From positions 32,001 through 96,000 of the IMG/VR virus record IMGVR_UViG_3300042555_002918: a stretch of 64,000 nt of DNA, one strand, 5' to 3'. Source of the stretch: a virus. The notes below the pieces were generated by a model. That model was not told the DNA's origin. It ran no database searches and saw only the letters and a list, made by a program, of their open reading frames with translations. Positions within the stretch are counted from its first letter, which is position 1. Each line of letters opens with the position of its first letter. Positions 1 through 64,000 of this stretch are shown one piece after another. The position numbers and the translations under genes are program-made.

Positions 1-113
1 CCTCTCTAAAGGGTGATCATAGGGTTAGCTTTTAAAGAGAACCCACTTACGGCACATATTTAATTATTTCAATCGTATTGTGGGACAGTTACGCGCTTTC
101 AGTCAATTTTCAC

Positions 114-150
114 TTAAGCATTGTTTGAAGGCTGCCGATTGCGGTATAAT
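114..150 (+). promoter_or_regulatory. Early-type promoter region (TGTTTGAAGG motif inside TTAAG-N15-GCCGAT, plus TATAAT)
   Basis: TTAAG 114-118, GCCGAT 134-139, TATAAT 145-150; the motif recurs upstream of many + strand genes. Confidence 0.6.
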
Positions 151-182
151 TGATATCAGAGTTATACCGGGGGTCTACCGAC

Positions 183-503
183 ATGAACTACACCAAAGAA
201 GAAAGACTTCAGATCGCTAGCACAATAATTGAACAGCTTGGAGGTGCGCAGTTTCGGGCCATGACCGGAGCAAAGGACCTAATTGCCCTTGAAACCGGTT
301 TGCAGTTCTCTCTCCCCTCCCGTCTGGCAAAGAACGGGATCAACAAGGTAAGGATTCAACTGACCCCATCGGACACGTACAAAATTGAGTATCTGAGTGT
401 ACGGGGAACAAGCGCAAAGACAGTTACCGTTGATGAGGATATCTACTGCGATGGCTTAAGGGAGAGCTTCTGTGCAGCCACTGGCCTGTATGTAAGTCTC
501 TAA
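183..503 (+). CDS. Conserved hypothetical phage protein
   Basis: ORF (ATG at 183 preferred) with IA.TI..QLGG..F..MTGAK pattern, downstream of the promoter motif. Confidence 0.7.
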   Translation: MNYTKEERLQIASTIIEQLGGAQFRAMTGAKDLIALETGLQFSLPSRLAKNGINKVRIQLTPSDTYKIEYLSVRGTSAKTVTVDEDIYCDGLRESFCAATGLYVSL

Positions 504-522
504 CAAGGGCGTTTGGATACTA

Positions 523-530
523 TATAAATA
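523..530 (+). promoter_or_regulatory. T4-type late promoter
   Basis: Exact TATAAATA 20 nt before ATG 551. Confidence 0.75.
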
Positions 531-550
531 GACGTAGGGGAGATTATTCC

Positions 551-1327
551 ATGTCAGATGCTAGATTTGAGAAACTTCTTGAATACATTCAAGAGCTTAA
601 CATCACAGCCCTTTCAGAGGCTGCCAAGCGTTCGCTTAATCGCGTCAATCAGCATTTGAGTACGCGCAGTGTTGGCTTCATTACGGCTAATCGCCTCAAG
701 AAGCCAGGTTCAGTCGACGGGAAAGAGAGTGAGGTCAGAGTCTCTACTGCTGAGAACCGATCAAATAACAAATCCCTGGAACATGACATTCGTAAGGCCG
801 GGTACAGCTTCATTCGAGTAAAGGGCGGCTATCCCGAGGTCGATAAGGACGGCAAAAAACAAGCTGGCGCGAGTAAGTACGAGCCATCTTACATCGTAGT
901 AGGACCAAAGGGAGACGACGGTGGAAAACTGAAGAGCTTCCTTACCCAACATGGCAGCAAGTATAGCCAGGACGCAGTGCTATATAAGCACCACTCCAGC
1001 CCGCACATCCATTCGATCTCGACATCAGACCGAGATAAAGAGTTCCCAAGAGGACAGGAACAACCACTAGGTGGATTCAAGGCGGGTAAATTTGGGGAAT
1101 ATTTTACGGCCCTTCACGGGGACGCAGACTCATCAAAGCCTCGGGCAGAAATGTCCCCGGAAGAGCGCGAAGCTCACAAGCAGGCTAGTCTTCGAAAAAA
1201 ATCGTTTGTTTTTGAATCTTTTGAGTTTGAGTTCTCGGAGGATGAGGACTCCCCAGTTCCGCGAGAGAGCCTCACCTACTACGCACGACTCAGTGAGCAC
1301 GAGCGCAATAAAAAGACGAAAGACTAG
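551..1327 (+). CDS. Late hypothetical protein, possible internal head protein
   Basis: 258 aa ORF; late promoter; N-terminal LLEYIQE...LSE; GY.FI.V.GGY.E and KYSQDAV motifs. Confidence 0.7.
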   Translation: MSDARFEKLLEYIQELNITALSEAAKRSLNRVNQHLSTRSVGFITANRLKKPGSVDGKESEVRVSTAENRSNNKSLEHDIRKAGYSFIRVKGGYPEVDKDGKKQAGASKYEPSYIVVGPKGDDGGKLKSFLTQHGSKYSQDAVLYKHHSSPHIHSISTSDRDKEFPRGQEQPLGGFKAGKFGEYFTALHGDADSSKPRAEMSPEEREAHKQASLRKKSFVFESFEFEFSEDEDSPVPRESLTYYARLSEHERNKKTKD

Positions 1328-2140
1328 CTAGTTATAAACCGACATAAGGCCACCACGGATCGCATAGATCCGCTGAGTATTATTTGAACTAACAAGCGTG
1401 CCAGGTAAATTGTCAGTCTGCTGCTTCCACATGACTATTCTTGAAACATTAGAGGCAGGAGATACACCATCGCTAAAGATGGTCAGATTCCCAAACGCTC
1501 TATAGGTTGCAGCTATCCTTTCCGGATCATCGAGTGGCGTTACTGTTCTGTCAGCGTCCGTTGGCTTCTTCCAGTAGGACCCCTTTCCTTCCATGGGCTT
1601 TCGACCTGCCCATATTTTCTCAAAATCACCCAGTAACTGCTTGGTGAGCTTACCAGACATGTAAACCATCTTCGATATTAGAGAGTCCGAATCATCCGTG
1701 TCGGAGACTTCAATCTTCTCCTGCAAGACTATCTCACCAAAATCCCACTTATCAGTCATGGTATGTAGGGTCATCCCCGCTGCCTCGGGGTGCCGCAAAA
1801 GAACGTGAGGGGAAGGCCATGGACCTCTCCCCTCAGGGAGCAATGTCCCGTGAACGTTTATACTCTTTAGGCTACCGTCTTGAGGAACAGGGACCTTGTA
1901 ATCATATGCAGCTGAAATGAGCAGGTCGACCCCATCATCTTTCATGCGTGCAATATGTTCTTCAGTGACAGCACCAACGGCGAACTGCGACCTCATTTCT
2001 TTTGCAAACTCGGCGGTTTTAAGACTCCACCCACTATCTAGGTCACAGGATGTAAAGACGTGAGAAACCTCATGGCCAGTATCTCTGATACTTTGATGAA
2101 CGGGAGCGTAAAAGTCTGAGGTGCAAAGTGCTATCTTCAT
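1328..2140 (-). CDS. Formyltransferase (Fmt/ArnA N-terminal-like)
   Basis: INVHGTLLPEGRGPWP and GMTLHTMTDKWDFGEIVLQ match the formyl_trans_N catalytic motifs. Confidence 0.85.
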   Translation of the reverse strand: MKIALCTSDFYAPVHQSIRDTGHEVSHVFTSCDLDSGWSLKTAEFAKEMRSQFAVGAVTEEHIARMKDDGVDLLISAAYDYKVPVPQDGSLKSINVHGTLLPEGRGPWPSPHVLLRHPEAAGMTLHTMTDKWDFGEIVLQEKIEVSDTDDSDSLISKMVYMSGKLTKQLLGDFEKIWAGRKPMEGKGSYWKKPTDADRTVTPLDDPERIAATYRAFGNLTIFSDGVSPASNVSRIVMWKQQTDNLPGTLVSSNNTQRIYAIRGGLMSVYN

Positions 2141-2141
2141 G

Positions 2142-2972
2142 TTAAAATTCGCCTTCTTTCTCTAACTCGTTAACGACTCGCTTTATAAACTCCTTACTTG
2201 CAGCCGGAGATAGGGATGCAGATATCAGGTAGTTCATGGTTTCAATGTAGTACGAGACATCTTCCCCAGTCCACAGGTCCAACTCTCCCTTAAGGACCTC
2301 AATATTCACAGTCCTTTCGTCGTAAAGAATAAAGGAATCCATAATAAAACGATTCAGCACCTTTTGCCACGGAAGAACGCGGATCTCTACTGAAGGCGAT
2401 GTATTGATGATATCAATTAGCCGCTTAAGCTGGTCTATCAAAACAGACCTAGAACCAAAGCATGTCCGAATAGCTCCCTCTCCCAACACAAACGTCAGCG
2501 CAGTTCGCTTACTGTGAAGTATGTTCTGTCTTTTTAATCGGGTCTTTACGAGCCTATTCAGGTTATCCTTTTCGGAGCCTACTAGGTGCTGAAACACAAC
2601 TCGCATGTACTCCTGCGACTGCAGAAGACCGGGGATTATCTGATTGTAGAAAACTCTAATATTCTTGGAGTTTTTTTCCCTGAGTCCAATGTTAATTTGG
2701 TTGTTTGTGACTTGATTTTGACTCAAGGTCCATCTAGCAAACTGCGAATTTACGAAAGCGGAGAGTTCGCGTAGTGCGTACGCCTCAGATGATGAGAGAT
2801 TGAGAGCTGCGATAGTGGCTTCGATGAAATTTTCAGTGGGTCGAAGCAGCCCATTTTCAAACTTTGATACAGCTGCCGCCGATAGACCTGTCTTTTCAGC
2901 TAAGTCCTTTCCTGTAAATCCTCGTAGTTTTCGCAGTGCCTTTATTCTGGCACCTACGCTTTCCCGGTCCAC
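2142..2972 (-). CDS. XRE HTH regulator with DUF5753-type C-terminal domain
   Basis: N-terminal cro/CI HTH (LRKLRGFTGKDLAEKTGLSAAAVSKFENG); IIPGLLQSQEY, RLKRQ and VLGEGA motifs. Confidence 0.85.
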   Translation of the reverse strand: MDRESVGARIKALRKLRGFTGKDLAEKTGLSAAAVSKFENGLLRPTENFIEATIAALNLSSSEAYALRELSAFVNSQFARWTLSQNQVTNNQINIGLREKNSKNIRVFYNQIIPGLLQSQEYMRVVFQHLVGSEKDNLNRLVKTRLKRQNILHSKRTALTFVLGEGAIRTCFGSRSVLIDQLKRLIDIINTSPSVEIRVLPWQKVLNRFIMDSFILYDERTVNIEVLKGELDLWTGEDVSYYIETMNYLISASLSPAASKEFIKRVVNELEKEGEF

Positions 2973-2982
2973 TTTTACCTGA

Positions 2983-3654
2983 CTACAGTTCTATACCAGT
3001 GTGGGTTTTATAAAATTCCCTAAATGGCACTCCAATGCCCCAGAGCTTTTGATCGACACTTGAATAGTACGCCACCGCTTTTAGATCTGTTGTAATACGA
3101 GCTTGGTAGAGCGCACCTGTAGGATCGTAGTCGTTAACCACGACAGTTGAGCCGTCAAGGAACCAGAAATCCTCTTGAGTAATCTTTAAGAGCTCAGGAG
3201 AAAGATTGACCCTGTCCAACAGTCGAATATCTTCCCCAGCTAAACCTGTATCTTTGTAACAACACTCTATTTCAAACTTCATGTATTCGCTGAGCGGAAG
3301 GTCAACAATGTGAACTCTTCGCATGGACCGACCCGCGTCTACGTGCCCCTTTACTAGACTGCACCAGTCGGCCATGAATGATGGATCTGGACGTGTTCCT
3401 CTTCGGTACTGATTGAATGGTGAGGACTCCGATGGTTCAGCATAAGCTTGAAGAGTCTCAAGTCGGTAAGCCGACTGCTTGAACGACTGGAACATTGCAC
3501 TCCACTCGTCGCCTATTGGGATAGTGCGCCATGATACCTGTGGAATAGCTGTTCCTTGCTCTCTCTGTGTCTGCATCATGGTTGATATCTCATTATTCAA
3601 ATAGAGCGAATAACCAAGGGGCGCATATTTCAGCGCCCCTTGGTAACTTGTCAA
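2983..3654 (-). CDS. DUF6879-like protein (true start may be near 3579)
   Basis: SAYRLETLQAY, MRRVHIVDLPLSEYMKFE, AGEDIR and DFWFLDG motifs. Confidence 0.75.
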   Translation of the reverse strand: MTSYQGALKYAPLGYSLYLNNEISTMMQTQREQGTAIPQVSWRTIPIGDEWSAMFQSFKQSAYRLETLQAYAEPSESSPFNQYRRGTRPDPSFMADWCSLVKGHVDAGRSMRRVHIVDLPLSEYMKFEIECCYKDTGLAGEDIRLLDRVNLSPELLKITQEDFWFLDGSTVVVNDYDPTGALYQARITTDLKAVAYYSSVDQKLWGIGVPFREFYKTHTGIEL

Positions 3655-3657
3655 AAC

Positions 3658-3873
3658 TTACTTCGAATCTTTCGCGTAAGCCTTGAGCTGCGTCCAAAAG
3701 CTTGCTGGCACTCGAACTAGGTCCTCATGCCCTGGACACTTGGTCTCTTCGCGAACGCCTGTTTCCACCTTGTATCCCTGGAAGAAAAAATCTCCAGTCT
3801 CTTCATCCACCCAGAAAGCAGGTGAACCGGCGCCGCCGCTTTGATCCCAATGAACAAGTTCCTTAAGCTTCAT
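3658..3873 (-). CDS. Small protein of the type found upstream of DUF6879/XRE modules
   Basis: 71 aa, S..G.SPA....G...QGYKV...P.HE..V.VP pattern; GGGG SD before ATG. Confidence 0.7.
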   Translation of the reverse strand: MKLKELVHWDQSGGAGSPAFWVDEETGDFFFQGYKVETGVREETKCPGHEDLVRVPASFWTQLKAYAKDSK

Positions 3874-4040
3874 ATATCATCCCCTTAACAAAATGGGTTT
3901 GCTAGACAGGATGAAATACTACCAAGATTTCAGAAACTATCTAGCGGAATATGTCTTTAGTCTCATGATCGTTAATACATTAAGACACCTAGGTATTCAA
4001 TACCTGATTAACCGGTTCGGTTAATTTCTGCTTGTAGGTC

Positions 4041-4682
4041 ATGCGGCTCAGTGTTAATGGTGTACTCGAAGTTAAAAAGCGGTTCGATCTGTTACGTCTA
4101 AACGAGTACAAGGAGCCTATGAAGAGAGCATTTGAGATCCACTTCTTTAATACTAAAAGCGGCTACGAGCTTGCAGAGACCAAATTTACCTCTTTTAGTG
4201 GGGAGCCCTTGCGTTGCATTAGGGGCAAGACGCCTGGGGCGTTTCGAGGAGCAGGAAGCTTTCAATGGACTTCAGCGGTTCGAGCAATTTCATCCCTGTT
4301 CATTAGGCACCTAATTTCACAGCAGATCCAGTCAGTTGAGAATCAGATATCAGGCGGACACTCCTCCCTGGCTTCATCGCTCGACTATGCCCTTTCAAAG
4401 GCCCCACGATGGCTTTGTGAAATGTTTGGTACCTACCAAAACGGACAAATAACAGCCAAAAGACTCTTTCTGGTTACCAATCCGAATCAGAAGCGACCAG
4501 GCCCAGTCACTATCGCCATAAACGACTCTGCAATAGCTCCCGGAGATGTAAGGGTTATGATAAACGGACGAGAGGCATATGACCTGAACGCTCTTCTTAC
4601 CCTTCTGAATGACGTTGAGCGAATGGATCAGGAGCTTCCAGAGGAGAAGGCCTGTGAGGCCGCTTCAATTGAAGTTGCCTAG
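4041..4682 (+). CDS. Hypothetical protein divergent from the cassette
   Basis: 213 aa ORF, no recognised motif. Confidence 0.6.
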   Translation: MRLSVNGVLEVKKRFDLLRLNEYKEPMKRAFEIHFFNTKSGYELAETKFTSFSGEPLRCIRGKTPGAFRGAGSFQWTSAVRAISSLFIRHLISQQIQSVENQISGGHSSLASSLDYALSKAPRWLCEMFGTYQNGQITAKRLFLVTNPNQKRPGPVTIAINDSAIAPGDVRVMINGREAYDLNALLTLLNDVERMDQELPEEKACEAASIEVA

Positions 4683-4775
4683 GCTGCAGCTGCGGGGAAG
4701 ACGTCGACCTATTTGAAACCGAACCCTAAATACATGGCACCCACCACCAACGTTTAGGTCATTTGGTTAAAGGTT

Positions 4776-5039
4776 ATGACTCTTTCACACTCACGTACTG
4801 AGGTTATCGCGTATCGTGCCGATGATCTTCCCCGACTGGCCGACAATGAGCTTAAAGAAGCTCTTACCGCACGCCCTCACTATGCCCTTACGTCTCTTAT
4901 GGGCGATAAGGACTCTCGCAAAAGAACATTCTGCCCTAGCCTTCAGGTGCCATCAATAAAAGTAACCGAGGCTCTTAAGGAGCGAGTTCGCAACGCTTTC
5001 GTAAAAGCAGGCTGTCCAGTCCTGTTTACTTGGATCTAA
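4776..5039 (+). CDS. Hypothetical protein
   Basis: 87 aa ORF; AAGG SD; CTAAATA at 4726-4732. Confidence 0.55.
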   Translation: MTLSHSRTEVIAYRADDLPRLADNELKEALTARPHYALTSLMGDKDSRKRTFCPSLQVPSIKVTEALKERVRNAFVKAGCPVLFTWI

Positions 5040-5123
5040 GCCGCACACGCCCTAACTGCCTGTTACCAGGCTTCAAACAATCAAAAAAAGGGTTTGAAGG
5101 CGGACTGTTAAACAGGTTACAAT

Positions 5124-5561
5124 ATGGGCATGACAAACACATACTGCCCAAAAACAGAGCTCGATCAATTCATCGAAACCCTCTCAAACGCAGGCGACGT
5201 AACCCTCGTGGGACTGTCCGATTTTGGATATGCCTATGTGACTCCTATCTCAGTCAAAGAGGTCACTCGGTGCAGCTATGCTCAGTATGACGAAGCGGTA
5301 AAGGTGACATTTAGACAGAAGCGAAAGCGAAGTGATTCGTACGACTATTACTACGCAAGTCACAGCTTCTCGAAGCTCCCGGCAATCATAAAAGGACACC
5401 CGAGCCTCAAAGCAGAAATTCAGTTTAATGAGCCTAAGCAGGTCGCTGGTGGGATTGCTGCGGTCTCGCAAGCCAAGTATCGCTCAAGCGATCCACGAAA
5501 CGTCACGGACATCCTGGACGGGGTAAGGGATGCTGTAATTTTTAAGCCTTCCAGGTTTTAA
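5124..5561 (+). CDS. Hypothetical early protein (start 5124 or 5130)
   Basis: Follows TTTGAAGGCGGAC (5093) and TACAAT (5118-5123). Confidence 0.65.
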   Translation: MGMTNTYCPKTELDQFIETLSNAGDVTLVGLSDFGYAYVTPISVKEVTRCSYAQYDEAVKVTFRQKRKRSDSYDYYYASHSFSKLPAIIKGHPSLKAEIQFNEPKQVAGGIAAVSQAKYRSSDPRNVTDILDGVRDAVIFKPSRF

Positions 5562-5572
5562 CGGGGTGAGCC

Positions 5573-5776
5573 ATGAACCGATTTCGGGCCTATGAGATAT
5601 ATCAGCAGTACCTATCGTCATCCAAGTATCAGCCTTCCATATACGATTTTATGAACGAAGCCGAGATTCTATATGTCAATCGGGTCTGGGCGGATATGCC
5701 AACTTCGACCTCATTTTTTGATGCGTTTCTGTCAGTAGTAGAAGGCAACATACCCGCCGAGATAGGGAGCAGGTAA
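5573..5776 (+). CDS. Hypothetical protein
   Basis: 67 aa ORF with GGGGTG SD. Confidence 0.55.
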   Translation: MNRFRAYEIYQQYLSSSKYQPSIYDFMNEAEILYVNRVWADMPTSTSFFDAFLSVVEGNIPAEIGSR

Positions 5777-5782
5777 AGCAAG

Positions 5783-5876
5783 AAGGGGAAAGAGAGAGGA
5801 GCCGAGCGCTGGTTGGGTCTGGGATGTGTGTTGCTTGTGAAGATGCGACATCTCCACACTCCCCCCTCTTTCCCTT
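5783..5876. terminator. Long imperfect inverted repeat between convergent genes
   Basis: Purine run AAGGGGAAAGAGAGAGGAG opposite CTCCCCCCTCTTTCCCTT. Confidence 0.4.
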
Positions 5877-5888
5877 GGATAAGGCTAC

Positions 5889-6392
5889 TTACAATTGATA
5901 CCTGAAGAAATCCCCTAAATCACGTCTATCAAAAATAGCCAGAGGAGCGCGTGTGATACCGTCTTTCTCCTCACTTATAACGATCCAAAACGGGCTTACC
6001 TTGAAGTTAAACCGTTTAAGCTTATGAGACTCTTCCCATGTCGCCTGCTCCTCAATGATGTCGTGTTGGGAGTAGAGGATTGTGTATTTTTCAACGTAGA
6101 CATGCCCGAAGTTCAGCACTAATTCCAGGAGCTCTTCCCTCTTTTCATCCAGCCAATGATCAAGCGCTGACACAACCCTTACGATAGTATCTTGGTCCGC
6201 CACCCTGTTGTGCCATAGATAGGTCGCGACTAGTTGCTGACCGTCCTTCCATGAGGCCAGATCTCGTCGCATCACAATATTCTGAGCCATTGCTCCTTGT
6301 TTACAGTACTCAACGAGAACAAAAGGGTTGGTCGTATTTCCTGCTTCTATCCCGGTTATAAGCGTATCTATGAACATATCTCCCTCTGGCAT
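5889..6392 (-). CDS. Hypothetical protein
   Basis: 167 aa ORF. Confidence 0.6.
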   Translation of the reverse strand: MPEGDMFIDTLITGIEAGNTTNPFVLVEYCKQGAMAQNIVMRRDLASWKDGQQLVATYLWHNRVADQDTIVRVVSALDHWLDEKREELLELVLNFGHVYVEKYTILYSQHDIIEEQATWEESHKLKRFNFKVSPFWIVISEEKDGITRAPLAIFDRRDLGDFFRYQL

Positions 6393-6566
6393 TTATATGC
6401 TTAACCCGACAGCAGCTGCCGTCGATGGGATATCTTTCTCACACTTTTATTGACGTTTTAACAGGCAAAGTGAATGGTTGAAAACTCATCCGGGTTCTCT
6501 TATTCGGGATGTGTTTCAGAATCAGGTAGCAACCTTGAATCCGGAGAGAAGTGCAATTTGGCCCCT

Positions 6567-6797
6567 TTAGGCGGACTCGGGCACCATCTTCTTGAATTTC
6601 GCCAAGAGGGGCTTTTGCTCAACAACTGTGTCTTTTGAAAACGTAACCGAATCCCCGGTAATTGTAAGTGTAATGGAGAATGAATCGCGCCTGTAAACGT
6701 TGCACAGTAGTCTTCCCAGCATGATTGCTCGGGTCATAGTGGAGCAGAAGCTCTTCGTGTCCCCAACCTGCACAATAAAGCCAACATGTTTAGTCAT
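6567..6797 (-). CDS. Hypothetical protein
   Basis: ATG 6797 downstream of a - strand GTTTGAAGGCGG motif at about 6841-6852. Confidence 0.5.
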   Translation of the reverse strand: MTKHVGFIVQVGDTKSFCSTMTRAIMLGRLLCNVYRRDSFSITLTITGDSVTFSKDTVVEQKPLLAKFKKMVPESA

Positions 6798-6954
6798 ACA
6801 TACCCACGTTCGTGTGAGATGGCTATTATCACAGGAAGTTCCGCCTTCAAACACAATTCTTAACCTTCCTTGAGCGTCGATTCAGAACACTTTTTAGGAG
6901 TTTGAAAACGCAAGCGGATTCAACAGCTTGTTCGAAGGCTGACGCTTTAAGGGT

Positions 6955-7707
6955 TTAGGCTTTGAAAGCACCGCGCCGCCGAAGGTGGTCGATTGCAAGC
7001 TTTCGTACATCTTCGTCCTCATCGTGAAGGCCTTTTTCGATGTGTCCAATGTGAACCTTGGGATGCTCCATTGCCGCGAACCTCACGAAGCTACTGTCAT
7101 CGTTAAGCGCCTGGTCAATGTGCCCTTCGTGGGAGTTAGGATGTCGAATTGCGTCCTCTCTTACGGACTCGTCCTCATGACGAAGCCCCTTAGAGATATT
7201 GTCATGGGTTGCGTTTGGATGCTCCATAGCGGCATTTGCTACCATTGAGTCTTTATCATCAAGGGCTTTGTCGATGTGATGAGGTTGAGCATTAGGATGA
7301 GAGACGGCCTTTAACCTTACCCAGTAGTCATTATCATTCAAAGCATGGTCGATATGATGATGCTGCACGTTAGGATGCTGAATTGCATTTGCTCTTACGT
7401 CAGAATCAGGATGCCTGAGTTTGTTGAAGATTGGGTCTCCTCCTTGGTCAGCATGGAAATGCCCACCGGCTCCCTTTAATTTCTCATACGCAGCATTTAC
7501 ATGCTTCATTGCTTCAGGACTTCCACCTAGGTCAGGATGATGTCGTTTTGATGCTGCCCGGAAGGCAGTCTTCAATTCATCCTCGGAGTGATCAGGTTCC
7601 AGACCAAGGACAGACCTTGCCTCATCGTGGCTCATACTCTCAACGAGGGAACGGAAATCCTTATCTATTTGCTCTTGTATTAAATCTTGAAGCGTCTTCT
7701 TGGACAT
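6955..7707 (-). CDS. Leader-bearing J-domain plus HEAT-like repeat protein
   Basis: MSKKTLQDLIQE leader; J-domain (ARSVLGL...HHPDLGG...VNAAYEKL); about 5 HPN/D..VR repeats; TATAAATA at 7754-7761. Confidence 0.85.
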   Translation of the reverse strand: MSKKTLQDLIQEQIDKDFRSLVESMSHDEARSVLGLEPDHSEDELKTAFRAASKRHHPDLGGSPEAMKHVNAAYEKLKGAGGHFHADQGGDPIFNKLRHPDSDVRANAIQHPNVQHHHIDHALNDNDYWVRLKAVSHPNAQPHHIDKALDDKDSMVANAAMEHPNATHDNISKGLRHEDESVREDAIRHPNSHEGHIDQALNDDSSFVRFAAMEHPKVHIGHIEKGLHDEDEDVRKLAIDHLRRRGAFKA

Positions 7708-7784
7708 ATGCGAGTAGCGTTCAATAGAGAGACCTTTCTGGTCGTAACGAGTCTATTTATAGAAGTGCCGCCTCGCTCCCCGGA

Positions 7785-8033
7785 TCAATTCCCCGTGGTA
7801 CCATCAAATCGTTTTCGTAGGAGATCAAAAGCACCGTTAATTGTAGCCCAAGCCAGCCGGTTACCTCCAAGATTAGGATGATGTTTTGACACAAGTGCCC
7901 GGTACGCCACGTGCAGGTCCCATTCGGTGTACTTTCGGGGAAGTCCCAAGACCCTTCTCGCCTGACGTTCTACGTAGGCCATGTGAAGTGTCCTTATCGG
8001 GTGTGTAATGATGGATATAACCTTTGATCTCAC
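7785..8033 (-). CDS. Small J-domain protein with HPN instead of HPD
   Basis: ARRVLGL...AYRALVSKHHPNLGG...INGAFDLL. Confidence 0.7.
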   Translation of the reverse strand: MRSKVISIITHPIRTLHMAYVERQARRVLGLPRKYTEWDLHVAYRALVSKHHPNLGGNRLAWATINGAFDLLRKRFDGTTGN

Positions 8034-8067
8034 TCATGCCTCGTGCATCTGACTAGAGTAAACAAAG

Positions 8068-8143
8068 CGGGCGCATCCGACTCGAACGGATTCGACGCGA
8101 GGAGCCTTAAGAGCCATTAGGTCCACTCCCCAACAAGCGCCCA
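8068..8143 (-). ncRNA. tRNA-like RNA with non-canonical anticodon arm
   Basis: Acceptor TGGGCGC/GCGCCCG; T arm ATCCG-TTCGAGT-CGGAT; D-like arm; anticodon arm does not fold canonically. Confidence 0.55.
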
Positions 8144-8257
8144 ATGAAACCTTTCCGGGAAAAAAGGCTTAGCTCAAGCACTCACGGGTACTACTGCGGT
8201 CGCGCTGGTCGGCTTATTGAGGGCTGGCTACCTCCCTGCCCCGACACCCATTATCCT

Positions 8258-8292
8258 ACGGTACTAGAGTGAGTGATGCGGCGAGCATTACC
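8258..8292 (-). promoter_or_regulatory. GGTAATGC-N21-TACCGT promoter
   Basis: Member of a motif class with fixed 21-nt spacing. Confidence 0.65.
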
Positions 8293-8581
8293 CTCTCAAA
8301 GGTTCTTTTTTCGATTCGTTGAAATGAGTAGCTGTAATATCAGCAAGAGCCCCATCTAATGTCAGAAATTCACCTAGGCATCTGGTGATAAATTGTGAGC
8401 TGGTTTTGTAAATCTGAACCAGAGCTAGGAAGCGAACATGCTCGCCAGTTTCAGCGGAGGTAATGTAGAAAATTGATCCTACCTGCTTCCCTCTGTAATG
8501 AACCTGTCTACCGTGGGCAGTCTCCGGCCCTAATTCGTAATCGGTATTTGCGATGATAACCTTGTCTGTCTGAGCGGCCAT
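8288..8581 (-). CDS. Late hypothetical protein
   Basis: GATAAATA at 8589-8596, 7 nt before ATG. Confidence 0.65.
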   Translation of the reverse strand: MAAQTDKVIIANTDYELGPETAHGRQVHYRGKQVGSIFYITSAETGEHVRFLALVQIYKTSSQFITRCLGEFLTLDGALADITATHFNESKKEPLRG

Positions 8582-8682
8582 AGCCAGGTATTTATCTTAA
8601 TAAAAGATAAATTTCGTGCGCAATTTGCGTATTTTTCATTGGAACGCTAAAGTGACGTTTGAAGGCGGACGATGGTCTTAGT

Positions 8683-8886
8683 ATGAGACGAAAATATACC
8701 ATCAAAACTATTACATCAGACGGCCAAGAGACAACCCAGACTTTTACCTCCAAACGAGAGGCAAAGCTCTATTGCCAGCAGACCGGACTTCGCCCGGAGC
8801 GCCTGGACGTCGAGATTACAGTCCAAGGTGGTGGAGCTATACAGTCTGAGAGGTTTGTGAAGGAGGCTCGGTCTTATGACGCATAA
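8683..8886 (+). CDS. Hypothetical early protein
   Basis: ATG after TAAAG-N15-GACGAT and the TTTGAAGGCGGAC motif. Confidence 0.6.
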   Translation: MRRKYTIKTITSDGQETTQTFTSKREAKLYCQQTGLRPERLDVEITVQGGGAIQSERFVKEARSYDA

Positions 8887-9082
8887 AAAGCCTAAGTCCC
8901 TCTGGGGCCTAAAACGTATTTCAGGGCTATGGGAGCACATTCGCGACGTTTCTCCAGAGACCGAAGCTCAGTGGCTGAAAACCTTTCAAGAGGATGAGGA
9001 CTACAAAGGAGCTAAGCGAGATTATATAGAATTTAAGGTTTCAAGCTTGCGGCCCAGGTACCAGTCAATCTTGTCTAACTAG
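8876..9082 (+). CDS. Hypothetical protein
   Basis: AGGAGG SD; overlaps the previous ORF. Confidence 0.6.
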   Translation: MTHKKPKSLWGLKRISGLWEHIRDVSPETEAQWLKTFQEDEDYKGAKRDYIEFKVSSLRPRYQSILSN

Positions 9083-9091
9083 ACACGGAGG

Positions 9092-9301
9092 ATGAATATG
9101 ACTAACCGACTCACGTTGAAAGAAGCAGCCCAAAAGTCAATTCAAACCAGCGACCTGGTAATGTTTTCCAAGGTAGTCGACCAGCTACGGTCTATGGGCT
9201 TTAACTACGAAGACACCCAAGCCTTCTTTTTTAAGACGACAGGGATCGATGCCAATACCTTTGAAGACCTGTGCTATGAGTCGGACAGGCAATCTCTCTA
9301 G
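9092..9301 (+). CDS. Hypothetical protein
   Basis: GGAGG SD; 69 aa. Confidence 0.6.
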   Translation: MNMTNRLTLKEAAQKSIQTSDLVMFSKVVDQLRSMGFNYEDTQAFFFKTTGIDANTFEDLCYESDRQSL

Positions 9302-9741
9302 TTAGCCTTTAGGTGCTTCTTATATCCTTTCCAGAAAAGCTTTCCCTTCTCGCTTTGGTCACTTGATGGTTTAATCGCTAGCCCCTTCTCTCGGGCATGG
9401 TCATACATTGCCGTGGCGACCCCTCTTCGCTGCCACCCATAGTCAGTATGAAGCTTATGTGCCCGGAAACCCTTTCCCCTAGGGTCCTTGTGAAATATTG
9501 CAAATCCTATCCCATGCTGAGGCCCCATTCCCGCTGGGTGCTCCTTAGCATGTTTTACAATCTCACTCCTGGCATAGCTTGTGTCGTCGGTTGAGGCGTC
9601 GGGATGGTAGGCTACTACCATATGGGCTTTTCTGCCTCGGTCAGATGGGTGGTCAATCTCCTGCATGTGGAGAACGGTACCGCTTGGGAGCTTCTCAGGC
9701 AGCCCAAGGCGCTCAACTATGAATTGTAAGAAGGTCTTCAT
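9298..9741 (-). CDS. GNAT acetyltransferase with T4-like capsid-targeting leader
   Basis: MKTFLQFIVE start; acetyl-CoA motif WQRRGVATAMY; QSEKGKLFW; GATAAATA at 9751-9758. Confidence 0.8.
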   Translation of the reverse strand: MKTFLQFIVERLGLPEKLPSGTVLHMQEIDHPSDRGRKAHMVVAYHPDASTDDTSYARSEIVKHAKEHPAGMGPQHGIGFAIFHKDPRGKGFRAHKLHTDYGWQRRGVATAMYDHAREKGLAIKPSSDQSEKGKLFWKGYKKHLKAN

Positions 9742-9783
9742 GACGGGAGGTATTTATCTCCCGTCGAAGACGACCCATTTTAG

Positions 9784-10224
9784 CTACTTGATCCGCTTGC
9801 ATTTCGACCCACACGCCTTTCGGAGCTTTTTCTCCAAGGTAATACGGGCCTTGTTGTCCGCAGTTGCTGCGTTAAGGTTAGCAGTTGCTGCGTTATAGTT
9901 ACCGGTTAAAGCTTGGTGATCTGCCAGGAGGGAGTTATGAGCCCCCATACAGGCATTAAGGTCTTGGTAATCTGCGTAAAGGATGGCTTCGACGGCTGGA
10001 CCATAGAAAACGCTCATCTCGGTTCGGCCATATTGGTTGTGAGTAAACCAGTTGTAATAGTTGTCCGATGCGACAAAGCACCTCGGAACGTAACCAAAAG
10101 TCTGCCCAAATAAATTCCTTTCCGAATCCGTGATGTAGCACCCAGGAGGGATGCCCTCCGACTGAGCTACGGGAGCCCCTATGACGCAGAAAAGGATTGT
10201 GGCAAGAGTAGTGAGCTTTTTCAT
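9784..10224 (-). CDS. Signal-peptide-bearing protein with coiled coil
   Basis: MKKLTTLATILFCVIGAPVAQS signal-like N-terminus; basic Cys-containing C-terminus; AAGGGGG SD. Confidence 0.7.
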   Translation of the reverse strand: MKKLTTLATILFCVIGAPVAQSEGIPPGCYITDSERNLFGQTFGYVPRCFVASDNYYNWFTHNQYGRTEMSVFYGPAVEAILYADYQDLNACMGAHNSLLADHQALTGNYNAATANLNAATADNKARITLEKKLRKACGSKCKRIK

Positions 10225-10330
10225 ATTTCCCCCTTAAATGAGCCGGTAGACCTATGGTAGGGCACCCCAACATTTGAAATCAACGGCGTTTGCGCATATT
10301 GTTTGAAGGCTGATCGCTAAGTCATTGAAA

Positions 10331-10365
10331 GGTAATGTTTGACGATCAAACTTTTTCGTTAGAGT
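10331..10365 (+). promoter_or_regulatory. GGTAATGT-N21-TAGAGT promoter
   Basis: Same motif and spacing as the other copies. Confidence 0.55.
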
Positions 10366-10437
10366 CACTTCGAAACGTATACAATTCCAGGTTTCCCTTA
10401 TTGATAGTTTGAAGGCGGACTGCGTATACTTGACGTT

Positions 10438-11184
10438 ATGACGACACAATGGTTTTTTGCTGACGGAAGAAGCTACGAGGGACAGGCCCCGACGGGTGAC
10501 GCTGCGACGGCTACCATCTCGTACATCGATACATGCCCCCGCTGTAATGGAAGCGGTAGATACCCGTCTATCGCATGGGAGGGGAAATGTTTGAAATGCA
10601 ATACAGCAGGCCGCGTCAAGATTACCGCTAGGATTTTCACCAGCGAAGCACTTTCGCGTTTGCAAGCCTCTAAGCAAAAGCGCCAAGCCGCTAAAGAGGC
10701 AAAGCGTCAGGCAGAGAGAGCCGCAAAGGTAGCTGCACTGGAGGAGACTAAAGCGCAATTCACAGCTCAGAACCCAGGGCTTATTGAGAACTTACGCTCT
10801 CACACGGACTCCTTTGCCACTTCGCTTGTTGAGCAGTTTGACCGAAAAGGTACCCTGACTGCAGCCCAGATAGCTGCGGGACAGCGTAAGATTGATCAGA
10901 TTGCAAATGAGCTTCCAAGCGCTCACCTCGGGACAGTCGGGGAACGCCGAGAGTTTACCCTCACGGTGACTTTTACCAAGCTGTCTGAGGGCCGCTTTTG
11001 TAGTACCTTTATTGCCTTTAAGGACAGCGCAGGAAACCGCGTGACATGGAAGGCTTCCGGCTGCTCAGCCCTCCAGGCGGGTGATGTTGTAACCGGCCTC
11101 GCTACCGTCAAGGAGCACTATGAGTACCAAGGTAAGAAACAGACCGCTATCACACGGGCTCAGTTTAGCCTGAAACGGGAGTAG
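10438..11184 (+). CDS. DnaJ-type zinc finger plus C-terminal OB-fold-like protein
   Basis: CPRCNGSG and CLKCNTAG; HLGTVGER...ATVKEH.EY.G.KQT.ITR; TATACT 7 nt before ATG. Confidence 0.75.
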   Translation: MTTQWFFADGRSYEGQAPTGDAATATISYIDTCPRCNGSGRYPSIAWEGKCLKCNTAGRVKITARIFTSEALSRLQASKQKRQAAKEAKRQAERAAKVAALEETKAQFTAQNPGLIENLRSHTDSFATSLVEQFDRKGTLTAAQIAAGQRKIDQIANELPSAHLGTVGERREFTLTVTFTKLSEGRFCSTFIAFKDSAGNRVTWKASGCSALQAGDVVTGLATVKEHYEYQGKKQTAITRAQFSLKRE

Positions 11185-11209
11185 GCGAGAAATCCGCCGA
11201 GCGCCCTTT

Positions 11210-11467
11210 TTACTCTTCGTCGTCTAGCTTTATGGTATGCACCCCGCGTACTTCTAATATGTCGCGCAAGGTTGTTTCATTTTCGTGCAGGTAATCGCAA
11301 AGCTTTTCAAGAAGCTCTTTCTGCCCCGCCAGGAACGCCTTGTAGAACTCGCCTGTCTTAGATGTGTCCTCGGTAAGCTTGTCGTCTAGCCTAGTCGATG
11401 TCTCATCGACCCAAAACCAAAGGTTTTCGGCGCTTGTGTACTTGTGCTCTTTCCAGTGTCTACTCAT
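11210..11467 (-). CDS. Hypothetical protein
   Basis: 85 aa ORF coupled to the upstream gene. Confidence 0.55.
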   Translation of the reverse strand: MSRHWKEHKYTSAENLWFWVDETSTRLDDKLTEDTSKTGEFYKAFLAGQKELLEKLCDYLHENETTLRDILEVRGVHTIKLDDEE

Positions 11468-11472
11468 GACAA

Positions 11473-11991
11473 TCAGTCCTCATCCTTTGGGTCATACCCC
11501 CACTCGTGAATGGAGTCCCCGTTCGTGAAAACGTGCTTCGCTGGAACTCTCATACTGGCGACTTTGTAATCTCCGTTTAGAGCGCCTTCCCCATGGTCGT
11601 GTGCGTACTCTTTCGAAATAGTGACCCAATCTCCCTTTTGAATCATGTGATGGAGGGGAGACTTGCCGCTCTTCTTAGCTTCCTTGAAAGCGTTTTTATA
11701 GACGTCTGTCGGGATAGCCCGGTGAATCCACACCTTGTCGTCTGGCTTATGTCTCATAGTAGTCACTTTAAAATGAGACTTTGAGTCATACCCATTTCCG
11801 TAATCTGAATAGTACCTAAAGCCTTTATGGGAGTAGAAATCATCCGGGTATGTGCCCTTAGCCGTAACATCGTGCAGGGGTGAGCCATCGGTAGAGTCAG
11901 GTGCGGTATGCTCCCCTCGGTACTCCTTTTCGTTAAGGAATGACCGGATCGCCTCGGCGATAATGTCAGTTTCGGTTCTCTTCTTAGCCAC
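11473..11991 (-). CDS. Leader-bearing protein with putative ART-like domain
   Basis: MAKKRTETDIIAEAIRSFLNE leader; VWIHRAIP...GDWVTISKEYA..HG...EWGY; TATAAATA at 11999-12006. Confidence 0.7.
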   Translation of the reverse strand: MAKKRTETDIIAEAIRSFLNEKEYRGEHTAPDSTDGSPLHDVTAKGTYPDDFYSHKGFRYYSDYGNGYDSKSHFKVTTMRHKPDDKVWIHRAIPTDVYKNAFKEAKKSGKSPLHHMIQKGDWVTISKEYAHDHGEGALNGDYKVASMRVPAKHVFTNGDSIHEWGYDPKDED

Positions 11992-12022
11992 AGAGGGCTA
12001 TTTATAGAGAGCCGATTCTCAT

Positions 12023-12220
12023 CTATTCCTGAACAGCCGGAGGACTAGGTAACTCCATCCAGAAATCGACCCATGAGAGCTCAGACCCAAGGGCTGAGTA
12101 CTTAAAAGCTCCCCCCACAAAGCACACGATCTGAAAGTTCTCCCCAAAGGCTACAAGGTAAGTGCCCCCTTCGGTGGGGTGCGTAGCCCGGTCATCTTTA
12201 TCGAATTTGTTCCAGTTCAT
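12023..12220 (-). CDS. DUF551-like protein
   Basis: MNW...P...YLV...V..WMELPSPP pattern. Confidence 0.65.
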   Translation of the reverse strand: MNWNKFDKDDRATHPTEGGTYLVAFGENFQIVCFVGGAFKYSALGSELSWVDFWMELPSPPAVQE

Positions 12221-12261
12221 ACACCCTCACATGGCCTTGGGAATAAGGTCCTATGTGAGTG

Positions 12262-12296
12262 AGTGTACCTGAGATAGTGACCCGTCGAGCATTACC
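12262..12296 (-). promoter_or_regulatory. GGTAATGC-N21-TACACT promoter
   Basis: Motif with fixed spacing. Confidence 0.65.
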
Positions 12297-12528
12297 CCTT
12301 TGCTAACTGACGCAAGGCTTCACTCTTTGAAAACTCATTAAAACTGTCCCAGTCCTCTCTCAAATAAGTGAGAACGTGGCTTAGGACCTTGGCGTCCTCT
12401 GCTCCGACCACTAGGGAGTGACCTTTGAGTGCCCCACCCTTAGCCACAATCGATTTAATTGATTCGGTGATGTCAGTCAGTACATCATGAACAGTCTCTG
12501 CCGATGGTACGCCAGTCTTCATCTCCAA
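12292..12528 (-). CDS. Hypothetical protein
   Basis: 78 aa; GAGGA SD; GGGAATGT-N21-TACTCT upstream (12557-12591). Confidence 0.55.
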   Translation of the reverse strand: MEMKTGVPSAETVHDVLTDITESIKSIVAKGGALKGHSLVVGAEDAKVLSHVLTYLREDWDSFNEFSKSEALRQLAKG

Positions 12529-12603
12529 TCCTCATAAAGGTAAATCGCCCGAGGGTAGAGTATGAAATGTGAACAATCGGGGAACATTCCCCTATCGAGT
12601 AAA

Positions 12604-13212
12604 TTATTTGGGGAAATATATCCCGATGCCTTCAGCGATGATGTCCTGTTCCGACACGCTGTCTATGGTGAGGCTCTCGTTAACATTGCCCGAGCGAGCG
12701 TTTATCTTATTTAAAAGATTCTTAGCTGCGCCTAAAAGCTTTGGATGAGCTTTATCAAGAATTTGCAACGTCTCCCCTTTCTCTTTGAAATACGTCTTAG
12801 AGAACTTAGGGTCGTGCTTTGCAATAGAATGACTGTTCGAGATAAGGTCCGCAGCTTTCACTGTATGAGCGATGTGACTCCCAGACTTTATCTTGTCATT
12901 ATAGGCGGCTTTCCGCGTTGCCCTATTTCCATCTACCCCAGGCTTACCCCTGTCCGTTAAGGTTTCAACATCGTCCGCAACTCGCTTCCCGAAATGATGA
13001 TGAATCTCATCATAGGTCGTAGGGGTGTCTTCTAAGGTATCATGGAGCCATGCTACGGCCTTGGCGTGCTCAGTTTCCTGTGGAGTATCCGCCATGGACA
13101 TTGCAGCAACGTCCCGTAGGTGATGCCAGTAGGGTTCCCCGGTGTACTTTCTCTTTTGTTCCCCGTGACGCTCGATAGCAAACTGACGGGCTCTTTTTAC
13201 CAAGTCTGACAT
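12604..13212 (-). CDS. HD-domain hydrolase, RelA/SpoT hydrolase (small alarmone hydrolase)-like
   Basis: H..QKRKYTGEPYWHH, AWLHDTLEDT, FGKRVA..V..LTD, VKAADLISN; CATAAATA at 13238-13245. Confidence 0.85.
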   Translation of the reverse strand: MSDLVKRARQFAIERHGEQKRKYTGEPYWHHLRDVAAMSMADTPQETEHAKAVAWLHDTLEDTPTTYDEIHHHFGKRVADDVETLTDRGKPGVDGNRATRKAAYNDKIKSGSHIAHTVKAADLISNSHSIAKHDPKFSKTYFKEKGETLQILDKAHPKLLGAAKNLLNKINARSGNVNESLTIDSVSEQDIIAEGIGIYFPK

Positions 13213-13255
13213 ACACTCTAATCTACTTAGACGAGTGTATTTATGAGGAAGATTT

Positions 13256-13711
13256 CTAATCTTCCCGAGCGGGTACGTGCCTCTTTACAAAGAAGCTATG
13301 CCCTACGTCCTTGGACCCCTCTTCGTCTTTTTCAATATCCGGAACGTGGCTTTTGTGAATCCTCACCACTGCTACCGGTGGAGGGTCATCGTGAGAGTGA
13401 AACAGGTGGTCTTCGACCTTATCGGCCCAGGCCTTCGCCGAGGAGCGACTAGAGAGAAATGCTCTTCCCTTGGAATGAGCCGGATACGCCCCAGCAGTAA
13501 ACATGGACTTTGTGCCAGTTCCGCCCGGCTTTAGCCCATGTTGCACTATGGCCTTTGCCGCCGGTTCACTTGTTGCGTGATACAGGTAGTCATCCTCGTC
13601 ATCGCGGTACTTAAGCGAGTCGTATGGGACAAGCTCAAAGCGGGATTTGGGAGAGGTAGCCTCTGTAAACGTCGATATGGCTTCCGCTAATAGGTCATGG
13701 TCTTTTCCCAT
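13256..13711 (-). CDS. Leader-bearing ADP-ribosyltransferase-fold protein
   Basis: MGKDHDLLAEAISTFTE leader; YLYHATS...AI..HGLKP and AFLS motifs; CATAAATA at 13718-13725. Confidence 0.65.
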   Translation of the reverse strand: MGKDHDLLAEAISTFTEATSPKSRFELVPYDSLKYRDDEDDYLYHATSEPAAKAIVQHGLKPGGTGTKSMFTAGAYPAHSKGRAFLSSRSSAKAWADKVEDHLFHSHDDPPPVAVVRIHKSHVPDIEKDEEGSKDVGHSFFVKRHVPARED

Positions 13712-13783
13712 GAGCCATATTTATGACCGGCGGAAAGAGTACTGGGTCGGCTGAGTACTAAGGTTTTACAAGACGGAGTAACG

Positions 13784-13875
13784 AAAAAGCCAGCCGCCCT
13801 CCCCTCTGACACCGTTCTGCTTCGAGGTGGAGTGCGTGGCAGGAAACGGTAAAAACACCCCCTAGCGGCTGACTG
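13784..13875 (-). ncRNA. Candidate late small hairpin RNA
   Basis: GATAAATA at 13880-13887; AGTCAGCCGC pairs with GCGGCTGGCT followed by TTTT; inner stem ACCGTT/AACGGT. Confidence 0.45.
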
Positions 13876-14013
13876 CAGGTATTTATCACCTACGAAATAC
13901 TGGGAATGTGAGGGGAAAGGTCAACTTTTGTAGAAAAGTAGTGTCTAAGCTGTTAAGCTATGTTTGAAGGCGGACGATAGGCTCTATGTAAGCAGTTTAT
14001 AGCGAGGTTCACT

Positions 14014-14283
14014 ATGGCAAAGCAAGTTTACGCACGAGCGACACAGACTGGGAAGCTCTTCCTTGAGCTTGCAACCGTACACTCAAACGAAACGAGCTTT
14101 AAAGAGACCGCTACCTACCTAGGCGACTATGGCTACGTGATTAACCTTAAACGCGGCATGGACAAGATTCAAACCATCCGCTGCAAGCGCCTTAAGGCCT
14201 TCATCTCAGAGGTCGAAGGGGCCGCAAAGGAGCGCTTTGGGTCTCACTATCGGATTCGCGAATTTGTCCTTATTGGCCACTAA
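14014..14283 (+). CDS. Hypothetical early protein
   Basis: TTAAG-N15-GACGATA and TGTTTGAAGGCGGAC upstream; GAGG SD. Confidence 0.65.
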   Translation: MAKQVYARATQTGKLFLELATVHSNETSFKETATYLGDYGYVINLKRGMDKIQTIRCKRLKAFISEVEGAAKERFGSHYRIREFVLIGH

Positions 14284-14319
14284 CCCCCTTTCTCACGTCT
14301 AGCTTTTAAGAGGTACACC

Positions 14320-14856
14320 ATGGCAACGAACACTCCTTGGGGCAAATCACAAAATTCAACTCAGTTCGCTCGTGGGCTCACCTTCCATACGACCGCCGGG
14401 CACGGTGGGTTCTTGGTTAGTAAGGGCTACGCTGAAAAGCACCTTACCCCAAGTGCCCTTAAACGAGCCGAGGTCTGGGGCGGCTACTATGCCTTCGAGG
14501 AAGATTGCGCCGCTGCAATCGTCGAATTTGAACTCCCCTACACTCGTGTCCTCTACACGAACTTCCAGGAGGTCACCGACGAAAAGGTCTTTAAGACCCT
14601 CTCGCGCTGGTACCCCGACTATCTCATCGAGCGTGGGTTCTCCCCGGAAGCCTCCCTCTACGCTCAGTGGCTTGTCTCTAAAGAAGACCAGAGGCTTAGG
14701 GCTGAGCGCTCCCCGGATCTGATTGTCTGTGCCGAAGGCGTTGATTCCAACACTGTCCGGGTCACAACGGCAGACCGCAAGGAGCACCTGGTTACCTATG
14801 AATCATACCAGCGCCGCGAAGGCCTAAACCTTCTTTCAAAGTGTGTATTAGCCTAA
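14320..14856 (+). CDS. DUF7007-like protein
   Basis: TPWG.......A.GL....TAGHGGF and FEEDC motifs. Confidence 0.7.
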   Translation: MATNTPWGKSQNSTQFARGLTFHTTAGHGGFLVSKGYAEKHLTPSALKRAEVWGGYYAFEEDCAAAIVEFELPYTRVLYTNFQEVTDEKVFKTLSRWYPDYLIERGFSPEASLYAQWLVSKEDQRLRAERSPDLIVCAEGVDSNTVRVTTADRKEHLVTYESYQRREGLNLLSKCVLA

Positions 14857-14862
14857 AGGGAG

Positions 14863-15156
14863 ATGAATATGAGTAAGTACATAAACGTTCACGTTAATAG
14901 CACCCTCTTCCTTGACGCTAAGCACGCTGGGCGAATCGACCACGTGAAATACCGGGAACTGGATAGGACCCCGAGTGCAGGGAAGGCTTTTCAGTTTAGG
15001 AGCAAAGTGGCTGCTCTCAACTTCATAAATGCCCTTGTCGCCTTTGCCACTGACTACCCTTCGACGGTCACCGACCCCGCCTGTAACGGGCATAGGTGGA
15101 TATACGACTTAGGGAATACCCATGGGTTTAAGATCGACTTTCCGACTCACCGGTAA
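14863..15156 (+). CDS. Hypothetical protein
   Basis: GGGAG SD, in operon. Confidence 0.6.
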   Translation: MNMSKYINVHVNSTLFLDAKHAGRIDHVKYRELDRTPSAGKAFQFRSKVAALNFINALVAFATDYPSTVTDPACNGHRWIYDLGNTHGFKIDFPTHR

Positions 15157-15247
15157 AGAAAGTTGAAAAATTCCAAGATTCCCCTATTCAGCTATGTTTG
15201 AAGGCTGACGATACTTATTCTTACAAGGGCAAAGGATAAGGAGCACT

Positions 15248-15742
15248 ATGTACCAGTACAAAATCCGAGGTATCAGCGACGACCAGACAGAGTGCGATTG
15301 CTGTGGGCGCAAGGGCCTTAAGCGCACGGTCGCTCTTGAAGTGTTCAAAGATGGGGAGTCGCTCCTGGAAGTTACTCGCGTAGGGGTCGACTGCGCAAGT
15401 GTGCTTTTGTCCAGGTCAGGAAAGCCCAAGTCGGCCCGTGCCATTAAGGCTGAAGCGGAGGCCTTAAAGTCCCACGAGGAGCGCCAAAAGGAGATGCTTG
15501 AGCAGGGCTACCAATGGAAGCTCCAGAACAGGATCTCGTCCGATAAGGGCCAGGCGAACCTCTCCTACCATCGCCAATGGAAGACTCCCGATTACCGTAA
15601 CGCCGACACGGGCGTACTGCTTACGGACGGTGTGTCCTATGCACGAATCCCAAGTGACTCGACTCCAGTTCAACCGGAGAGCCCTGAAGGGAGATTCATA
15701 CGGGAGCTTTCAGCTAGGGGCTTTGCTCCGGTAGAGGGATAA
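15248..15742 (+). CDS. Putative zinc-binding protein
   Basis: CDCCGRKGLKRTV...GVDCA; AAGGAG SD; TTCAG-N15-GACGATA upstream. Confidence 0.7.
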   Translation: MYQYKIRGISDDQTECDCCGRKGLKRTVALEVFKDGESLLEVTRVGVDCASVLLSRSGKPKSARAIKAEAEALKSHEERQKEMLEQGYQWKLQNRISSDKGQANLSYHRQWKTPDYRNADTGVLLTDGVSYARIPSDSTPVQPESPEGRFIRELSARGFAPVEG

Positions 15743-15760
15743 CAACAAAAGGAGATATGT

Positions 15761-16006
15761 ATGACAGTTGAACGACTTGTGCTCTCGCTCGATATCCCAG
15801 TGCGCCTTCAGATAGTAGCCTGGGTCACTATCACTGAGGCTCAAGCGTACATTAAAGCATGTAAGACTGAAGCCCCAGAGCTCCCAACGGAAAGGGCAGC
15901 ATACGACTTTTTAAAGATCATAAGCGCCCTCTCCATGCCAAGTGAGGATTACCGAAAGGTGAAAGACTTTCTATTTGCCGATAGTGAATTACTCGCCGAT
16001 GCGTGA
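15761..16006 (+). CDS. Hypothetical protein
   Basis: AAGGAG SD. Confidence 0.6.
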   Translation: MTVERLVLSLDIPVRLQIVAWVTITEAQAYIKACKTEAPELPTERAAYDFLKIISALSMPSEDYRKVKDFLFADSELLADA

Positions 16007-16011
16007 CGGGG

Positions 16012-17472
16012 TTACTTCTTAGCTCTCTGCCCAGTGGAGATGCCGCGAAATGCGGCATAGGCCCTATTGGAGAGGCGTGCATGACGGGACCTCTTATCCC
16101 CAAGCTCATGGTATCGTGTGTACTCGGGCGTCCCTGGCTTTGCGCCATCGAGCTTGTCCATTTCCCGACCGAGTGAATCGGCTATCTCACTGTGTCGCTG
16201 ATGGACGCTGTAGAGCTTATCCCTAAGGCCGCTTGCCGAACCTGGGTCAGCCGTACCTATTGATTTCCCCGTCGTATAAGAGGGGTGTGAGAGAAAAGAG
16301 GAGTTTCCGTACCAGGCTTCTTTAAGAGCGCCCTTATCGGTTAGGAACTTCTCAACTCGCGTGAGGTGTTGAGAAACGTGACGCCGTCCAGTGCGCTTAT
16401 CCTTGATGGTGTATTTGAAATCTTTGCCTGGATCGGCTTTGGGTCTGGCCTCAATTTCATAATCGGGATGGTCAAATCGGTACACGCCACTAAGTCCATC
16501 TTTTGTCTGGGCTGGGATCTGTTCCGAAAAGCCTAACTTTTTAAGCCGTGCTTTGTAGTTTTCCTCGATGAGGGACTCGGTACCTTCGGAGACGGTACCC
16601 TTAGCGTGCTTTTTCACAAGGTCAGATGCCCACGAGACAACCTTCTTGGGAAAGAACTCGGGGTTATCAAATCCGACTCGGTCAGTGTGGGAGTAATGGA
16701 CGGGATAGTCCGATCTCCAATCGTCCGAGAGGTGATAGAAGGAGTGGTTATCCTTAAGCCGGGTCACGTGAGAGAGGGTGTGCTTACCCTTAGTGCCAAG
16801 CTTTACCTTTTTGAAATCCTTAGACGGAAAAGGCTCATGCTCGGATTCCGCAGCCTCACTCAGGCCGCCGTATTGGCTTGCAGCCCGCTTGGCCTTTTCG
16901 ATCTGGTCTTGGGCTTTCTCCTCTGCGTCCTGGTGAGGTCTAACTGAGGCATAACGACTGAGGTTATGTTTGAATTTTTTGAATTGCTTATCAAACTCTT
17001 CCTCATTACCCGCTTCCTTTGCGCGACCGCCCTTGAGCATGTTTTTCATGCTGTTTCTCATGGTCTTTTGCATGATTCGGTTTAACTTGGTGATCTTTGA
17101 GTCACCGATCTGCTCTTGAAGGTGAGTATCGATAGCTTCAGTGATAATGTCACCTTCGCTCTTCTTCGTAGGCACAGAAACGCCCTCTTCAATCTTGTGA
17201 AACTTCTTAACAGCCGCTACGGCCTCGTCATGTGTGTTAAATTCGCCCAGGCGACGGGTAACATAGTGTGAGATGCCATGTTTGCCTTTTCGCTTAGAGA
17301 CGGCGTAGGCATGGTGGCCCTCTCCCTTGTCGGCCATGGTGGTGACATCCACTCGTGGGATGACGTCAACGTGTCCTACAAGGTCCCCGGCCTCTTTCCC
17401 CTTCATGAGAATGGTACGATTGCCGTGAGCTTTGATCTGATTGATGCCCTCTGCGAGTGTCTGCTTTGCCAT
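16012..17472 (-). CDS. Multi-module putative internal head polyprotein
   Basis: 486 aa, K/H-rich; internal leader copy KKSEGDIITEAIDTHLQE; many L/I/V-x-E sites; TATAAATA at 17480-17487. Confidence 0.75.
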   Translation of the reverse strand: MAKQTLAEGINQIKAHGNRTILMKGKEAGDLVGHVDVIPRVDVTTMADKGEGHHAYAVSKRKGKHGISHYVTRRLGEFNTHDEAVAAVKKFHKIEEGVSVPTKKSEGDIITEAIDTHLQEQIGDSKITKLNRIMQKTMRNSMKNMLKGGRAKEAGNEEEFDKQFKKFKHNLSRYASVRPHQDAEEKAQDQIEKAKRAASQYGGLSEAAESEHEPFPSKDFKKVKLGTKGKHTLSHVTRLKDNHSFYHLSDDWRSDYPVHYSHTDRVGFDNPEFFPKKVVSWASDLVKKHAKGTVSEGTESLIEENYKARLKKLGFSEQIPAQTKDGLSGVYRFDHPDYEIEARPKADPGKDFKYTIKDKRTGRRHVSQHLTRVEKFLTDKGALKEAWYGNSSFLSHPSYTTGKSIGTADPGSASGLRDKLYSVHQRHSEIADSLGREMDKLDGAKPGTPEYTRYHELGDKRSRHARLSNRAYAAFRGISTGQRAKK

Positions 17473-17658
17473 AGAGGTCTATTTATAAAGCCCTCTTTGC
17501 CCTGAGCGACCTTTGCAATTTGACGTTTAGCAAATGTACCCACTGTCCCCCTTTGGGTGCATTTGCTCAGTGTGTACGACTAGCGAGAGCGCTCTTTCCC
17601 TACGGAGATCTGTGATTTACGGAATGTAGAAAAGGTCAAATTGGAGGGATCACTAAAG

Positions 17659-17693
17659 GGTAATGCTCTAGCCTTGCCCAGTTTTCGTATCGT
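17659..17693 (+). promoter_or_regulatory. GGTAATGC-N21-TATCGT promoter
   Basis: 8 nt before the methylase ATG. Confidence 0.7.
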
Positions 17694-17701
17694 TTATCGA
17701 T

Positions 17702-18697
17702 ATGAAAGACCAAATCCTGATTGGCGATGCCTTAGAGATCTTAAAGACCCTACCAGACGGCATCATTAACACCTGTGTTACGTCTCCACCTTATTTTGGC
17801 CTCCGGGACTATGGCGTTGATGGTCAAATAGGATTGGAGCAAGGCCCAGAGCAGTTCATTCAAAAATTGGTAGAGGTGTTTCGTGAGGTCCGTCGTGTTC
17901 TAAGGGACGATGGGACACTGTGGGTCAACATCGGGGATAGTTATGCAACGATGCAGCGCAGTGGAAAAAAAGAATCTCCAGGGGTTGGAGCCAAACAAGC
18001 GATGCCTCCCATTAGAACAAAAATTAGGTGGGGGAAGGGTGGCGGTACAAATTTCTGGTGGCGTATTCCAACTGAAAAGTACGGGGATTTAAAACCCAAA
18101 GACCTCATAGGAATCCCTTGGATGCTTGCCTTTGCGCTTCGTGCGGATGGCTGGCACTTAAGGCAAGACACCATCTGGCATAAGCCAAACTCAATGCCTG
18201 AGAGTGTTAAAGACCGCTGCACCAAGGCGCATGAGTACATATTTCTACTAAGCAAATCTCCAAAGTATTACTTTGATAGCGAAGCTATACAAGAGCCGTC
18301 CGTTTCCACTCATCCTTCAGGTAATGGGTTTAAGAGAGAATGTCGGCTTTCGTACAAAGATAAAAATGGCGCAAGAGGAAATGATCAGCCATGGCAAGTA
18401 AAGCCTACTCGTAATCGCCGCTCGGTGTGGAGCGTAAATACAAAACCTTTCAAGGAGGCACATTTTGCAACATTTCCGGAGAAGCTAGTAGAGCCTTGTA
18501 TTCTAGCAGGCTCCCCGAAGGGTGGCTTGGTGCTTGATCCCTTTTTTGGGGCGGGGACTACGGGACTTGTAGCAAAGAAGCTTGGGCGAAATTACCTCGG
18601 TGTAGAGATCAATCCAAAGTACGCACAAATTGCAAGTGAGAGAATTGACAAATGGTTAATCTCAAACGTCTTGCCGGTAGATCACATTTTTGAATGA
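17702..18697 (+). CDS. DNA methyltransferase, N6/N4 family (beta class, SPPY)
   Basis: VTSPPY, W.KPN.MPES, HFATFP, VLDPFFGAGTT motifs. Confidence 0.93.
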   Translation: MKDQILIGDALEILKTLPDGIINTCVTSPPYFGLRDYGVDGQIGLEQGPEQFIQKLVEVFREVRRVLRDDGTLWVNIGDSYATMQRSGKKESPGVGAKQAMPPIRTKIRWGKGGGTNFWWRIPTEKYGDLKPKDLIGIPWMLAFALRADGWHLRQDTIWHKPNSMPESVKDRCTKAHEYIFLLSKSPKYYFDSEAIQEPSVSTHPSGNGFKRECRLSYKDKNGARGNDQPWQVKPTRNRRSVWSVNTKPFKEAHFATFPEKLVEPCILAGSPKGGLVLDPFFGAGTTGLVAKKLGRNYLGVEINPKYAQIASERIDKWLISNVLPVDHIFE

Positions 18698-18795
18698 TAA
18701 CTCATTGGACAGCGGGGCGAGCCCATCGAGCACTGGTCGCGGAATGTAGAAAAGGTCAAGTTTGTCGAAGGATTAGGGACTTTCGTATCTACCCT

Positions 18796-19116
18796 TTAAG
18801 GCTTGATTGCTTGTGCGTGGGGCAATACTCGATTTTGATGGCGGGTGATTTTAGCCGCACCTATTCGGTGGTGAAACCTGATAGCGGCCAATGCCTCGTC
18901 TTCTGTGTCGTAACTCCCTTTATGAACACTAATGTCATCATCTGTCACGGAAGAGTGAAATTTGCCGTTTAACTGAGTGTATGAACCAAGAAGTTTCCCT
19001 TTAGTCTCAACATCCACTGAGCTACCCCTATGAACAAGGTCCATAGGAGTCTTTTGCTCAATGAGATGAGCATCAATCTCTTCCGTGATAATGTCTTGTT
19101 CGGTCTTCTTGCTCAT
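18796..19116 (-). CDS. Leader-bearing small protein
   Basis: MSKKTEQDIITEEIDAHLIE; TATAAATA at 19125-19132. Confidence 0.75.
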   Translation of the reverse strand: MSKKTEQDIITEEIDAHLIEQKTPMDLVHRGSSVDVETKGKLLGSYTQLNGKFHSSVTDDDISVHKGSYDTEDEALAAIRFHHRIGAAKITRHQNRVLPHAQAIKP

Positions 19117-19200
19117 AGAGAGTCTATTTATAGAGAGTGAGAAGGAGCGGTGTTAAGCAGTTACATGGGCTTATGCCCCTAGAAAGTGCTTCGGGGTGAG

Positions 19201-19227
19201 GGTATAATTATGGTATAATTATGGTAT
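19201..19227 (+). repeat. 11-bp tandem repeat containing TATAAT
   Basis: GGTATAATTAT x2 plus GGTAT immediately before the brnT-like ATG. Confidence 0.7.
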
Positions 19228-19402
19228 GGCGTTTGAGTTCGACCCCGCTGCTGTCATTTATGGCGAGGAGAGATTCCTCCCTATTGGTAAGGTCGGACCG
19301 TTTTACTGGACAGATGTTATCACTTACCGTTTCGGTAAGGTGAGATTTATATCGGTTAGGAGATCACGTGACACAGAGAAAAAGCTCCACCAAAGCACTT
19401 AA
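19226..19402 (+). pseudogene. brnT: BrnT-family toxin with in-frame internal deletion (58 aa)
   Basis: Hand translation: MAFEFDP-AAVIYGEERFLPIGKVGPFYWTDVITYRFGKVRFISVRRSRDTEKKLHQST; lacks the K...N..KHG..F segment. Confidence 0.7.
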
Positions 19403-19634
19403 GCCCATTACGGCAAAAGAGTTTGATGAAAAGTTTGACGCCGGAGAGGACGTCTCGGAACACATTCAGTGGGACAAGGCCGTTCGGCATGAGCCAAACA
19501 AGGTAAGACGGGTCAACATCGATTTCCCTGAGTGGATGATTAGAGAGCTTGACGTAAAGGCGGATCGTCTTGGGATCGCCAGACAGTCACTTGTAAAGAT
19601 GTGGGTAGCTGAGAAGTTAAAGGCGGAGAAGTGA
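19368..19634 (+). CDS. brnA: BrnA/CopG-family antitoxin
   Basis: AKEFDEKFDAGEDV...RVNIDFPEWMI..LD..A.RLGI.RQSLVKMW. Confidence 0.85.
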   Translation: MTQRKSSTKALKPITAKEFDEKFDAGEDVSEHIQWDKAVRHEPNKVRRVNIDFPEWMIRELDVKADRLGIARQSLVKMWVAEKLKAEK

Positions 19635-19644
19635 GCCTTGTAAA

Positions 19645-20238
19645 CTAATCCCTTCTAGCTGCCGCTCGAACTGCCCAGTGTGGGTCCTTAGCAGCTTTTT
19701 CTAAGTGTGATGGTTTGGCGCTTGGATTCTCTGCCGCTCCCATACGGACCATGTAGTCATTATCTGAGAGAGCCTTCTCAATGTGGTGGTCTTTAGCAAC
19801 AGGGTTCTTTGCCGCAGCGTGTCTTACTACCCAATCCTCATCGGAAAGTCCTTTTTCAATGTGGTGGTCTTGAGCCTTTGGGTGACGGGCTGCCATGAAG
19901 CGTCGCTCTGAATCGTGGTCACCGATTGCACGGTCTAAATCGATCTCAAACCCGTGGTTATCAACCTTAGTTGAAATGGATTCGGCGATGATATCTTGTT
20001 CGGTCTTTTTCCCCTCTAAGAGCTTAGCTATCTCTTGGTCGGTATGCCCGGATTGTTTCAAAGACTTTACCGCGTGCTCCCTTCCTTTATGTCGGGCGAT
20101 GAGCTTTGCTGCTTCAGACTTTGACATGCCACCAAGGAGCGATGCTCCGGCGTCACTCATTTTGAGTGTTGATGCTGCAATTTTTAACTGATGCTTAACT
20201 GCATCTTCAGTAAGCGATAGTGTGGTCTTTTTGGACAT
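19645..20238 (-). CDS. Leader-bearing protein with C-terminal HEAT-like repeats
   Basis: MSKKTTLSLTE; internal KKTEQDIIAESI; D.D..VR..AA.NP repeats. Confidence 0.75.
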   Translation of the reverse strand: MSKKTTLSLTEDAVKHQLKIAASTLKMSDAGASLLGGMSKSEAAKLIARHKGREHAVKSLKQSGHTDQEIAKLLEGKKTEQDIIAESISTKVDNHGFEIDLDRAIGDHDSERRFMAARHPKAQDHHIEKGLSDEDWVVRHAAAKNPVAKDHHIEKALSDNDYMVRMGAAENPSAKPSHLEKAAKDPHWAVRAAARRD

Positions 20239-20241
20239 ACC

Positions 20242-20484
20242 CTATTCCTTTTCGCGCTCTACTTTATGCTCAGGTACTTTTATAGACTCGTATTCACCGA
20301 CGTCCACAACGTAGAAGGGGCTTCCGTGGCGGTAGCCTTGGTCATATCGGACAACTTTGCCTGATGTCATTTTGCCCTTATGCGGCACTCTCACCTTGGT
20401 TCCTTCTGGGTGACCACGTAAAGCCTCTCCAAGGTAGGTCTCAATTGACTCAGCAATAAGGTCCTGTTCTGACTTTTTGGACAT
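20242..20484 (-). CDS. Leader-bearing small SH3-like protein
   Basis: MSKKSEQDLIAESIETYLGE then GTKVRV...GKVV...YVVD. Confidence 0.7.
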   Translation of the reverse strand: MSKKSEQDLIAESIETYLGEALRGHPEGTKVRVPHKGKMTSGKVVRYDQGYRHGSPFYVVDVGEYESIKVPEHKVEREKE

Positions 20485-20524
20485 AGTGAGCCCTTTCATT
20501 GGGGGATGATTCTTAAATTACTTG

Positions 20525-21232
20525 CTACTTAGTCTCATCGTCCAGAAAGTCAGAGAAGTGACCCCAACCGTCCTTTTTAAGAAGACCTCTTTCGTAGGCC
20601 GCTTTTCTAAGTCCGCTCTGTACCCGTTGAGATGCCCAGTGGGTTTTATGAGCTTTGCCTGCTGGTCCGCTACTTTCTCGGTACGCGCTTCGCTGCTCTT
20701 CAGACCATTCACCTGGGTGTGCAGGAAGGTCTCTCGTTCTTGTCTGATGCGCCGCAATCAATTCCTGATATTTCTTCTCGGACCTTTGATGAATGTCATC
20801 AACGCGCTTTACTCTCTGCTTAAGCTCCTCGGGGCTAATCTTCATGCCATGCTTATATGCAAGCTGCTCAGGAGCCCACGCTTTCTTAGCCCTGGCCTTG
20901 TCGTCAGAGATAGCCTCACTCACACCGCCGTATCGTAAGGCTGCATGTTTGGCCTTTATCCCCTCCAACTCGGCCTTCTCCTCAGCGGCCCTATCTGCCA
21001 TGAGCACCGTCTGGAGATCGTGGTGACGCCCAAACTTGCTAGCGTTCTTTTCAAATCCTGCCTTGTCGCCCTTAGCCTTTGCGGCCTCGGCGGCCTTGTC
21101 GCTCTTTGCGATGCTTTTATCCGCTTTTTGAATAATGCGATTTATCTTGGCGAGCTTTGAGTCACCAATCTTTTCCTGAAGGTCAGAGTCGATAGCTTCA
21201 GCGATTAACTCTTGTTCGGTTTTCTTGGTCAT
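20525..21232 (-). CDS. Leader-bearing two-module protein
   Basis: MTKKTEQELIAEAIDSDLQE; one module shared with 16012..17472; EAISDDKA shared with 21245..22033. Confidence 0.75.
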   Translation of the reverse strand: MTKKTEQELIAEAIDSDLQEKIGDSKLAKINRIIQKADKSIAKSDKAAEAAKAKGDKAGFEKNASKFGRHHDLQTVLMADRAAEEKAELEGIKAKHAALRYGGVSEAISDDKARAKKAWAPEQLAYKHGMKISPEELKQRVKRVDDIHQRSEKKYQELIAAHQTRTRDLPAHPGEWSEEQRSAYRESSGPAGKAHKTHWASQRVQSGLRKAAYERGLLKKDGWGHFSDFLDDETK

Positions 21233-21244
21233 AATTATCTCAAA

Positions 21245-22033
21245 TTAAAACCCGCCATTGTTGTCCCAGTCATCCTTTGCACTGTGCATCCCGTGAGCAA
21301 ACGCTCGAAGGCGCGAGGAAAGGTGTTTGTAGTGCTCCTTTTTGGCAGGGTCAGATTCTTTTGATGATCGCTCTTGGTAGGTATCAGAGTGGCTGTTGAG
21401 CTTGTCGATGTAGCGGGTGTGATGGAAGTCATCACCTTTGGACTGTTTGAGCATCTTCTTTCCAAACTCATACCCTAAGTCCATAGGGCGGCTAACGCGC
21501 TTAGAGAACCCTTCAGGCTCACCTGTAATGTGCCCAAGTTTTCCAGGGAGCTTATGCTTTGCTGCGTAGTCTCTGACTTTACCGTAGACGTTTACGGCCT
21601 TGGCCACATTAGCGTCTTTTTGGTCTTCAAGGTCGTCAAACTCTTTATGGCTAATGTAGGGGTCATCCTTTTGAGCTTGGGTGAGGTCTCGGTTCTTATC
21701 CTGGAGGTCAAGGTACGCCTTTGTAAAGACGCGCTCTGCCTTCTTGGCTTTGTCGTCAGAGATAGCCTCTTTGAGACTCTTTTTAATTTCAATGGTGGGC
21801 TTTTTGTCCTCTCCACCGCGCATAAAAGGCTCTTTGGTCCGATGCTTCCAATCAAAATCAAGTTGCTTCAGGCGTTTCTTTGCATCCTCTTCGGAGGAAT
21901 GTGAGCTTTCAAGCTTCCCGTCTATGAACACTTGATGAACCTCTCTAGCTTCGGCGATTAGTTCACGCACGAGGGAGGTCTCAGTGAGGTCGATGGCTTC
22001 CGCGATTAACTCTTGTTCGGTTTTCTTGCTCAT
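21245..22033 (-). CDS. Leader-bearing multi-module protein
   Basis: MSKKTEQELIAEAIDLTE...LIAE...LKEAISDDKA; TATAAATA at 22041-22048. Confidence 0.75.
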   Translation of the reverse strand: MSKKTEQELIAEAIDLTETSLVRELIAEAREVHQVFIDGKLESSHSSEEDAKKRLKQLDFDWKHRTKEPFMRGGEDKKPTIEIKKSLKEAISDDKAKKAERVFTKAYLDLQDKNRDLTQAQKDDPYISHKEFDDLEDQKDANVAKAVNVYGKVRDYAAKHKLPGKLGHITGEPEGFSKRVSRPMDLGYEFGKKMLKQSKGDDFHHTRYIDKLNSHSDTYQERSSKESDPAKKEHYKHLSSRLRAFAHGMHSAKDDWDNNGGF

Positions 22034-22078
22034 AGAGGTCTATTTATAGAGAGTTACAAGGTGCTATCTCGATTTGAC

Positions 22079-22393
22079 CTACTCATCAGTAGGCCCCTCT
22101 GGCATCTCCATCCAATGAGTCACGGTGTTTCCGTAGATAAGCCCTGACCACGCAGCTTGATAGGGATTCCAATAGAGAGCTTCCATGTATTTAATCTGCC
22201 CGTTGGTCACGTGAACCAAGTACTGTGAATAGGTTGATGGGAGATGATCCTTGACGTTTACCCATTTGGGCGTTGCCGCAATGTACCCGGCCAAAAAGTA
22301 CACATTGGGATCAGGTGGTGATATGGACTCAACAGGCGGCGTTTCACTCATGGTCACTACTCTAGTTAAGACAAGGCACTGAGTAACATTCAC
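22079..22393 (-). CDS. DUF551-like protein
   Basis: WVNVKDHLP...YLV...VTHWMEMPEGP. Confidence 0.7.
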   Translation of the reverse strand: MNVTQCLVLTRVVTMSETPPVESISPPDPNVYFLAGYIAATPKWVNVKDHLPSTYSQYLVHVTNGQIKYMEALYWNPYQAAWSGLIYGNTVTHWMEMPEGPTDE

Positions 22394-22713
22394 CTTTGAC
22401 CAAAAGGAGCCTTAGGCAGCACAGTCCAATACACGGGCGCTTGAGTCCTCACCTCATAGGAGAACTCATTAAGTGTGCCTGATATCACCCCTAACGATGG
22501 AATAGACCACAGTACATCCCTTTCAGGTTCCGGGGTCTCCTCTCTAAGACTCACCCACTCGGGAGCTCGTCCCATTTGGTACCCCAACGCAAAGCACTGG
22601 TGGCAGTCGGTCCATTCATGGGGAGAAAGGTCATAGACATTCTCTAGGGTCTCACGCGCAAGGTCTTTAATGCTCTTTTTCATATCCATTCCCCTATCCA
22701 ATTCTATCCACAA
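22390..22713 (-). CDS. DUF551-like protein
   Basis: WVSLREETPE...VL...YWTVLPKAP; GGGAATGT-N21-TACGGT upstream (22741-22775). Confidence 0.6.
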   Translation of the reverse strand: MWIELDRGMDMKKSIKDLARETLENVYDLSPHEWTDCHQCFALGYQMGRAPEWVSLREETPEPERDVLWSIPSLGVISGTLNEFSYEVRTQAPVYWTVLPKAPFGQR

Positions 22714-22949
22714 AAGTGTTGAAAACTTTGATTAGCCGAGACCGTACATGGTAAGCTCTCCCCTACAACATTCCCCTATGGGAATACTTCGTATGGGTAG
22801 AAGGCTTCATGTCACCTCGTCTTAAGAGGAACTTGGAATTTGTTTGACGTTTTCCAGATTTCGTAAATCAGAGGATCTTGGATTTTGGCGCTGGAGGCTA
22901 AAGTTTTGTTTGAAAGGTGACGATGTAAGAGAGGACGTGTTTGTCTGGC

Positions 22950-23279
22950 TTACTTCCCTTTAAGGCGCGCCGCGTCTCGGTCCGCTCGAATCTCACTCTT
23001 AAACTTCTTGGTGAAGGACTGATTGAAAGTCTGGAGGCGCTTAAAGGCGATATCAAAGTTCTGCTTGTGAGCTTTGAAGTCGGGCGAGTTTCTTACATGG
23101 TCAGGGGTGAGTCCGTTCTCTAACTTTGGGAACTTCGACAGTTCAGCTTTATGTCGAGAGACGTCCGCCTCAAGTGAATCTCTCGCCTGCTTCGCCCGTG
23201 CGTAGAGGTCATCTTGGCTTTCTGTCACGAATGACCTAATAGCCTCTGCGATAATCTCCCTGGCATCTTTTTTGCTCAT
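22950..23279 (-). CDS. Leader-bearing small helical protein
   Basis: MSKKDAREIIAEAIRSFVTE; GLTPDHVR.SPDF motif; CTAAATA at 23286-23292. Confidence 0.75.
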   Translation of the reverse strand: MSKKDAREIIAEAIRSFVTESQDDLYARAKQARDSLEADVSRHKAELSKFPKLENGLTPDHVRNSPDFKAHKQNFDIAFKRLQTFNQSFTKKFKSEIRADRDAARLKGK

Positions 23280-23633
23280 GCCATCTATTTAGAGTGGGCG
23301 AATGAGATAATCGCCTAGGGCGCGAATAGGCTCCTTTAAATCCACAACGGGGAGGGGTAGCAATCTTTCAAACACACCGTCAGTCCGGATCTAGCCTTCG
23401 TCCGCCTTCAAACAACCAGCGTTCTATTCAATCGCTCACCATCCGCAAAGGGCGATTTTGAGACTATGAAAAATTACGAGAAGTAGAGTAAGTAGCTTAT
23501 AATACTCGGAAACTAGGCGGCCAAGGCCCTAATTTCATTCACCTTTCTTTGATATCGAGAACATGTGCCCCGTGGTAATTCTCACAAAGTAACTCTTTGG
23601 GAAGGTTTTACGTGTGACGATACCTTTTATGGC

Positions 23634-23882
23634 ATGAGGTTACCTCTTCCCCCATCTGATAAGGCACTTGTCCATGAAGCTTTAGGTCCACAGGGCTCTC
23701 TGGCGTCTCATATCACACATTCACAGTGGCTCACCGCGTATCTCTTATGTGACGGGCTCGGGCGTATCGATTTGAAAACTGCACTTGAAGCAGACTTTGA
23801 TTGGACCCATGTCAGGGACTCTTCCCCTAAAGGATTAAAGAGAGATGCTAGCTACCTTCGTTCTCTGAGTGGAAAGGATTAA
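23634..23882 (+). CDS. Hypothetical protein
   Basis: ATG at 23634; FDWTHVRDSS. Confidence 0.5.
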   Translation: MRLPLPPSDKALVHEALGPQGSLASHITHSQWLTAYLLCDGLGRIDLKTALEADFDWTHVRDSSPKGLKRDASYLRSLSGKD

Positions 23883-24309
23883 GCCTTAACACTGGTGGTT
23901 CATAGTGAGAGGTTTCAAGTCCAAGGATAGCTCTTACCTCCTCTATCGTTTGAGCCTTAGCTATTTGTTCTAGGAGATGTTTTAACTGTTTAATCTCTTC
24001 CGCCTTTGAAATCTTTCTCTCTAAGCTTGGTGTGGTTGGGTCAGCTTCCCAAACATAGGCAATCTTTCCCGTGACTCGACATGGACGCTTTGCAGTGGGC
24101 TTTATGAGCCCGTCCTCTTCAAGGGCTGAGAAGCGACACCGAAGCATGAGATATGACCCCGTTGTGCGTTCATAGTGAGCCTCTATTTCCCTCTGTGTGG
24201 ATGGACCTAACTCTTTTAAGAGCTTGTACACGATCCCTTTTTGAGTCTGGAGGAACCCGTTTGATACAAGGTCCTCGTAGGCTTCGTTGCTTGTGTCTTT
24301 TCGTCCCAT
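23848..24309 (-). CDS. Winged-helix DNA-binding protein
   Basis: TS.EAY...VY..L...GP.T..EI...RFS.L...GLI....R.C.VTG; GGTAATGC-N21-TAAGGT (24317-24351) 7 nt before ATG. Confidence 0.7.
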   Translation of the reverse strand: MGRKDTSNEAYEDLVSNGFLQTQKGIVYKLLKELGPSTQREIEAHYERTTGSYLMLRCRFSALEEDGLIKPTAKRPCRVTGKIAYVWEADPTTPSLERKISKAEEIKQLKHLLEQIAKAQTIEEVRAILGLETSHYEPPVLRLNPFHSENEGS

Positions 24310-24391
24310 GCCCCTTACCTTAAGGAGTTAGGGGATCGCCCGAGCATTACCTTTTAAAAGCGTTTGAAGGCGGACTAGGGGACATGATACC

Positions 24392-24592
24392 ATGGGGGAT
24401 ATGAGAGCTAGTGTCGCTTTTGAAAAGCTAAGGGCAGAGGAGCCAAGGGCCAATTACCGAAAGCTCTTTGGGACCATTGTTCTCTTTACGGTCCTTGTCG
24501 TAGTAGCGATTACCCTAAAGCTCTTTACCCATGTGCTTGATAGGGCTCTTGGGTTAGACAAAAAGGGTAAGGGGTTATTCAATCCCTTTTGA
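24392..24592 (+). CDS. Small membrane protein (start likely 24401)
   Basis: One hydrophobic segment; TTTGAAGGCGGAC and TACCAT upstream. Confidence 0.55.
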   Translation: MGDMRASVAFEKLRAEEPRANYRKLFGTIVLFTVLVVVAITLKLFTHVLDRALGLDKKGKGLFNPF

Positions 24593-24901
24593 TTGAGCCA
24601 GAGCTTTCCATCTCTCTTTAAACCGTGCCTGCCGCTCAATTATTGCGGTTATCTCTTCCCGTGTCTTAGTGGTATGGAGAGGGGTTAAGAGGAACTGAAG
24701 CCTTATTTCATCTTTTAAATGGGCAAGAGATGCTGTCTCGATATGGGACTCATTCTTCTCGCACTCCTGCAGGGCATCAAAGAGCTGCTTAGTCTTTTCC
24801 TCATAGACCGTATAGAGCGCATAGCGAAGGAAGCTCTTTTGAGAGTTTGAGAACCCTTCGGTTATCGTATCAAGCATCTCGTTAAAGAATGTTTCAAACA
24901 T
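24575..24901 (-). CDS. Hypothetical protein
   Basis: 108 aa; CTAAATA at 24930-24936. Confidence 0.55.
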   Translation of the reverse strand: MFETFFNEMLDTITEGFSNSQKSFLRYALYTVYEEKTKQLFDALQECEKNESHIETASLAHLKDEIRLQFLLTPLHTTKTREEITAIIERQARFKERWKALAQSKGIE

Positions 24902-24963
24902 GTTTCACACATATTTCGTTGCCTAGTTCTATTTAGGTTTAGGGAGTAGTCCAAACAAACGCT

Positions 24964-26253
24964 GTGGCGTCTGACCTTGTAAGAGGTCAAATGCAGTTCA
25001 CGTTTGCAAAATGGGTGAGACGGTGGCAGCTACTAGTGGTGGTTGTGTTACTTTTCACACTCACCTCTTCTGCTCGGTGTGAGAGCGTTACATTTAGAGT
25101 ACGAGAGCTCGGGCGCGTTAGGGCCTCTTTGTCAGTAAAAAGAGACTTCCCTGGGCTTAATCTTTCTAAAGACTTCTTCCAAGGTCAGGTACGGTTCACC
25201 TCTCATAGGTTTCCCCTTGCAGCATCAAAGGATTTAGAGACTTTGACACTTACCTTCCCTGGGAAGGCCACAGGGAGTGAAGGGAGAAGACAGAGGCTCT
25301 ATACGGTTAAGGTAACGGGGAAAAGGGTAAAGGTTACAAGTATCCCTCGCTCATATCTACCTCCCGCCTCGTGCGCTGAAGCTCATGAGAGTGGGATAGA
25401 GGAACACAGACCAACTGTTAAGGAATTTTCAGATGTTCAGGCGAAAGAGACCGTACGAGTCATTTCGTTAAGAGCTTTTACAGACCCCGAGTGGCAAAGT
25501 ATCCATGGAGGGAACTCCTCATCTGATGTAGCAAGCGCTATCAATGTGGCAGAAAGCATTTACAACAGGCAGCTTGGGATTCGGTTTAAGGTGTTAAGCA
25601 TTACCTCTCTTCTTGATTCTTTCTTAAACTCTTCCCCCTCTCCCCTTCTCAATGAGTTTAGAGTGAGTCCATCAGCAGAAGGGGAAGCAAACCTAAAGGC
25701 TCTCTTTACAGGGAAAGACATGGACGGAAGCACCATTGGAATAGCCTATGTGGGAGTTGTCTGCTACGCGCCAGAGTACTCATTCAGCGTTACTCAAAGC
25801 TATGGGGCACTTTCAGGAGCCATATTCGCTCATGAGGTTGGACATAACCTTGGCGCCTCTCACGACTTCTATAACCCCGATACGCTCATGTACCCGTCCA
25901 TTGGGACTAACCAATCAGGCTTTAGCCCTTTAAGCCTAGGACAGATTGAAAGCCACCTAAGCTACTTTGGGGAGTGCTTGGGGAGAGACTCAATGACTCC
26001 CCTTCTCTCTGGTGCAAAGCTTAGCGTGAATAGGGGGAAAAAGAGCTTTATCCTTACCCTTCGCTCAACTCGGGGGACGCTTTTGGATGGGGTCTTAGTG
26101 AGATACGCCGTAAATGGGAAAACGGCATCAAAGGTAACTTCTTCTCGTGGGTCTATCGTAATCCCAGTTAAAAGTAAGGGCGTCTTTACAATAGCCGCTC
26201 ATGTCGCAACCGAAACCACAATCACCGCTCGGGCTCGGATACGGTTCAAATAG
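24964..26253 (+). CDS. Secreted zinc metalloprotease, M12B/reprolysin-like
   Basis: HEVGHNLGASHD, Met-turn LMYP, GIAYVGVVC, N-terminal signal/TM segment. Confidence 0.88.
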   Translation: MASDLVRGQMQFTFAKWVRRWQLLVVVVLLFTLTSSARCESVTFRVRELGRVRASLSVKRDFPGLNLSKDFFQGQVRFTSHRFPLAASKDLETLTLTFPGKATGSEGRRQRLYTVKVTGKRVKVTSIPRSYLPPASCAEAHESGIEEHRPTVKEFSDVQAKETVRVISLRAFTDPEWQSIHGGNSSSDVASAINVAESIYNRQLGIRFKVLSITSLLDSFLNSSPSPLLNEFRVSPSAEGEANLKALFTGKDMDGSTIGIAYVGVVCYAPEYSFSVTQSYGALSGAIFAHEVGHNLGASHDFYNPDTLMYPSIGTNQSGFSPLSLGQIESHLSYFGECLGRDSMTPLLSGAKLSVNRGKKSFILTLRSTRGTLLDGVLVRYAVNGKTASKVTSSRGSIVIPVKSKGVFTIAAHVATETTITARARIRFK

Positions 26254-26257
26254 GGAA

Positions 26258-26512
26258 TTACTTCTTTTTACTTGGAGCTTTCTTTTTAGCGGAAGCCTTC
26301 TTCACGGGGCGTTTTGCGCTGTAAGCGTTCTTAATACACTCAATAAGAGCCTCTGGCTCCGAGTCAGATAGGACGAAGTTATAGCCTAATCCCCTCTCGT
26401 CTATCCCGATAATGGAAAGGGTAATCCCAAACGGAAAGAGCTCTTCCATCTTAGAGATCCCTTCCTGGAGTCCGTCCTCGATTTGCTGAATGGTTAATTG
26501 TTTGCTCATCAA
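26258..26512 (-). CDS. Hypothetical protein with basic tail
   Basis: 84 aa; KKASAKKKAPSKKK. Confidence 0.6.
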   Translation of the reverse strand: MMSKQLTIQQIEDGLQEGISKMEELFPFGITLSIIGIDERGLGYNFVLSDSEPEALIECIKNAYSAKRPVKKASAKKKAPSKKK

Positions 26513-26534
26513 AGGACCTTTTACAAATTAAAGA

Positions 26535-26795
26535 GGGCGCTAGTCGGATTCCCGATTCGTCCACCGACACCTGCCACGTGACCTCTTAGAGTCCTCTTAA
26601 CGGCCGCGAGACCGCCTCTCTTGCTCTCTAAGCGTCACAACAAAACCAGTTGCTGTGCTATTTATTTCAATCGTTTCTCCACTTAAAGGCACGAAAACCG
26701 ACAATGGGACCTGCAAACCTAAACGGTGTTCAAGAAGAAGCACCAACACGCAAGCCGCCGAACCCTTTAAGCTACGATCTTACACCATAGCGCCC
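26535..26795 (-). ncRNA. Candidate structured RNA of about 260 nt with tRNA-like termini
   Basis: Terminal stem GGGCGCTA/TAGCGCCC; several inner stems; starts 5-6 nt after a GGTAATGC-class promoter (26802-26836); no ORF of 60 aa or more. Confidence 0.55.
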
Positions 26796-26849
26796 ACTAT
26801 AGTTTTATCAGGGTAGGCAGTACTTAGAGCATTACCCTTTTGAGAGTTA

Positions 26850-28202
26850 CTATTCGGGGTTGACTTGTCTTTTCGTCATTGCGGAAAGCGCAGCCTTACG
26901 GACATATGTTTTTTTATCAGCAAGCGCTTTAGTAATGTGCTCGTGTGTAGCATTTGGATGTGAAACGGCTTTAGCCCTTACATAATCGTCTTCATCAGCA
27001 AGCGCTTTAGTAATGTGCTCGTGTGTAGCATTTGGATGTGAAACGGCTTTAGCCCTTACATAGTAATCTTCATCAGCAAGCGCTTTAGTAATGTGCTCGT
27101 GTGTAGCATTTGGATGTGAAACGGCGCTCCCCCTGATTGGCGCACTTCCATCCGCAAGCGCTTTAGTAATGTGCTCGTATGTAGCATTTGGGTGGGAAAT
27201 TGCGGCATCTCTTACCGGCGGCTGTGCATCAGCAAGCGCTTTAGTAATGTGCTCGTGTGTAGCATTTGGATGACGAATTGCATTGACCCTTACGAGGGGA
27301 TTTCCATCAGCAAGCGCTTTAGTAATGTGCTCGTGTGTAGCATTTGGGTGGGAAATTGCGGCAACTCTAACATCTATCGAATGATGACCAAGGGCAGCAC
27401 CAATTTCATGGGACCTAACGTGAGCAACTGTACGCCCCGAGCCATCATCGTAAATATTTTCATTCTTATGATAAGCCCCCATCGGCTGATGATGATTATG
27501 ATGGGTATCGAGAATGTGCTTGACCTGATCTTCGAATCCTTTTGGTGCATCACCATATATACTTGGCTCAGGGACCAAGATAGAGTTTTGGTTCTCATCA
27601 CTGTGTTTTTTTATAGCAATCCGAGCAAGTGGCTTTTGAGGATGCCCCTGGTCATCAGCATGAACAAGATAGGCAACGTGCGTGCCGTGCTTTAGGTCTT
27701 GTTGAAGATTATGCCTGTTTTTACCACTCTCAAAGTTCATACACGAGCTGTTTTCCCAAGAGTGTCCACAGCTCGTCATTCCTGCGACATCATGTGGGTG
27801 TCTGGAAATGAGGACTCTGAGGTTTTGTTTGTTTTTCTGAGCACGAACAGGATCCTCAGCGAACTTCTTTACAAGGTTTGGCTCAGCCTTAGTCTGACCG
27901 AGAGCCTTACCAATCCGCACGTCTCGTCCGTGCTTATCCTTTGCTAAACCTGCCTTGTAGTCGTGAACCTTATATCCGTGCTTTGAAAGGTGTCCTTCTA
28001 TCGCTTCCTTCGCCGGGGAATCCGCATGGGCGGTTGAGTCAAAGTCAAAGTATCGCCGTTGGTGGGTTTCTTTATCCGTATCGGGGCCGCCAAAAAGCTT
28101 GTCACTAAACTCATTATTTCCCTTCCTCCAGGCATTTACGTCGGCCTTTTGGTCATTCCTAAGGGCTTCTTGGAGCATTTTGAATTGCTTAAAGGTCAGC
28201 AT
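26850..28202 (-). CDS. HEAT-like repeat protein with capsid-targeting-like leader
   Basis: MLTFKQFKMLQE; SCM motif; six 26-aa HPNATHEHITKALAD repeats; TATAAATA at 28211-28218. Confidence 0.85.
   Translation of the reverse strand: MLTFKQFKMLQEALRNDQKADVNAWRKGNNEFSDKLFGGPDTDKETHQRRYFDFDSTAHADSPAKEAIEGHLSKHGYKVHDYKAGLAKDKHGRDVRIGKALGQTKAEPNLVKKFAEDPVRAQKNKQNLRVLISRHPHDVAGMTSCGHSWENSSCMNFESGKNRHNLQQDLKHGTHVAYLVHADDQGHPQKPLARIAIKKHSDENQNSILVPEPSIYGDAPKGFEDQVKHILDTHHNHHQPMGAYHKNENIYDDGSGRTVAHVRSHEIGAALGHHSIDVRVAAISHPNATHEHITKALADGNPLVRVNAIRHPNATHEHITKALADAQPPVRDAAISHPNATYEHITKALADGSAPIRGSAVSHPNATHEHITKALADEDYYVRAKAVSHPNATHEHITKALADEDDYVRAKAVSHPNATHEHITKALADKKTYVRKAALSAMTKRQVNPE
26921..27360 (-). 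repeat. 78-bp coding tandem repeat, 6 copies
   Basis: CAAGCGCTTTAGTAATGTGCTCGT at 26921, 26999, 27077, 27155, 27233, 27311. Confidence 0.9.
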
Positions 28203-28234
28203 AGACTGACTATTTATAGCTCATCATGGGAATA

Positions 28235-29065
28235 CTATTTAGGGATTTCTTCGTCTTCCCCTGTCACTGGATTGTAGCGTTTGTTGTCGCTAAACCTTTC
28301 CCAGGTGTCGCTGTATCCAAAGTCATCTTGCGGCCCAGCAGACGCTGGCTCGGTGACAGTTGTGTTACGAGCAATACGCGGGGTCTTCTCCATCTTTTCC
28401 TGAGTAAGGTCACTCGGAGTATAGAGGTCGACCTGAACCTTCTTAATAATCTTGGCGGTCTCGACCGGACCGTGGAAGTTCATCTTGGCCGAAAAGCTCA
28501 GGTCATACCGCACCTGGCGCGGTTGCATGTCTAGCTCAGCTTCGTAGTTATCCGAAGGGGAAATAGAGTTAAGCTCAATTGGGATGTTCTCCTCGTACCC
28601 CATGGCAGGTACGGTTACTATCTTAAGGGTAAAGCTTGGAGTGAAATACGGAAGAATCTGCTCTAAAATCTGATTTGCATCCACTACATGCTTTGCAACG
28701 ATGGTAAGGGAGAAATCAATCGTATAGGCAACTGATTGATATGCGGCAAACTTTTCCCCGTCTGTAGCATTATCGGTTGAGTGTCGATGAATGGTGTTGA
28801 ACTTGCGAGAAGGGTCGTAGGTAATGGCTGAAATCTCAAATGCCATACGCGGGAACGTTTGCTCCACGTACACTGAATCCTCAAGGTCTGGATTGGCTGC
28901 AAGCCGTGCGATATACGCATGACGGTTTGCGTAGTTTATTGGAACTAGGTTCTTCTCGACCACATTACCGTTCTCGTCGTATTTGGCGACATAGATGCCA
29001 TTAAAGAGCGACCCAAACGCCTTAGTGACCTTCTCTAAAATGCCGTGGTAGAAATAGGTAAACAT
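28235..29065 (-). CDS. gp15: Tail sheath stabiliser/terminator, T4 gp15-like
   Basis: YFYH...AFGSLFN...VP..YA...PRMAFE...YD..RK...QILEQILPYF.P. Confidence 0.9.
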   Translation of the reverse strand: MFTYFYHGILEKVTKAFGSLFNGIYVAKYDENGNVVEKNLVPINYANRHAYIARLAANPDLEDSVYVEQTFPRMAFEISAITYDPSRKFNTIHRHSTDNATDGEKFAAYQSVAYTIDFSLTIVAKHVVDANQILEQILPYFTPSFTLKIVTVPAMGYEENIPIELNSISPSDNYEAELDMQPRQVRYDLSFSAKMNFHGPVETAKIIKKVQVDLYTPSDLTQEKMEKTPRIARNTTVTEPASAGPQDDFGYSDTWERFSDNKRYNPVTGEDEEIPK

Positions 29066-29925
29066 TACAATTTACCCTTATCGAATGGATTACGTGAGTT
29101 TTTAAGAACAACCCCAGAAGCTTCCGTTTGAATGAGAGAGTTCTGAGCGGAGATATCGTTAAGGATCTCTTCCTTGTCGGCCCCTACACTACGAGAGGCC
29201 CCGGAGGTGTTCCCAAGAAGCTCAGCCGTGTCTTTGATGTTACCGTTAATGTTGGTTAGGTAGATTGTTGTACCTTCTATTCGGTTTACGACAGCTTTGA
29301 AGGTTGAATTTGCAAATGAATTACCTTGGTAGACAACCTCACCAGGGACAAATTCCCCTGCCCCTGACCCAACCTCAATCTCAAGACGTTGCTTAATCTC
29401 TTGCTCGATGGCGTCAATCTCGGGAAGCCCCGTCTTAATGCTCTCGTTCCCATAGGTAAAGATGCGGCAGTCAATCTCGTAAATGTAATCGCGACCAAGC
29501 TCGATGAATGGAATGTTGTCGTTTACGTACTTAATCTCAAGGAGATATTGGCCAGGGACACCGTACGGGAAATAGATAAGGTCTCCCTCGCGGGGCCTAT
29601 TAACTGCACCAAGCTCGCCGCCAACTTGTTTCGTGAACTCGGTTTTACCAATTTGAATGGTGATGGACTGCTCCATCGTAATGCCCCACTTCTGCATTGC
29701 AGCTCGGCCTGTGAAACCGTCAGCGCTTTTGATGTACGACACCATCTCAAACCACTTGTCGAACTTAGCAAGCGGGTCCTCGCCGTAGAAAAGGTCAACG
29801 GGGCCTGAGCGGGAGATGTAAAAGCAGTTTACCCCATGGATCTCAATAACCTCGTTCATGAGGTCATCCATGAGGTCCTGCTCTGGCTTGTTCTTGAAGA
29901 GGTTAAAGTACTTATTGGAAGTCAT
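29065..29925 (-). CDS. gp14: Neck protein, T4 gp14-like
   Basis: EQDL..DL..E.I.IHG..C.YI.R; RPREGDLIYFP; F..LG..Y.Y...C..F.Y. Confidence 0.9.
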   Translation of the reverse strand: MTSNKYFNLFKNKPEQDLMDDLMNEVIEIHGVNCFYISRSGPVDLFYGEDPLAKFDKWFEMVSYIKSADGFTGRAAMQKWGITMEQSITIQIGKTEFTKQVGGELGAVNRPREGDLIYFPYGVPGQYLLEIKYVNDNIPFIELGRDYIYEIDCRIFTYGNESIKTGLPEIDAIEQEIKQRLEIEVGSGAGEFVPGEVVYQGNSFANSTFKAVVNRIEGTTIYLTNINGNIKDTAELLGNTSGASRSVGADKEEILNDISAQNSLIQTEASGVVLKNSRNPFDKGKL

Positions 29926-29939
29926 GCTTTCCTCCGCTC

Positions 29940-30926
29940 TTATCCTATCTTGAACGGAGTCTTCATCTCATAGGTCGAACGAAGCTCAATTTCTGCCTCT
30001 TCTTTGTCCTTCAGGCCAAGCTCAAGGATCTGTTGTCCGTTAAGCACGATTCCGCCGGGAAGCGTTACGTTGTTGTATTTGGTAAGGTTTCGTCCCCACT
30101 GAACCTGTAAGAGCGCGGTGAGATACTTCCTGACCCATTTGTCGCCGTACACCTTTGGGAAATCTTCTGGCTTAACGGCACCCCAGAACTTAAGAACGAT
30201 GTACTCACCCAACCGGAACTCTTCAGGCCAGTTTGTGGCGATGTAGAGACGGTTTTGCTTACGAGAGTGCCAGTGTGGTTTCACCCCAACGAACATCTGG
30301 TTCCATAGCTGAATATCCTGCTGGTACATGTAGTACGTCATGACATCAGCGTTAAGGAACGTTTGAATGGTTACCTGCTGAGCGAGCTGATACTGAAGGT
30401 CGAACGGGTTAATTGGATGTGAACCAAAGGAGCTTCTGGATTTAAGCACCTCAATTACTCCAACGACCGAGTCTGGAAGGTCGATGTACTTGTTGTCCAT
30501 CATGCCGAGAGTCTGAGCGTGACAATTTGTCAGAGTTGTTGTTGCACCAGACGTGAGGCCGGTAATTATTTCCCCATCCATGAAATGAACAGGGGCAAGC
30601 CTATCGGTAAAAGTGAATTTTATCGTGCGTGTGCTTTTGTCATACGCCTCAACGCGTGCCTGGGCACCGGAGACTCCGCCCTGGATAATCTCATGAACCT
30701 TAAAATCCTTGCCGGGAATACCAGCAAGAACAAGGGACGAAGCAGTTACCTTGAAAGCTTTATAAAAGACTGCCGTACCATCGATGTGGTACTCCTTGAA
30801 AAGCTCTAGCGCCTTGTCTACCTGATTCTCAATCTGTCCTTCGTCAAGATTGATCTGAATGACAGGGGCACCAAGCTCTTGGAGGCAAAACTTTATAAGA
30901 CTATTTCTGTCTGTTGGAAGGGCCAC
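29940..30926 (-). CDS. gp13: Neck protein, T4 gp13-like (GTG start 30926 after AAGGAG)
   Basis: LGAPVIQIN....Q......AL.....YH.DG; QWG.NL.KY....LPGG..LNG. Confidence 0.9.
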   Translation of the reverse strand: MALPTDRNSLIKFCLQELGAPVIQINLDEGQIENQVDKALELFKEYHIDGTAVFYKAFKVTASSLVLAGIPGKDFKVHEIIQGGVSGAQARVEAYDKSTRTIKFTFTDRLAPVHFMDGEIITGLTSGATTTLTNCHAQTLGMMDNKYIDLPDSVVGVIEVLKSRSSFGSHPINPFDLQYQLAQQVTIQTFLNADVMTYYMYQQDIQLWNQMFVGVKPHWHSRKQNRLYIATNWPEEFRLGEYIVLKFWGAVKPEDFPKVYGDKWVRKYLTALLQVQWGRNLTKYNNVTLPGGIVLNGQQILELGLKDKEEAEIELRSTYEMKTPFKIG

Positions 30927-31482
30927 GCTTTTTCTCCTTTTTCTTTCCCGCCTTCTTATTTTCGGTGGGCTTGGATTCCTCAGTGTCAATCGTTCGAACT
31001 ACAGAGGTAGCAGCATCGAGGCGATCCGCAACTTGAGAGGAATCAGAGGCGATGCGGTCAATGAGAAATTGTAAAAACGGTTGCTTTTGAACTTTGTGAA
31101 GGTTCTCAAAGATGGACTTAAGCTCCGTGAGCGCGATAAACGATATAATCAGGCTGTCCAGAGGGAGAGAGAAATCCCCGGCCGATAAGAGGAACTTATT
31201 AGCAACGTGAACTACACAGACAGTGGTCAGGTAAACGAACGTTTTAACAATGGTTCTGGCAAGCCTGCGCGAAGAGATGGGACTTTTCGTGTGATATGCA
31301 GCCCATATTCCGGTAAGAAAATCCGCAGACACCAAGAACAAAAGCGCCACCATCATTTTTTGAAGGGGCGCAAAAACAGCAAGGAGGGAAAGCGCAAACG
31401 TAACAATACTGTCAAGGGAGAATGAGTCTCCAGTTGTAACCGAAGTGCTGTGTGGAGGAGCCTGAAACATCGTATATCTCAC
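30901..31482 (-). CDS. Putative holin
   Basis: Three TM segments; DFLTGI.AA....ISSR.L..T..K; EL.SI.EN; basic C-terminus. Confidence 0.75.
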   Translation of the reverse strand: MRYTMFQAPPHSTSVTTGDSFSLDSIVTFALSLLAVFAPLQKMMVALLFLVSADFLTGIWAAYHTKSPISSRRLARTIVKTFVYLTTVCVVHVANKFLLSAGDFSLPLDSLIISFIALTELKSIFENLHKVQKQPFLQFLIDRIASDSSQVADRLDAATSVVRTIDTEESKPTENKKAGKKKEKKRGPSNRQK

Positions 31483-31494
31483 ATCAAATCTGCC

Positions 31495-31710
31495 GACCTA
31501 CGATGAATTATTAAGCAACCGTTACCCATTCAGTGCTCAGTCCGGCGGCCCTTCCTTGTATCAAAAGTGGCGACACGAGCTTTTTGAGCCCGCTTGATAT
31601 CTAACGAAGAGGTTCATATCGATACGTCGATATGAACCCCCGAAGTCGTAGGTCTTACGCCAGAAGATTGAGTGAAATTCATCGAAAGCAATCTCTGTAG
31701 TCTATGTGAC
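31495..31710 (-). ncRNA. Structured late RNA or 5' leader upstream of the holin
   Basis: CATAAATA at 31711-31718; 12-bp perfect hairpin 31611-31638; two crossing 9-bp pairings. Confidence 0.45.
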
Positions 31711-31713
31711 TAT

Positions 31714-32103
31714 TTATGCTTCCGTGTTGTCCGATGGCTGGCTTGCGTTGGCCTCTTCACTATTGGAAGCGGCACTTAAAGCCTCTTCATTCGGGTCCTG
31801 AGCAGACGAGTCTTTCTGGAGCTTTTCATCAACGAATTTTTTGACTTCGGTGAGTACCGACGTGGTTATAGCAAATTCCTGAGCTCGGGCAGCAGGGATG
31901 TTTAATTGATTAAACAGCAATAGGACGATATCCAACGCTATTGCAACATCGCTAAAAAGCACCTCTTTCCTACCATCAGTCATGATTGATATCTCCCTTT
32001 GAATCTTTCCCTTTGCTTTGGACCTGTCCAGTTTGCAAAGCCAGTATGGCAGGTTATTTATAAGCCTGCGCATTACTTTTCTATCGAGAACCACTGCGGG
32101 CAA
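31714..32103 (-). CDS. Hypothetical protein
   Basis: 129 aa ORF (TTG start). Confidence 0.5.
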   Translation of the reverse strand: MPAVVLDRKVMRRLINNLPYWLCKLDRSKAKGKIQREISIMTDGRKEVLFSDVAIALDIVLLLFNQLNIPAARAQEFAITTSVLTEVKKFVDEKLQKDSSAQDPNEEALSAASNSEEANASQPSDNTEA

Positions 32104-32126
32104 GAGAAGCCCCGGAAGTAAGAATT

Positions 32127-32162
32127 AAAAGGGAGTGCGCCCTTATGAGACGCACCCCCTTC
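32127..32162 (-). terminator. Rho-independent terminator
   Basis: GGGGGTGCGTC-TCATAA-GGGCGCACTCCC followed by TTTT on the - strand. Confidence 0.7.
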
Positions 32163-32228
32163 GTGTCAAAGTACAGCTTGTGGCAGTACCAATCCTTAAG
32201 ATGTGAAGTTTTGTTTACTTGGTATAAG

Positions 32229-32432
32229 TCACCCTAATTTTTTCTTGTCGTTACTTTCAGATGGAGCCATAACTGAAACTACCGTTCCTGAAATTTGGTT
32301 TATTCGCAAGGCTCGTAAATGGTAATGGTGGCGAGTGTCGGAGCTGTGCAGTGGAAGCTCTACGCTGTCAACGCATGATGGGTAAGTGTAACCCGATTCT
32401 AAATGCCTATCGCGAACGAAAGAATTGGTCAT
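32229..32432 (-). CDS. Small late hypothetical protein
   Basis: CATAAATA at 32466-32473; GGAG SD; terminator downstream. Confidence 0.5.
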   Translation of the reverse strand: MTNSFVRDRHLESGYTYPSCVDSVELPLHSSDTRHHYHLRALRINQISGTVVSVMAPSESNDKKKLG

Positions 32433-32561
32433 GTCGTGGTTCTCCAGACTTAACCGTACATTGGTTATTTATGAAATGTCGAAGAGGTTATCTCGGGAAT
32501 ATTTCTTCCTCCCTATAAATAACCTTTGCCTGTATACGCTTTTTAATAGGGAGAGGTCCGA

Positions 32562-32864
32562 ATGTTGTTATTGGAAGCCCTTGGATTTGTAGCCTCAACG
32601 TGCCTTATCTTTAGCTCGGTACCACAGGCGATTCACACCCTTCGAACAAAAAACGTTACGGGGCTATCATTAGGCACCCTTCTCCTATGGTTTTTTGGTG
32701 TGATTATGATGGGCATTTACGTGGCGATTAAATCCCCACACATTCCACTCCTTATCAATTACAGCTTTAATACCGTTATTGTCGGTATCAATCTCATTCT
32801 CTACGCCAAGTACAGCCGAAAACCGGTCAAGGTCAGAGTTAGGACACGCTCAAAGCGCGGCTAG
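32562..32864 (+). CDS. PQ-loop/SemiSWEET-like membrane protein
   Basis: LG..A......S.VPQA..T.RTK...GLS; three TM helices; TATAAATA at 32514-32521. Confidence 0.8.
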   Translation: MLLLEALGFVASTCLIFSSVPQAIHTLRTKNVTGLSLGTLLLWFFGVIMMGIYVAIKSPHIPLLINYSFNTVIVGINLILYAKYSRKPVKVRVRTRSKRG

Positions 32865-35422
32865 GTCTTAATGATAAAGTTTATGGTTTGAAATGCTGGG
32901 TTTGCATCTCCCGTAACACTCGCTCCGCCTTGGTCTGTCAAGTTTGGCGACGGAGGCCCGGAGCTAAACGAAGCATCTCCATTTGACCCAGTAAGGACAT
33001 CACCCAAAGCTCCAGCAAAGTTAGTGACAGGATGGGTGTGTGTTCCTGGGCTTGCTGAGTTGTTGGTGAACGCAGGAATCGTGACGGTGTGGGTGTGAGC
33101 GCTCTCCCCCGTAATGCTTCCGGTGATCGTATGACTGTGAGGACCGTCGGAAGTAAATGTTACGCCTGTTGCATGGGTATGGTCGAGATTGGTCAGTGCA
33201 TTACTAGAGGTTAAATATGTATATCCATTTGTCACAAGGTTGTGGGTATGGATACCATCGTAGTTACCGCCGTATGTGTATCCGACTGGCTCATTAGTGG
33301 TTCCACCGCCTTCTGGCTGGGTCGCAAACCGGTTTGGGTCGGTGCTATCATTGTCATGGTTATGGGTGCTGCCGGAAGAGCCTCTGCGCTCGATCATATG
33401 CCGATGTGCACCTTCGCCTCCAAATGTAGTACCATAATGAAAATGACTGAGGTCTACACTCGGTCCCGAGGAACCAAATGTGCCGGAATGAGCGTGTCGC
33501 CCATCATTTGCGCCAGAGGTATACAAATTGAACGAGTGGGTATGGCTTGAACCCGCACCGGACGTGATAGCACCGTGAGTATGGTCAATTGCAGTGGTGT
33601 GCCCGCCAGAGGACGTAATGTTCAATGTGCTATTGTTTGCCAGTACAGAGTGGTAGTGGGACGGAATAGCATGAACGTGATTGGCAAGACCGTGGGTATG
33701 ATTAGGAGTAGAATGAGTGTGGTCTAATGAACCTCCTCGACCAGCGGTTCCTCCCCACCCTGAGCCAGTGCCTGAGGCCGCTTTTCCTAATGGGAATCGT
33801 CCTCTAAAGTCGGGAACAGAGAAGGTTAATCCACTTCCACCAAAGGCGTATCCAATAGCTGAGAAAAGACCGGGATATTCTGATGTTGAATAGGCTCTAC
33901 CGTCACAAAGAAGGTATCCAGTCGGGGCCTCTGTATTGTTTGCCCACATCTTAATACTTCCAGCCGGGGTGTTCTGTGACACCAGAGCTGCCAAAGCCGT
34001 TACTTGGGCCTGGAGAGCAGAAACATCGATACCATCAACACTCCCAGAAACCGTGATATTTCCAGAAACAGTAACGTCACCAGTAACTTGTGCATTTCCA
34101 CCTACCTTTAAGTTTGATGCCACCTCAGCGGTGTTAGTTGATAACTTTCCTGAAAGGTACCCATCCGAAAACGGATTCGATGTACTTCCAAGACTTACTC
34201 GGGAACTCGCACTTGTATCGACAATAGCGTCGGTCGTGATTTGAACTACCTTCGTGTCATTAACGTTCAGTGAAAGGGATGTGCCGGAAGATTTGATGGT
34301 AGTATTATTGGATGAATCCACCTTCACGACGGACACTGATGAGTTGGGATTGCTTCCACTCTTCCAGTTAAGCCATTGATTGTTCTCAAGCAGGATTTTG
34401 GAACCGTCCACTGCCCCATCTCTAATTTTAGCTCCCGTAACGGCACTATCTTCGATGATAGACTCAGTAACGGCACCATTTTGAAGTTCGCTTGTACCAA
34501 TTGACTTTGGGGCAACACTTCCCAGTTGAGACGGAGATAAGGTCTGGCGGCGAGAGACAGTACTAAACCCGAGGTGACGAACGTAGATATTGGCATCTAC
34601 ATCGGGAGCATCATTGAAGGAGATTGTCTTACCGTCTGCTAAAAGCTCAAAATCACCCAAGAATTGAAGGTCATAATCGGTTCCGTACTTAAGAGTACCG
34701 TCAACCGATACCTCAAGTGCTCGGGCATTGACGGCAGTTTGGCTCAATTCAAAGTCTTTATCTGTTCCTGTCCCGACAAATACATCAATGCGGAAGTTCC
34801 TAAGGTTTTCTGAGAGCTGGTCAGGACCAACTGACTTTTCGCTTGGGACAAAGTTATAGGTTGCCTCGCCGCGATGCATTACGTAGATAACGTCCTCTTC
34901 TTGAGGAACTCTCGTAAACGTAATGACTTTGTTTGTTTGGTCGCCTACGCCACCGATGGTGTAATCGACGATTGGCTCGATAACCTCCCAAGGGCCTACA
35001 TATTTCCTAGTAAGGGTTATTGGCTCGCCCTCGGCCTCATCAACCAACTGATTATCCACGACAAAAGTGATACTTTCGCCGTCATATTGCACCGACTGAA
35101 CGACATGGTTACCGTTATTCTGGCTCTCAGTAGAGCCTTCTACCTTAAGAACGTCACCCGCGCTTACTGTAGAAAGAGCAGCCGCAATTGCAGGGACATC
35201 ACATGTGATGGCGTTGTTGTCCGCATCAAATGAAATAGAAACGCAGGATGTAATGAGAGATTCGAATTTGAACTCTCGACGGATAACCTGCACATTATTC
35301 TCATAACCACCAGGGACTTCCTGCGAAAGCTCGAAACTTGCACTAATCCCGTCCGGGGCGATGTCGTCACGGGTATTAGGATTGTATATGAGAAAGGGCA
35401 ACGCCCCGCGAATATAACTCAT
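32861..35422 (-). CDS. Tail fibre protein with collar domain and H-x-H metal-binding tip
   Basis: PAGSI..WA....P.GYLLCDG...YP.LF.AIG...F.VPDFRGRF collar; many HTH/HSH repeats; NFIIKT end. Confidence 0.85.
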   Translation of the reverse strand: MSYIRGALPFLIYNPNTRDDIAPDGISASFELSQEVPGGYENNVQVIRREFKFESLITSCVSISFDADNNAITCDVPAIAAALSTVSAGDVLKVEGSTESQNNGNHVVQSVQYDGESITFVVDNQLVDEAEGEPITLTRKYVGPWEVIEPIVDYTIGGVGDQTNKVITFTRVPQEEDVIYVMHRGEATYNFVPSEKSVGPDQLSENLRNFRIDVFVGTGTDKDFELSQTAVNARALEVSVDGTLKYGTDYDLQFLGDFELLADGKTISFNDAPDVDANIYVRHLGFSTVSRRQTLSPSQLGSVAPKSIGTSELQNGAVTESIIEDSAVTGAKIRDGAVDGSKILLENNQWLNWKSGSNPNSSVSVVKVDSSNNTTIKSSGTSLSLNVNDTKVVQITTDAIVDTSASSRVSLGSTSNPFSDGYLSGKLSTNTAEVASNLKVGGNAQVTGDVTVSGNITVSGSVDGIDVSALQAQVTALAALVSQNTPAGSIKMWANNTEAPTGYLLCDGRAYSTSEYPGLFSAIGYAFGGSGLTFSVPDFRGRFPLGKAASGTGSGWGGTAGRGGSLDHTHSTPNHTHGLANHVHAIPSHYHSVLANNSTLNITSSGGHTTAIDHTHGAITSGAGSSHTHSFNLYTSGANDGRHAHSGTFGSSGPSVDLSHFHYGTTFGGEGAHRHMIERRGSSGSTHNHDNDSTDPNRFATQPEGGGTTNEPVGYTYGGNYDGIHTHNLVTNGYTYLTSSNALTNLDHTHATGVTFTSDGPHSHTITGSITGESAHTHTVTIPAFTNNSASPGTHTHPVTNFAGALGDVLTGSNGDASFSSGPPSPNLTDQGGASVTGDANPAFQTINFIIKT

Positions 35423-35425
35423 AGG

Positions 35426-36121
35426 TTAGATCTGGTTTACGTCTTCTATTAAACTACCGACTAAATCTACCACCTCACCTGGGGTGATACATTTAACTTC
35501 AATTCTGTCGCCTGGCCCTACTACGATTTTAGCGTTATCGATAAGTCGGATAGCATCTGCAAATGGGACCTGAGCACCTTCAAGGATGGACACATATGCC
35601 CCCTCACTCGCGCTAAACAAACGGACCGATATCTGAACTCCACTCTCCGATTTGTTAGCGGCGTTTATCTGGAGGAAGAAGCTCGTCTTGTCGGCTGGAG
35701 CTGTGTAGAGAGTCGTCCAATCGTTCCCAACATCCGGAATTATAGCGTTCTTATAGGTACCAAGAGCTGCTACTCCTGTGTCATCATTGATGTCTTCAAT
35801 CAGAGAAGCGATAAAGTCGATCGTTTCACCTGTAGTGCCACACAAAACTTCAATGCGATCTCCGTTTTCAAGAACAATCTTTGATTGGTCAATAAGTCGA
35901 ATGGCATCTCCACGGGGAATTGGGGCTCCCTTGATAAGGTAAGAGTAGGTATTTTGAGATGCGTCGTAGATACGAGCGGTACCGACTACATCAGTAGTCC
36001 CTATAACAGAGCCGTTCAGCTGAAGTAAAAGGCTGGCTTGGCCGATTGGGGCAGCGCAAAGAGTCTGGAACGTCTGTCCGACAGTAGCCTTTACCGCATT
36101 TTTGAAAAGCGAATTACCCAT
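35426..36121 (-). CDS. Virion-associated protein with two duplicated domains
   Basis: Two copies of KNA....TL..AP....S..LQ.N...DAIRLID..KIV...GDRIEV.C...SLIED.N. Confidence 0.7.
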   Translation of the reverse strand: MGNSLFKNAVKATVGQTFQTLCAAPIGQASLLLQLNGSVIGTTDVVGTARIYDASQNTYSYLIKGAPIPRGDAIRLIDQSKIVLENGDRIEVLCGTTGETIDFIASLIEDINDDTGVAALGTYKNAIIPDVGNDWTTLYTAPADKTSFFLQINAANKSESGVQISVRLFSASEGAYVSILEGAQVPFADAIRLIDNAKIVVGPGDRIEVKCITPGEVVDLVGSLIEDVNQI

Positions 36122-36126
36122 GTGGC

Positions 36127-36330
36127 TTAGCTCATAGCAAGTGCATACGTTAAAGCGGCTCGTTTTACCTTGCCCACGGTGACTCGAAGCTCGTTGATAG
36201 CGTCAACCAGGTTGTCTTGAGTGGTTGTCTGAAGAGTTGCAAGGTCTCCTTCCAGCTGAGCAATCTGATTGATCGTGTCGACCTGTGTAGCGATTGTAAA
36301 AGAGTTAATGTCAACTTGTGGGATACTCAT
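36127..36330 (-). CDS. Small structural protein (fibre-associated)
   Basis: GDL.TL.TT...NLV.AINEL motif. Confidence 0.65.
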   Translation of the reverse strand: MSIPQVDINSFTIATQVDTINQIAQLEGDLATLQTTTQDNLVDAINELRVTVGKVKRAALTYALAMS

Positions 36331-36554
36331 TACTTGCTCCGTAGGATCGACAAAAGTTCACTAATACCGGCCTGAACATCTGCCATTTGCTGTTCTAGTC
36401 TATTTATTCGAGCTTCCTGAGTTACTTCACGGAGCTTCTTATCTCGCTCAACTTTATATCGAGCATAGGCAACATCATCGGCAAAAATGCCGCCCGACGC
36501 GGGGTCTCTATAGAGGCCATTTTCACCCTCAACTTTGATTCCCTTGCTATTCAT
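36330..36554 (-). CDS. Small conserved T4-like coiled-coil protein
   Basis: IKVEG..GLYRD..SG.I motif; coiled coil. Confidence 0.7.
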   Translation of the reverse strand: MNSKGIKVEGENGLYRDPASGGIFADDVAYARYKVERDKKLREVTQEARINRLEQQMADVQAGISELLSILRSK

Positions 36555-39500
36555 CGAGTGCTATTACCTTCAAATTAGATATGCGTGGTGGTTTAGCTGA
36601 GTTGCCTCCCTTACCAACAAGCTTCACTACTACTCCAGTAAACGGAGGTAGGTTATTTACAGTGGCTGAATACTCAGACACCTGGTCATCAAGCGCGTTG
36701 GGGGCCGGATATGCCGCAACAAGGTCTCCACCTTGCTCTAAGTTAAACTCAGCTTTGGTCCAGTTCACGTCGTCGACCGACACCTGCGAATCAGTTCTGG
36801 CGACCTTGTAGTACACCTCGATCTCATTAGAGACGTGGCGATTAGCGTCAAAGCTTATCTTAAGCGCAGTGGATTGGCGGGCTAGCGTCAGCTGCTTGGT
36901 CACATACTTAAACGCTGCAGAGCCACCCTGCGGAGCAATCTCGTCAACAAAATTGTCCTTTTGGGTGATAGTAACGGCATTTGCATCAAGTGAACTTGAC
37001 CCACTAAATGTGGTATCAAGAACCACACTGATAAGTGGAGTCTGTCCAGGCTTGTACGATACCTCAAGAACCCGCACGTCAGTGCAGTTTCGAGACGATA
37101 CGGCTGCCCCGGAAATGCTGACCAGCTTACCGACGTCCAGCTTGGACAAATGCTGAGCGATAGATGCATTGTTTGTATAGAAGCGCCCCTTATTGATCCC
37201 TTCGCTATCAGAGTAGAAGAAAATGAGGTTTTGAGTACTACTTACGGCTGGACTCTCGGTCGTGGGAACTACCTGAAGAAGGTCCAGAGATGTATTCATG
37301 CTCAACTGACCAGTTCCTGCTGGGCTGTTGATACGATTTGAAATAGCAATTGCAGACAACCTGTCCGCATCAAGAACAGGTGAAAGGTTACTATTGTTTG
37401 ACCTTAAAACCGCCTTAACTCTAAAGCTCTTTCTGTCCCCAAGCCCGTTTGATGTCACCTTTGAAGGACCGACCACCGAATCAGTCGAGTTATGCTCGTT
37501 AATTTTCGATGAAATGGTCATCGGGTTAGTAAAATCAATCGTAGTATTGGCCGGAACATCCCTAAAGGAATTAACCACAAACGGAGCGGCCTTTGGGTTT
37601 GGATCTGGGAATGATACGTTGCCGCCATTCGTCGAGCTGTAGGTCCAGTACAGATCAGTATCCGGGAACTCCAATTGATTAAGATTAAGGAACATGGAAT
37701 CCATTGAAACTTGGTCAGATGCTTCAGCCGTAGTACCTCCAGTTCTTCCTGATTTAGTGGCAGTCCCGGAGCCCGAAACATCAATTACATAGCTATCAAG
37801 CTCAATTGACTCTATCGGCCATCCTTCGCTTCGCGTAAGGAGGTTTAAATCAATCCCATTCCCAGTAGTAATGTTACGCAGTACTACCCTTGGTGCAGGA
37901 GAGGCAAAAGCCGGGTGTCCGTGGTTTTTGTGAAGGACTTTAATTTTGGTAGAGCCTTCTTTTGTGACTATTGGATCCGATACCAGAGACACAAAAGGTA
38001 ATTCGGCATTTACGTATTCAATAGTACCAGTTGTGTTGGTTGTGAAGGATGCCTTGTGGAGAGCAAACTTCATATCAATCAACTGGTCAGCGTTCCACGT
38101 AGTGCCGTTAGAGCTCTTGAAGAACACTCCATTCAAGAAGTTATCCTTGAGGATAGGCTTATTGGTACCAATGATGGTGTTGATATCTTTCCCGAAGACC
38201 GGTTGATCTTCCTTGGGGGTAACTGTGATAGGCCCGGCTTGCGATATCCAAACGTGATACTTAATTGAGTCGGCAAGAAGCACAATTGCGTAATCGTTGT
38301 TTTCTTGGAGGAAAATTGGAGACTCAAAAACGAACCGAGTCGGAATCATGTCATTAGGGACGTCTTGAATATCAATAGCACTTCCGTTAGGAATTGCTCG
38401 ACCGCTCTTATTTCCAACTCTCTGAATCTGGACAGGGTTGGATGTAGAGCCGTTCCATGGACCAACGGTATATCCAGCCACAGTTCCATTTCCGGTTACG
38501 GTCATTTTGCCGTTTTTAAGATCAACGGTATTTGTAATGACGTCATTTGCAGGCTTCACTACCTCGCCAAATGGGAGAATGAGGTTAGTAGGATAACCAT
38601 CATTTGAAAGAGGTCGAACCTGAAGCTTGACGGGCACTTTGGTGTCTTTGGAGAAAAAGTACACATCCACGGCAAGAAGGAAACATCCACCCTTTTCAGT
38701 AACGGCAAACGATTGGGCGATTGGGTCTTCTCGCACGACCTTGGTCTTTGTTTGCTCGGTCACGGAGACTTTGACGTCTACATCTGTTACCTCAGTCCTT
38801 TGAACCTCAAATTGTCGAATTGCCAGTTCCGTCTCTTGCACCTGGTCGATCCAGCCAACTGCATAATATTTTGCCTCTCCCTCTGAAGCCGGTTGAGGAT
38901 TTTTTTCATTACTTGCGCTCGTGGTAAGCTTAAATATTCGCTCGCCGGTAAGAAACTTCTTAGCCGGAAGCTCAAAAATAAGGTCGACCGCTCCTGTATC
39001 GTCAGCGCGAATGGGCTGTCCGAGCCCCGCTCCTTTCGGATTACAGTACTGTCCCACTGGCTCGTCATTAAAGAAGGCATAGAGGACGCTCCCCGGCATG
39101 AATCCAAGGGCCTCCACCTTTATAGTGCGAGCACGCATGTAATCAGCTGCGATAGTCTGAACTACCCTCTTACCAAGAGATTGAGTCTTAATACCCTTAT
39201 CGACTACGCTCTCCGAAATTCCCTTTCTGATGGATGTCGTAGTTGTTGTAGTAGTGAACTTTGTCGTTTTAGTTCTGTACCTCGGCCAGTTTTTTGAGTG
39301 AAACGCATCCGGAGTATTGGGTCCGTATTTGACTACATCCGGAAGACGTTTTTTATCAACGTCTTTGTGCGCCCATCCATTTTCCCACTCTCCCCACATC
39401 ACATTATTTGGATTAACACCTGCTTGAGCAGCTTGAAAAGCCGAGTCGTCAGATACGGTGAGTACCGGAAGTGTCTCAGTATCTCGCCATGAATCCGTGG

Positions 39501-42500
39501 AGGGGTCGAGCTTAATTCGGCCTCGAAATGTAAACTTCGCATACGGATTGATGTTTTCTATCTGAGAAGCTAACTCCTGCTCGACAAACTTCTGCGGCGT
39601 GTAAGGAAGAGTGTATAACTTACCGGTGCGAGTATAATTGTCTGCGCTACGTTTCTGACCTCGGGTTACCTCGTTTGTCTCAAGGAGGTTTTTCTCAATA
39701 AGTTCTACATGCTTTTGGCAGACTGAAGGCCTCAGCTCTTCCTTAGTTGCATCGATGGAGCTTCTAAACTCAGCGTTACCCACGTCAGAGACATCAAAGC
39801 TCTTAAAGTTGTCTACCAGGAAACCGTTTTTAAATCGGTCAAGTCCTTGAGCGTCCTGTATTGTAAGCTCCTTTGCTTCCTTTTCAAGGAGGGAAAGCAG
39901 GGTGTAGTACTCAAGATTGGATACTCGGCTCTCAATTTTGCCGATATCCTTCATTGTATAACGACGATTCTCGATCTTACGCCTGAAACACTCATCGGGC
40001 GTTGCTGTGTAAGCTTGAATGTCTAAGTGATAAAGGGACATTGAATCCCCGGGTTCCTCGGGCGAAAGAGGAATGACATCTGGGGTGCCCTTTTGAACCC
40101 GGAAATTTCCAAAGCGATCGAGGTAAAGATTATCAACTCGATTTAAGTAGTGATGGAAGTCAAGTCGAATATTTGACCTTGGTACCTCTATAGTATTCGC
40201 AAAGGTGCCGTCGGAATTAAGACGCGGCCTAAAGTCTACACAGTCTCTAAGCTCATACATTCTGCCGGATGAATCCGTGTAGCTAGGGATCTCCGAGTAA
40301 TTCATCTGAATATCGCTACCCTTAAACGGGTACGAATCAACGGAGAAATATGCCCCTTGAGCACCATGCGTGAAGTAATCAAACTCTACCCTGACTCGAC
40401 CAATTGGTCGTTCTGCTCCTGGCTTGAGGTAGACAGAGCCAATACCGTAGAAGTAATCGGTTTGTCCGTTGTCGAGCAAATACCGTTCAGTAACGTCCTT
40501 GTGTCCTGCGGGAAGAACCTGAAGTGAAGACGGTTCGGTTCCAAAATCAGGAGACATTACTATTCTTGTGACTTTAAAAATATCGGCGACCCCGAGGCTA
40601 ACCTCTCCTAGATCGCTTCGCTGTGCGTCGGAAACGGCCACGGGACCGGAATATTCGCCTAAAATGAAGGTTCCTCTAATGGCCGTCTTGGATTTCTCTT
40701 TTGATGCGTACCCTTGAGTCTTTCTAACGCTTGCAATGATGTAGAATGTATTCCCGGCACTAAGTGGGTTAGCGTAAATTTTAACCTGAGAAGCCGAAAC
40801 CACGTCAACGCCCGCAGTTGAAAACGTGTCGTTGTACGAGTTACCTGATGTCAGACGAATCCAGTCAGTAGTGTTTACGTCTATGACGATGTAATCATTT
40901 GGAGAAAATGCCTCAAACTCTTCGTCCGCTAGAGTGGTTTGGATGGTAACACACCCTGCACCATCGGCTACCGCAGTGAAATGCCGACGCACCGTGAATA
41001 CGGTGTCAATTACGGAATCCGCAATCGAATTATCAGAGTTAGCACTTCTGAGTGTGTATGAGAATGATTCAGGTAACGGAAACAAAAGCCCCTTGGCGTC
41101 CTGCAGGCCATAGAATGGGGCATATGCAAACTCAACCGAGAGGTTACCAGTAAATGTGGGTGTTGTGGTAAGAGTTACAGAAGTATCAGAGCCTACAGCC
41201 TCAACTTGATATATCTGTGAATTAAGGTTTCCAACTCGTATGCAATCATAGGGGGAAAGCTTTTGTGAGGCCTTGTTTACAAATGACGTACCAAAGCCTG
41301 AAATGTCATCCCCAGTCGCCTTTTCTACCGAACCTTCCAGAGTTGTGAACTCCAGCACCATGTCGGCGGAGAATGACAATCCCGTCGTGGACACGATACT
41401 TTTCATTTGGGAAAGGTCAAACCCCGCATCTGCCTTAACGTCAAAGAGATAAAGCTTGTAAACCGCCGATGAATCTCCATGAGTACCTGAGAAGTACTCA
41501 ACGGCAAGGATGCGAGCGGTGCCTATTCGGGCATTAGGGCTGGTATCTGATACTGAGGTCTTCCGAGCGCGGTGAATCTCAACCAACTCGTACTCTTCTA
41601 TTTGGGGAGCTCCGTACATGTTGGTTACAAATACGTATGTCCCGAGATTGGTATTTACCGTTCTGTTATTCTGGAAACGAAGAGTTCTTGCCTTATCAAT
41701 GTCGACGTAGGAAGGTGCGAGCTTTTCAATCTCGTAGCCTTTGACATATGCTTTTCCTGGGTCAATCTGAAGGGTCAGCTTTCCGTCAGTTAACCGAAGG
41801 AACTCAGAGTTTGAAGATGCAGGAAGCCACTTACTTTCAAGCTCAGGGTCAACACATGCAGCCCTAACGCCAAAGAGTTTCTCTGCCGCTGTTTCTGCCT
41901 CCTCTTGAGTATCGAATTGAAATTCTGCCCTAGTGTGAACTCCCCCGTTATCGGAGGTCTTTAGGTACGGGCGAACGACAAGTGGAAAATCCTTTACGGT
42001 ATAATCACCAGACTCGTCGTACGTACGGCGAGCCAGTGTATCTTCGATGACCGAATACTCGGTCTTTGATACCTTTTCCTGAACAATGCCATCAGAAACG
42101 CGAACTAATTCAATGAATTGGCCGTCATTTTGTTCGTTGTAATCCCGTTGTTCAAGATTGGCGGAAATGTGGAGTCTGTCTGCTCCTGGGGCACCAAAAC
42201 TATCAGTTTCAGTTGCATTATCCCCTAACCCTTCATCGCCGACACTCGTAACGATAGCACGAACAACGGAGAGCCCAATTTTCGCAGTAGGAGTATTTGT
42301 CCACGCGCTTTGTACACTAGGAGTTATAGGCTCAATGAACGTCGATTGTTCATCAACGAGAATAAAATCCCCGTTAAAGAAGTAAACGGACTTCTTAATG
42401 AAGACGCCTGATATTCTTCCGACTGCAGTAACATCACTTGATACCACTGCAGAGACCGGAACGTTCTCTACTGTTTGTACCGCTTGACCAGGAAGAAACT

Positions 42501-42927
42501 CAGTCGAGGAACCTGTTTCATCATCGGCTTGTACATAATCAACGAATAGCCGGACCTCTCCAAGCTCATCTGCAATCTTGTAACCAATTACTCTCGCCTT
42601 GACGCCAAGAGGAGCGCTTGTGGAGACTATTTCTCTATTGAGCCATAAGTTCTTAATTGCATCTTCGCTGGCTGGGCTAGTTGACCTGCTTAGCTTTATA
42701 GATCCAACGTTATTTCGGTAGGTTACGGCGTTATTCGTTCCGGGAAGGACTTGTGCTCCATTTTCGAACAAATGGGCACCAACTCGCTCGATCTGCTTCT
42801 GGATCTGCTCCTGAAGATCGTTCCATTCGCGAGCCTGAATAGGGCGCCCGGGTCTAGCAAGGATTCGGTAATATTTCTGTGCCTCGTCAAATGTGGAGAA
42901 ATATGGAGGCTTCTTAATGTCTACCAT
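36547..42927 (-). CDS. Large baseplate/virion structural protein (DUF4815/VrlC-like)
   Basis: PY...FD....YYRIL.RPGR.IQARE; LARRTYDESGDY.V; GKAYVKGYE; DRFKNGFLVDNF; DPIAQSF. Confidence 0.85.
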   Translation of the reverse strand: MVDIKKPPYFSTFDEAQKYYRILARPGRPIQAREWNDLQEQIQKQIERVGAHLFENGAQVLPGTNNAVTYRNNVGSIKLSRSTSPASEDAIKNLWLNREIVSTSAPLGVKARVIGYKIADELGEVRLFVDYVQADDETGSSTEFLPGQAVQTVENVPVSAVVSSDVTAVGRISGVFIKKSVYFFNGDFILVDEQSTFIEPITPSVQSAWTNTPTAKIGLSVVRAIVTSVGDEGLGDNATETDSFGAPGADRLHISANLEQRDYNEQNDGQFIELVRVSDGIVQEKVSKTEYSVIEDTLARRTYDESGDYTVKDFPLVVRPYLKTSDNGGVHTRAEFQFDTQEEAETAAEKLFGVRAACVDPELESKWLPASSNSEFLRLTDGKLTLQIDPGKAYVKGYEIEKLAPSYVDIDKARTLRFQNNRTVNTNLGTYVFVTNMYGAPQIEEYELVEIHRARKTSVSDTSPNARIGTARILAVEYFSGTHGDSSAVYKLYLFDVKADAGFDLSQMKSIVSTTGLSFSADMVLEFTTLEGSVEKATGDDISGFGTSFVNKASQKLSPYDCIRVGNLNSQIYQVEAVGSDTSVTLTTTPTFTGNLSVEFAYAPFYGLQDAKGLLFPLPESFSYTLRSANSDNSIADSVIDTVFTVRRHFTAVADGAGCVTIQTTLADEEFEAFSPNDYIVIDVNTTDWIRLTSGNSYNDTFSTAGVDVVSASQVKIYANPLSAGNTFYIIASVRKTQGYASKEKSKTAIRGTFILGEYSGPVAVSDAQRSDLGEVSLGVADIFKVTRIVMSPDFGTEPSSLQVLPAGHKDVTERYLLDNGQTDYFYGIGSVYLKPGAERPIGRVRVEFDYFTHGAQGAYFSVDSYPFKGSDIQMNYSEIPSYTDSSGRMYELRDCVDFRPRLNSDGTFANTIEVPRSNIRLDFHHYLNRVDNLYLDRFGNFRVQKGTPDVIPLSPEEPGDSMSLYHLDIQAYTATPDECFRRKIENRRYTMKDIGKIESRVSNLEYYTLLSLLEKEAKELTIQDAQGLDRFKNGFLVDNFKSFDVSDVGNAEFRSSIDATKEELRPSVCQKHVELIEKNLLETNEVTRGQKRSADNYTRTGKLYTLPYTPQKFVEQELASQIENINPYAKFTFRGRIKLDPSTDSWRDTETLPVLTVSDDSAFQAAQAGVNPNNVMWGEWENGWAHKDVDKKRLPDVVKYGPNTPDAFHSKNWPRYRTKTTKFTTTTTTTSIRKGISESVVDKGIKTQSLGKRVVQTIAADYMRARTIKVEALGFMPGSVLYAFFNDEPVGQYCNPKGAGLGQPIRADDTGAVDLIFELPAKKFLTGERIFKLTTSASNEKNPQPASEGEAKYYAVGWIDQVQETELAIRQFEVQRTEVTDVDVKVSVTEQTKTKVVREDPIAQSFAVTEKGGCFLLAVDVYFFSKDTKVPVKLQVRPLSNDGYPTNLILPFGEVVKPANDVITNTVDLKNGKMTVTGNGTVAGYTVGPWNGSTSNPVQIQRVGNKSGRAIPNGSAIDIQDVPNDMIPTRFVFESPIFLQENNDYAIVLLADSIKYHVWISQAGPITVTPKEDQPVFGKDINTIIGTNKPILKDNFLNGVFFKSSNGTTWNADQLIDMKFALHKASFTTNTTGTIEYVNAELPFVSLVSDPIVTKEGSTKIKVLHKNHGHPAFASPAPRVVLRNITTGNGIDLNLLTRSEGWPIESIELDSYVIDVSGSGTATKSGRTGGTTAEASDQVSMDSMFLNLNQLEFPDTDLYWTYSSTNGGNVSFPDPNPKAAPFVVNSFRDVPANTTIDFTNPMTISSKINEHNSTDSVVGPSKVTSNGLGDRKSFRVKAVLRSNNSNLSPVLDADRLSAIAISNRINSPAGTGQLSMNTSLDLLQVVPTTESPAVSSTQNLIFFYSDSEGINKGRFYTNNASIAQHLSKLDVGKLVSISGAAVSSRNCTDVRVLEVSYKPGQTPLISVVLDTTFSGSSSLDANAVTITQKDNFVDEIAPQGGSAAFKYVTKQLTLARQSTALKISFDANRHVSNEIEVYYKVARTDSQVSVDDVNWTKAEFNLEQGGDLVAAYPAPNALDDQVSEYSATVNNLPPFTGVVVKLVGKGGNSAKPPRISNLKVIALDE

Positions 42928-42932
42928 AGAAC

Positions 42933-44642
42933 CTAAAACTTAATAACCGCACGAAGGATTTCAGTCTGATTAGGAGCGCGAAGGACCGCTCTTCTATTGT
43001 CTATATAGAGAATGTCACCAGACAGCGGATCAATCTCTGAGGAGATCAAGCCACCGACGGTCACCACTGCTGATGCATTGCTCGAATCTCCTCTAATAGA
43101 CATCCCACCCTGAAATGGGACATACCCGGTAGAGGCATCCTGATAGTAATGTATGGTTGCATCAGTGGAGCCTGGGCCTTCAACGATAGCGATGATCCGA
43201 GCCGTGGTCGTGACAGTTCCTATTGTCCCGGTAATGGCCTCATCTGGTTGAAATGCACCTCCAGCTCCGGCTGACACGTTGGAAAGCATTAGTCCTTTGC
43301 TAGCTCTCAAGGTTTGGCTATTAGCTAGTTGCCCAGCAGATGAATTTACATCTCGGATAAGTCCAATTTGGCGGTAATCATTGGAAAGTGGAAAGTCTCC
43401 CGAACCATCATCAAACGGCAGGCGAGCCACAATCATCACATAACAAGCGTTCAATTCCCGCTCGATGTCAGCTCCATGACCCTTGATTGGGGAAACCTGA
43501 GGAGCGACTATAGCTGGAGTGCCTGTCGTACCACCCGAAATTTCAGCAGTGGCATGGGTGTAACCAACGCCCGCATCAACAGGAACGACTTTGGAAATTT
43601 TCTTGGTCAAGGAATCGACATACGCTTTTGCGGTGGCGCCGGTGCCATTCCCTGTTACGATTACCCGAGGTAATATTTCAAAGGTAGTGCCTGCTGCAAC
43701 GTCCCAAGTACCGTTTATGGTAATTGTGCGACTTGATGCAGTGTAAGCCTGTACTAGAAATGGGCCAGATGGGAAGCCGACGCCTCCTGTAATCCAGACG
43801 TGGCATCCGACGTAGGCCCCATCAATTATTGCAAGTCCTTCAACTAGTGGGAGAACTGCTGAACTTGTACCTGCGTCATCAAAAGCGCCCGAAAGTACGT
43901 TTACATATCCATTTCCAAGGGATGGAAGTAGATAGGAATCGATTGACCCCGGCGTAGCCGTCGCCTGAACATCTGACTGGTTTGAAAGGTCATTTTCAGT
44001 AAGGGTTTTAACTGGTAGCCACTGGTTTGTTAAAAAATTCTGAGTCTGCGAGTTCGTTACCGTCGCCAGATACTTCCAGACGTACCCATCAACAGTTGAA
44101 ATGGTATACGGAGGGTTCAATGGCAAGGTTGGCTTAACGATGCTCTTTGCTCCGTTATTGTTCGAGAGGCACTTAAAGATGTGGTACTCATCTGTAATAA
44201 CGTAGTGACTTCCGGCGGAATAGCTTCCATCAACGTTAGCTACTTGAATCTCCTCCTGGGTTGGGTGGTTAAAAAGAACCGGGTCGGCCACATTGTACGG
44301 GGCATACACGGTGTTTCCCGACTCGTCCCAGTTGTAGCGACGAACAACCAGAGTAGCATCAACATCACGAATCTTTTTTAGAGCAATCATGTGCTCTCGT
44401 GCTTCAAGGTCCTCTCGCACTGAGTTTTGAGGAGTGGGAGGCGATGTTTCAGAAACCACAGGGTCTCCTACGAGATTCGTAGGCCACTCCTTAGTGCGTC
44501 CAATGAAGATGTAGTGATTCCGATCCACCTTATGCGAACCGTCCTCTGCCGTTTGTGGCGGTGTAATAGGATGGTTTACCAGATTTTCAATGAAATCTTG
44601 GGCGTTTCGGAGCCTTAGATTTGGGGTAAGTTTAGCCGTCAT
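42933..44642 (-). CDS. gp8: Baseplate wedge subunit, T4 gp8-like
   Basis: YIFIGR..EW; RRYNW; YV.T.EY.IFKCL.N; DGYVWKY; NDYRQIGL; SGDILYIDNR; TATAAATA at 44678-44685. Confidence 0.85.
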   Translation of the reverse strand: MTAKLTPNLRLRNAQDFIENLVNHPITPPQTAEDGSHKVDRNHYIFIGRTKEWPTNLVGDPVVSETSPPTPQNSVREDLEAREHMIALKKIRDVDATLVVRRYNWDESGNTVYAPYNVADPVLFNHPTQEEIQVANVDGSYSAGSHYVITDEYHIFKCLSNNNGAKSIVKPTLPLNPPYTISTVDGYVWKYLATVTNSQTQNFLTNQWLPVKTLTENDLSNQSDVQATATPGSIDSYLLPSLGNGYVNVLSGAFDDAGTSSAVLPLVEGLAIIDGAYVGCHVWITGGVGFPSGPFLVQAYTASSRTITINGTWDVAAGTTFEILPRVIVTGNGTGATAKAYVDSLTKKISKVVPVDAGVGYTHATAEISGGTTGTPAIVAPQVSPIKGHGADIERELNACYVMIVARLPFDDGSGDFPLSNDYRQIGLIRDVNSSAGQLANSQTLRASKGLMLSNVSAGAGGAFQPDEAITGTIGTVTTTARIIAIVEGPGSTDATIHYYQDASTGYVPFQGGMSIRGDSSNASAVVTVGGLISSEIDPLSGDILYIDNRRAVLRAPNQTEILRAVIKF

Positions 44643-44738
44643 TATTCTCTAGCACCGGATGAAGCGATTCAGACTGATATTTATAGGGCATCTCACGGCT
44701 GTATTTGTGAAATTCTCCCTATGAACTTCATGGTAGCC

Positions 44739-44814
44739 ATCCTAACGAATTGCAAAGTTCGTTGAGCATTACCTTTTGGGGTAATGGGAGAGAGTGTGCG
44801 GAAAGTGTCACCAT
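44739..44814. promoter_or_regulatory. Back-to-back GGTAATG-class promoters
   Basis: - strand GGTAATGC (44766-44773)-N21-TAGGAT; + strand GGTAATGG (44780-44787)-N21-CACCAT. Confidence 0.6.
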
Positions 44815-44820
44815 GGGACC

Positions 44821-45378
44821 ATGGCAATATGGTTCATCTCAGATACGCATTTTGGGCATAAAAACATCATCCGATATTGCAATCGTCCCTTTAAAGACAT
44901 TGAGGAGCAGACCGAGGAAATTGTTAAAAATTGGAACGCGGTGGTTTCAGCCAGGGACCACGTGTTTCACCTAGGGGATGTGGGATACGGATCTCCTCAA
45001 TATTTATATCGAGTGCTAGAGCGGCTTAATGGAAAGATTTATCTGATTAAGGGGAATCACGATTCTGCCGTTATTAGGAACCCGGCATCTCAGCGATTTG
45101 AGTGGATCAGGGATACTCATCTCTTTAAGGCTCAAGTGACAGGAAAGACTTACAGGTTATTCCTATCGCACTACCCACACCGAAGTTGGCCTGAATCAAA
45201 CCGGGGATCATTTCATCTTTTTGGGCATACCCACGGCAACATGGCTCCCTACGGACTATCATTTGACGTAGGAGTAGACAGTAACAACTATAAGCCACTA
45301 AGCCTTGAACAAGTGGCCGAACGGATGTCACACATGGCTATTGAGTTAGACTATGCTCAGAGGAAGCCCAACTCCTAA
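44821..45378 (+). CDS. Calcineurin-like metallophosphoesterase
   Basis: SDTHFGH, HLGD, GNHD, SHYP, HLFGHTH, DVGVD motifs. Confidence 0.9.
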   Translation: MAIWFISDTHFGHKNIIRYCNRPFKDIEEQTEEIVKNWNAVVSARDHVFHLGDVGYGSPQYLYRVLERLNGKIYLIKGNHDSAVIRNPASQRFEWIRDTHLFKAQVTGKTYRLFLSHYPHRSWPESNRGSFHLFGHTHGNMAPYGLSFDVGVDSNNYKPLSLEQVAERMSHMAIELDYAQRKPNS

Positions 45379-45383
45379 CTAAA

Positions 45384-47084
45384 CTACCCAACCTCTTGGG
45401 TGATGTCGGTCTCTGGTATGAAGTCAATCTGCTCTTTACCGGCAAATGCAATCTGGCTAAGCGGCACAGTTGCAAACGCTTTGAGTGGGGTATTAGCGTA
45501 CATATTGTAGTACCCCTCCTGAACCATACCAGCGTTTCGGTCTCCGTAGGCCGAGGTAGGCCGATAGTCAATCTTCCACGCTTCCCAGTCGTTCCACGTT
45601 GGTCCAAGAGATAGCGAAGTCGAATCAAAAGATGAATCTTCCTCAAAAATCTCAACAATTGTTTCCGCCTCTGGGAGCATGGTCCCACTAAGAGTAAGCC
45701 CCTCTCCGGTTTGTTCATGTACTACATCGAGCTCGTTGTAAATCTCCACTGCCGTAGCAACTGAACGGTCGAGCGATTCCGGGATATCACAAGACGCATC
45801 AAGAACGGACTCCGTCGATACCTCGGAGAAAAAGATAAACCCTGCGGGATGAACGAGCTTCTGAACTATGGTTTCATACTTATCCCGACTCTCTTGGGAT
45901 TTAACAACATAGCTATATTGCTGATAGTAATACCCATCCTGAATCCGCTTTCCGCTCGAAAACATTCCATCAGAGTTTAAAAAGTATCCAGGATACTTCG
46001 CTGTGACATCAAATTCGACAACTGCAGAGGCTCCCTCTGTCACTCCCTCGTAGTCCACGAACGTGACCGTTGTGCTTTCTGGGCGATAGCCTGCGCCAAA
46101 TTGGTATATCTGTATTGCCTCTACCTCACCAAAGGTTCCAACCGACGATATACGGGCCTTGCAGTTAAAGCCATCACCAACGATGTGAACCTCCTGCCCA
46201 ACTTCGTATCCCTTACCCTTCTTGAGGATTTTAACCTTTGATACTAAAGGAATAGCCCGCAGCTTACATGTCTCGGATTCATCCTTGATTGTCTCATCAG
46301 GCTGAAACTTTCCGACAATCGATGAGCGATTGAGAAATAACTCGTAGGTAGAAATGCTGCCATCCTGGACGAACAGGATCTTCTCGACAAAAGCGCTTGA
46401 TTTGCTTGAAGCTCCAATTATGCGGTTACCTATTAGCTTTGTCGGGTCCCCCTCCATCCGAACACACTTGATTGTTTTGTCCTGTACCCATTTGGCATCC
46501 GAAAACCGCAGAATGTCGACTCTGGGGTAATAGAACTCAACATCCTGTCCAAAGAACACACGGAACAAAAACTTGAAAGACTTCTCTGACCCCTTCGCCA
46601 GATAGAAATTCCTAATATTCTTAATCAACGACGCTGGGGAAAGTGCCGTGTTTCGGGGAAACGATGGTGCATACTCTCGAAAAAAGTACTCAAGAAGTTC
46701 AGTCGTAGTTGTGTCAACGTCCTGAACGGTCAGAAGCCTTCTTAGGAAATGTAAAGGGCCTTCGGCTTTTTCGGTAAACCGGTAGTACTCCCTCATAAAG
46801 TTTAGGAACTCCCGATGTTCATCCTGAATGAACGATGGGACCTGAAATTCAATTTGAGGGTGTACTTCCCGTACCGCGCTGGTCGTATAGAATGACGGGA
46901 CACCAAACTTTTGTTGTTTGTTGGTTATTGAACGTCCGCCCAAATTGATGTGACCAACAGCAGGCGTGCTGACGAAAGCCTGGTTTACAATACTTGGAGC
47001 ACCTACATAGAGTGTACCTTGCCGTACAGTCGGATTTCCGACTTTTGCTGCATTTGCCAGACTGGGGGTAAAGATATTCGACAT
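45384..47084 (-). CDS. Baseplate wedge protein, T4 gp7-like
   Basis: Q.P.FI..E...F..F..EYY; IKNIR.FY.AKGSE.SF.FLFR.FF; IQDGYYYQ.YSYV.KS; VHPAGF..F. Confidence 0.8.
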   Translation of the reverse strand: MSNIFTPSLANAAKVGNPTVRQGTLYVGAPSIVNQAFVSTPAVGHINLGGRSITNKQQKFGVPSFYTTSAVREVHPQIEFQVPSFIQDEHREFLNFMREYYRFTEKAEGPLHFLRRLLTVQDVDTTTTELLEYFFREYAPSFPRNTALSPASLIKNIRNFYLAKGSEKSFKFLFRVFFGQDVEFYYPRVDILRFSDAKWVQDKTIKCVRMEGDPTKLIGNRIIGASSKSSAFVEKILFVQDGSISTYELFLNRSSIVGKFQPDETIKDESETCKLRAIPLVSKVKILKKGKGYEVGQEVHIVGDGFNCKARISSVGTFGEVEAIQIYQFGAGYRPESTTVTFVDYEGVTEGASAVVEFDVTAKYPGYFLNSDGMFSSGKRIQDGYYYQQYSYVVKSQESRDKYETIVQKLVHPAGFIFFSEVSTESVLDASCDIPESLDRSVATAVEIYNELDVVHEQTGEGLTLSGTMLPEAETIVEIFEEDSSFDSTSLSLGPTWNDWEAWKIDYRPTSAYGDRNAGMVQEGYYNMYANTPLKAFATVPLSQIAFAGKEQIDFIPETDITQEVG

Positions 47085-47158
47085 GAGGAGGTCTCTTAAT
47101 TACCCGTTATTTATTAGTGCCAAAACCGGGTAACGTCTCGATAGCAAAAGAGACCGCA

Positions 47159-48199
47159 CTATCCTTCCCATGCCTGAGGGTCGATCTTTTGTCGGTTGGC
47201 CTTATACTCCGCCGCCAAATGTTCCATTCGGTCCTTTATTTGGTCAGGGCTACTCAGCTTTTGAATCTCTTTGATGTGGTCGATCAACCAGCTTATAGAA
47301 ACCTCAGACTCAGGAAAGGTGACAACTGTCGATAAAGAAGCGACTCGGCGCGACTTTTGGTAAACCCCGTTAATTCCCCAACCTGCTGTTCGCATAAACA
47401 CGTTTCGATAAAGGGTCAGCTTCATACCATCGGCATGAGGCAGAGGAATAAAAAGCCAATCATCTCTAAACTCAGCATGAAGCTCCTTTTGGAATGAGAG
47501 GATGGCGTCCTTCTTTGCAAACTTTGACGGCTTACCGTCTTTCTTTTTCCCAAGCTTTTTAGCCGGGAACAATGCCTCGGGATTAGTGAGTACGCTGAAA
47601 TCATGCTCAAACCTATAATTCTGCTGTGCAAGCTTAATCTTCCGCCGGTTATGGAGAATGGAAGTTGCGACATACATGTTTATGCCGAAGGCTCCATGGG
47701 AAAGTCCGTGGTTGTGTCTTTCTACTGCGCTCACGTTGATGCGCAAGTCAAGGACAGTGCTGCGCGTATGATTCGCAAACTCAGCACTTAAAGAGGCATA
47801 GGTGTCCTCAACGTTTTCCTTTATTTGAACTGAAAACTCTTGGCCGAAGATAGCTTTGAAGTGATTGGTAAATGCGTGGATGTTCAGCACCTGCTTAACC
47901 TTTCCAAGAGCGGACACAAGGAAAATTCGGTCCTGCTCTCGGCTCCTGTGATACTGAGCCATTCTATCCTCAGGGCTTACGTGAGTTCCGCCCAAAATGT
48001 TGCTCAACTTGTCGTAGGCAACATTGATCTTCTTCATGATGGAGACGTCACCGCCCTTGTCTGGGTGATGAAGGATAGCCATCTTTTTATATGCGGCTTT
48101 GAGCTCGTCTGCCGTATAGCTCCCAGTAAGGCCCAGAAGATGCTGAGCATCTTGTACAGTCATTTGGCTTTCGTTAAGGTACTCTTGAAAAGTCTTCAT
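47159..48199 (-). CDS. J-domain protein with T4-like capsid-targeting leader
   Basis: MKTFQEYLNE; LLGL...LKAAYKK.A..HHPDKGG...KKIN.AYDKL; TTAAG-N15-GACGATA upstream (48228-48254). Confidence 0.85.
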   Translation of the reverse strand: MKTFQEYLNESQMTVQDAQHLLGLTGSYTADELKAAYKKMAILHHPDKGGDVSIMKKINVAYDKLSNILGGTHVSPEDRMAQYHRSREQDRIFLVSALGKVKQVLNIHAFTNHFKAIFGQEFSVQIKENVEDTYASLSAEFANHTRSTVLDLRINVSAVERHNHGLSHGAFGINMYVATSILHNRRKIKLAQQNYRFEHDFSVLTNPEALFPAKKLGKKKDGKPSKFAKKDAILSFQKELHAEFRDDWLFIPLPHADGMKLTLYRNVFMRTAGWGINGVYQKSRRVASLSTVVTFPESEVSISWLIDHIKEIQKLSSPDQIKDRMEHLAAEYKANRQKIDPQAWEG

Positions 48200-48287
48200 G
48201 CTAACGCCCCTTCAACTACAAGGGTCCTATCGTCCGGCTTCAAACAAAGCTTAACATTTTTAGCTGAAATTTTTCAAGATTGCTTAA

Positions 48288-50090
48288 CTAAGCAGTTTCA
48301 TTGAGCATATCGATAGCGTCTACGTAGACTCGAATGTCACCTGGCTCTAGCAGCAAAATCGATTCTCTCGGGGTATAAATGTCCTGATACAGCGGCTTTG
48401 CGACGATCTCGATGAAGTCTTGGCCTAGGATGCCCTGGACGTCCAGCGCATCTATGACGACCGTACCGGTGTCGTAATCAACAGACCCGATGCCCGGCTG
48501 AATGACGACCTTTTTGCTGTCAACGATACGGTACAAGTAGAGGGAACCCTGACCGTTATCTCCGATATACGTGGTCACTCCGCGATATACGTAGCCGGTT
48601 GAGGTTATAGCGCTTTCGCTGTTTGCGCTATCTCCCCTGTCGAGCTTGTTGTGGAATTTAAGCTCAAACCGGCTTGGGCTGTTGAACGCTGGGTAGATCC
48701 GTTTTTTGAGCTCTATTCGCGTGAGGTTTCCAGTTATCGATCGATCAACTGAATCAATAGTAGCCACTAGCTTTGAGAACGAGAAATCAGCATCAAAGCC
48801 GTTAAGCACTTTGATTTTGTAGCTCACTATCTCATCATAGACGGCCTTCTTGATGTCAGTAGCCTTGAGAGTTGTCGTCTTTCCCTTAAACTTAACTAAA
48901 GATGTGGTTACCATGTAGAGATAGTCTGGATCTACTACCTTTACCTCGACGGCAATTACATTCCTTTCCCGAAGAAGCCTATTTGTAATTGATGCCTTTT
49001 GGTCTGCAGACAGTCGACTTCCTGTCTTTGGCTTAATAGCGGCGTAAACCTTGCCGAAGTCTGGGGGGATGGTCTCCTCTCCCCCCCATACCCTCACAAA
49101 TTCAACGTTTGGGTTGTCTTTGCGAATGATTGCCTCGTAATCGTTCTTAGTTACTGCGCGGTCTTGTGCTTCATAGAGAAGAGGAGCGAGGAACTTAATT
49201 GAGTCATTTGACTCCCTTTCGCTTCCTCCGGTTGCCGGATCAAGGGTAGTAATCTTGACTCCATTGTAACCGGTTGCCTTTTCTGCCCTAGAGAATGTTT
49301 TGATTCCGTTAGCCTCTAAGCCACTTGTGACAACGTATTCAACAATGACAATATTACCGGTCTGTGGTTGCACCCCAAGAATTTCCTCTCCAAAATACAC
49401 CTCATAGAGACCGTTTTGATTTTCTTGAATAAAGTATACAAGAGAATCTTGATTGAGGACGTTTATGTTGGTTGCGGGCGAGAAGACTTTGATAGCAGAT
49501 GATGCCGCCGAATCCTTTACCTTTACCGAAAGAGTCGTAATGTCGACGTTCTTGTTTGGGATTTCAAATCGTTGCTTTGTGGGTGAATTTCTATCCACCA
49601 CAAACTGCACTTTGAGTCGCTTACCTTCAATTAGGACAACGTCCTCAACGTAGCTTCCACTGGCATCCGCCTCGATTATATATGAACGGTCTGGGCTAAA
49701 AACGTAAGACTTCCCGTCGAGGTACGATGTAAACTCGTCAGTTTGATTTAAACGTACAAACGGTGGATTTGGGTCAAGCGGACCTTTAGTTGTGTCGATT
49801 TCAAGTCGGATTTTTGCTCGTGCGCATTTGGCAGAAGACGGGATGTATCCGACCGTCTTTGCTCTTGAGGTAACACTAGACCTGAGTTGTGCCGAGTCCA
49901 GGAACATCTCAGCGCCTACCATATTTAAGTAGAACGCATTGTATGAAGTATTGTATGCCAGAAGAGAGAGAATCTGTTGGATTCCGCTAGCTTCGAAATC
50001 AAAGTCTTGAAACTCCTTAAGAGTTTTCAAGTGCTGCTTAAGCGACTCTTTAATCTGGAGGTAATCGAGGTTTTTGAAATTGGTCGCCAT
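48288..50090 (-). CDS. gp6: Baseplate wedge subunit, T4 gp6-like
   Basis: LDY..IK..LK..L; DFDFE.SG...L..LLAYNT.Y; E.FLDSAQLR.SV; Q.RAVT..DY; VWGGE. Confidence 0.92.
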   Translation of the reverse strand: MATNFKNLDYLQIKESLKQHLKTLKEFQDFDFEASGIQQILSLLAYNTSYNAFYLNMVGAEMFLDSAQLRSSVTSRAKTVGYIPSSAKCARAKIRLEIDTTKGPLDPNPPFVRLNQTDEFTSYLDGKSYVFSPDRSYIIEADASGSYVEDVVLIEGKRLKVQFVVDRNSPTKQRFEIPNKNVDITTLSVKVKDSAASSAIKVFSPATNINVLNQDSLVYFIQENQNGLYEVYFGEEILGVQPQTGNIVIVEYVVTSGLEANGIKTFSRAEKATGYNGVKITTLDPATGGSERESNDSIKFLAPLLYEAQDRAVTKNDYEAIIRKDNPNVEFVRVWGGEETIPPDFGKVYAAIKPKTGSRLSADQKASITNRLLRERNVIAVEVKVVDPDYLYMVTTSLVKFKGKTTTLKATDIKKAVYDEIVSYKIKVLNGFDADFSFSKLVATIDSVDRSITGNLTRIELKKRIYPAFNSPSRFELKFHNKLDRGDSANSESAITSTGYVYRGVTTYIGDNGQGSLYLYRIVDSKKVVIQPGIGSVDYDTGTVVIDALDVQGILGQDFIEIVAKPLYQDIYTPRESILLLEPGDIRVYVDAIDMLNETA

Positions 50091-50099
50091 GACGGTTAT

Positions 50100-50492
50100 T
50101 TATCGGACTCTTTCCATAAATGTTGTAACGGTCTCAAGCACCGAGAGCGAATCGACAACGAACGATAGGTACACCTCATATCCGTTGCGATCCGGGCTAC
50201 CTGTAACCTTTAGGTCAACGACGGTAACTCTCGGTTCATATCGAGAGATGGCACCTCTTATTTGCATCGTGATGGACTGCTCTGTAAGAGGGTTGATGTC
50301 TTCGAAAAGTAGCTGCCGAAGGTTTGCCCCAATATCAGGCTCGAACGGTCGATCGTACTTACCCATGTAGAGGAGGTTTCTCAGGGAGCGCTTGACTGCC
50401 TCTACGTCACGAAGGACAGAAATATCCCCGGTCACTGGATGCGGAACGAATGTTAGGTCAATATCTGTGTACTTCTTGGTTGTGGTTGGCAT
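50100..50492 (-). CDS. gp25: Baseplate wedge subunit, T4 gp25-like
   Basis: Y.DIDL.F..HPVT.D......AVKRS..NL....YDRPF.P..G....LLFE; YEPRV. Confidence 0.92.
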   Translation of the reverse strand: MPTTTKKYTDIDLTFVPHPVTGDISVLRDVEAVKRSLRNLLYMGKYDRPFEPDIGANLRQLLFEDINPLTEQSITMQIRGAISRYEPRVTVVDLKVTGSPDRNGYEVYLSFVVDSLSVLETVTTFMERVR

Positions 50493-50532
50493 GTTGTCTA
50501 TTTATGCCTTAGCCACACGAGGGGCTTTGATA

Positions 50533-50853
50533 TCACCGCTCTTCCTTTGGTGAGGCCTCATCTTTACCCTCATAGTACTGGCGGTACTCTTCTAGGGTCT
50601 GCCGTTGCATAGCCATATAATGAAGAATGTCGGTCATGTTCAATGATAGATTCTTGTACCCCGCTTCCGTAAGAGCAAAGAAGACTATAACTTTTCCACT
50701 TTCGTCTTCCACTGGGACTACCACCCATTTCACTGGTTTTAGTGTCAGAGGCTGTGGATCTGGTAGAGCTAAGGGCTCTCTTGGCTGAACCGTAGTAACG
50801 CAACCAGACAGTCCCACAAGGATTGCTAAAAAGATTTTTTTAACCGGCATCAT
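50533..50853 (-). CDS. Putative o-spanin (lipoprotein)
   Basis: Lipobox LSGC, Pro-rich segment, Y.NLS.N..DI..Y..QQ-like motif. Confidence 0.75.
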   Translation of the reverse strand: MMPVKKIFLAILVGLSGCVTTVQPREPLALPDPQPLTLKPVKWVVVPVEDESGKVIVFFALTEAGYKNLSLNMTDILHYMAMQRQTLEEYRQYYEGKDEASPKEER

Positions 50854-50854
50854 A

Positions 50855-51271
50855 TTAACAACCTCCCCCCCGAGTTACCGACTCGAAGCACTTAAACACC
50901 TTCTCCGTTCCATTATTAACTGCTTTTTCAACCATCCTAGGATGTCGGCGAGCAATCTTGGACAAGTCATGTTTGATGAGCTTTTCAGCAAGCTCTCGGC
51001 GCTGCTTTTCAAGCTCCTGGGATTTCTTTGAGAGGTCGTCTCTAGCCGAAGAGATATCTTCAACGTCTCTCTTTAACTGAGCAACGTGCGCTTGAGCCTC
51101 AGCCAAATCGCGCTTTGTAGCAGCTAGTTCATTTCGAAGATTGAAAAAGCCGATAACAAAGTAGAGTACAGTGATGGTTGCTAACGCAATAACAATGGCT
51201 TTGATATTGGTTACTATAAAAACGTATGCGTTGGTCGAGTACCCAATAAGCTTAAGTAACGTTTCAATCAT
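50855..51271 (-). CDS. Putative i-spanin
   Basis: N-terminal TM, long coiled coil, HDL..IA..HP..VE..VN.GT; start 51271 after AAGGA. Confidence 0.75.
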   Translation of the reverse strand: MIETLLKLIGYSTNAYVFIVTNIKAIVIALATITVLYFVIGFFNLRNELAATKRDLAEAQAHVAQLKRDVEDISSARDDLSKKSQELEKQRRELAEKLIKHDLSKIARRHPRMVEKAVNNGTEKVFKCFESVTRGGGC

Positions 51272-51284
51272 GATCCTTTCCTTA

Positions 51285-51680
51285 CTAACGGAGGTAGGAA
51301 CGAACTGTCCAATATCCCGAGTCAATCTTGCGGGCTCCTTCCGGGAGCCTGGACGTAACGAAGATTGATGCCGGAACTACGATCCTCTCATTTTCCTCAG
51401 TAATTGTGACACGCACGGTCTGTACGCTCACATTACCATTTGGAAAGGCGAACTCTTTCAATTCATCGATTAGTTGGTAACTGTAGGTAGTCCAAATTTG
51501 CCCCCGCACAACGTCAGTGCCACGTGAGATAAATCCAGCATCTCCCCCAACGTCATAAAGGCTGCCGGTCGTCGAGCACTGAGCCTCACCAGCAAGAATC
51601 TCAAATCCATGATAAGGGCCGTCCCCTGGCAAGAGCGTTACTTTGAGATTGTTGAAAACAAAAAGGACTCGGTTTGACAT
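51285..51680 (-). CDS. Gamma-glutamylcyclotransferase (AIG2)-like protein, degenerate
   Basis: LFV....L..G; G.LYD.G; V.G.I; I.SG.W; GATAAATA at 51704-51711. Confidence 0.5.
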   Translation of the reverse strand: MSNRVLFVFNNLKVTLLPGDGPYHGFEILAGEAQCSTTGSLYDVGGDAGFISRGTDVVRGQIWTTYSYQLIDELKEFAFPNGNVSVQTVRVTITEENERIVVPASIFVTSRLPEGARKIDSGYWTVRSYLR

Positions 51681-51727
51681 CTTACAAGCCTATTAACTGC
51701 TTGTATTTATCCGACCGAGACCGGGCA

Positions 51728-52036
51728 CTATTCCCGAGTTAATGGGGAATCAACATCACCATTTTCAACAATTTTCACCTGCTCATAGGGACCAACATGA
51801 TGTCGGTACATTTCAAGTTTAGCGCACTCAAGGATGCCGGTTATTTCATTGAAGTCCGTGTAGTTTGGAAGCCTGTCCCCGTAAACCTCCAATATCAGCC
51901 GCGAAATGATGTAATTGATCTGTCCGGCTGGGGACTTTCGCTCCTCTGAAATGAATCGCTTTACTTCCCCTGCCAAGGCACCAACTTTAGCGTCGTATCG
52001 TTCTCTGTCGTTTTGTGGAATGTACGGCATAAACAC
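51728..52036 (-). CDS. Conserved phage protein (DUF6899-like)
   Basis: MPYI....R; G.INY.I; Y..FNE..G.LECAKLE.YR..V.PYE..KI.ENGDV; GGTAATGT-N21-TATTCT upstream. Confidence 0.75.
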   Translation of the reverse strand: MFMPYIPQNDRERYDAKVGALAGEVKRFISEERKSPAGQINYIISRLILEVYGDRLPNYTDFNEITGILECAKLEMYRHHVGPYEQVKIVENGDVDSPLTRE

Positions 52037-52096
52037 CTCTAATAATGGGTACAGAATACCCAGTATTAGAGAGCGCCGGACATTACCCTGTAGAGA

Positions 52097-52771
52097 TTAA
52101 CGTTCTGTCTCGTAGCGATTCAGGCCGCGAGCAAAGGCGTGAAAAAGGTCGGCCAGGTCCTTATGTTCCTTGACCTTGGCACTCTGAGCCTTAACTCTGG
52201 GATGGTCTTCACCATGAACTTTAAACATCTCACGAAGCTTATCCTCGCCGTTAAGGGCCATCTGAACATGCTTTTCATGGGCTTTGAGGGCTGAGACCTT
52301 CAGGTGTTCAACTTCAAAATCATCGCCTACCTTATGAGCTGCCTTAAAGCCCTGAGCATATGCCGGGTGGTCCTGGGCAGACCCTTCCCCAAACCAAATG
52401 CCAACTACCGGGCGAGGTGCTGAGACCCCTTGAGACTCAGTAAGGTGCTGTTTGTTATATGCTTTTCGCCGAGCAGCTTTCAGCGGAAGGCGCCCTGCTT
52501 TGGAAAGTCCCGAAAGGATTCCGTCGTGGACACCCTGAAGCTTAGATATTTGCGTTTGGTGCCGCTTAGCTTGTGCGCTGTTTCCGCGTTTCAATGCTGC
52601 GGAAAGGCTTGCGGTATGTTGGGTAATCATCTCCCTTGCTGCGGATAAGCTATTATCAACAGCGTGATGAGAGGACGCCCCCTTCTTCAAATGGACAGAT
52701 GTCTCAGTTTCCCAAGTACGAAAGTTTGCTGTATATGGGTCGTTTACCGACTCGCTTACGGAGGTAGCCAT
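52097..52771 (-). CDS. Late His/Lys-rich protein, possible internal head protein
   Basis: 224 aa; VSE and LTE sites; in late operon. Confidence 0.6.
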   Translation of the reverse strand: MATSVSESVNDPYTANFRTWETETSVHLKKGASSHHAVDNSLSAAREMITQHTASLSAALKRGNSAQAKRHQTQISKLQGVHDGILSGLSKAGRLPLKAARRKAYNKQHLTESQGVSAPRPVVGIWFGEGSAQDHPAYAQGFKAAHKVGDDFEVEHLKVSALKAHEKHVQMALNGEDKLREMFKVHGEDHPRVKAQSAKVKEHKDLADLFHAFARGLNRYETER

Positions 52772-52791
52772 AGGTGACTGCCATCCTTGAA

Positions 52792-53211
52792 TTAGTTCAT
52801 GAGTTTGGGGTTATAGCGTCGGACTCCGAACTTCTCATCGTCGGTAAGACCAGCAGAGTGGACGTCTTCTACCCCAGCGGCTTGGAAAAAGCGTTGACGG
52901 TCAAAACGAGGATTAGACTTGCTGAAAACGTCAGCATGGTGCTGTGCCATCTCAGCTCGTTTCTTAGTGTCAGATATTGCCTTAATTGAATCAGCGGCAA
53001 GTTGAAAGTGTTTACGGGTAAGGCGACCCTCGGCCAGAAGCTCTTCGTTCTGCTCCTTCACAAGAACACCAGTTTTAATCAGAAGTTCCACGTATTCTCG
53101 AATCTGCTTCTCGTATTGAGCATCGAGAATATCTTTAGCTTCTTTAACGAAATCCATCAGGTCTTCGTTCTTGATGTTCTGGACAAACTTTCGAGTCATA
53201 TATGCCGTCAA
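52792..53211 (-). CDS. Late protein with Glu-rich N-terminal half and small C-terminal module
   Basis: LVKE..EELLAE then TRKHF..A...NPRFD..RF..A; AATAAATA at 53239-53246. Confidence 0.6.
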   Translation of the reverse strand: MTAYMTRKFVQNIKNEDLMDFVKEAKDILDAQYEKQIREYVELLIKTGVLVKEQNEELLAEGRLTRKHFQLAADSIKAISDTKKRAEMAQHHADVFSKSNPRFDRQRFFQAAGVEDVHSAGLTDDEKFGVRRYNPKLMN

Positions 53212-53241
53212 ATATTATTAACTTCCGTTAGCCGAATCTAT

Positions 53242-53478
53242 TTATTCGCTCTTCACGCCCTCTCTCTCAAGAATTGCCAAAGCTTCATCCAAATCCATAA
53301 AAGAGGAGATATCAAATTGATCCCGTTCACCTCGTACTAGCACCTCTCCCTTACACCGAAGCTCAAGGCGGCCCTGGCGGAAATGGATCTCAATTTGTTT
53401 TTTGTTTGAAAGACGTCCAACCCAGGACGATGGACAACTAAAGGAGGTCTGAGTGAGGCTTGCCTTTACAATCTTCAT
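53242..53478 (-). CDS. Hypothetical protein
   Basis: CPSSW.G motif; GGTAATGC-N21-TAGCGT (53538-53572) upstream. Confidence 0.6.
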   Translation of the reverse strand: MKIVKASLTQTSFSCPSSWVGRLSNKKQIEIHFRQGRLELRCKGEVLVRGERDQFDISSFMDLDEALAILEREGVKSE

Positions 53479-53572
53479 ATCACCGCTTCGCTTGATTTTC
53501 CTTGTACAACTATTTAGGACTCAACATCGGCAAACCAACGCTATCAGAACTATCAGTAAGGCGAGCATTACC

Positions 53573-55549
53573 TTATATTGCTTCGTGACGAGCTCCTGAC
53601 TCAATAATGAGGTACTGTGTTGTTCCAATCTGTAAAATCAGTGGGGTTGGATACTTGGAACCGGGCTTCTTAAACCTCCAGTGGTCTCGCCCTCCATTGC
53701 CGTTACCGGAGTATCGACCAGCTTCGATGAATCGTCCCTTCTTGTGCACGGGCCGCTTTACCTTCCAGGTCGTAATTGACCCGCCCTTGCTCTTATATAC
53801 AAGGGTTGCGTCCTCTAGCTGTCCCGTTGGGAGAGCCTCATACAGCTTTGCCTTCTGCCCTAGGGCGTGAGAAAGAACTACCAGCTTACCGTCGGAGTCT
53901 GCCGTAGGTTTATACAGGTCTTGGGCTCGTTTAGTTCCTTCGACCACGGAATCCCCGTTGAAGATATACCCTTCCTTTGGTGTGAAACTTGTAACTAAGT
54001 CGCTTTTGTTATCGGCGTCATTTTCCTCAAAGTCTACGGAGGGAGCTGGTATAACAGGAATCGGAACCACTACGCCTATACCGGCGGCAATTTCTGTAAG
54101 TTCAGAATAATGGGCGCGGATGAAGTTTCCGGTTGTGAATGGGCTATCAAAAAACGTGAGAGGACCTTCAGTTAATACGACCCTTCCCGCTTTGAGCACG
54201 TTACCGCCTCTAGCCTCAATCTTTGTATCGTTACCCTCAATTTGAACATCACCTTTGGCTTTTACCTTAATCTCTCCCTCAACAGCTACATTAAGGTCCC
54301 CTTTGATAAGGATGCGCACATCGCCATCGACTACGGTATATGCGTTCTTTGCAATTTTCGTGTTGGCATTGCCTCCGACTTTGACGTTTAAATCGCTTCC
54401 TGAGTCCTGATTCATCGCTCCGCCAGACTCCAGAGTAACCTCCTGTATGCCGAGGGCTCGTAAAGTCTCCTTAGCGGTAATGTTGACGCTCTTCTCTGAA
54501 ACGTAACTTGAGTTACCCAGTGCCAAGTCAAACCGGTCATTTACCGCTTTGTCGACCTGCTTTCCATCGGGGTGAATCTCTTTAAATGTTCCGCTTCGAT
54601 GGAAGAAATGAAGTCTCTCTGCCAGTGGGGTATCATCGTATTCGATTACGTGCCCTGACTCTGACTCGTAAACGTGGTTAAATGGATACTGGGCAGCATA
54701 AGGTGTTTCTGGTTCTCCCATCGACTCGCCGTCAGATGCTTTATCGGTCCCTACACCCATGGCGGCATGTGTTGCAGTCGGCGCAGTCAGAGACGCCCCC
54801 TTCTTTCTTGCTACAAGGGTTTGATCCGTATTTTCATTCCTCGCTAATCGGCTTGCTACTGATTCTCTGAGTTGATGCTCAAGGGGATATCTTGAAATTG
54901 GGACCTGGGGGGTGTCCGCTGGACCTGCGCCGTCAAAGAAATCTCCCTCATCATCGCCTGAGCCAGTAGTTCCGTCTTGGTCAGGGTCTATAAGAAGTGA
55001 TGCGTCAGATGAATCGTATTTTCCGTCTCCATTGACATCATATGGGAAAGGATTTACCCCGAACTCTTTAGCAAGTTGTCCGGTCGATGTTGACTGAATT
55101 GGCAACTTGTCGGGATTTTCATATTTACCAGTGGCAGACTCCCCCGACTCTGATGATTCAGGTGTTGGAGGAGGAATCATCTCTGGGGGACGGGCGACTT
55201 TACCGGCAATCAGGTTTTCGTCTGGGGTTGGATCGTTATACCCCTCATTTGGATTTGCTGGCTTCTCGGGAATCCCGGGAATCTTACCCAGGATTATAGG
55301 ATACTGCTTTGCTTCGCCGTCTCTAAAATACCCAGCAACAAAATCTCCCTCTTTGTATCCAACAACGTTCTTTCCATCATCGGCCGGGAGTAACGGCATC
55401 GCCCACGGTAAGCTATCAGTGGGCATCTTTTGCTTGTCGGCATCGTGAAATCCGATTGCTCGAACCCTTACTCTTCCGATGAAAAGTGGGTCGTTTCTGT
55501 CCTCTACGACACCCTCAAAGAGAATCAGTTCTTTTCCGCCGAAAAACAT
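53573..55549 (-). CDS. gp5: Baseplate hub/spike, T4 gp5-like, no lysozyme domain seen
   Basis: GVVEDR.DP...GRVRVR..G.H...LPWA OB-fold; YP.NHV.ESESGH..E.DDTP..ER....H.SGT; beta-helix repeats; CATAAATA at 55556-55563. Confidence 0.88.
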   Translation of the reverse strand: MFFGGKELILFEGVVEDRNDPLFIGRVRVRAIGFHDADKQKMPTDSLPWAMPLLPADDGKNVVGYKEGDFVAGYFRDGEAKQYPIILGKIPGIPEKPANPNEGYNDPTPDENLIAGKVARPPEMIPPPTPESSESGESATGKYENPDKLPIQSTSTGQLAKEFGVNPFPYDVNGDGKYDSSDASLLIDPDQDGTTGSGDDEGDFFDGAGPADTPQVPISRYPLEHQLRESVASRLARNENTDQTLVARKKGASLTAPTATHAAMGVGTDKASDGESMGEPETPYAAQYPFNHVYESESGHVIEYDDTPLAERLHFFHRSGTFKEIHPDGKQVDKAVNDRFDLALGNSSYVSEKSVNITAKETLRALGIQEVTLESGGAMNQDSGSDLNVKVGGNANTKIAKNAYTVVDGDVRILIKGDLNVAVEGEIKVKAKGDVQIEGNDTKIEARGGNVLKAGRVVLTEGPLTFFDSPFTTGNFIRAHYSELTEIAAGIGVVVPIPVIPAPSVDFEENDADNKSDLVTSFTPKEGYIFNGDSVVEGTKRAQDLYKPTADSDGKLVVLSHALGQKAKLYEALPTGQLEDATLVYKSKGGSITTWKVKRPVHKKGRFIEAGRYSGNGNGGRDHWRFKKPGSKYPTPLILQIGTTQYLIIESGARHEAI

Positions 55550-55564
55550 AGTGGTTATTTATGC

Positions 55565-56419
55565 TCAAAAATTCGTTATTAGATATTCAGATACCGAACC
55601 GCGCCCCTTTCCCTTGCATGAGATATTCCGAGGAGCCTTCACCTCAATGAAAGTGTATCCCGAGAAAATGTCCTCAGTTTCCTTACACTTGGAATTGGAC
55701 AAAATTACCTTCATCCCAAGGTCAGTCAGCTTGTCCACCTTTCGGCGCAGTTTACGTTGTTCAGAAAGTCCAAACTGTTTCCAATATCCAGTAAAGCTTG
55801 CAGTCTTTGATATTGGTATATAAGGAGGGTCTATGTACGCCAGAACGGAGGCCCCTTCCTTTGCTGTAGGGATGGCCACCTTGTCCAAAAACCTACTCCA
55901 GTCTGCACAGTGCAAAGATGCATTGGCGCTTAAAATCGAAGAGACATCTTCAAGGTGCTCATATGGCAAAGTCGGCAGTGACTTATACTTACCAGCCGGA
56001 ACATTAAATTCACCCTGAGAGTTGTAACGAATCAGTCCGTTGAATCCTCTCTTATTGAGAAAATAAAACATAGCTGCTTGTTCGTGAGGGGGAGAGCGGC
56101 GCTCGTTAAACGCCTGTCTTACTTCCAGATACAGCTTAGTCGGGTCGGAATCTTTAAGCGTGTCGACGAGTTTCTGGAAGTTTTCTGATACCGCCCGAGG
56201 GTTGATGGATATTTGCCTCCAGAAATTTACAAGATCCGGATTAGCGTCGTTTAATGCCATGTATGGATATCGTCGTCCAATGTTTAATGCGACGGATGCT
56301 CCCCCGACAAATGGCTCCACATACAGATCTACACTCCCCCGGGGCAACGCGGTGTCGATTGCGTCAAGTAACGCATATTTACCGCCCGGATATTTGAGGA
56401 GAGATCTAGTCCAACCCAT
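55565..56419 (-). CDS. dam: DNA adenine methyltransferase, Dam family
   Basis: LKYPGGK, EPFVGG, FNGL.RYN..G.FNVP.G, DPPY, SNS. Confidence 0.93.
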   Translation of the reverse strand: MGWTRSLLKYPGGKYALLDAIDTALPRGSVDLYVEPFVGGASVALNIGRRYPYMALNDANPDLVNFWRQISINPRAVSENFQKLVDTLKDSDPTKLYLEVRQAFNERRSPPHEQAAMFYFLNKRGFNGLIRYNSQGEFNVPAGKYKSLPTLPYEHLEDVSSILSANASLHCADWSRFLDKVAIPTAKEGASVLAYIDPPYIPISKTASFTGYWKQFGLSEQRKLRRKVDKLTDLGMKVILSNSKCKETEDIFSGYTFIEVKAPRNISCKGKGRGSVSEYLITNF

Positions 56420-57057
56420 TATTCCCCTTCATCCACGGCAGCCGGACTACCTTCGGAATGAACAGTCTGCGCTCCTTGTTCCTCTCCGAGTTCAAGGAGG
56501 ATTTGGGAAAACAGCTCCCTGTCCTTTGGTGAAACCCTAAAGTCATGATCAAGAGTTGCACTCATATTCATAAGAATATAGCCAAGGGCGTCATGAATGT
56601 AGTCGATACAAAGCCTCTTGGCCTCATCTGAGAGGTCTTGTCTTGCTTGAATGTTTTCTCCTCCTGAAGAGGCAAACACTCCAATCACACTTGTAAGCAC
56701 TGACATGCCAATCATGTAGCCGAATGACTTACCGATCTTTATGAGCCTGTGTCCCTTCTCCAGGCTTGAAAACGTCGTCCCTCGACGTGCCAACACTTTT
56801 TGGACCATCGGCGTAGCCATTGCGGAAAACCTCATGCTTTTGTCGCTTGGGTCGTGGATAAACACCTGCAACGTTTTGTCGAGCTTAGCGGCGAGCTCTG
56901 CTACGGGACTCTTTCGCACTTCCCTAACAGCCCTTGCCGAAAGCCTTAAAATGAGAGTACCAGCCTCAGAAACCCCTTCAGTCAGAGCTTGCTCAAAAGT
57001 CCTTTCCTGAATTTTAGCTATGGTGCCTTGAGTAGTTGTCATCGTCGGTTCTTCCAC
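56419..57057 (-). CDS. Hypothetical protein
   Basis: 212 aa ORF coupled to primase and dam. Confidence 0.6.
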   Translation of the reverse strand: MEEPTMTTTQGTIAKIQERTFEQALTEGVSEAGTLILRLSARAVREVRKSPVAELAAKLDKTLQVFIHDPSDKSMRFSAMATPMVQKVLARRGTTFSSLEKGHRLIKIGKSFGYMIGMSVLTSVIGVFASSGGENIQARQDLSDEAKRLCIDYIHDALGYILMNMSATLDHDFRVSPKDRELFSQILLELGEEQGAQTVHSEGSPAAVDEGE

Positions 57058-58052
57058 TTAATCATTTTTAGTCTAGCCGCTTGTCCCTTATGGGAATTTG
57101 AAAGGATAAACGCCGATATTTCCCTCACGGTTGCGCCGTTCTTGACCATCTCGTTAATGTCCTTACCTTTGAAGGGACAGTCTGCCCAAATACAAACCGA
57201 CCGATCCTCACTTAGAGCCTTCTCCATGTTCTTAACGATCTGAGGATTTTCCGGCTCGTTGTCGAATATCAGTATTGAGTTTACGTCGGGAAACGATCTG
57301 CAGAACATTCCCAGCTCGGCATGACAGACCGCTACTGCATTAGGGAGGAACAGTGCATCAATTGGCCCTTCGGTCACCAAGACCGGCAGGTTGGGATTCA
57401 TTCGTTCAAGACCAAAGAAGCACTTTTGATCGTCGCTTTTGGCCGTTGCATACCGAATGGGAGAGCCGTTCATACTCCTACCGGAAATAGCGACGAGCTC
57501 CCTTTTGGTGTTGTAAATCGGGATAACTAATCTCTCATCTTCAGGAAATCGCCCGCCCTTACCGGGAAACACCTCTTCTACAAGCTCTCGGTAATTAGCT
57601 GTGTAAAAGAGAAGCTTGTGTCGAGAGGAAGGAATTTGCCGGGAGGAGACGTACATTCTGGCTACGTGGTCCTCTGGAAGAGAGAGAATGTTTACCATCC
57701 TATCGTAGCTATCTTTCTTGACCGACACTAGCTTAGGGATGAATGTGAACTTATAGCTTGGCTCCTCTTGTACCGATTCCTTTCTCCACTCTGACCAGGT
57801 GCCTTCGTCCAGATGCCGGAGCAGGCTGCCGAAGCTTTTTGCCTCTCCGCAGTTCTGACATTTAAAGAAGGTCTTCCCCTGATACACGTAGACGTATCCG
57901 CGAGCTTTCCATCTGACTTTCTTTGAATCGCCACACAGTGGACATGAGAAATTGGCCTTGAATTGCTCAAGCTCTTTGAAATTTCGCAGACGATGCGAAA
58001 CCAAATTCAGGAATTTGAAATCCGTGTGTACACCCACGAGCATATAGTACAT
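57039..58052 (-). CDS. gp61: DNA primase, T4 gp61-like (probable GTG start 58037)
   Basis: CPLCGDS....KARG; FKC.NC; EGPID..F..N; FDNEP.N; KDINEM; GGTAATGC-N21-TACTAT ends 6 nt before GTG 58037. Confidence 0.92.
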   Translation of the reverse strand: MYYMLVGVHTDFKFLNLVSHRLRNFKELEQFKANFSCPLCGDSKKVRWKARGYVYVYQGKTFFKCQNCGEAKSFGSLLRHLDEGTWSEWRKESVQEEPSYKFTFIPKLVSVKKDSYDRMVNILSLPEDHVARMYVSSRQIPSSRHKLLFYTANYRELVEEVFPGKGGRFPEDERLVIPIYNTKRELVAISGRSMNGSPIRYATAKSDDQKCFFGLERMNPNLPVLVTEGPIDALFLPNAVAVCHAELGMFCRSFPDVNSILIFDNEPENPQIVKNMEKALSEDRSVCIWADCPFKGKDINEMVKNGATVREISAFILSNSHKGQAARLKMIKWKNRR

Positions 58053-58221
58053 GCCGTGATCTATAGCCGGGCATTACCCAACCCTGCTTTGTCAAAAGGT
58101 AATGTTCTCCGCCTTTGCCGATTAGCTAACCTCTTGAAATTATATCACCCAAACAAATTGTTTGAAGGCGGACCACTGACCATGATACAATTGACACATT
58201 GGTTGTTTTTAGCGGGGTTGT

Positions 58222-59097
58222 ATGGCTGTAAAAACTGACATCTACGAAATCATTACTGAGCGTATTATTTCCCGCATTGAGAGTGAGGGTACGTTACCTT
58301 GGCAACAACCGTGGGGGAACTATCAAGGTGTCTCGGGCCAGCCTCAGAACTTTGTGACTAAAAAGCCATACCGGGGATGTAACGTCTGGATTCTTGCCGC
58401 TGCAAACTATCGCTCGCCCTATTGGTTAACTTTCAAACAGGCTCAATCTTTGGGAGGGACCGTCAAGAAAGGCGAAAAGGGCGTCCCAGTGATCTATTGG
58501 CAGTGGATAGAGAAAAAGGACAAAGAGGGAGAGAGAATCCCCCTCCTTCGATATTTTACAGTATTTAACGTAGAACAGTGCGAGGGATTCGAGGTTCCAC
58601 AGCTTGAGGAAGCTCCTGTTAACACCGACCAGGGCTTTGAGTCTGCAGAGAGAGTCATTGAGAACATGAAGAATCGACCGAAAATAAGATTTAACGGTCA
58701 TTCTGCCTACTACTCTCCTTCGGAAGACCTTGTCGTAATACCGAGTAAGTCCGACTTCACTTCGACAGCTGAGTTCTACAATACGACTTTCCATGAGCTT
58801 ATCCATTCGACCGGCCACTCTAGCCGATGTGCCAGGATGAAGACTCTTCAAGACTGGAATAGGTATGGCTCAGACCCATACGCTAAAGAAGAGCTCGTCG
58901 CGGAGATGGGGGCGAGCTTCCTCTGTGGAGTCGCTGGGATTGAGTCAAAGGTCGAGGATAACAGCGTAGCCTACCTTCAGGGGTGGATTAGCCGTCTTAA
59001 AGGGGACAAGAAGCTCCTTATACAGGCGGCAGCACAGGCCCAGAGAGCAGCGGACTACGTGCTTGGGACAACCGATAACAACGAACAGGAGGGATAA
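58222..59097 (+). CDS. ardC: ArdC-family ssDNA-binding antirestriction protein with zincin-like domain
   Basis: PW..PW; Y.G.N; W.TFKQA...GG.V.KGEKG; VFN.EQ; HELIHSTGH; YA.EELVAE.GA. Confidence 0.88.
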   Translation: MAVKTDIYEIITERIISRIESEGTLPWQQPWGNYQGVSGQPQNFVTKKPYRGCNVWILAAANYRSPYWLTFKQAQSLGGTVKKGEKGVPVIYWQWIEKKDKEGERIPLLRYFTVFNVEQCEGFEVPQLEEAPVNTDQGFESAERVIENMKNRPKIRFNGHSAYYSPSEDLVVIPSKSDFTSTAEFYNTTFHELIHSTGHSSRCARMKTLQDWNRYGSDPYAKEELVAEMGASFLCGVAGIESKVEDNSVAYLQGWISRLKGDKKLLIQAAAQAQRAADYVLGTTDNNEQEG

Positions 59098-59402
59098 TGT
59101 GGTTTTGTTTTAATGATGGATTCATCAGTGCAGTGCAGCATCGAGACGAGCCGGATATGCTTGTAGTAAGAGCGAGACGCAGGGATATCCTGGGTAACCT
59201 CTTTCCCGAGCACAAGGTAATTGTCGGTGGGTCTACCGACTACAATTACCGGGTCTTCATTGGAAAAAAGGACTTTAGCGCAGTTGTGGCAAAGCGTATC
59301 CAGGCCATCGACTACTCCAATTTCAAGAACAGCGTAGAAGACGACGACCTACACGCTCTGTATGCTGACTTCTGGCAGCTACACTACGCATATCAAAGGT
59401 GA
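59097..59402 (+). CDS. Conserved hypothetical protein
   Basis: MW....GF.S.V....L.VRAR; DY.YR; IDY.NFK. Confidence 0.7.
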   Translation: MWFCFNDGFISAVQHRDEPDMLVVRARRRDILGNLFPEHKVIVGGSTDYNYRVFIGKKDFSAVVAKRIQAIDYSNFKNSVEDDDLHALYADFWQLHYAYQR

Positions 59403-59417
59403 CCTAACCCGCTCGAC

Positions 59418-60332
59418 CTATCGGTCCTTAAGGTCCATTAGAATCTGCTTAGGGTCCTCAGGCTCATTTGGCACAACGTGTGCGTGCCAAACGTGGATGG
59501 GCTCCATGTTTGAAAAATGGGAGCCTGGCGGAAGGATTGTCGGCGTTGGATGTACTTTCAGTGTCGTGTGCCTTGGAAGTAAGTACTCATGTTCGTTGCC
59601 GACCGCAGAGTGTTCTCCGACGTACAATCCTCTCTGTCCCTTTTTAAGATGAATATGAAGCACGTGGTTGGCGCGGGCATCACCCTCTTCCGAAAGAGGC
59701 TTGGAAAACACCACAGCCGTCTTTTTGTTGATAGACGTGGATGTATAGGCTGGGAGGTGAATTTTGTTCTCTGAATTTAGAGCGGCTTTCCGCCCAGGGT
59801 GAAACCCCACTCCTGAATAGACGTGGAGGTCGTGTTTAAGTCTGTGGTGTTTTACGGCCTCATCCAAGTGCGGGATGCTGTGCTCCGCTATATTATCCCC
59901 AGGGTGAGTCTTTGTGATATGGTGCTGTAGAAGAGCCCTATTAAGACGACTGCTTTCCTCGGTATACTTCTTAACTGCTTTTCGGTGCCCATCTGAAAAA
60001 TCATGATGCGGTTGTAGTCCAGCCAAGGTTTCATGGACATTGGAGTAGGTTTCTCCTATGTGCGAATTGTCGTTTTGGCTCCTCCATTCGGCGTACTTGA
60101 CTGCGCGGGCGGCCTGAGCACTCTCATCTACCTTTTTAAGAGGCTTTTTATTGGCTGAAGAGTGGCCGCCGTGGCTATCGACAACGGTGGGGGTGCCTTT
60201 ATAGGTGGGGGGCCTATCCTGAGCGTGACTTCCGTGCGTATCGACCACAACGGCAGTTCCCCTATAGCGGGTAACCGACTTTTGTCCGCCTAATCCGGCA
60301 ATAGACTTCAGATATTGAAGAAACGTTTTCAT
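59418..60332 (-). CDS. ADP-ribosyltransferase (Alt/Mod/VIP2-like) with capsid-targeting leader
   Basis: MKTFLQYL; YT..S..LN..L; HVYSG; YTSTS; EHEYLLPR; CTAAATA at 60358-60364. Confidence 0.85.
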   Translation of the reverse strand: MKTFLQYLKSIAGLGGQKSVTRYRGTAVVVDTHGSHAQDRPPTYKGTPTVVDSHGGHSSANKKPLKKVDESAQAARAVKYAEWRSQNDNSHIGETYSNVHETLAGLQPHHDFSDGHRKAVKKYTEESSRLNRALLQHHITKTHPGDNIAEHSIPHLDEAVKHHRLKHDLHVYSGVGFHPGRKAALNSENKIHLPAYTSTSINKKTAVVFSKPLSEEGDARANHVLHIHLKKGQRGLYVGEHSAVGNEHEYLLPRHTTLKVHPTPTILPPGSHFSNMEPIHVWHAHVVPNEPEDPKQILMDLKDR

Positions 60333-60369
60333 AGCGGGGTACCACAAACTCCCCCACTATTTAGGTGCG

Positions 60370-61338
60370 TTACTTAACCCCAACCGATGTCTTTTTCTTA
60401 GAAGCACCCGTGTCTTTTCGCTTTGGGACTTTGGCCTTGCTGGTTGAATCATTTAACTCGCTCGGTATGACATGGGCGTGCCAGATGTAGGTCTTGTAGT
60501 CATTACCGGCGTGCCCTCCTTCAGGAACGACTGAGGGTTTAGGGTGAACCTTGAGTGTTGTATGTCGAGGAAGGATGTACTCGTACTCATTTTGGTCATA
60601 ATTAGAGTGTTTTCCGACGTAGAGGCCCTTCTGTCCCTTTTTTAGATGGATGTGCAGAACGTGATTAACTGGTTCATGATTGTATTTGTCGGTCGTTCCT
60701 TCGATAGCGTGGGAAAAGACAGTAGCAGTCTTTTTGCAAATCGAAGTAGATGTATATGCGGGTAGGTGAAGATTGCCCTTATGACACATTTCACACTTTT
60801 CTCCTGGATGAAAGCCTACCCCAGAGTAGACATGAAGATCGTGCTTCAGTTTGTTGTGACCAATAGCCTGGTCTAATTTATGGATGTTGTGTTCATCCAC
60901 TTTTGGAGGGTCGTCATATCCGGCCTCGTAATGTTTGAGAAGGGTGCGATTAACATGACGACTATAGGTCGTGTACATTTCAACAGCGTCAGAATGATCG
61001 CGAATATTGCTTATTGGATATTTCTTATCCAAGTGAGTTTCAATTTCGTCATGATTATTTCCAAGGTGGTGATTGTCGTTATTTGACTCCCATTGGGCGA
61101 AATGTTTCCATTTCCTAGCCTTTTTAAATGACCACGCCTCATCGAGTTTCTGTTTTTTTGCCAGAGTCGATGAAAGTGACTGAGATGCCGAGACATCTGT
61201 CGCCTGCGCTATGCTCTTTTTTCTGAGAGCCTTATGTTTTGAATGGGACCCGTGGGTATCAACAACAACCGGGGTGCCCGTAAAGCGGGGCACACCTCTC
61301 AGGATTTTCTGAGAGATGAATTGAAGAAATGTTTTCAT
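60370..61338 (-). CDS. ADP-ribosyltransferase paralogue with capsid-targeting leader
   Basis: MKTFLQFI; HVYSG; YTSTS; EYEYILPR; CATAAATA at 61366-61373. Confidence 0.85.
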   Translation of the reverse strand: MKTFLQFISQKILRGVPRFTGTPVVVDTHGSHSKHKALRKKSIAQATDVSASQSLSSTLAKKQKLDEAWSFKKARKWKHFAQWESNNDNHHLGNNHDEIETHLDKKYPISNIRDHSDAVEMYTTYSRHVNRTLLKHYEAGYDDPPKVDEHNIHKLDQAIGHNKLKHDLHVYSGVGFHPGEKCEMCHKGNLHLPAYTSTSICKKTATVFSHAIEGTTDKYNHEPVNHVLHIHLKKGQKGLYVGKHSNYDQNEYEYILPRHTTLKVHPKPSVVPEGGHAGNDYKTYIWHAHVIPSELNDSTSKAKVPKRKDTGASKKKTSVGVK

Positions 61339-61368
61339 AATTAACTAGTAGGTTGATCCACTAGTTAT

Positions 61369-62109
61369 TTATGCATTTTTCAACCCATGATACCGGACAA
61401 GAAGCATTTTTTTTCTTGTGTTGAAATTCTGGTGCAATTTTTCCCAGTCCTTAAGTCCTGACTGACTAAATTCCGTCTTGACCTTTTCGTCATCAAGTTT
61501 CTTAACGGCATCAAGACCATCCCGCTCGGCGTGAGGATGCTGCGAAAACACGTGGTTGAATACTTGAGACGCTTGTTGGTTTTTATGGCGTAGTGAGTCA
61601 TGCTCATCAATGTCCGGACCAAATTCCTTGTGGTCACCCTGGGCTCGAAAGTGAAATGCGCCGCCAGTATCAATGGAATGTAGGTCTCCGGTTTTTGCGT
61701 TCTTTAGGATGTTATCATGCTCTGTTCCGACGATGTCCCAGTTCTTAGTTAGAACTGCAGCGTGGAACATTTTTCCGATCTGACTAGCTTGCGTTGGTGT
61801 CAGATGATGAAAATCTTCAGGTTTGATTTTGGCGAGGTTATCGTCGTACCTAGTAACGACGGCATGTTTTCCTCGAATGACGCGATACTCGGGCTTTACC
61901 GTATGGATGCCCATATGATGATAAATCCTTCCAGCAAGGGCCTCAACCTTGGCCTGGTCGGCATTTTTGTAAAATTTGACGTAATGACGATTACCGGAAC
62001 TGTCGGTGTGAATCCCGCCCTCATTTGAGCCGAGTTGAGTACCTGACACTGGGGTCAGTTCTTGAGAGGTAAACTGCTTAAATGTTTTGATGTTACTCTC
62101 GCTCATCAC
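61369..62109 (-). CDS. HipA/PI3-4-kinase-like protein kinase with CTS-like N-terminus
   Basis: KTFKQFTSQE; G.QLGSN.GG; YVK; E.LA..IY; NWD..G...DN; IDTGG. Confidence 0.7.
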   Translation of the reverse strand: MMSESNIKTFKQFTSQELTPVSGTQLGSNEGGIHTDSSGNRHYVKFYKNADQAKVEALAGRIYHHMGIHTVKPEYRVIRGKHAVVTRYDDNLAKIKPEDFHHLTPTQASQIGKMFHAAVLTKNWDIVGTEHDNILKNAKTGDLHSIDTGGAFHFRAQGDHKEFGPDIDEHDSLRHKNQQASQVFNHVFSQHPHAERDGLDAVKKLDDEKVKTEFSQSGLKDWEKLHQNFNTRKKMLLVRYHGLKNA

Positions 62110-62110
62110 C

Positions 62111-62713
62111 TTACTTCCCTTTCATTTTATCATGATTAAGGGCTGGCCTGTCATCAAATTCTGTCATACCTCGAATTTCATACGCGACGAGAAATCCGGC
62201 GCTAGTAAATGCGTGCCAGAGGTGGGACATGCCTGACTCCTCATCGATAGTGGAGCGACCGGTCATCTTTCCGAGCCACCACTTCCATGAGTGGCGTATC
62301 ATCGCTCCAAACACTCGGCTCCATGCCATGCCGCGTTCCCAGTTGCGCTCAGGATATGCCTTATCTCCTCTCACGCTTGTGCTGACTGCCCATGTCTGCA
62401 CCTGAACCATGGCCTCAAATGCATCAAATGGGGCCAGATCCCATCGGGGCTTTCCTGTATCGAGCTTATATCCACCGAGCCCCGTCTTTGCTTCCTCTTG
62501 GGTAGTTGGCTTTACGATAGTTTCGGTTTCAAGCTCTTCTTCTTCATTTAGCCTACTCGCCAGCTGCTGTTCCATGACGCTCATCTCGTGTGGATTGAGA
62601 ACGACTCTCTTTTCAGAAAGCGAAGTACCCCAGAACGGCTTTACGTTAGTGTCATCTGTTTGAACTGTAGCCCTTACTTCATCCTTCAGCTTGTTGATGT
62701 CTAACTCTCTCAT
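62111..62713 (-). CDS. dATP/dGTP diphosphohydrolase domain protein (DUF5664-like)
   Basis: K.D.GK.RWDL.P; Y..RNW..GM.W.R...A..RH; D.ESG..HL.HA. Confidence 0.8.
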   Translation of the reverse strand: MRELDINKLKDEVRATVQTDDTNVKPFWGTSLSEKRVVLNPHEMSVMEQQLASRLNEEEELETETIVKPTTQEEAKTGLGGYKLDTGKPRWDLAPFDAFEAMVQVQTWAVSTSVRGDKAYPERNWERGMAWSRVFGAMIRHSWKWWLGKMTGRSTIDEESGMSHLWHAFTSAGFLVAYEIRGMTEFDDRPALNHDKMKGK

Positions 62714-63135
62714 GGTTTCCCCCTAGTTTGTGTTTTTAAAATTTGTGGAAAGCATTGCTTGAGTGTCGCCTTCGAGAGGCCAATCTTTATTTGCTTTTTT
62801 GCGGCCTGAATCAGAGTTGCCGCCTCCCTGGGTTCAAGCCTTTCAAGCATCGATTTGAATCTTAGGTTCTTCCTAACCTCAGGTACGTTGGAATCTTTGG
62901 TGAATGTGTGCCACAGCTTTGAAGAGTGGCTGAGTGTCTCAAGCTCATCGTGCTCCTTTCTCTTTAAATAGGGAGCGTCAAGATCGACATCTAAGAACAG
63001 GTCGGGGTCAAAGTTTAGCCTTAAAATCCCAGCAAGCCCCGCACTCATATTAGTGTGTAGAATATCAACCTTTTCCCCTCGGCTCTTCGCCTCTTGGGTT
63101 AGACTAATCACTTCAAAGATATACTTACGCTTCAT
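62710..63135 (-). CDS. Conserved T4-like hypothetical protein
   Basis: I.EV......K...K...L; IL..NFDP; F..MLE.L.P.EA..LI; ATG 63135 preferred. Confidence 0.65.
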   Translation of the reverse strand: MKRKYIFEVISLTQEAKSRGEKVDILHTNMSAGLAGILRLNFDPDLFLDVDLDAPYLKRKEHDELETLSHSSKLWHTFTKDSNVPEVRKNLRFKSMLERLEPREAATLIQAAKKQIKIGLSKATLKQCFPQILKTQTRGKP

Positions 63136-63257
63136 CGTTTCGTTATATTTTGGTCTTGGGAATAGGAGCCTCAAGGAGATCCTTGCTGCAACAATCAACG
63201 CCACCGGGAGTGAGTAATACATTGATTGCATAGTGTTCTGGTGTCTTGTTGCTCACC

Positions 63258-63497
63258 CTACGCAAGCATAATAACGGATGCGGTATCGTGGCGTGGATTA
63301 CCTTTCCGGTGTCGCTCTGGTTTACTCGGCGGACACTTAGAACATCCTGCGTATGGACATGAAAGAGTTTTCTGATACCCCAAATACAGGCATCCATCCT
63401 CAACGTGACCGATAAGCCGACCAAGTGGAGGAGCTTGGTGAGTGGGACGACACGAAGAAAGAATTGAAACTGCTAGGACCAAAATCAGTTTTCTCAT
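63258..63497 (-). CDS. Small putative lipoprotein
   Basis: MRKLILVLAVSILSSC lipobox. Confidence 0.55.
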   Translation of the reverse strand: MRKLILVLAVSILSSCRPTHQAPPLGRLIGHVEDGCLYLGYQKTLSCPYAGCSKCPPSKPERHRKGNPRHDTASVIMLA

Positions 63498-63500
63498 AGC

Positions 63501-64000
63501 CTAAAAATTGTTTGGGTTTACGCCTGCTTGAACGAGGTAGTGGGTTCTTTTTCCGCGAGCAAAAAGGGCGCTCGGAGCGGGTTTTGAGAACTCCTCCAAT
63601 ATTGCATCCCTAATTGTTTCTGGGATGTACTCAAAGCTTATAAGTCTTTGATTACGTTCAAAGTGTGCCTTATAGGTCTCTGGTATACCGCCATCTCCCA
63701 CGAAAAAGTTGTCTATATATATAGAGAACGCCTTTGCAGACACGACGGTCTGGCGCTCATTTAATACGAATACGGCATCCTTGGAGTGTAGATTTGGGAT
63801 GCCATCGTTCCTGTCTCCGCGAATGATCTTCTCTCGCAAGTCATCTTCCGGGGACTCAGTTCGGTACACTGAATCCCTTCGCTTTGAATACTGACTGATA
63901 TATGGGAGCCTATGCAGCTGATGGAAATCTTTATCCTCTGATATGATGATGCTCGGCTCTTGGTTTGTAGTTGCTAGAACAGCTACTACATCATCCCCTT
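63501..64000 (-). CDS. rnh: RNase H / 5'-3' exonuclease, T4 rnh-like (5' part outside the window)
   Basis: Frame open to the window edge: GDDVVAVL..IISEDKDFHQL; KIIRGD..DGIPN; RNQ.LI.F..IP. Confidence 0.88.
   Translation of the reverse strand, partial: GDDVVAVLATTNQEPSIIISEDKDFHQLHRLPYISQYSKRRDSVYRTESPEDDLREKIIRGDRNDGIPNLHSKDAVFVLNERQTVVSAKAFSIYIDNFFVGDGGIPETYKAHFERNQRLISFEYIPETIRDAILEEFSKPAPSALFARGKRTHYLVQAGVNPNNF

Follow-up and report, generated by a model that had tools for sequence, protein, structure and literature searches.

The uncultured T4-like phage IMGVR_UViG_3300042555_002918 is known from a metagenomic record with a full length of 145,388 bp. In the 64,000-nt window analysed here (positions 32,001 to 96,000 of that record), eleven minus-strand genes between positions 6955 and 23279, a span of 16 kb, carry copies of one short peptide leader, which is N-terminal in eight of the encoded proteins, internal in two and C-terminal in one (Table 1; genes are named by their lower coordinate). 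When the entire 145-kb genome was scanned in all six reading frames with a profile (HMM) of the leader, exactly 11 sites matched, the same 11 that the initial annotation had listed and all present in the translations. Their E values ranged between 9e-12 and 2e-6, and the runner-up in the genome reached E 1.2; as the profile was trained on those same 11 copies, what it adds is this score gap and the lack of any additional member. The loose pattern [IL][IL][ATQ]E[AESGQ]I had 12 occurrences across the six frames of the entire genome, 11 of them at leader sites, and the recurrence of the leader is far above chance.

Table 1 Leader-bearing genes of the window, with two comparator genes that carry a canonical-type leader.
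Gene	Strand	Leader	Product	Leader HMM E	Domain match (E)	Promoter or operon position
6955..7707	-	7639-7707	J-domain and HEAT repeats after the leader	6.9e-10	Pfam DnaJ 2.3e-8; HEAT 1.3e-12	TATAAATA at 7754-7761, 46 nt upstream of start
11473..11991	-	11929-11991, GTG start	PHROGs label 'ParB C-terminal domain'	3.2e-10	phrog_2579 1.3e-31	TATAAATA at 11999-12006, 7 nt upstream
12604..13212	-	12607-12660, last 18 residues	SpoT-like HD phosphohydrolase	1.9e-6	Pfam HD_4 2.2e-9	start 43 nt after end of 13256
13256..13711	-	13661-13711, shortened	possible ADP-ribosyltransferase-fold domain after the leader	1e-6		CATAAATA 7 nt upstream
16012..17472	-	17107-17172, internal (residues 104-123)	multi-module protein, 486 aa	3.2e-10		TATAAATA at 17480-17487
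18796..19116	-	19057-19116	small domain after the leader, no assigned function	1.1e-10		TATAAATA at 19125-19132, 8 nt upstream
19645..20238	-	19951-20016, internal (residues 77-96)	two modules, HEAT repeats after the leader	4.3e-10	Pfam HEAT 1.5e-11	
20242..20484	-	20425-20484, start at second ATG of listed ORF	60-residue, possibly SH3-like domain after the leader	8.8e-12		operon, downstream of 21245
20525..21232	-	21173-21232	basic helical protein after the leader, mature pI 9.7	3.6e-11		start 12 nt after end of 21245
21245..22033	-	21980-22033	protein without assigned function after the leader	1.1e-9		TATAAATA at 22041-22048, 7 nt upstream
22950..23279	-	23220-23279	phrog_7560 domain after the leader	2.1e-10		
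26850..28202	-	canonical-type	HEAT-repeat protein (comparator, non-member)			TATAAATA 8 nt upstream
47159..48199	-	canonical-type	J-domain protein (comparator, non-member)		Pfam DnaJ	

The conserved block of the leader comprises 14-20 residues, with 12-14 residues conserved. All 11 members have an invariant Glu with I/L-x in front of it, and a second (L/V/F)-x-E site follows ~8 residues downstream of the first in eight of the 11; in 21245, a second leader-like L-I-A-E lies at residue 28. The internal leaders are themselves preceded by a further (I/L)-x-E site, I-E-E in 16012 and L-L-E in 19645, which leads us to propose that they serve as excisable linkers.

The starts of 11473, 16012, 18796 and 21245 are each preceded at 7-8 nt by the T4-type late box TATAAATA, and that of 6955 at 46 nt; one-base variants of the box occur ahead of 13256 and 22950, and the remaining four member genes are on the same strand downstream in an operon, separated by 3-43 nt. 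The protease, portal and one baseplate wedge gene likewise have this box in front of them. These positions bear out the earlier claim that every member lies on the minus strand behind a late box or inside such an operon, and the leader was confined to genes behind late-type promoters rather than being equally common in non-late genes, suggesting late expression of the 11 genes.

Among the genes of this phage are those for a gp21-type prohead protease (Peptidase_S77, PF03420, E 2.9e-35; phrog_207), a gp22-like scaffold (phrog_237) and a gp23 capsid protein. An F-I-T-E followed by D in this capsid protein aligned with F-L-T-E followed by A at the cleavage site of T4 gp23, whose mature PDB chain comprises 456 of 521 residues; the protease specificity expected from this I-T-E thus matches the I-(A/T/Q)-E of the leader. 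The scaffold is mildly enriched in (I/L)-x-E (11 observed, 7.9 expected, p 0.14), and A-x-E is under-represented in it (four observed, 9.3 expected).

As initially annotated, the cargos attached to the leader are in general unrelated, but part of the set is paralogous: residues 102-211 of 16012 share 43% identity with residues 2-111 of 20525, 20525 matches 21245 weakly, and 6955 matches 19645 through the HEAT repeats. The J-domain, HEAT and HD labels held up in Pfam, whereas the ART-like label of 13256, with its ART-superfamily matches, and the SH3-like label of 20242, with matches to DHFR_2 and DUF3104, are ESM Atlas leads only. Phage homologues of 12604, annotated as (p)ppGpp hydrolases, align with it to about residue 155 only, indicating that its C-terminal tail is an add-on. 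The N-terminal module of 16012 is a separate gene in the relative L003, and the phrog_7560 alignment on 22950 begins at residue 29. Mature cargos have pI values of 6.1-9.9 and are not uniformly basic, whereas the T4 internal proteins (IPs) are. Within the cargo of the nine end-tagged proteins, (I/L)-x-E occurred three times against 8.5 expected from composition (p 0.02), weakly supporting the survival of this cargo in the presence of the protease; over all cargo modules there was no such depletion (12 observed, 12.8 expected).

Beyond this genome, ten more bearers emerged from a profile search covering 1.84 billion proteins; each has the leader at residue 1, and eight show a leader identity of 79-86%. 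Those traced to longer contigs (33-50 kb) belong to related metagenomic T4-like phages with T4 gp13/14/15 genes. The foreign cargos are mostly unrelated to the cargos here (local scores 29-57), with the exception of the HEAT-repeat protein P0017 (137), so the portability first ascribed to the tag holds across related phages. Seven relative loci, some of them overlapping, contain 25 leader instances, including conserved internal ones, and the internal arrangement of 19645 recurs in L021, L026 and L027. The N-terminal block of 21245, made up of the leader and the second repeat, is also found on P0018 and on the protein encoded at 11296-12195 of L021, and the remaining cargo of P0018 showed no similarity to 21245. 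In relatives, ART-PolyVal domains adjoin leader genes.

In T4, any protein fused to the capsid-targeting sequence (CTS) MKTYQEFIAE is brought into the head, and one cleavage removes the sequence (PMC8442874); the CTS is the only feature common to T4-even IPs (PMC3012670). Residues 8 and 10 of the CTS govern processing, and targeting of T4 IPIII depends most on the aromatics at positions 4 and 7 (PMC9026906). The consensus of the new leader matches the last nine positions of this sequence at six, and BLASTP aligned the first 12 residues of the 6955 leader with the canonical leader of 47159, a paralogous J-domain protein, with the second half of the 6955 leader facing a gap of 10 residues. The leader had been described as a second, uncharacterised family; it is a distinct, longer form, departing from the canonical length and single cut by its block size and its second site, but some relationship to the T4 CTS is probable, and, given both alignments, the leader looks like a diverged, extended derivative of that sequence. 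Positions 4 and 7 hold Glu/Thr/Leu and Ile/Leu in place of the aromatics, suggesting that the docking determinant differs or sits elsewhere.

The canonical pattern (MKT-aromatic-x-E/Q-aromatic-I/L-x-E) is present on ~9 other proteins of the same genome, and J-domain and HEAT cargos are found there under either leader type; the HEAT protein 26850 shares 46% identity over 142 residues with the HEAT repeats of 6955. Vibriophage VH7D gp301, a homologue of the 11473 cargo, starts with a canonical-type, near-T4 CTS, and the homology between the two proteins begins directly after each leader. Homologues of 22950 in RB43 and Xoo-sp13 have no leader. These leader swaps support a function common to both leader types.

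Taking these observations together, we consider it likely that the leader is a diverged and extended capsid-targeting propeptide of the T4 kind, with tandem cleavage sites, that also serves as a polyprotein linker. Its designation as a portable, protease-cleavable packaging tag is supported by, and agrees with, every computational test run, and as it ends in the prohead-protease site I-x-E, it most likely loads proteins into the head for delivery to the host. Late in infection, the tagged proteins would be made from TATAAATA-type promoters, the leader would dock them on the prohead scaffolding core, and the gp21-type protease would cut after the invariant Glu of (I/L)-I-x-E and, in most members, a second time ~8 residues on at (L/V/F)-x-E. 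The freed cargo would be kept in the head and, by analogy with T4 IPs and Alt, enter the host with the DNA; encapsidation, cleavage after Glu and injection of the 11 proteins are inferences. An internal leader would act as both an address and an excisable linker, with one polyprotein yielding two cargo modules, and the C-terminal leader of the HD hydrolase 12604 would play the part that the C-terminal propeptide has in T4 Alt.

Alternatively, the leader could serve in processing only, as a cassette that holds harmful enzymes (ART-like, HD hydrolase, J-domain) in an inactive state, or links modules, up to the moment of cleavage by the prohead protease; targeting would then be done by something else, or the proteins would be discarded core components. 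The tandem (I/L)-x-E sites, the extra site before internal copies and the C-terminal copy would all fit such a cassette, as would the lack of conservation at T4 targeting residues 4 and 7. We nevertheless regard it as unlikely, since 12-14 conserved residues far exceed a three-residue protease site, the protease works inside the prohead, which its substrates must therefore reach, a single short peptide performs both targeting and processing in T4 (PMC9026906, PMC8442874), and the end-tagged cargo is poor in sites, as if retained and not degraded. It is about as unlikely that the leader is instead a docking helix for another partner or place, such as a virion compartment in the neck or tail, a chaperone of phage or host, or itself through self-association. 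Although the leader is predicted, with low confidence, to be helical, and the presence of two leader families in one genome might reflect separate destinations, both the invariant Glu that follows I-x and the second x-E site point to the prohead and protease pathway, and the alignment with the canonical CTS and the canonical CTS found on the homologous VH7D cargo also argue against it. We know of no precedent for such a tag on tails or chaperones.

Synonymous codons vary freely within the leader, where only 49% of aligned same-residue codons are identical and Ala is encoded by all four of its codons, Glu by both and Ile by three, indicating that conservation acts at the protein level. This variation, together with conservation of the motif inside ORFs and at a C-terminus, remote from starts, makes it hardly credible that conservation serves the nucleic acid, as a start-proximal translation element of near-leaderless late mRNAs or as a promoter-plus-leader recombination or shuffling cassette, even though the late box lies ~6-8 nt from the start codon, with no Shine-Dalgarno and A-rich first codons. 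In T4-type phages, mobile regulatory cassettes reportedly mediate shuffling (PMC2839356), and recombination at a common cassette may explain the cargo swapping, though not the peptide conservation.

Several observations count against the packaging-propeptide reading: the aromatics of CTS positions 4 and 7 are replaced, (I/L)-x-E is not depleted over all cargo modules and only mildly enriched in the scaffold, the mature cargos are not uniformly basic, and the same genome contains a canonical CTS family, which means that a second address to one compartment needs explaining. For this clade of T4-like phages, we speculate on a two-address system, possible rather than probable, in which two CTS classes, perhaps with different core docking sites or copy numbers, load ~20 proteins, about one tenth of the genes, the new class doubles as an excisable linker, and polyproteins addressed once are cut into several effectors in the head, forming a modular and evolvable 'cargo bus' for injected counter-defence enzymes.

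If the leader is indeed a packaging propeptide, the head-packaged, injected repertoire, so far made up of a few IPs, would grow into a large and exchangeable set that includes J-domain/HEAT proteins, a SpoT-like HD hydrolase and a possible ADP-ribosyltransferase, and CTS addresses would be able to diversify inside one lineage. It would also provide a simple sequence rule to predict injected effectors in uncultured T4-like phages, and a second, possibly orthogonal packaging tag with a self-excising linker for the engineering of phage-capsid delivery, while comparing the two leader classes in one system would make the core partner of the CTS testable.

The new leader resembles the T4 CTS as a short N-terminal peptide on otherwise unrelated proteins that ends in I-A-E and is accompanied by a gp21-type protease, a core and a late promoter motif. 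It differs in its length (~20 rather than 10 residues), in the second x-E ~8 residues on, in lacking the two key aromatics and in its additional internal and C-terminal positions, and its bearers number 11, plus ~9 of the canonical type, in this genome versus a handful in T4. Polyvalent proteins of phages and conjugative elements (Iyer et al. 2017, PMC5512222) are reportedly several effector-type domains strung in one polypeptide and thought to be delivered with the DNA. By contrast, what connects the modules here is a defined leader that recurs and contains protease sites, and most members have a single domain.

In giant phages, propeptides have tandem or redundant sites, a three-residue motif directs cleavage after Glu in many head proteins, and paralogues have conserved N-termini with a diverged remainder (PMC5694885). 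Predicted cleavage after Glu, redundant sites and conserved N-termini liken the leader to the inner-body/ejection propeptides of phiKZ, 201phi2-1 and SPN3US, whereas the giant-phage motif is (A/S/G)-x-E in propeptides often longer than 100 residues, as opposed to I/L-x-E in a leader of ~20 residues. Assignment to this phiKZ-like class was rejected on motif and length, and the capsid protein here uses I-x-E.

Two Alt-family ARTs of this genome carry the canonical-type leader, and Pfam gave an Alt-family match in none of the 11 leader proteins. T4 Alt itself, an ADP-ribosyltransferase packaged in the head, has a propeptide at each terminus, and gp21 processes both ends (PMC9026906); although these propeptides differ in sequence from the new leader, Alt sets a precedent for enzymatic cargo as well as for tagging the HD hydrolase at its C-terminus.

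All 11 instances of the leader listed in the initial annotation were present in translation, with the consensus M-S-K-K-T-E-Q-D-I-I-A-E-A-I followed by three variable residues and then usually L-x-E. Six-frame translation of the complete genome yielded 12 occurrences of a loose six-residue pattern, 11 of them at leader sites, and an HMM built from the 11 members returned these at E 9e-12 to 2e-6; as the next best stretch in the genome reached only E 1.2, there are no further members, and the leader is absent from early genes and everywhere else. The motif set is real and highly non-random. The leader was N-terminal in eight members, internal in two (near residue 104 of 16012 and near residue 77 of 19645, minus-strand genes named by their window start) and C-terminal in one, where it makes up the final 18 residues of 12604, the HD hydrolase. 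Leader codons were 49% identical among same-residue pairs, with all four alanine codons in use, this free variation indicating selection on the peptide rather than on DNA or RNA. In addition, the N-terminus of 16012 itself reads M-A-K-Q-T-L-A-E-G-I, resembling a truncated form of the leader that includes an L-A-E site of its own, and this module starts differently in relatives.

The source record, of which the window covers bases 32001-96000, is complete (145,388 bp with direct terminal repeats; IMG/VR). Its genes point to a distant T4-like myovirus, encoding a capsid protein of the gp23 family, a Peptidase_S77 prohead protease (gp21; also phrog_207; genome positions 107765-108412, minus strand), a gp22-like scaffold (phrog_237), the neck proteins gp13/14/15 and wedge proteins of the baseplate, with one baseplate protein only ~30% identical to its cyanophage and other T4-superfamily counterparts. 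Megablast of the region found no DNA match in GenBank phage records, and megablast or tblastn with the region, the 21245 protein and the 21-residue leader found none among 50,697 phage records, while a capsid protein search returned two close relatives at 89% identity, on contigs that stop short of the leader region. Adjoining the neck genes is a gene for a reprolysin-like M12B zinc metalloprotease, which holds the same position in the related metagenomic contigs L003 and L021 and is, to our knowledge, unusual in a T4-like phage; a 2126-residue ORF lies within the tail and baseplate block.

When the capsid protein was aligned by HMMER to complete T4 gp23, its F-I-T-E↓D coincided with F-L-T-E↓A of T4, and the mature T4 gp23 chain in the PDB comprises 456 of 521 residues, which fits the removal of 65 residues at F-L-T-E↓A. 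The protease homologue is accordingly expected to cut at (I/L)-x-E, the very site that the leader presents, twice in most members. A further such site precedes both internal copies (I-E-E↓G and L-L-E↓G), which would allow excision of the leader at both of its ends; among relatives, L-L-E↓G stands in the same arrangement before one internal leader. The scaffold contained 11 (I/L)-x-E sites against 7.9 expected (p 0.14, not significant) and A-x-E was under-represented in it, and a complex prediction that paired the scaffold protein with the aligned leaders scored 0.00, which counts neither for nor against.

The T4 capsid-targeting sequence (CTS), MKTYQEFIAE, is cut once and directs internal proteins (IPs), or whatever protein it is fused to, into the head (PMC8442874); it is the sole common part of the T-even IPs (PMC3012670), its residues 4 and 7 weighing most in targeting and 8 and 10 in processing (PMC9026906). 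A canonical-type leader (M-K/L-T-F-x-Q/E-aromatic) is carried by about nine other proteins of the same genome, some encoded outside the window, including two Alt-family ADP-ribosyltransferases, a HipA-like protein, a J-domain protein, a HEAT protein and, in the window, a small protein without Pfam or PHROG match. The new leader matches six of the last nine CTS positions but lacks the two aromatic residues, and BLASTP of the two J-domain paralogues paired the canonical leader of 47159-48199 with the front half of the 6955 leader before opening a 10-residue gap opposite its second half. Given these matches and this alignment, the new family is in our reading a diverged CTS to which a second segment was probably added, rather than a leader invented independently.

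The cargo of 11473 has a homologue in gp301 of vibriophage VH7D (Schizotequatrovirus), which starts with a near-T4 CTS, the homology setting in directly where each of the two leaders ends (35% identity, E 5e-24). J-domain proteins of the same genome carry either leader type, as do HEAT-repeat proteins (the canonical-leader HEAT protein and 6955 are 46% identical over 142 residues). That homologous cargo can carry either leader is, on the computational side, the strongest argument for a common role of the two.

Pfam confirmed the initial cargo labels for 6955 (J-domain and HEAT repeats), 19645 (HEAT repeats) and 12604 (a SpoT-type HD_4 domain). The ART-like label of 13256 is a tentative one, with ESM Atlas leads (ART-superfamily PARP, Arr, DarT and Tpt1-like) behind it; an AlphaFold2 model made without an alignment (pLDDT 44) was too poor for a fold search. 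For 20242 the same atlas gave DHFR_2 and DUF3104 leads. Phage homologues of 12604 bear the annotation (p)ppGpp hydrolase, and their alignment with it ends near residue 155, which marks the tagged tail of 12604 as an add-on. The 11473 cargo belongs to phrog_2579, a domain widespread in phages, and that of 22950 to phrog_7560, with leaderless homologues in RB43 and Xoo-sp13: the apparent full-length Xoo-sp13 match passes through a stop codon, and the RB43 N-terminus, which slightly resembles a CTS, aligns to the 22950 cargo, not to its leader. In all-against-all BLAST most pairs shared the leader alone, as the description of the cargo as mostly unrelated had it, but 16012/20525(/21245) and 6955/19645 were related. 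In the cargo of end-tagged members, three (I/L)-x-E sites were counted where 8.5 would be expected (p 0.02), a weak depletion that was not seen over all cargo modules, and several members, not all, have a pI of 9-10 once the acidic leader is removed.

Among 1.84 billion representative proteins, 19 matched a profile built on residues 1-30 at E <= 1e-3: seven came from the same genome and two were repeat proteins, the other ten being foreign bearers. All ten carried the leader at residue 1, and those traced to longer contigs lie in T4-like contigs with the gp13/14/15 order of this phage, ART-PolyVal, DnaJ and GNAT domains being encoded beside the foreign leader genes. We reject paralogy as the sole origin of the shared N-terminus, in view of cargo homologues elsewhere that have no leader or another one, and of foreign leaders 79-86% identical to this phage's (eight of the ten) on cargo unrelated to its own, except for one HEAT protein. 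Seven fetched loci, some overlapping, contained 25 leader instances. Among these, two internal leaders turned up again in assemblies made independently, which rules out an assembly artefact as the source of the polyprotein form. The related contigs derive from JGI and ENA metagenomes and from one sequencing run assembled by Logan. Modules are shuffled between relatives: L003 has the N-terminal module of 16012 as a gene of its own, and in L021 a 21245-like module is fused behind another domain. Degenerate DNA patterns recovered one true IMG/VR relative, L003, and the remaining IMG/VR and metagenome pattern matches look like chance, except L015 (1.3-kb ENA metagenome contig 'Hain-H51'). In this unrelated short contig K-K-T-E-Q-E-F-I-A-E stands internally, at about residue 103, before a J-domain, an apparent hybrid of the new leader and the T4 CTS. 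A protein search with residues 1-40 of 20525 found only 20525 itself.

The motif TATAAATA, the T4 late-promoter box, occurred 17 times in the genome against ~6 expected, including upstream of the protease, the portal and one baseplate wedge gene. It lies 7-8 nt before the start codons of 11473, 16012, 18796 and 21245 and 46 nt before that of 6955, with one-base variants upstream of 13256 and 22950; 20525, 20242 and 19645 follow 21245, and 12604 follows 13256, with gaps of 3-43 nt each. These motifs are consistent with late expression of the leader genes. No Shine-Dalgarno sequence was seen between box and start at the five close-set boxes, whose late mRNAs would be leaderless or nearly so if transcription starts at T4 spacing; the distance is 28-35 nt for the protease, portal and baseplate genes, and the protease gene, the one inspected of these three, has an SD-like GAGGG in between. 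Minus-strand late genes in the leader region alternate with plus-strand genes of another promoter class, and an N6/N4 DNA methyltransferase gene lies among the leader genes on the opposite strand.

Coordinates of features discussed in the text (window positions unless a contig is named)
Feature	Position	Strand	Remark
Canonical-type leader set	59418-62109	-	
Canonical-type leader set, J-domain protein	47159-48199	-	
Canonical-type leader set, HEAT protein	26850-28202	-	
Canonical-type leader set	9298-9741	-	
TATAAATA near start	11999-12006	-	ends 6-8 nt before start codon
TATAAATA near start	17480-17487	-	ends 6-8 nt before start codon
TATAAATA near start	19125-19132	-	ends 6-8 nt before start codon
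TATAAATA near start	22041-22048	-	ends 6-8 nt before start codon
TATAAATA near start	28211-28218	-	ends 6-8 nt before start codon
16012 N-terminus	17448-17472	-	
N6/N4 DNA methyltransferase	17702-18697	+	Pfam E 6e-54
M12B metalloprotease	24964-26253	+	Pfam E 6e-18
2126-residue ORF	36547-42927	-	
Internal hybrid motif and J-domain	L015, 635-1177	-	

Taking the leader swaps, the matching protease site and the portability across phages together, which support the packaging tag proposed in the initial annotation, we consider the leader a probable address and propeptide of the CTS type that acts in the T4-like prohead pathway. In this extended form it would also act as a linker inside proteins and, in one case, as a tag at the C-terminus. 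Tagged cargo would bind the core, lose its leader by cleavage, be kept in the head and be injected, and internal copies would link modules and be excisable at both flanking sites. In known systems, T4 Alt loses a C-terminal propeptide too (PMC9026906), and redundant cleavage sites inside propeptides are documented in giant phages (PMC5694885). The CTS principle itself is known; what would be new here is its extended form.

What the first reader, a model, noticed from the sequence alone, without database searches (positions are those of the whole stretch)
9298..62109. Six proteins carry a T4-like capsid-targeting sequence in front of host-modifying cargo
Seen: MKTFLQFIVE (GNAT, 9298), MLTFKQFKMLQE (HEAT, 26850), MKTFQEYLNE (J-domain, 47159), MKTFLQYL and MKTFLQFI (two ARTs, 59418 and 60370) and KTFKQFTSQE (kinase, 61369). 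Known: the T4 IPII/IPIII leader is MKTYQEFIAE, and T4 Alt is a packaged ART. Inference: the virion delivers acetylating, ADP-ribosylating, phosphorylating and chaperone-hijacking activities before any phage transcription. Two distinct leader classes in one phage suggest two docking sites on the prohead core.
Basis: partly seen in the sequence, partly recalled or inferred. Interest (0 to 1): 0.8.

Follow-up and report, generated by a model that had tools for sequence, protein, structure and literature searches.

The report
T4-type capsid-loading tags on enzymes
A distant, uncultured relative of phage T4 puts the same short N-terminal tag that T4 uses to load proteins into its head on at least ten unrelated genes, including enzymes and chaperone adaptors. 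This phage therefore probably injects a protein toolkit with its DNA, and that toolkit can be read from sequence.

Summary
Observation confirmed and extended. The window is part of a complete 145-kb T4-superfamily phage that has portal, S77 prohead protease, scaffold and gp23-type capsid genes.

- **Motif:** [KL]-T-[FY]-x-[QE]-[FYW] occurs six times in the six-frame translation (0.41 expected). All six sit at the starts of long minus-strand ORFs. Four more such genes lie outside the window.
- **Match to T4:** the tag fits the T4 internal-protein leader at the residues that matter in T4 (4 and 7 for targeting, 8 and 10 for cleavage).
- **Conservation:** the same four positions are kept in about 100 metagenomic homologues of the kinase-like cargo, all six GNAT-like homologues and most ART homologues.
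- **Spread:** the strict tag heads at least 120 ORFs on IMG/VR contigs, mostly T4-like.
- **Expression:** four of the six genes (eight of ten genome-wide) have a TAAATA late-promoter box.
- **Cargo:** ART, J-domain and HEAT are solid. The kinase-like fold is well supported and the GNAT fold moderately.

Packaging, cleavage and injection are inferred, not shown. The "two docking sites" idea is unsupported, because MKTF and MLTF interchange between orthologues. This scan has already reported similar T4-like leaders in other large phages. Verdict: a new variant of a known system, of moderate to high interest.

The parts
9298..9741 (-). GNAT-like protein (147 aa). The leader is codons 1-10 (9712-9741), with I-V-E at residues 8-10.
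   Evidence: Translation. Pfam GNAT hits are weak, E 0.05. AF2 model pLDDT 87.5. All top fold matches are GNAT acyltransferases: VIA Z 6.2-7.9 over residues ~18-147 and Foldseek E 7e-3. All six homologues carry the leader.
9751..9756 (-). TAAATA late-promoter-like box, 15 nt upstream of the GNAT-like gene.
   Evidence: The same box precedes the sheath, tube, baseplate, portal and capsid genes.
26850..28202 (-). Protein of 450 aa. It has a 12-residue leader variant (28167-28202, ending L-Q-E), an unannotated ~250-aa N-domain and seven HEAT-like repeats.
   Evidence: HEAT E 1e-12. The N-domain has 2058 cluster representatives, many with similar leaders. The homologue in Ralstonia phage RsoM2USA begins with the same kind of leader. 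The gene sits directly after the neck and sheath-stabiliser genes.
28211..28216 (-). TAAATA box inside an exact TATAAATA, 14 nt upstream of the HEAT gene. A second box lies at 28236-28241.
47159..48199 (-). J-domain protein (346 aa). The leader is codons 1-10 (48170-48199, L-N-E at 8-10). The J-domain with its HPD follows, then a C-terminal domain of unknown fold.
   Evidence: Pfam DnaJ E 2.6e-8, above cut-off. phrog_13942 E 1e-47. Homologues occur in Straboviridae with a leader (Vibrio phage VmeM-32) and without one (KP27). The gene lies inside the late baseplate gene block.
59418..60332 (-). ADP-ribosyltransferase 1. The leader has F4, Y7 and L8 but no Glu at position 10. A candidate downstream site V-D-E lies near residue 70.
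   Evidence: PF03496 E 3e-16. STS and ExE motifs are kept, with Ser in place of the first-motif Arg. Orthologues keep the same E10-less leader.
60358..60363 (-). TAAATA box 31 nt upstream of ART1.
60370..61338 (-). ADP-ribosyltransferase 2. The leader has F4, F7 and I8 but no Glu at position 10. A candidate site L-D-E lies near residue 66.
   Evidence: PF03496 E 2e-14. Alignment to C3larvin. 87 homologues, almost all with the leader.
61366..61371 (-). TAAATA box 33 nt upstream of ART2.
61369..62106 (-). Protein-kinase-like protein (245 aa from the ATG). The leader is residues 6-16 (62059-62091), close to the T4 IPI leader and ending S-Q-E.
   Evidence: HipA_C is weak. AF2 pLDDT 91.4. Best fold match is H. 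pylori kinase CtkA, E 1e-7, TM 0.61. Catalytic-type Lys, HDN and D-x-GG columns are invariant. There are at least 177 homologues (best 120 examined) with conserved leader positions.

Best explanation
The six genes, and four more elsewhere in the genome, encode cargo proteins addressed to the phage head by a homologue of the T4 capsid targeting sequence.

Proposed sequence of events:
1. The genes are transcribed late, from T4-type TAAATA promoters or within late operons.
2. The 10-residue amphipathic leader has an aromatic residue at 4, an aromatic residue at 7, Ile/Leu at 8 and Glu at 10. It docks the protein on the scaffolding core while the prohead assembles.
3. The gp21-type prohead protease cuts after the Glu. 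That is residue 10 in the GNAT-like and J-domain proteins, residue 12 in the HEAT protein, and possibly residue 16 in the kinase-like protein. The mature protein is then free inside the head.
4. The two ARTs keep the targeting half of the tag but lack Glu10. They are either packaged uncut or cut at V-D-E / L-D-E sites about 65-70 residues in.
5. The cargo leaves the head with the DNA and acts in the newly infected cell. The activities would be ADP-ribosylation, phosphorylation, acyl transfer, and recruitment of host Hsp70 through J-domains with HEAT-repeat adaptors.

Shown here: the motif, its non-random placement, selection at the protein level, the presence of the T4 head machinery, promoter boxes and cargo folds. 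Inferred from T4: docking, cleavage, ejection and host effects.
For: 1. The motif occurs 6 times against 0.41 expected, and always at ORF starts. There are 10 such genes genome-wide.
2. T4 leaders were read from NC_000866. IPII and IPIII carry MKTYQEFIAE, and IPI starts MKTFKEFTS. The literature gives the CTS sequence (10.1101/2021.01.19.427310) and reports that residues 4 and 7 target while 8 and 10 govern processing (PMC9026906).
3. The phage has Peptidase_S77 at E 3e-35 and scaffold, portal and gp23 homologues. The T4 gp23 cleavage site L-T-E|A aligns with I-T-E|D at residue 63 here.
4. Among 99 kinase-like homologues, F4 occurs in 79, F/Y7 in 80, L/I/F/V8 in 78 and E10 in 77, while positions 2, 3, 5, 6 and 9 vary. 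All six GNAT-like homologues carry the leader. Among 84 ART homologues, F/Y4 occurs in 72, F/Y7 in 70 and E10 in only 40.
5. Conservation is at the protein level and confined to the leader. Codon positions 1+2 are 72% identical and position 3 is 42%. The flanking 24 nt on each side are about 25% identical.
6. TAAATA lies within 60 nt upstream of 8 of the 10 leader genes, and also upstream of the sheath, tube, baseplate, portal and capsid genes. Overall 52 of 216 ORFs have it.
7. The strict back-translated tag hits at least 120 IMG/VR loci, always at ORF starts and on unrelated cargo. 87 of the 120 loci carry T4-type core genes. Cargo families there include cytidylyltransferase-like, SAM lyase, GNAT, ART and zeta-toxin kinase.
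8. A 126-kb contig keeps an ART plus kinase cassette in which both genes are tagged.
9. The leader is predicted helical and lies outside the cargo fold.
Against: - No virion proteomics exists and the phage is uncultured.
- The strict tag is absent from the nearest cultured relatives by capsid protein (HTVC008M, Syn9, S-PM2, Melnitz) and from KVP40, DLP6, VmeM-32 and KP27. Conservation across the superfamily is therefore patchy, or the tag drifts.
- Both ARTs lack Glu10.
- The kinase-like leader is not at the extreme N-terminus, and its P3 residue is Ser rather than Ile/Leu.
- The J-domain and kinase-like genes have no TAAATA box of their own.
- Both ARTs have Ser in place of the NAD-binding Arg, so ADP-ribosylation is not assured.
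- Some tagged cargo elsewhere, such as peptidoglycan hydrolases and nucleotidyltransferases, is not obviously suited to delivery from the head.
Confidence: 0.75

Rival explanations
1. The tag does load the proteins into the prohead, but some or all of them work there as assembly or core components, for example J-domain proteins recruiting host DnaK for head assembly. They would be degraded or retained rather than injected as host-modifying effectors.
For: In T4 the core also holds non-injected proteins (gp67, gp68, gp22) that gp21 cuts into fragments (PMC9026906). Two tagged small proteins lie next to the scaffold gene. The J-domain gene sits inside the baseplate block.
Against: ART, kinase-like and GNAT-like enzymes have no known role in head assembly. 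T4 Ip1-3 and Alt are injected (PMC12373910, PMC9026906). The cargo has few internal [LIV]-x-E clusters of the kind seen in the scaffold.
Confidence: 0.12
2. The shared N-terminus is a recognition tag for some other process, not for capsid loading. Candidates are a modifying enzyme, a chaperone, or a late translational control element.
For: A Lys codon at position 2 is common in well-translated genes.
Against: The tag matches an experimentally defined T4 signal at its functional residues (PMC9026906). Third codon positions vary freely and the flanking RNA is not conserved, which argues against an RNA element. The tag co-occurs with T4-type head genes in 87 of 120 loci.
Confidence: 0.08
3. The similarity is a by-product of gene duplication or chance and has no function.
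For: The two ARTs are paralogues (47% identity).
Against: The other cargo proteins are unrelated. The motif count is about 15 times expectation and confined to ORF starts. Leader positions are conserved across hundreds of homologues whose neighbouring residues vary.
Confidence: 0.02

Closest known systems
[quoted passage not shown]
   Same: The tag is N-terminal and 10 residues long, with the same pattern at residues 4, 7, 8 and 10. It ends in the gp21 cleavage motif. The genes are late and dispersed, and the cargo proteins are unrelated to each other. The phage has the same protease, scaffold and capsid genes.
   Different: - The phage is very distant from T4 (capsid protein 32% identical).
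- There are ten tagged genes instead of three.
- The cargo is mostly enzymes or adaptor domains of 110-450 aa, whereas the T4 internal proteins are ~8-20 kDa basic proteins (PMC9026906) known as restriction inhibitors (PMC12373910).
- Some tags lack the cleavage Glu, and one is displaced from the N-terminus.
T4 Alt, the head-packaged ADP-ribosyltransferase
   Same: An ART of the same broad family (phrog_802 hits) that is carried in the head and processed by gp21 (PMC9026906).
   Different: Alt has a different short propeptide, M-E-L-I-T-E, not the internal-protein tag, and is about 680 aa. The ARTs here are about 300 aa, carry the internal-protein-type tag without Glu10, and have Ser instead of the first-motif Arg.
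Long N-terminal propeptides of ejection proteins in giant phages SPN3US and phiKZ (PMC5694885)
   Same: N-terminal propeptides are thought to target proteins to the prohead and are removed by a gp21-related protease after Glu.
   Different: Those propeptides exceed 100 residues and have no shared 10-residue motif.

Membership tests
T4-type capsid targeting sequence (CTS) | N-terminal leader of about 10 residues with aromatic residues at positions 4 and 7 (the targeting determinants in T4) | tested here: met
   All six window genes and four others have it. T4 leaders were read. In the kinase-like gene the motif starts at residue 6.
T4-type capsid targeting sequence (CTS) | gp21 cleavage motif, Ile/Leu at position 8 and Glu at position 10 | tested here: inconclusive
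   Met in the GNAT-like (I-V-E) and J-domain (L-N-E) genes and in the four genes outside the window. Shifted by two residues in the HEAT gene (L-Q-E). Atypical in the kinase-like gene (S-Q-E). Absent in both ARTs.
T4-type capsid targeting sequence (CTS) | The phage encodes the gp21-type prohead protease and a gp22-type scaffolding core | tested here: met
   PF03420 E 2.9e-35, above cut-off. phrog_207 protease, phrog_237 scaffold, phrog_213 portal and phrog_138 capsid protein.
T4-type capsid targeting sequence (CTS) | Protease specificity for [L/I]-x-E is conserved in this phage | tested here: met
   The T4 gp23 maturation site aligns with I-T-E at residue 63 of the capsid protein. This is indirect, because cleavage itself was not observed.
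T4-type capsid targeting sequence (CTS) | Late expression, together with the head genes | tested here: inconclusive
   TAAATA boxes lie upstream of 4 of the 6 window genes (8 of 10 genome-wide) and of the structural genes. The other two lie in late gene blocks. This is promoter prediction only.
T4-type capsid targeting sequence (CTS) | Physical presence in the virion, removal of the leader, and ejection into the host | not testable with these tools
R-S-E ADP-ribosyltransferases (PF03496) | Pfam score above cut-off, with the STS and ExE motifs | tested here: met
   59.7 and 53.6 bits against a cut-off of 23.4. The motifs are visible.
R-S-E ADP-ribosyltransferases (PF03496) | Arg of the first motif (NAD binding) | tested here: not met
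   Ser aligns with the Arg of C3larvin. The Y-S-G-V motif is shared by the paralogues, by two distant homologues, and by at least 41 of 87 family members.
J-domain (PF00226) | Pfam score above cut-off and the HPD tripeptide | tested here: met
   34.3 bits against a cut-off of 27.8. HPD is visible.
GNAT acyltransferases | GNAT fold and the acetyl-CoA motif A (Q/R-x-x-G-x-A/G) | tested here: inconclusive
   Pfam scores are below cut-off. The top 50 structural matches are nearly all GNAT-fold (acyl-CoA N-acyltransferase superfamily) proteins, but Z is only 6.2-7.9 and Foldseek E is 7e-3. A motif-A-like Q-R-R-G-V-A is invariant in homologues.
Protein-kinase-like fold (CtkA / HipA / actin-fragmin kinase group) | Kinase-like fold with a conserved ATP-binding Lys, catalytic-loop Asp/Asn and metal-binding Asp | tested here: met
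   Model pLDDT 91. CtkA matches at E 1e-7 and TM 0.61, followed by many kinases. K44, N132 and D146 are invariant and D131 is at least 90% conserved in 57 sequences. Pfam HipA_C alone is below cut-off.
HEAT repeats (PF02985) | Pfam score above cut-off | tested here: met
   47.5 bits against a cut-off of 23.5, with seven near-identical repeats visible.

The most novel reading that the evidence does not exclude
The T4 capsid targeting sequence is an old address tag used widely in the T4 superfamily. If so, a phage's injected protein arsenal could be read directly from its genome. This 145-kb phage would load ten or more effectors into its head: two atypical ARTs, a CtkA-like kinase, a GNAT-like enzyme, two J-domain proteins and a HEAT adaptor. 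With the second, gp67-like leader family the total may be about twenty. That would give immediate, transcription-independent takeover of host chaperones and signalling.
Probability: 0.45. Interest if true: 0.75.

Novelty: new variant of a known kind. Interest (0 to 1): 0.6.

Why it matters
In T4 the known natural cargo of this tag is three small proteins that block restriction enzymes. Here the same tag heads enzymes and chaperone adaptors in a phage whose capsid protein is only 32% identical to that of T4. It also heads hundreds of unrelated proteins on uncultured T4-like contigs. If the tag works as it does in T4, three things follow.

- It is a sequence-only handle for cataloguing proteins that phages inject with their DNA.
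- It points to kinds of first-minute host manipulation not known for T4's tagged internal proteins: phosphorylation, acylation and J-domain hijack of Hsp70.
- It widens the set of natural tags usable for protein delivery by engineered T4 heads.

Tried and rejected
- **No DNA relatives:** megablast of the 6.4-kb giant gene against phages found nothing.
- **No close ART2 relatives in IMG/VR:** The search for related loci with ART2 confirmed none.
- **Protein atlas:** the search for the HEAT N-domain failed because the machine was busy.
- **PDB sequence searches:** nothing useful for the kinase-like protein, the HEAT N-domain or the J-protein C-domain.
- **Eleventh candidate dropped:** the gene at genome 5230-5691, which starts M-K-T-F-H-Q-G, is the conserved gp4-type head-closure protein (phrog_218). 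It lacks positions 7, 8 and 10 of the tag.
- **MKTF versus MLTF as two classes:** rejected, because orthologues of the GNAT-like protein swap K2 and L2.
- **Repeated DNA cassette or RNA element:** rejected on codon-position statistics.
- **Signal peptide:** rejected. The leader is 10 residues, charged, and has no hydrophobic core.


Full report
**1. What the window is**

The window is bases 32001-96000 of a complete 145,388-bp IMG/VR virus record with direct terminal repeats. The record is a T4-superfamily phage.
- It encodes a Peptidase_S77 (gp21-type) prohead protease, E 2.9e-35.
- It encodes a gp22-type scaffold, a gp20-type portal and a gp23-type major capsid protein.
- It encodes T4-type baseplate, hub, neck and sheath genes.
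- Its capsid protein is 44% identical to those of Pelagibacter phage HTVC008M and Methylophilales phage Melnitz, and 32% identical to T4 gp23.

No close DNA relative is in the phage collection. A relative of about 155 kb exists in an ENA metagenome.

**2. The observation**

- **Count:** [KL]T[FY]x[QE][FYW] occurs six times in the six-frame translation of the window. Shuffles give a mean of 0.41 and a maximum of 3 in 200.
- **Placement:** all six matches lie within the first 12 residues of long minus-strand ORFs. That zone holds 0.65% of six-frame positions.
- **Elsewhere in the genome:** four more genes start the same way:
  - a second, 114-aa J-domain protein;
  - a 290-aa protein with weak HEPN and nucleotidyltransferase hits;
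  - a 120-aa protein next to the scaffold gene;
  - a 58-aa protein next to the scaffold gene, whose mature part is strongly basic (12 K/R against 5 D/E), as T4 internal proteins are (PMC9026906).
- **Excluded:** an eleventh candidate is the gp4-type head-closure protein.

**3. Is it the T4 signal?**

The T4 leaders were read from NC_000866.
- IPII and IPIII begin MKTYQEFIAE.
- IPI begins MKTFKEFTS and is cut further on, after I-T-E.
- Alt has a different propeptide.
- The uncharacterised T4 gp61.1 also begins with a perfect tag.

The literature gives the same CTS sequence (10.1101/2021.01.19.427310). It reports that residues 4 and 7 carry targeting, and that residues 8 and 10 carry processing. 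An Asp at position 10 blocks cleavage but not packaging (PMC9026906).

The leaders here have F or Y at 4, an aromatic residue at 7, and I or L at 8 (the kinase-like leader has Thr there and the HEAT leader Lys). Most have E at 10.
- The HEAT leader has a two-residue insertion before L-Q-E.
- The kinase-like leader matches IPI in 8 of 9 residues but starts at residue 6.
- The two ART leaders lack Glu10.

The protease's preference appears conserved. The T4 gp23 maturation site aligns exactly with I-T-E at residue 63 of this phage's capsid protein. The scaffold is full of [LIV]-x-E sites.

**4. Comparative evidence**

This is the strongest line of evidence. The table gives leader conservation in three cargo families.

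| Cargo family | Homologues examined | Pos. 4 | Pos. 7 | Pos. 8 | Pos. 10 |
|---|---|---|---|---|---|
| Kinase-like | 99 (short N-terminus) of the 120 listed; at least 177 found | F in 79 | F/Y in 80 | L/I/F/V in 78 | E in 77 |
| GNAT-like | 6 | leader present in 5; the sixth (P0137, 107 aa) begins downstream of it | | | |
| ART | 84 of 87 | F/Y in 72 | F/Y in 70 | I/L/V in 57 | E in only 40 |

- In the kinase-like family, positions 2, 3, 5, 6 and 9 vary freely. Many of these homologues sit on contigs of 110-180 kb.
- One GNAT-like orthologue has Leu2 instead of Lys2.
- The weaker E10 in the ART family fits the two E10-less ARTs here.

Within this genome, leader codons are 72% identical at positions 1+2 and 42% at position 3. 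The 24 nt on either side are at background, about 25%. Selection therefore acts on the peptide, not on a DNA or RNA element.

- Every hit sat at an ORF start.
- The downstream sequences were highly diverse.
- 87 of the 120 loci carried homologues of this phage's T4-type core genes.

Pfam families among 91 such ORFs were cytidylyltransferase-like (11), SAM lyase (5), DUF6321 (5), GNAT (3), ART (2), glucosaminidase (2) and zeta toxin (1). A 126-kb contig keeps an adjacent ART plus kinase pair, both tagged.

The strict tag is absent from HTVC008M, Syn9, S-PM2, Melnitz, KVP40, DLP6, VmeM-32 and KP27. Its distribution is therefore patchy, or the tag drifts. The VmeM-32 J-domain homologue begins with a looser version and the KP27 homologue has none.

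**5. Expression**

TAAATA, the core of the T4 late promoter, lies within 60 nt upstream of the sheath, tube, baseplate, hub, portal and capsid genes. It also lies upstream of 8 of the 10 leader genes, against 52 of 216 ORFs overall. The J-domain and kinase-like genes lack a box of their own. They sit in same-strand blocks behind genes that have one.

**6. Cargo**

| Cargo | Evidence |
|---|---|
| ARTs | PF03496 well above cut-off. STS and ExE present. The first-motif Arg is Ser, across the family |
| J-domain | Above cut-off, with HPD |
| HEAT repeats | Above cut-off |
| HEAT protein's N-domain (~250 aa) | No Pfam family. 2058 cluster representatives. Occurs in jumbo phages. The RsoM2USA copy begins with the same kind of leader |
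| Kinase-like | Model pLDDT 91. Best match H. pylori CtkA (E 1e-7, TM 0.61). Catalytic-type residues invariant |
| GNAT-like | Model pLDDT 87.5. Every top match is a GNAT, but scores are only middling. A motif-A-like Q-R-R-G-V-A is invariant |

**7. Mechanism and its limits**

The best reading has four steps:
1. Late synthesis.
2. Docking on the scaffolding core through the leader.
3. Cleavage after Glu by the S77 protease.
4. Retention in the head and ejection with the DNA.

Confidence in this reading is 0.75. The sequence-level parts of steps 1 to 3 are supported here. Physical packaging, cleavage, ejection and host effects rest on T4 precedent. Ip1-3 and Alt are injected, and Ip1-3 block type IV restriction enzymes (PMC12373910, PMC9026906).

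The main rival is that some cargo, notably the J-domain proteins, acts in head assembly rather than in the next host.

**8. The 'two leader classes' claim**

MKTF and MLTF are one class. A different family, M-S-K-K-T-E-Q-E-L-I-A-E-A-I, heads about ten late genes at window 6955-23279.
- It carries similar cargo: a J-domain plus HEAT protein and a HEAT protein.
- It resembles the N-terminus of the T4 core protein gp67, M-E-G-L-I-E-A-I.
- It occurs on only one other IMG/VR contig.

Whether it uses a second docking site cannot be judged here.

**9. Novelty**

The CTS, and the practice of finding ip genes by their signal, are established for T-even phages (PMC9026906, PMC12373910). Three things are new:
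- the evolutionary distance from T4;
- the number of tagged genes;
- the enzyme and adaptor cargo, together with the width of the tag's distribution in uncultured T4-like phages.

Earlier reports of this scan describe similar T4-like leaders in other large phages (e1-4335524, e1-4642399, e1-4543595, e1-5321603). The phenomenon has therefore been seen before within this scan, on other DNA.

Noticed in passing
window 6955-23279 (minus strand), e.g. 20525-21232, 21245-22033, 18796-19116, 22950-23279: A second leader family (M-S-K-K-T-E-Q-E-L-I-A-E-A-I) heads about ten late genes. Most have TAAATA 12-14 nt upstream. Cargo includes a J-domain plus HEAT protein (6955-7707) and a HEAT protein (19645-20238). 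The leader resembles the N-terminus of the T4 prohead core protein gp67. Only one other IMG/VR contig has it.
   Followed up: partly
L138:467-631 (T4 NC_000866 18966-19130, gene 61.1): The uncharacterised 54-aa T4 protein gp61.1 starts with a perfect CTS-like decapeptide (M-K-T-F-K-E-F-I-K-E). It may be an unrecognised fourth internal protein of T4.
   Followed up: no
window 59418-61338 (both ARTs) and homologues P0140-P0226: Between the leader and the catalytic domain, the ARTs carry one or two copies of a His-rich motif (G-T-P-V-V-V-D-T-H-G-S-H). Distant homologues keep a shorter P-x-H-G-x-H form. Its function is unknown. The whole ART family has Y-S-G-V in place of the canonical Arg-containing first motif.
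   Followed up: partly
window 27393-28166 (N-domain of the HEAT protein): A ~250-aa domain without a Pfam family has 2058 cluster representatives at E <= 1e-3. It usually sits at the N-terminus of 400-2000-aa proteins, several of those checked having HEAT/LRV repeats. It is present in jumbo phages (RsoM2USA, Atu_ph07, Erwinia and Dickeya phages).
   Followed up: partly
genome 24747-25619 (L003:4747-5619, +): A tagged 290-aa protein has weak hits to HEPN_AbiU2 and a Pol-beta-type nucleotidyltransferase. This suggests a packaged MNT-HEPN-like protein.
   Followed up: no
window 58222-59097 (+): A gene matching the PHROG 'anti-restriction protein' family (phrog_7245, E 9e-81) sits next to the ART and kinase cassette on the opposite strand.
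   Followed up: no
IMG/VR loci L009-L128: Tagged ORFs on other T4-like contigs include cytidylyltransferase-like proteins (11 of 91), SAM lyases (5), DUF6321 (5), zeta-toxin-like kinase and peptidoglycan hydrolases. Some contigs carry 3-4 tagged genes in a row (L031, L068).
   Followed up: partly
genome 23548-23892, window 6955-7707 and 47159-48199: The phage encodes three separate J-domain proteins, all behind a leader of one class or the other.
   Followed up: partly

Follow-up and report, generated by a model that had tools for sequence, protein, structure and literature searches.

Small protein modules are shuffled, in frame, among related phages of the T4 superfamily, and the sequences at which they are joined carry the motif that a T4-type prohead protease would cut. 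The modules are encoded in a window of 64,000 nucleotides (positions 32,001 to 96,000 of IMG/VR record IMGVR_UViG_3300042555_002918) by a set of leader-bearing ORFs whose products are probably precursors of cargo for the inside of the capsid, made late in infection and comparable in kind to the T4 internal proteins (IPs). A broader reading, for which the chances seem to us about even, is a natural "cargo polyprotein" system, in which the prohead protease also processes concatenated injected proteins and its sites and leaders serve as in-frame recombination joints.

The phage and its prohead protease

The source genome is a complete record of 145 kb with terminal repeats from an uncultured T4-superfamily phage; its baseplate genes are T4-like, and the cultured phages closest to it are about 35% identical. 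It encodes a gp21-type prohead protease (Peptidase_S77, PF03420; G000 107918-108364, minus strand; 117.9 bits) whose ORF begins MKLLQE, with an [LI]xE-type site close to its own start. When the capsid protein is aligned with T4 gp23, its propeptide site FITE63↓D lies opposite FLTE65↓A, and the scaffold homolog has 11 [LI]xE sites. These sequences suggest that (L/I)-x-E specificity is used by the core head proteins of the phage. In T4, whose capsid targeting sequence (CTS), Ip functions and gp21 logo are known from earlier work (PMC9026906; PMC3012670; PMC12373910), ipII and ipIII both begin MKTYQEFIAE; the sole [LI]xE of IPII and IPIII ends at E10, with a leader of pI 4.85 and a mature part of pI 9.6. 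One leader class of the genome (MKTFLQFIVE and others) is T4-like, as are the MKTF leaders of its two ART genes.

The leader-bearing ORFs

A 12-residue leader of another class, KKTEQ(D/E)(L/I)I(A/T)E, occurs in ORFs 16012, 18796, 19645, 20242, 20525, 21245 and 22950, all on the minus strand. Its full consensus, M-S/T-K-K-T-E-Q-D/E-L/I-I-A/T-E, is acidic, and a leader HMM gave seven strong matches (E 2.5e-10 to 2e-12) besides some weaker hits. Protein comparison found the cargos behind the leaders to be mutually unrelated. The features, all on the minus strand, are as follows.

22950..23279: ORF 22950, single-cargo leader protein, 109 aa, MSKKDAREIIAE↓AIRSFVTE↓ and a basic cargo, phrog_7560
22041..22048: late promoter box TATAAATA, 7 nt upstream of the ORF 21245 start codon
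21245..22033: ORF 21245, 262-aa precursor with two modules (C, D)
21998-22033: its leader, aa 1-12
21941-21997: leader extension with sites LTE18, IAE28 and ARE31
21767-21940: module C, aa 32-89, ending KSLKE
21248-21766: module D, aa 90-262, starting AISDDKA
20525..21232: ORF 20525, 235-aa precursor with modules M2b and B
21197-21232: its leader, aa 1-12
20915-21196: module M2b, aa 13-106, ending GGVSE
20528-20914: module B, aa 107-235, starting AISDDKA
20242..20484: ORF 20242, single-cargo leader protein, 80 aa, MSKKSEQDLIAE and a cargo of 68 aa (as called mechanically, the ORF begins 5 codons upstream of the assigned start)
19645..20238: ORF 19645, two-cargo precursor, 197 aa, modules M6 and HEAT/LRV-like; N-terminal leader variant MSKKTTLSLTE at aa 1-11
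20011-20205: module M6, aa 12-76
19981-20010: internal full leader KKTEQDIIAE, aa 77-86
19648-19980: HEAT/LRV-like repeat module, aa 87-197
19125..19132: late promoter box TATAAATA, 8 nt upstream of the ORF 18796 start codon
18796..19116: ORF 18796, single-cargo leader protein, 106 aa, with leader, second site LIE20 and M1-like domain
17480..17487: late promoter box TATAAATA, 7 nt upstream of the ORF 16012 start codon
16012..17472: ORF 16012, five-cargo precursor, 486 aa, by homology blocks and AlphaFold domains; propeptide MAKQTLAE at aa 1-8
17185-17448: module M1, aa 9-96
17137-17184: linker and internal leader, aa 97-112
16855-17136: module M2, aa 113-206, then linker AAESE
16585-16839: module M3, aa 212-296, then linker GTESLIE
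16318-16563: module M4, aa 304-385
16015-16317: module M5, aa 386-486

ORFs 21245, 18796 and 16012 each have a T4-type late promoter box 7-8 nt upstream of the start codon, the first box heading the run 21245 > 20525 > 20242 > 19645; genome-wide, 17 boxes of this kind were counted where about 6 would be expected. Judged by sequence, the leader ORFs are probably late-expressed. The predicted modules are 58-173 aa long with a pI of 8-10, except for the HEAT-like module (pI 6.5), while the leaders and most linkers have a pI of 4-5. Searches of Pfam, PHROGs, Foldseek, VIA-align and the ESM Atlas gave no match that indicates a module function. No Pfam or PHROG family was found in ORFs 16012, 20525 and 21245, only HEAT/LRV repeats were found in ORF 19645, and the same search found no peptidase domain in the leader ORFs.

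The targeting determinants of the T4 CTS are residues 4 and 7 (PMC9026906). These are not conserved in the present leader, which has only P4-P1 (hydrophobic-I-A/T-E) in common with MKTYQEFIAE; its end, in turn, matches that of the capsid-protein site and of T4 sites exactly. Leader sequence is also found internally and once at a C-terminus. Full internal leaders lie at aa 102-124 of ORF 16012 and at aa 76-98 of ORF 19645 (leader HMM, E ~1e-11 to 1e-12), the latter being the second, mid-protein leader that an earlier note on this DNA had pointed out; no ATG precedes either of them. Within the genome the leader codons are mostly not homogenised, so that leader similarity is kept mainly at the peptide level. 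Leader DNA is repeated, with one exact run of 26 nt; other exact repeats are of 14 nt or less.

Placement of the predicted cleavage motif

In the AlphaFold model of ORF 16012 (pLDDT 80, pTM 0.31), five domains are independent and confidently predicted, and a disordered linker lies at each junction. The eight sites by which the earlier note had divided this ORF are all real, among ten [LIV]xE in total: LAE8, LGE77, IEE96, ITE112, LQE120, LSE206, VSE296, LIE303, IEE304 and LKE385. Seven of the ten lie in or adjoin disordered linkers, and each of the five AlphaFold linkers has a site (P ~3.5e-4). In ORF 21245, for which the model is weak (pLDDT 59), LKE89↓AISDD falls within a low-confidence linker at aa 87-97. 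Structure prediction thus gave what the note had anticipated, namely independent domains with xxE sites in the linkers between them; the junction sites fall where the model is unstructured and of low confidence. For the long helical, K/E-rich modules M2, M5, B and D, generic helical hairpins were the only matches.

Across a set of 36 related proteins, which is small and whose members are related to one another, [LIV]xE was present at 19/19 module junctions, and the observed total was reached by 0 of 5000 random interior windows. Its density was 4.9 per 100 aa at junctions and 0.17 in module interiors. The interiors held 3 sites against 9.1 expected from shuffles (P=0.01), and for the full set the counts were 7 observed and 27 expected. 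This depletion of about 3-4 times is partly circular, the sites having been known when the module seeds were set; neither the linker test nor the phmmer block ends depend on seed placement. The control motifs [LIV]xD, Ex[LIV], [LIV]xK and [LIV]xQ showed no depletion, nor did [LIV]xE in the other long ORFs of the phage (358 against 352 expected). At each junction inspected, the module is bordered by a site whose P3 residue is L, I or V, and a few linkers also have other x-x-E motifs, such as ESE211 and ARE31. Some junctions are not leader-derived; KGTVSE/KGALKE exemplifies the short linker repeats that form them. Four diverged sequences retain the internal leader that follows M6.

Reuse of modules in related phages

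Comparison of protein and DNA among these ORFs and their relatives, a check that the earlier note had proposed, revealed true modules reused in different orders. The module that it had seen in both ORF 16012 and ORF 20525 (LQE.IGDSK and following) was recovered as a match of aa 102-211 to aa 2-111 with 43% identity (E=1.6e-22), and the pair was also found by phmmer (E=1.3e-12) against 1.84 billion representative proteins. The peptide EAISDDKA, which was said to open a module in both ORF 20525 and ORF 21245, is present in both (aa 106-113 and 89-96, respectively), and its coding DNA is 96% identical over 25 nt. Since the same peptide directly follows the N-terminal leader in P0025 and P0024 (LIAE↓AISDDKA), however, it is a leader tail and does not open a shared module; the downstream sequences in the two ORFs are unrelated.

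Several modules stand alone behind their own leader in relatives, namely M1 (P0011), M5 (P0021), D (P0024 and P0025) and HEAT (L012 and L009), and M3 and M4 do so as a unit in P0002. Other combinations were found in the metagenomic relatives P0003-P0008, P0012 and P0026. The partner of module C is M4 or M1 in P0006, P0007 and P0026, a B-like block lies 5' of M1 in P0015, and modules occur at any chain position, the last included. The same mosaic proteins were found on 2-8 independently assembled contigs (JGI, ENA and Logan) from several samples.

The positions of the breaks agree with the proposal that recombination occurs at leader-coding DNA, as they lie in or at the end of leader DNA, or in linkers that encode cleavage sites. 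The ORF 16012 ortholog of the close relative L018 (310 aa) consists of M1, leader, M3 and M5, and is without exactly M2 and M4; the blocks shared at the DNA level, with 89-94.5% identity, are interrupted at aa 110/209 and 294/379, at leader and cleavage-site-coding repeats. An imperfect repeat, KGTVSE/KGALKE, lies on the two sides of M4. In ORF 19645 two DNA matches overlap at aa 77-80, within KKTE, and L012 encodes the leader and HEAT unit as a gene by itself, behind a late promoter. The promoter and leader cassette of ORF 18796 is 92% identical to cassettes before other cargos in L009 and L012, and locus-level homology likewise stops where the promoter and leader cassette ends. P0007 retains a 7-aa DISDDKA remnant and the in-frame Met of an absorbed gene, and P0003 ends in an 18-aa stump of M4. 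The ORF 22950 ortholog in L018 has one extra module after LKE↓S.

Proposed mechanism and alternatives

By analogy with T4, the acidic N-terminal leader would act as a capsid targeting sequence that takes the precursor into the prohead core, where the gp21-type serine protease would cut after the Glu of [L/I/V]-x-E in the leader and in every inter-module linker. In this way one precursor would give rise to two to five basic polypeptides, separate from one another and 58-173 aa long, that would stay with the DNA in the head and presumably be injected. In T4, some LxE sites are left uncut by gp21. The leader and cleavage-site sequences would double as recombination joints, and in-frame gain, loss and reordering of modules between related phages would produce a combinatorial cargo set. 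By analogy with T4 Ip1-3 and Alt, the modules may be effectors with anti-defence or host-modifying roles. If the cargo-polyprotein reading is true for a lineage of T4-like phages, anti-host modules could be swapped, added and dropped like beads, without new promoters or targeting signals, in a prokaryotic-virus counterpart of exon shuffling and polyprotein processing.

It is unlikely that the ORFs encode head-packaged multidomain "polyvalent" proteins that are trimmed only at the N-terminal leader, with internal leaders and xxE motifs as fusion scars that go uncut or partly cut. The remnants in P0007 and P0003 are real fusion scars, and undivided polyvalent virion proteins have been described (Iyer et al., PMC5512222); however, scars fit poorly with sites that are kept at every junction, non-leader joints too, and avoided within modules, with the conservation of the leader after M6, and with junction sites in exposed, disordered linkers. 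The upstream modules could instead be long propeptides or scaffold-like core parts, cut repeatedly and expelled, leaving at most the last module as cargo. Models for this are T4 gp22 and SPN3US gp53 and gp54. The helical, K/E-rich nature of M2, M5, B and D is consistent with such a role, and SPN3US propeptides of 111-254 aa undergo several cuts and then leave the head (PMC10052503). We consider this improbable, as the same modules are found alone behind their own leader and at the end of chains, and are compact, confidently folded and basic, like mature T4 IPs.

That the proteins have no place in the capsid, the conserved N-terminus serving, for example, the translation of nearly leaderless late mRNAs and the modules undergoing ordinary domain shuffling, is highly improbable. 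Protein mosaicism is common among phages (PMC10684548) and, with the ATG 6-8 nt after TATAAATA, the first codons could affect initiation, but initiation is irrelevant to internal and C-terminal leaders, the placement and avoidance of [LIV]xE fit a protease substrate, and the leader ends exactly as the capsid-protein and T4 sites do. An artefact of assembly or gene calling, with contigs made chimeric at repeated leader DNA (as the 26-nt run might allow) or neighbours fused by frameshifts, is barely credible: other repeats are short, the fusions are in frame, the mosaic proteins recur on independent contigs, and the genome record is complete, with terminal repeats.

Comparison with known systems

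A close likeness to the proposed precursors is found in T4 IPI, IPII and IPIII, which have a short acidic N-terminal leader ending I-x-E, a gp21-type protease, late expression, and small basic mature proteins of unrelated sequence, without internal cleavage motif, at a hypervariable locus (PMC9026906; PMC3012670; PMC12373910). Those genes carry one cargo each, whereas here two to five are chained per ORF, and the leader, of a sequence class (KKTEQDIIAE) distinct from the T4 CTS, is also used internally as a linker. T4 Alt, a packaged and injected host-modifying ADP-ribosyltransferase cut by gp21 at both ends, has counterparts in the ART genes of this genome, but it is a single enzyme outside the mosaic class-B set. 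Cassette shuffling at T-even IP loci and in hyperplastic regions was reportedly described by Repoila in 1994 and Comeau in 2007. In those loci, as here, recombination takes place at short conserved elements flanking variable accessory genes; however, the known cases swap whole genes by way of intergenic promoter/stem-loop elements (PeSL cassettes; Arbiol 2010, PMC2839356), while the present joints lie in coding sequence and give in-frame fusions.

Polyvalent proteins of phages and conjugative elements (Iyer, Burroughs, Anand, de Souza and Aravind 2017, PMC5512222) likewise combine several unrelated domains in one polypeptide that presumably travels with the DNA, vary highly in architecture between orthologs, and have been proposed to release domains by proteolysis. 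They are large, with recognisable enzymatic (conflict) domains and usually an embedded peptidase, whereas the present modules are tiny, uncharacterised and without a peptidase domain, and cutting would come in trans from the prohead protease. The inner-body and ejection proteins of giant phages (substrates of phiKZ gp175 and of SPN3US gp245) are cut after Glu, as proposed here, at several sites each, by a gp21-related protease (PMC9026906; PMC10052503). The giant-phage motif is A/S/G-x-E, in contrast to [LIV]xE at the present junctions, and cleavage there removes long propeptides, most of which exit the head. We know of no description of combinatorial module reuse for giant-phage inner-body or ejection proteins.

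Other genes within the locus

Two plus-strand elements lie among the leader genes and outside the system.

17702..18697, plus: N6/N4 DNA methyltransferase
19226..19634, plus: BrnT-like toxin and CopG-type antitoxin pair

At the position of the methyltransferase, L018 has a different gene.

Source phage and prohead protease

The source phage is a T4-superfamily myovirus. Its IMG/VR virus record is 145,388 bp long and has direct terminal repeats, and the window spans bases 32001-96000. Its gp6, gp7 and gp5 baseplate proteins were matched by PHROG, and the closest cultured phages, Methylophilales phage Melnitz and Pelagibacter phage Mosig, share only ~35% identity (gp6 homolog). Among its genes are those for a T4 gp21-type prohead protease (Peptidase_S77, 117.9 bits; whole genome 107765-108499, minus strand) and for a gp23-type capsid protein. 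In BLASTP, the latter aligned with T4 gp23 at 32% identity (E=1e-73), with FITE63↓D opposite T4 FLTE65↓A, the established point where gp21 takes off the 65-residue propeptide; it is thus very probable that this phage follows the (L/I)-x-E cleavage rule. Its scaffold homolog has 11 (L/I)-x-E sites. Next to the cargo locus lies a reprolysin-like (M12B) zinc metalloprotease, kept in all three relatives (window 24964-26253, plus strand; 4118-5365 and 3859-5127 in the relatives' loci L009 and L018). It is unlikely to be the processing enzyme, since its N-terminus is hydrophobic and signal-like and it lies on the strand opposite to the cargo genes.

Modules and predicted folds

The leader/cargo genes are named by window coordinate:

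ORF 16012 (-): 486 aa, modules M1 to M5
ORF 19645 (-): M6 and a HEAT-like module
ORF 20525 (-): M2b and B
ORF 21245 (-): C and D
ORFs 18796, 20242 and 22950 (-): further leader/cargo genes

All sequence statements of the earlier note were correct. The module that it assigned to both ORF 16012 (aa 102-211) and ORF 20525 (aa 2-111) aligned at 43% identity (E=1.6e-22), and the eight xxE sites that it listed in ORF 16012 are among ten [LIV]xE motifs, the presumed prohead-protease site. In phmmer, 22 matches to ORF 16012 among 1.84 billion representative proteins formed five blocks (~aa 4-100, 102-211, 204-296, 297-380 and 383-478). An AlphaFold2 model built with the phmmer homologs had a mean pLDDT of 80 yet a pTM of 0.31, which points to confidently predicted domains without a fixed mutual arrangement; pLDDT fell below 50 at residues 1-7, 98-104, 201-212, 296-303 and 387-408. 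As the earlier note had expected of structure prediction, the domains were separate, 7 of the ten sites lay within 3 residues of linkers, and all five linkers carried a site. Linkers make up 18% of the chain, and random placement of ten sites does as well at P ~3.5e-4. Of the three sites away from linkers, LGE77 falls within a beta strand and those at 112 and 120 are leader sites. The model of ORF 21245 was weak (pLDDT 59); in it, a low-confidence linker (87-97) that contains LKE89↓AISDD joins a small beta-alpha domain to a helical one.

No family was found for the main modules in Pfam or PHROGs. With the 486-aa model, Foldseek gave no PDB match at E<=0.001, BFVD gave two whole-chain matches only (TM ~0.1), and VIA-align wide gave only generic helical hairpins (M2, M5), the other domains being barely probed because the whole-chain model was above the recommended size. 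A search of ESM Atlas with M3 yielded nothing but viral clusters without a name, scoring under 0.8. M3 (window 16585-16839, minus strand; DDW..DYP...FDNPE(Y/F)FP) is a widespread small domain, found as a leaderless free-standing 68-95-aa protein in many metagenomic records and inside the 345-aa protein P0019.

Shuffled arrangements in relatives

The modules are real and independently folded, and homologous proteins (P00xx) and relatives' loci show them shuffled.

Module order in homologs
P0002: leader, M3, M4
P0004: M1, leader-like, M5
P0005: M6, leader, M3, M5
P0003 (L012 4719-5951): M1, M6, leader, new module, M3, stump of M4
P0006: leader, X, M3, C, M4
P0007 (L009 10001-10900): other module, leader, C, M4
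P0008: M1-like, M4
P0012: leader, X, M3, M6
P0026: leader, C, M1, another module
P0011: leader, M1
P0021: leader, M5
P0024 and P0025: leader, D
L012 4298 and L009 8706: leader, HEAT

In P0025, AISDDKA directly follows LIAE, so the peptide is the P1'-P7' tail of a leader; in ORFs 20525 and 21245 it marks a joint, formed when a gene with its own leader became attached to the end of another module. Remnants occur as well: P0003 ends 18 residues into M4, and P0007 retains DISDDKA alone of module D as well as the Met, still in frame, of a leader gene that it absorbed. Such remnants seem to capture fusion and decay in progress. No match or relative came from a megablast search of cultured phages with the locus, from tblastn with ORF 20525, or from IMG/VR scans with ORFs 20525 and 16012.

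Recombination joints

The syntenic locus of a close relative with a 154.6-kb genome (L018) has flanking DNA 87-97% identical to that of the window. Its ortholog of the 486-aa ORF has 310 aa and consists of M1, leader, M3 and M5. The two align in three DNA blocks (91%, 89% and 94.5% identity) with breaks at aa 110/209 and 294/379, the first of which places an insertion of M2 directly after the internal leader. M4 is flanked by the imperfect direct repeats AAGGGTACCGTCTCCGAA (KGTVSE) and AAGGGCGCTCTTAAAGAA (KGALKE), where the relative has a single collapsed KGTLKE. Between 19637 and 21992 the DNA is wholly replaced in L018, and homology upstream ends at 21993, where the promoter+leader cassette belonging to ORF 21245 also ends. 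ORF 18796 has a corresponding cassette that shares 92% identity with those ahead of other cargos in L009 and L012.

The suggestion that ORF 19645 is two fused genes held up: it matches two separate L012 genes, whose DNA matches overlap at aa 77-80, inside the leader KKTE. This overlap, the M2 breakpoint and the promoter+leader end at 21993 likewise agree with the proposed recombination at leader-coding DNA. Gene conversion homogenising leader DNA within the genome was rejected, with 128 identical codons against 119 expected from codon usage; the exceptions are the pairs 20525/21245 and 18796/16012 (internal leader), one with a 26-nt exact run. Leader codons thus resemble one another no more than expected, so that the leader is conserved mainly as peptide, and the exchanges probably proceed via short homologies.

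Two further features belong to the same locus:

17643-19152 (L018 11110-11740): DNA methyltransferase (17702-18697, +) and ORF 18796 (-), replaced in the relative by a class-A leader gene (MKTFLQFITE...)
19226-19634 (+): BrnT-like toxin fragment and CopG-type antitoxin gene, within the cargo locus but on the other strand, 97% identical in L018

The former is a cassette replacement in one hyperplastic region.

Putative cleavage sites and the proposed processing of chained cargos

In a jackhmmer-based map of 36 proteins, every module carries its own preceding site: M5 always follows LKE↓A, VLE↓S or IHE↓A, M4 always follows L(I/L)E↓E or VLE↓E, M6 follows L(T/S)E↓D or ISE↓D, and C follows ..E↓(A/S)(R/K)E↓V. 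[LIV]xE occurs in 19/19 inter-module junctions and in 20 of 24 N-terminal segments, a total of 39/43 that was not reached by any of 5000 sets of windows drawn at random from interiors. Per 100 residues, junction segments hold 4.9 such motifs and module interiors 0.17.

T4 internal proteins are classic injected anti-restriction cargo, one gene each behind a 10-residue targeting peptide. The best reading of the present ORFs is that they are T4-type internal-protein precursors with several chained cargos, which the prohead protease would separate at the linkers, leader and cleavage-site sequences doubling as in-frame recombination joints; we infer cleavage at the internal sites, packaging, injection and function. 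The main rival, in which the N-terminal leader alone is cut off and the internal motifs are just scars of fusion, is unlikely. Against it stand the counts in module interiors, where [LIV]xE occurs 3 times against 9.1 expected from residue shuffles (P=0.01, window proteins only) and 7 times against 27 in the full redundant set, a test that is partly circular because module seeds were picked with sites in view; the linker test and phmmer block ends are independent of seed choice. The control motifs [LIV]xD, Ex[LIV], [LIV]xK and [LIV]xQ showed no depletion in module interiors, nor did [LIV]xE in 52 other long phage ORFs (358 sites, 352 expected). A second rival, that upstream modules serve as disposable propeptides or resemble scaffold parts, is quite improbable. 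T4 IPII and IPIII have a single [LI]xE each, at E10, the same pattern as the modules here. The predicted mature modules also share with IPII and IPIII the make-up of acidic leader and basic mature part, being 58-173 aa long and basic (pI 8.0-9.9; HEAT-like module, 6.5), with leaders and most linkers acidic (pI 4-5).

Each element of the chained-cargo reading has separate support in the literature. A 10-residue capsid targeting sequence (CTS), which gp21 cuts off, sends internal proteins into the head of T4 and can do the same for foreign ones (PMC9026906, PMC3012670), and Ip1, Ip2 and Ip3 each act against a different GmrSD type IV restriction enzyme (PMC12373910). Internal-protein loci are described, in passages of PMC2839356 that cite Repoila 1994 and Comeau 2007, as hypervariable and bordered by recombinogenic regulatory cassettes. 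Giant-phage proteases make several cuts per substrate (PMC10052503), and a polyvalent protein unites many effector domains within a single injected chain (PMC5512222). In a full-text literature search of incomplete coverage, neither CTS cargos chained together with leaders between them nor joints placed at protease sites within coding sequence were found described.

If one precursor, once cut by the protease, delivers several cargos, the phage would co-package several counter-defence proteins in fixed ratio, and a single in-frame recombination would give a new cargo combination. Avoidance of [LIV]xE within modules would then be a sequence signature for capsid cargo in uncultured phages, and engineered T4 CTS delivery might use several payloads per CTS with gp21-cleavable linkers between them. 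The modules form a pool of uncharacterised small basic proteins and are plausible anti-defence candidates.

Leaders elsewhere in the genome

A leader HMM built from seven leaders and run over the genome confined the class-B motif, KKTEQ(D/E)(L/I)I(A/T)E, to one part of it. The motif is N-terminal in ORFs 18796, 20242, 20525, 21245 and 22950, weaker in 11473 and 6955, internal in ORF 16012 (aa 102-124) and ORF 19645 (aa 76-98), with no ATG before either internal leader, and C-terminal in the HD-domain ORF 12604. Internal translation starts were rejected as a general explanation: a GTG follows GAGGG before the internal leader of ORF 16012, but ORF 19645 has no start codon there. Class-A leaders, close to the T4 CTS (for example MKTFLQFIVE, MLTFKQFKMLQE, MKTFQEYLNE, MKTFLQYL, MKTFLQFISQ and IKTFKQFTSQE), are present in the same phage. 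Two of their cargos are ADP-ribosyltransferases; others include one with HEAT repeats and one that is weakly HipA-like.

6955-7707 (-): class-B leader, DnaJ (J) domain with HPD motif, then HEAT/LRV-like repeats akin to the C-terminal module of ORF 19645
9298-9741, 26850-28202, 47159-48199, 59418-60347, 60370-61338 and 61369-62109 (all -): class-A leader genes
12604-13212 (-): HD_4-domain ORF without N-terminal leader, ending in a leader-like tail ...SVSEQDIIAEGIGIYFPK before the stop codon; tail kept in L018 (15480-16088)
L018 17210-17824: class-B leader near the N-terminus (…RRKSDQDIIAE, aa 12-22), cargo with phosphoribosyltransferase-like motif; gene absent from this genome

T4 Alt and gp21 are processed C-terminally; the tail of the HD_4 ORF could be a C-terminal targeting/cleavage tag or the scar of a lost cargo. 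A degenerate leader DNA pattern matched only 4 contigs in IMG/VR, one a clear relative and two possible ones. In the cultured T4-type coliphage RB43, ORF171c (L016 592-864) is homologous to the cargo of ORF 22950, sharing 33% identity over aa 26-109, with an MLTFEQY... N-terminus ahead of the cargo and no clean [LI]xE. As a lead, this position behind MLTFEQY... suggests that the same cargo may ride different leader classes.

Late promoters

The T4 late promoter box TATAAATA occurs 17 times in the genome against ~6 expected. Seven boxes lie 6-8 nt ahead of an ATG or GTG, those of ORFs 21245, 18796, 16012 and 11473 among them:

Window 22041-22048, 19125-19132, 17480-17487, 11999-12006 and 28211-28218: late boxes near a start
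Whole genome 23899-23906 and 115326-115333: late boxes near a start

No Shine-Dalgarno sequence lies between any of these seven boxes and the start codon. The late mRNAs would have little or no leader, an uncommon feature among T4-type late genes. ORFs 20525, 20242 and 19645 lie downstream of ORF 21245, each without a late box of its own.
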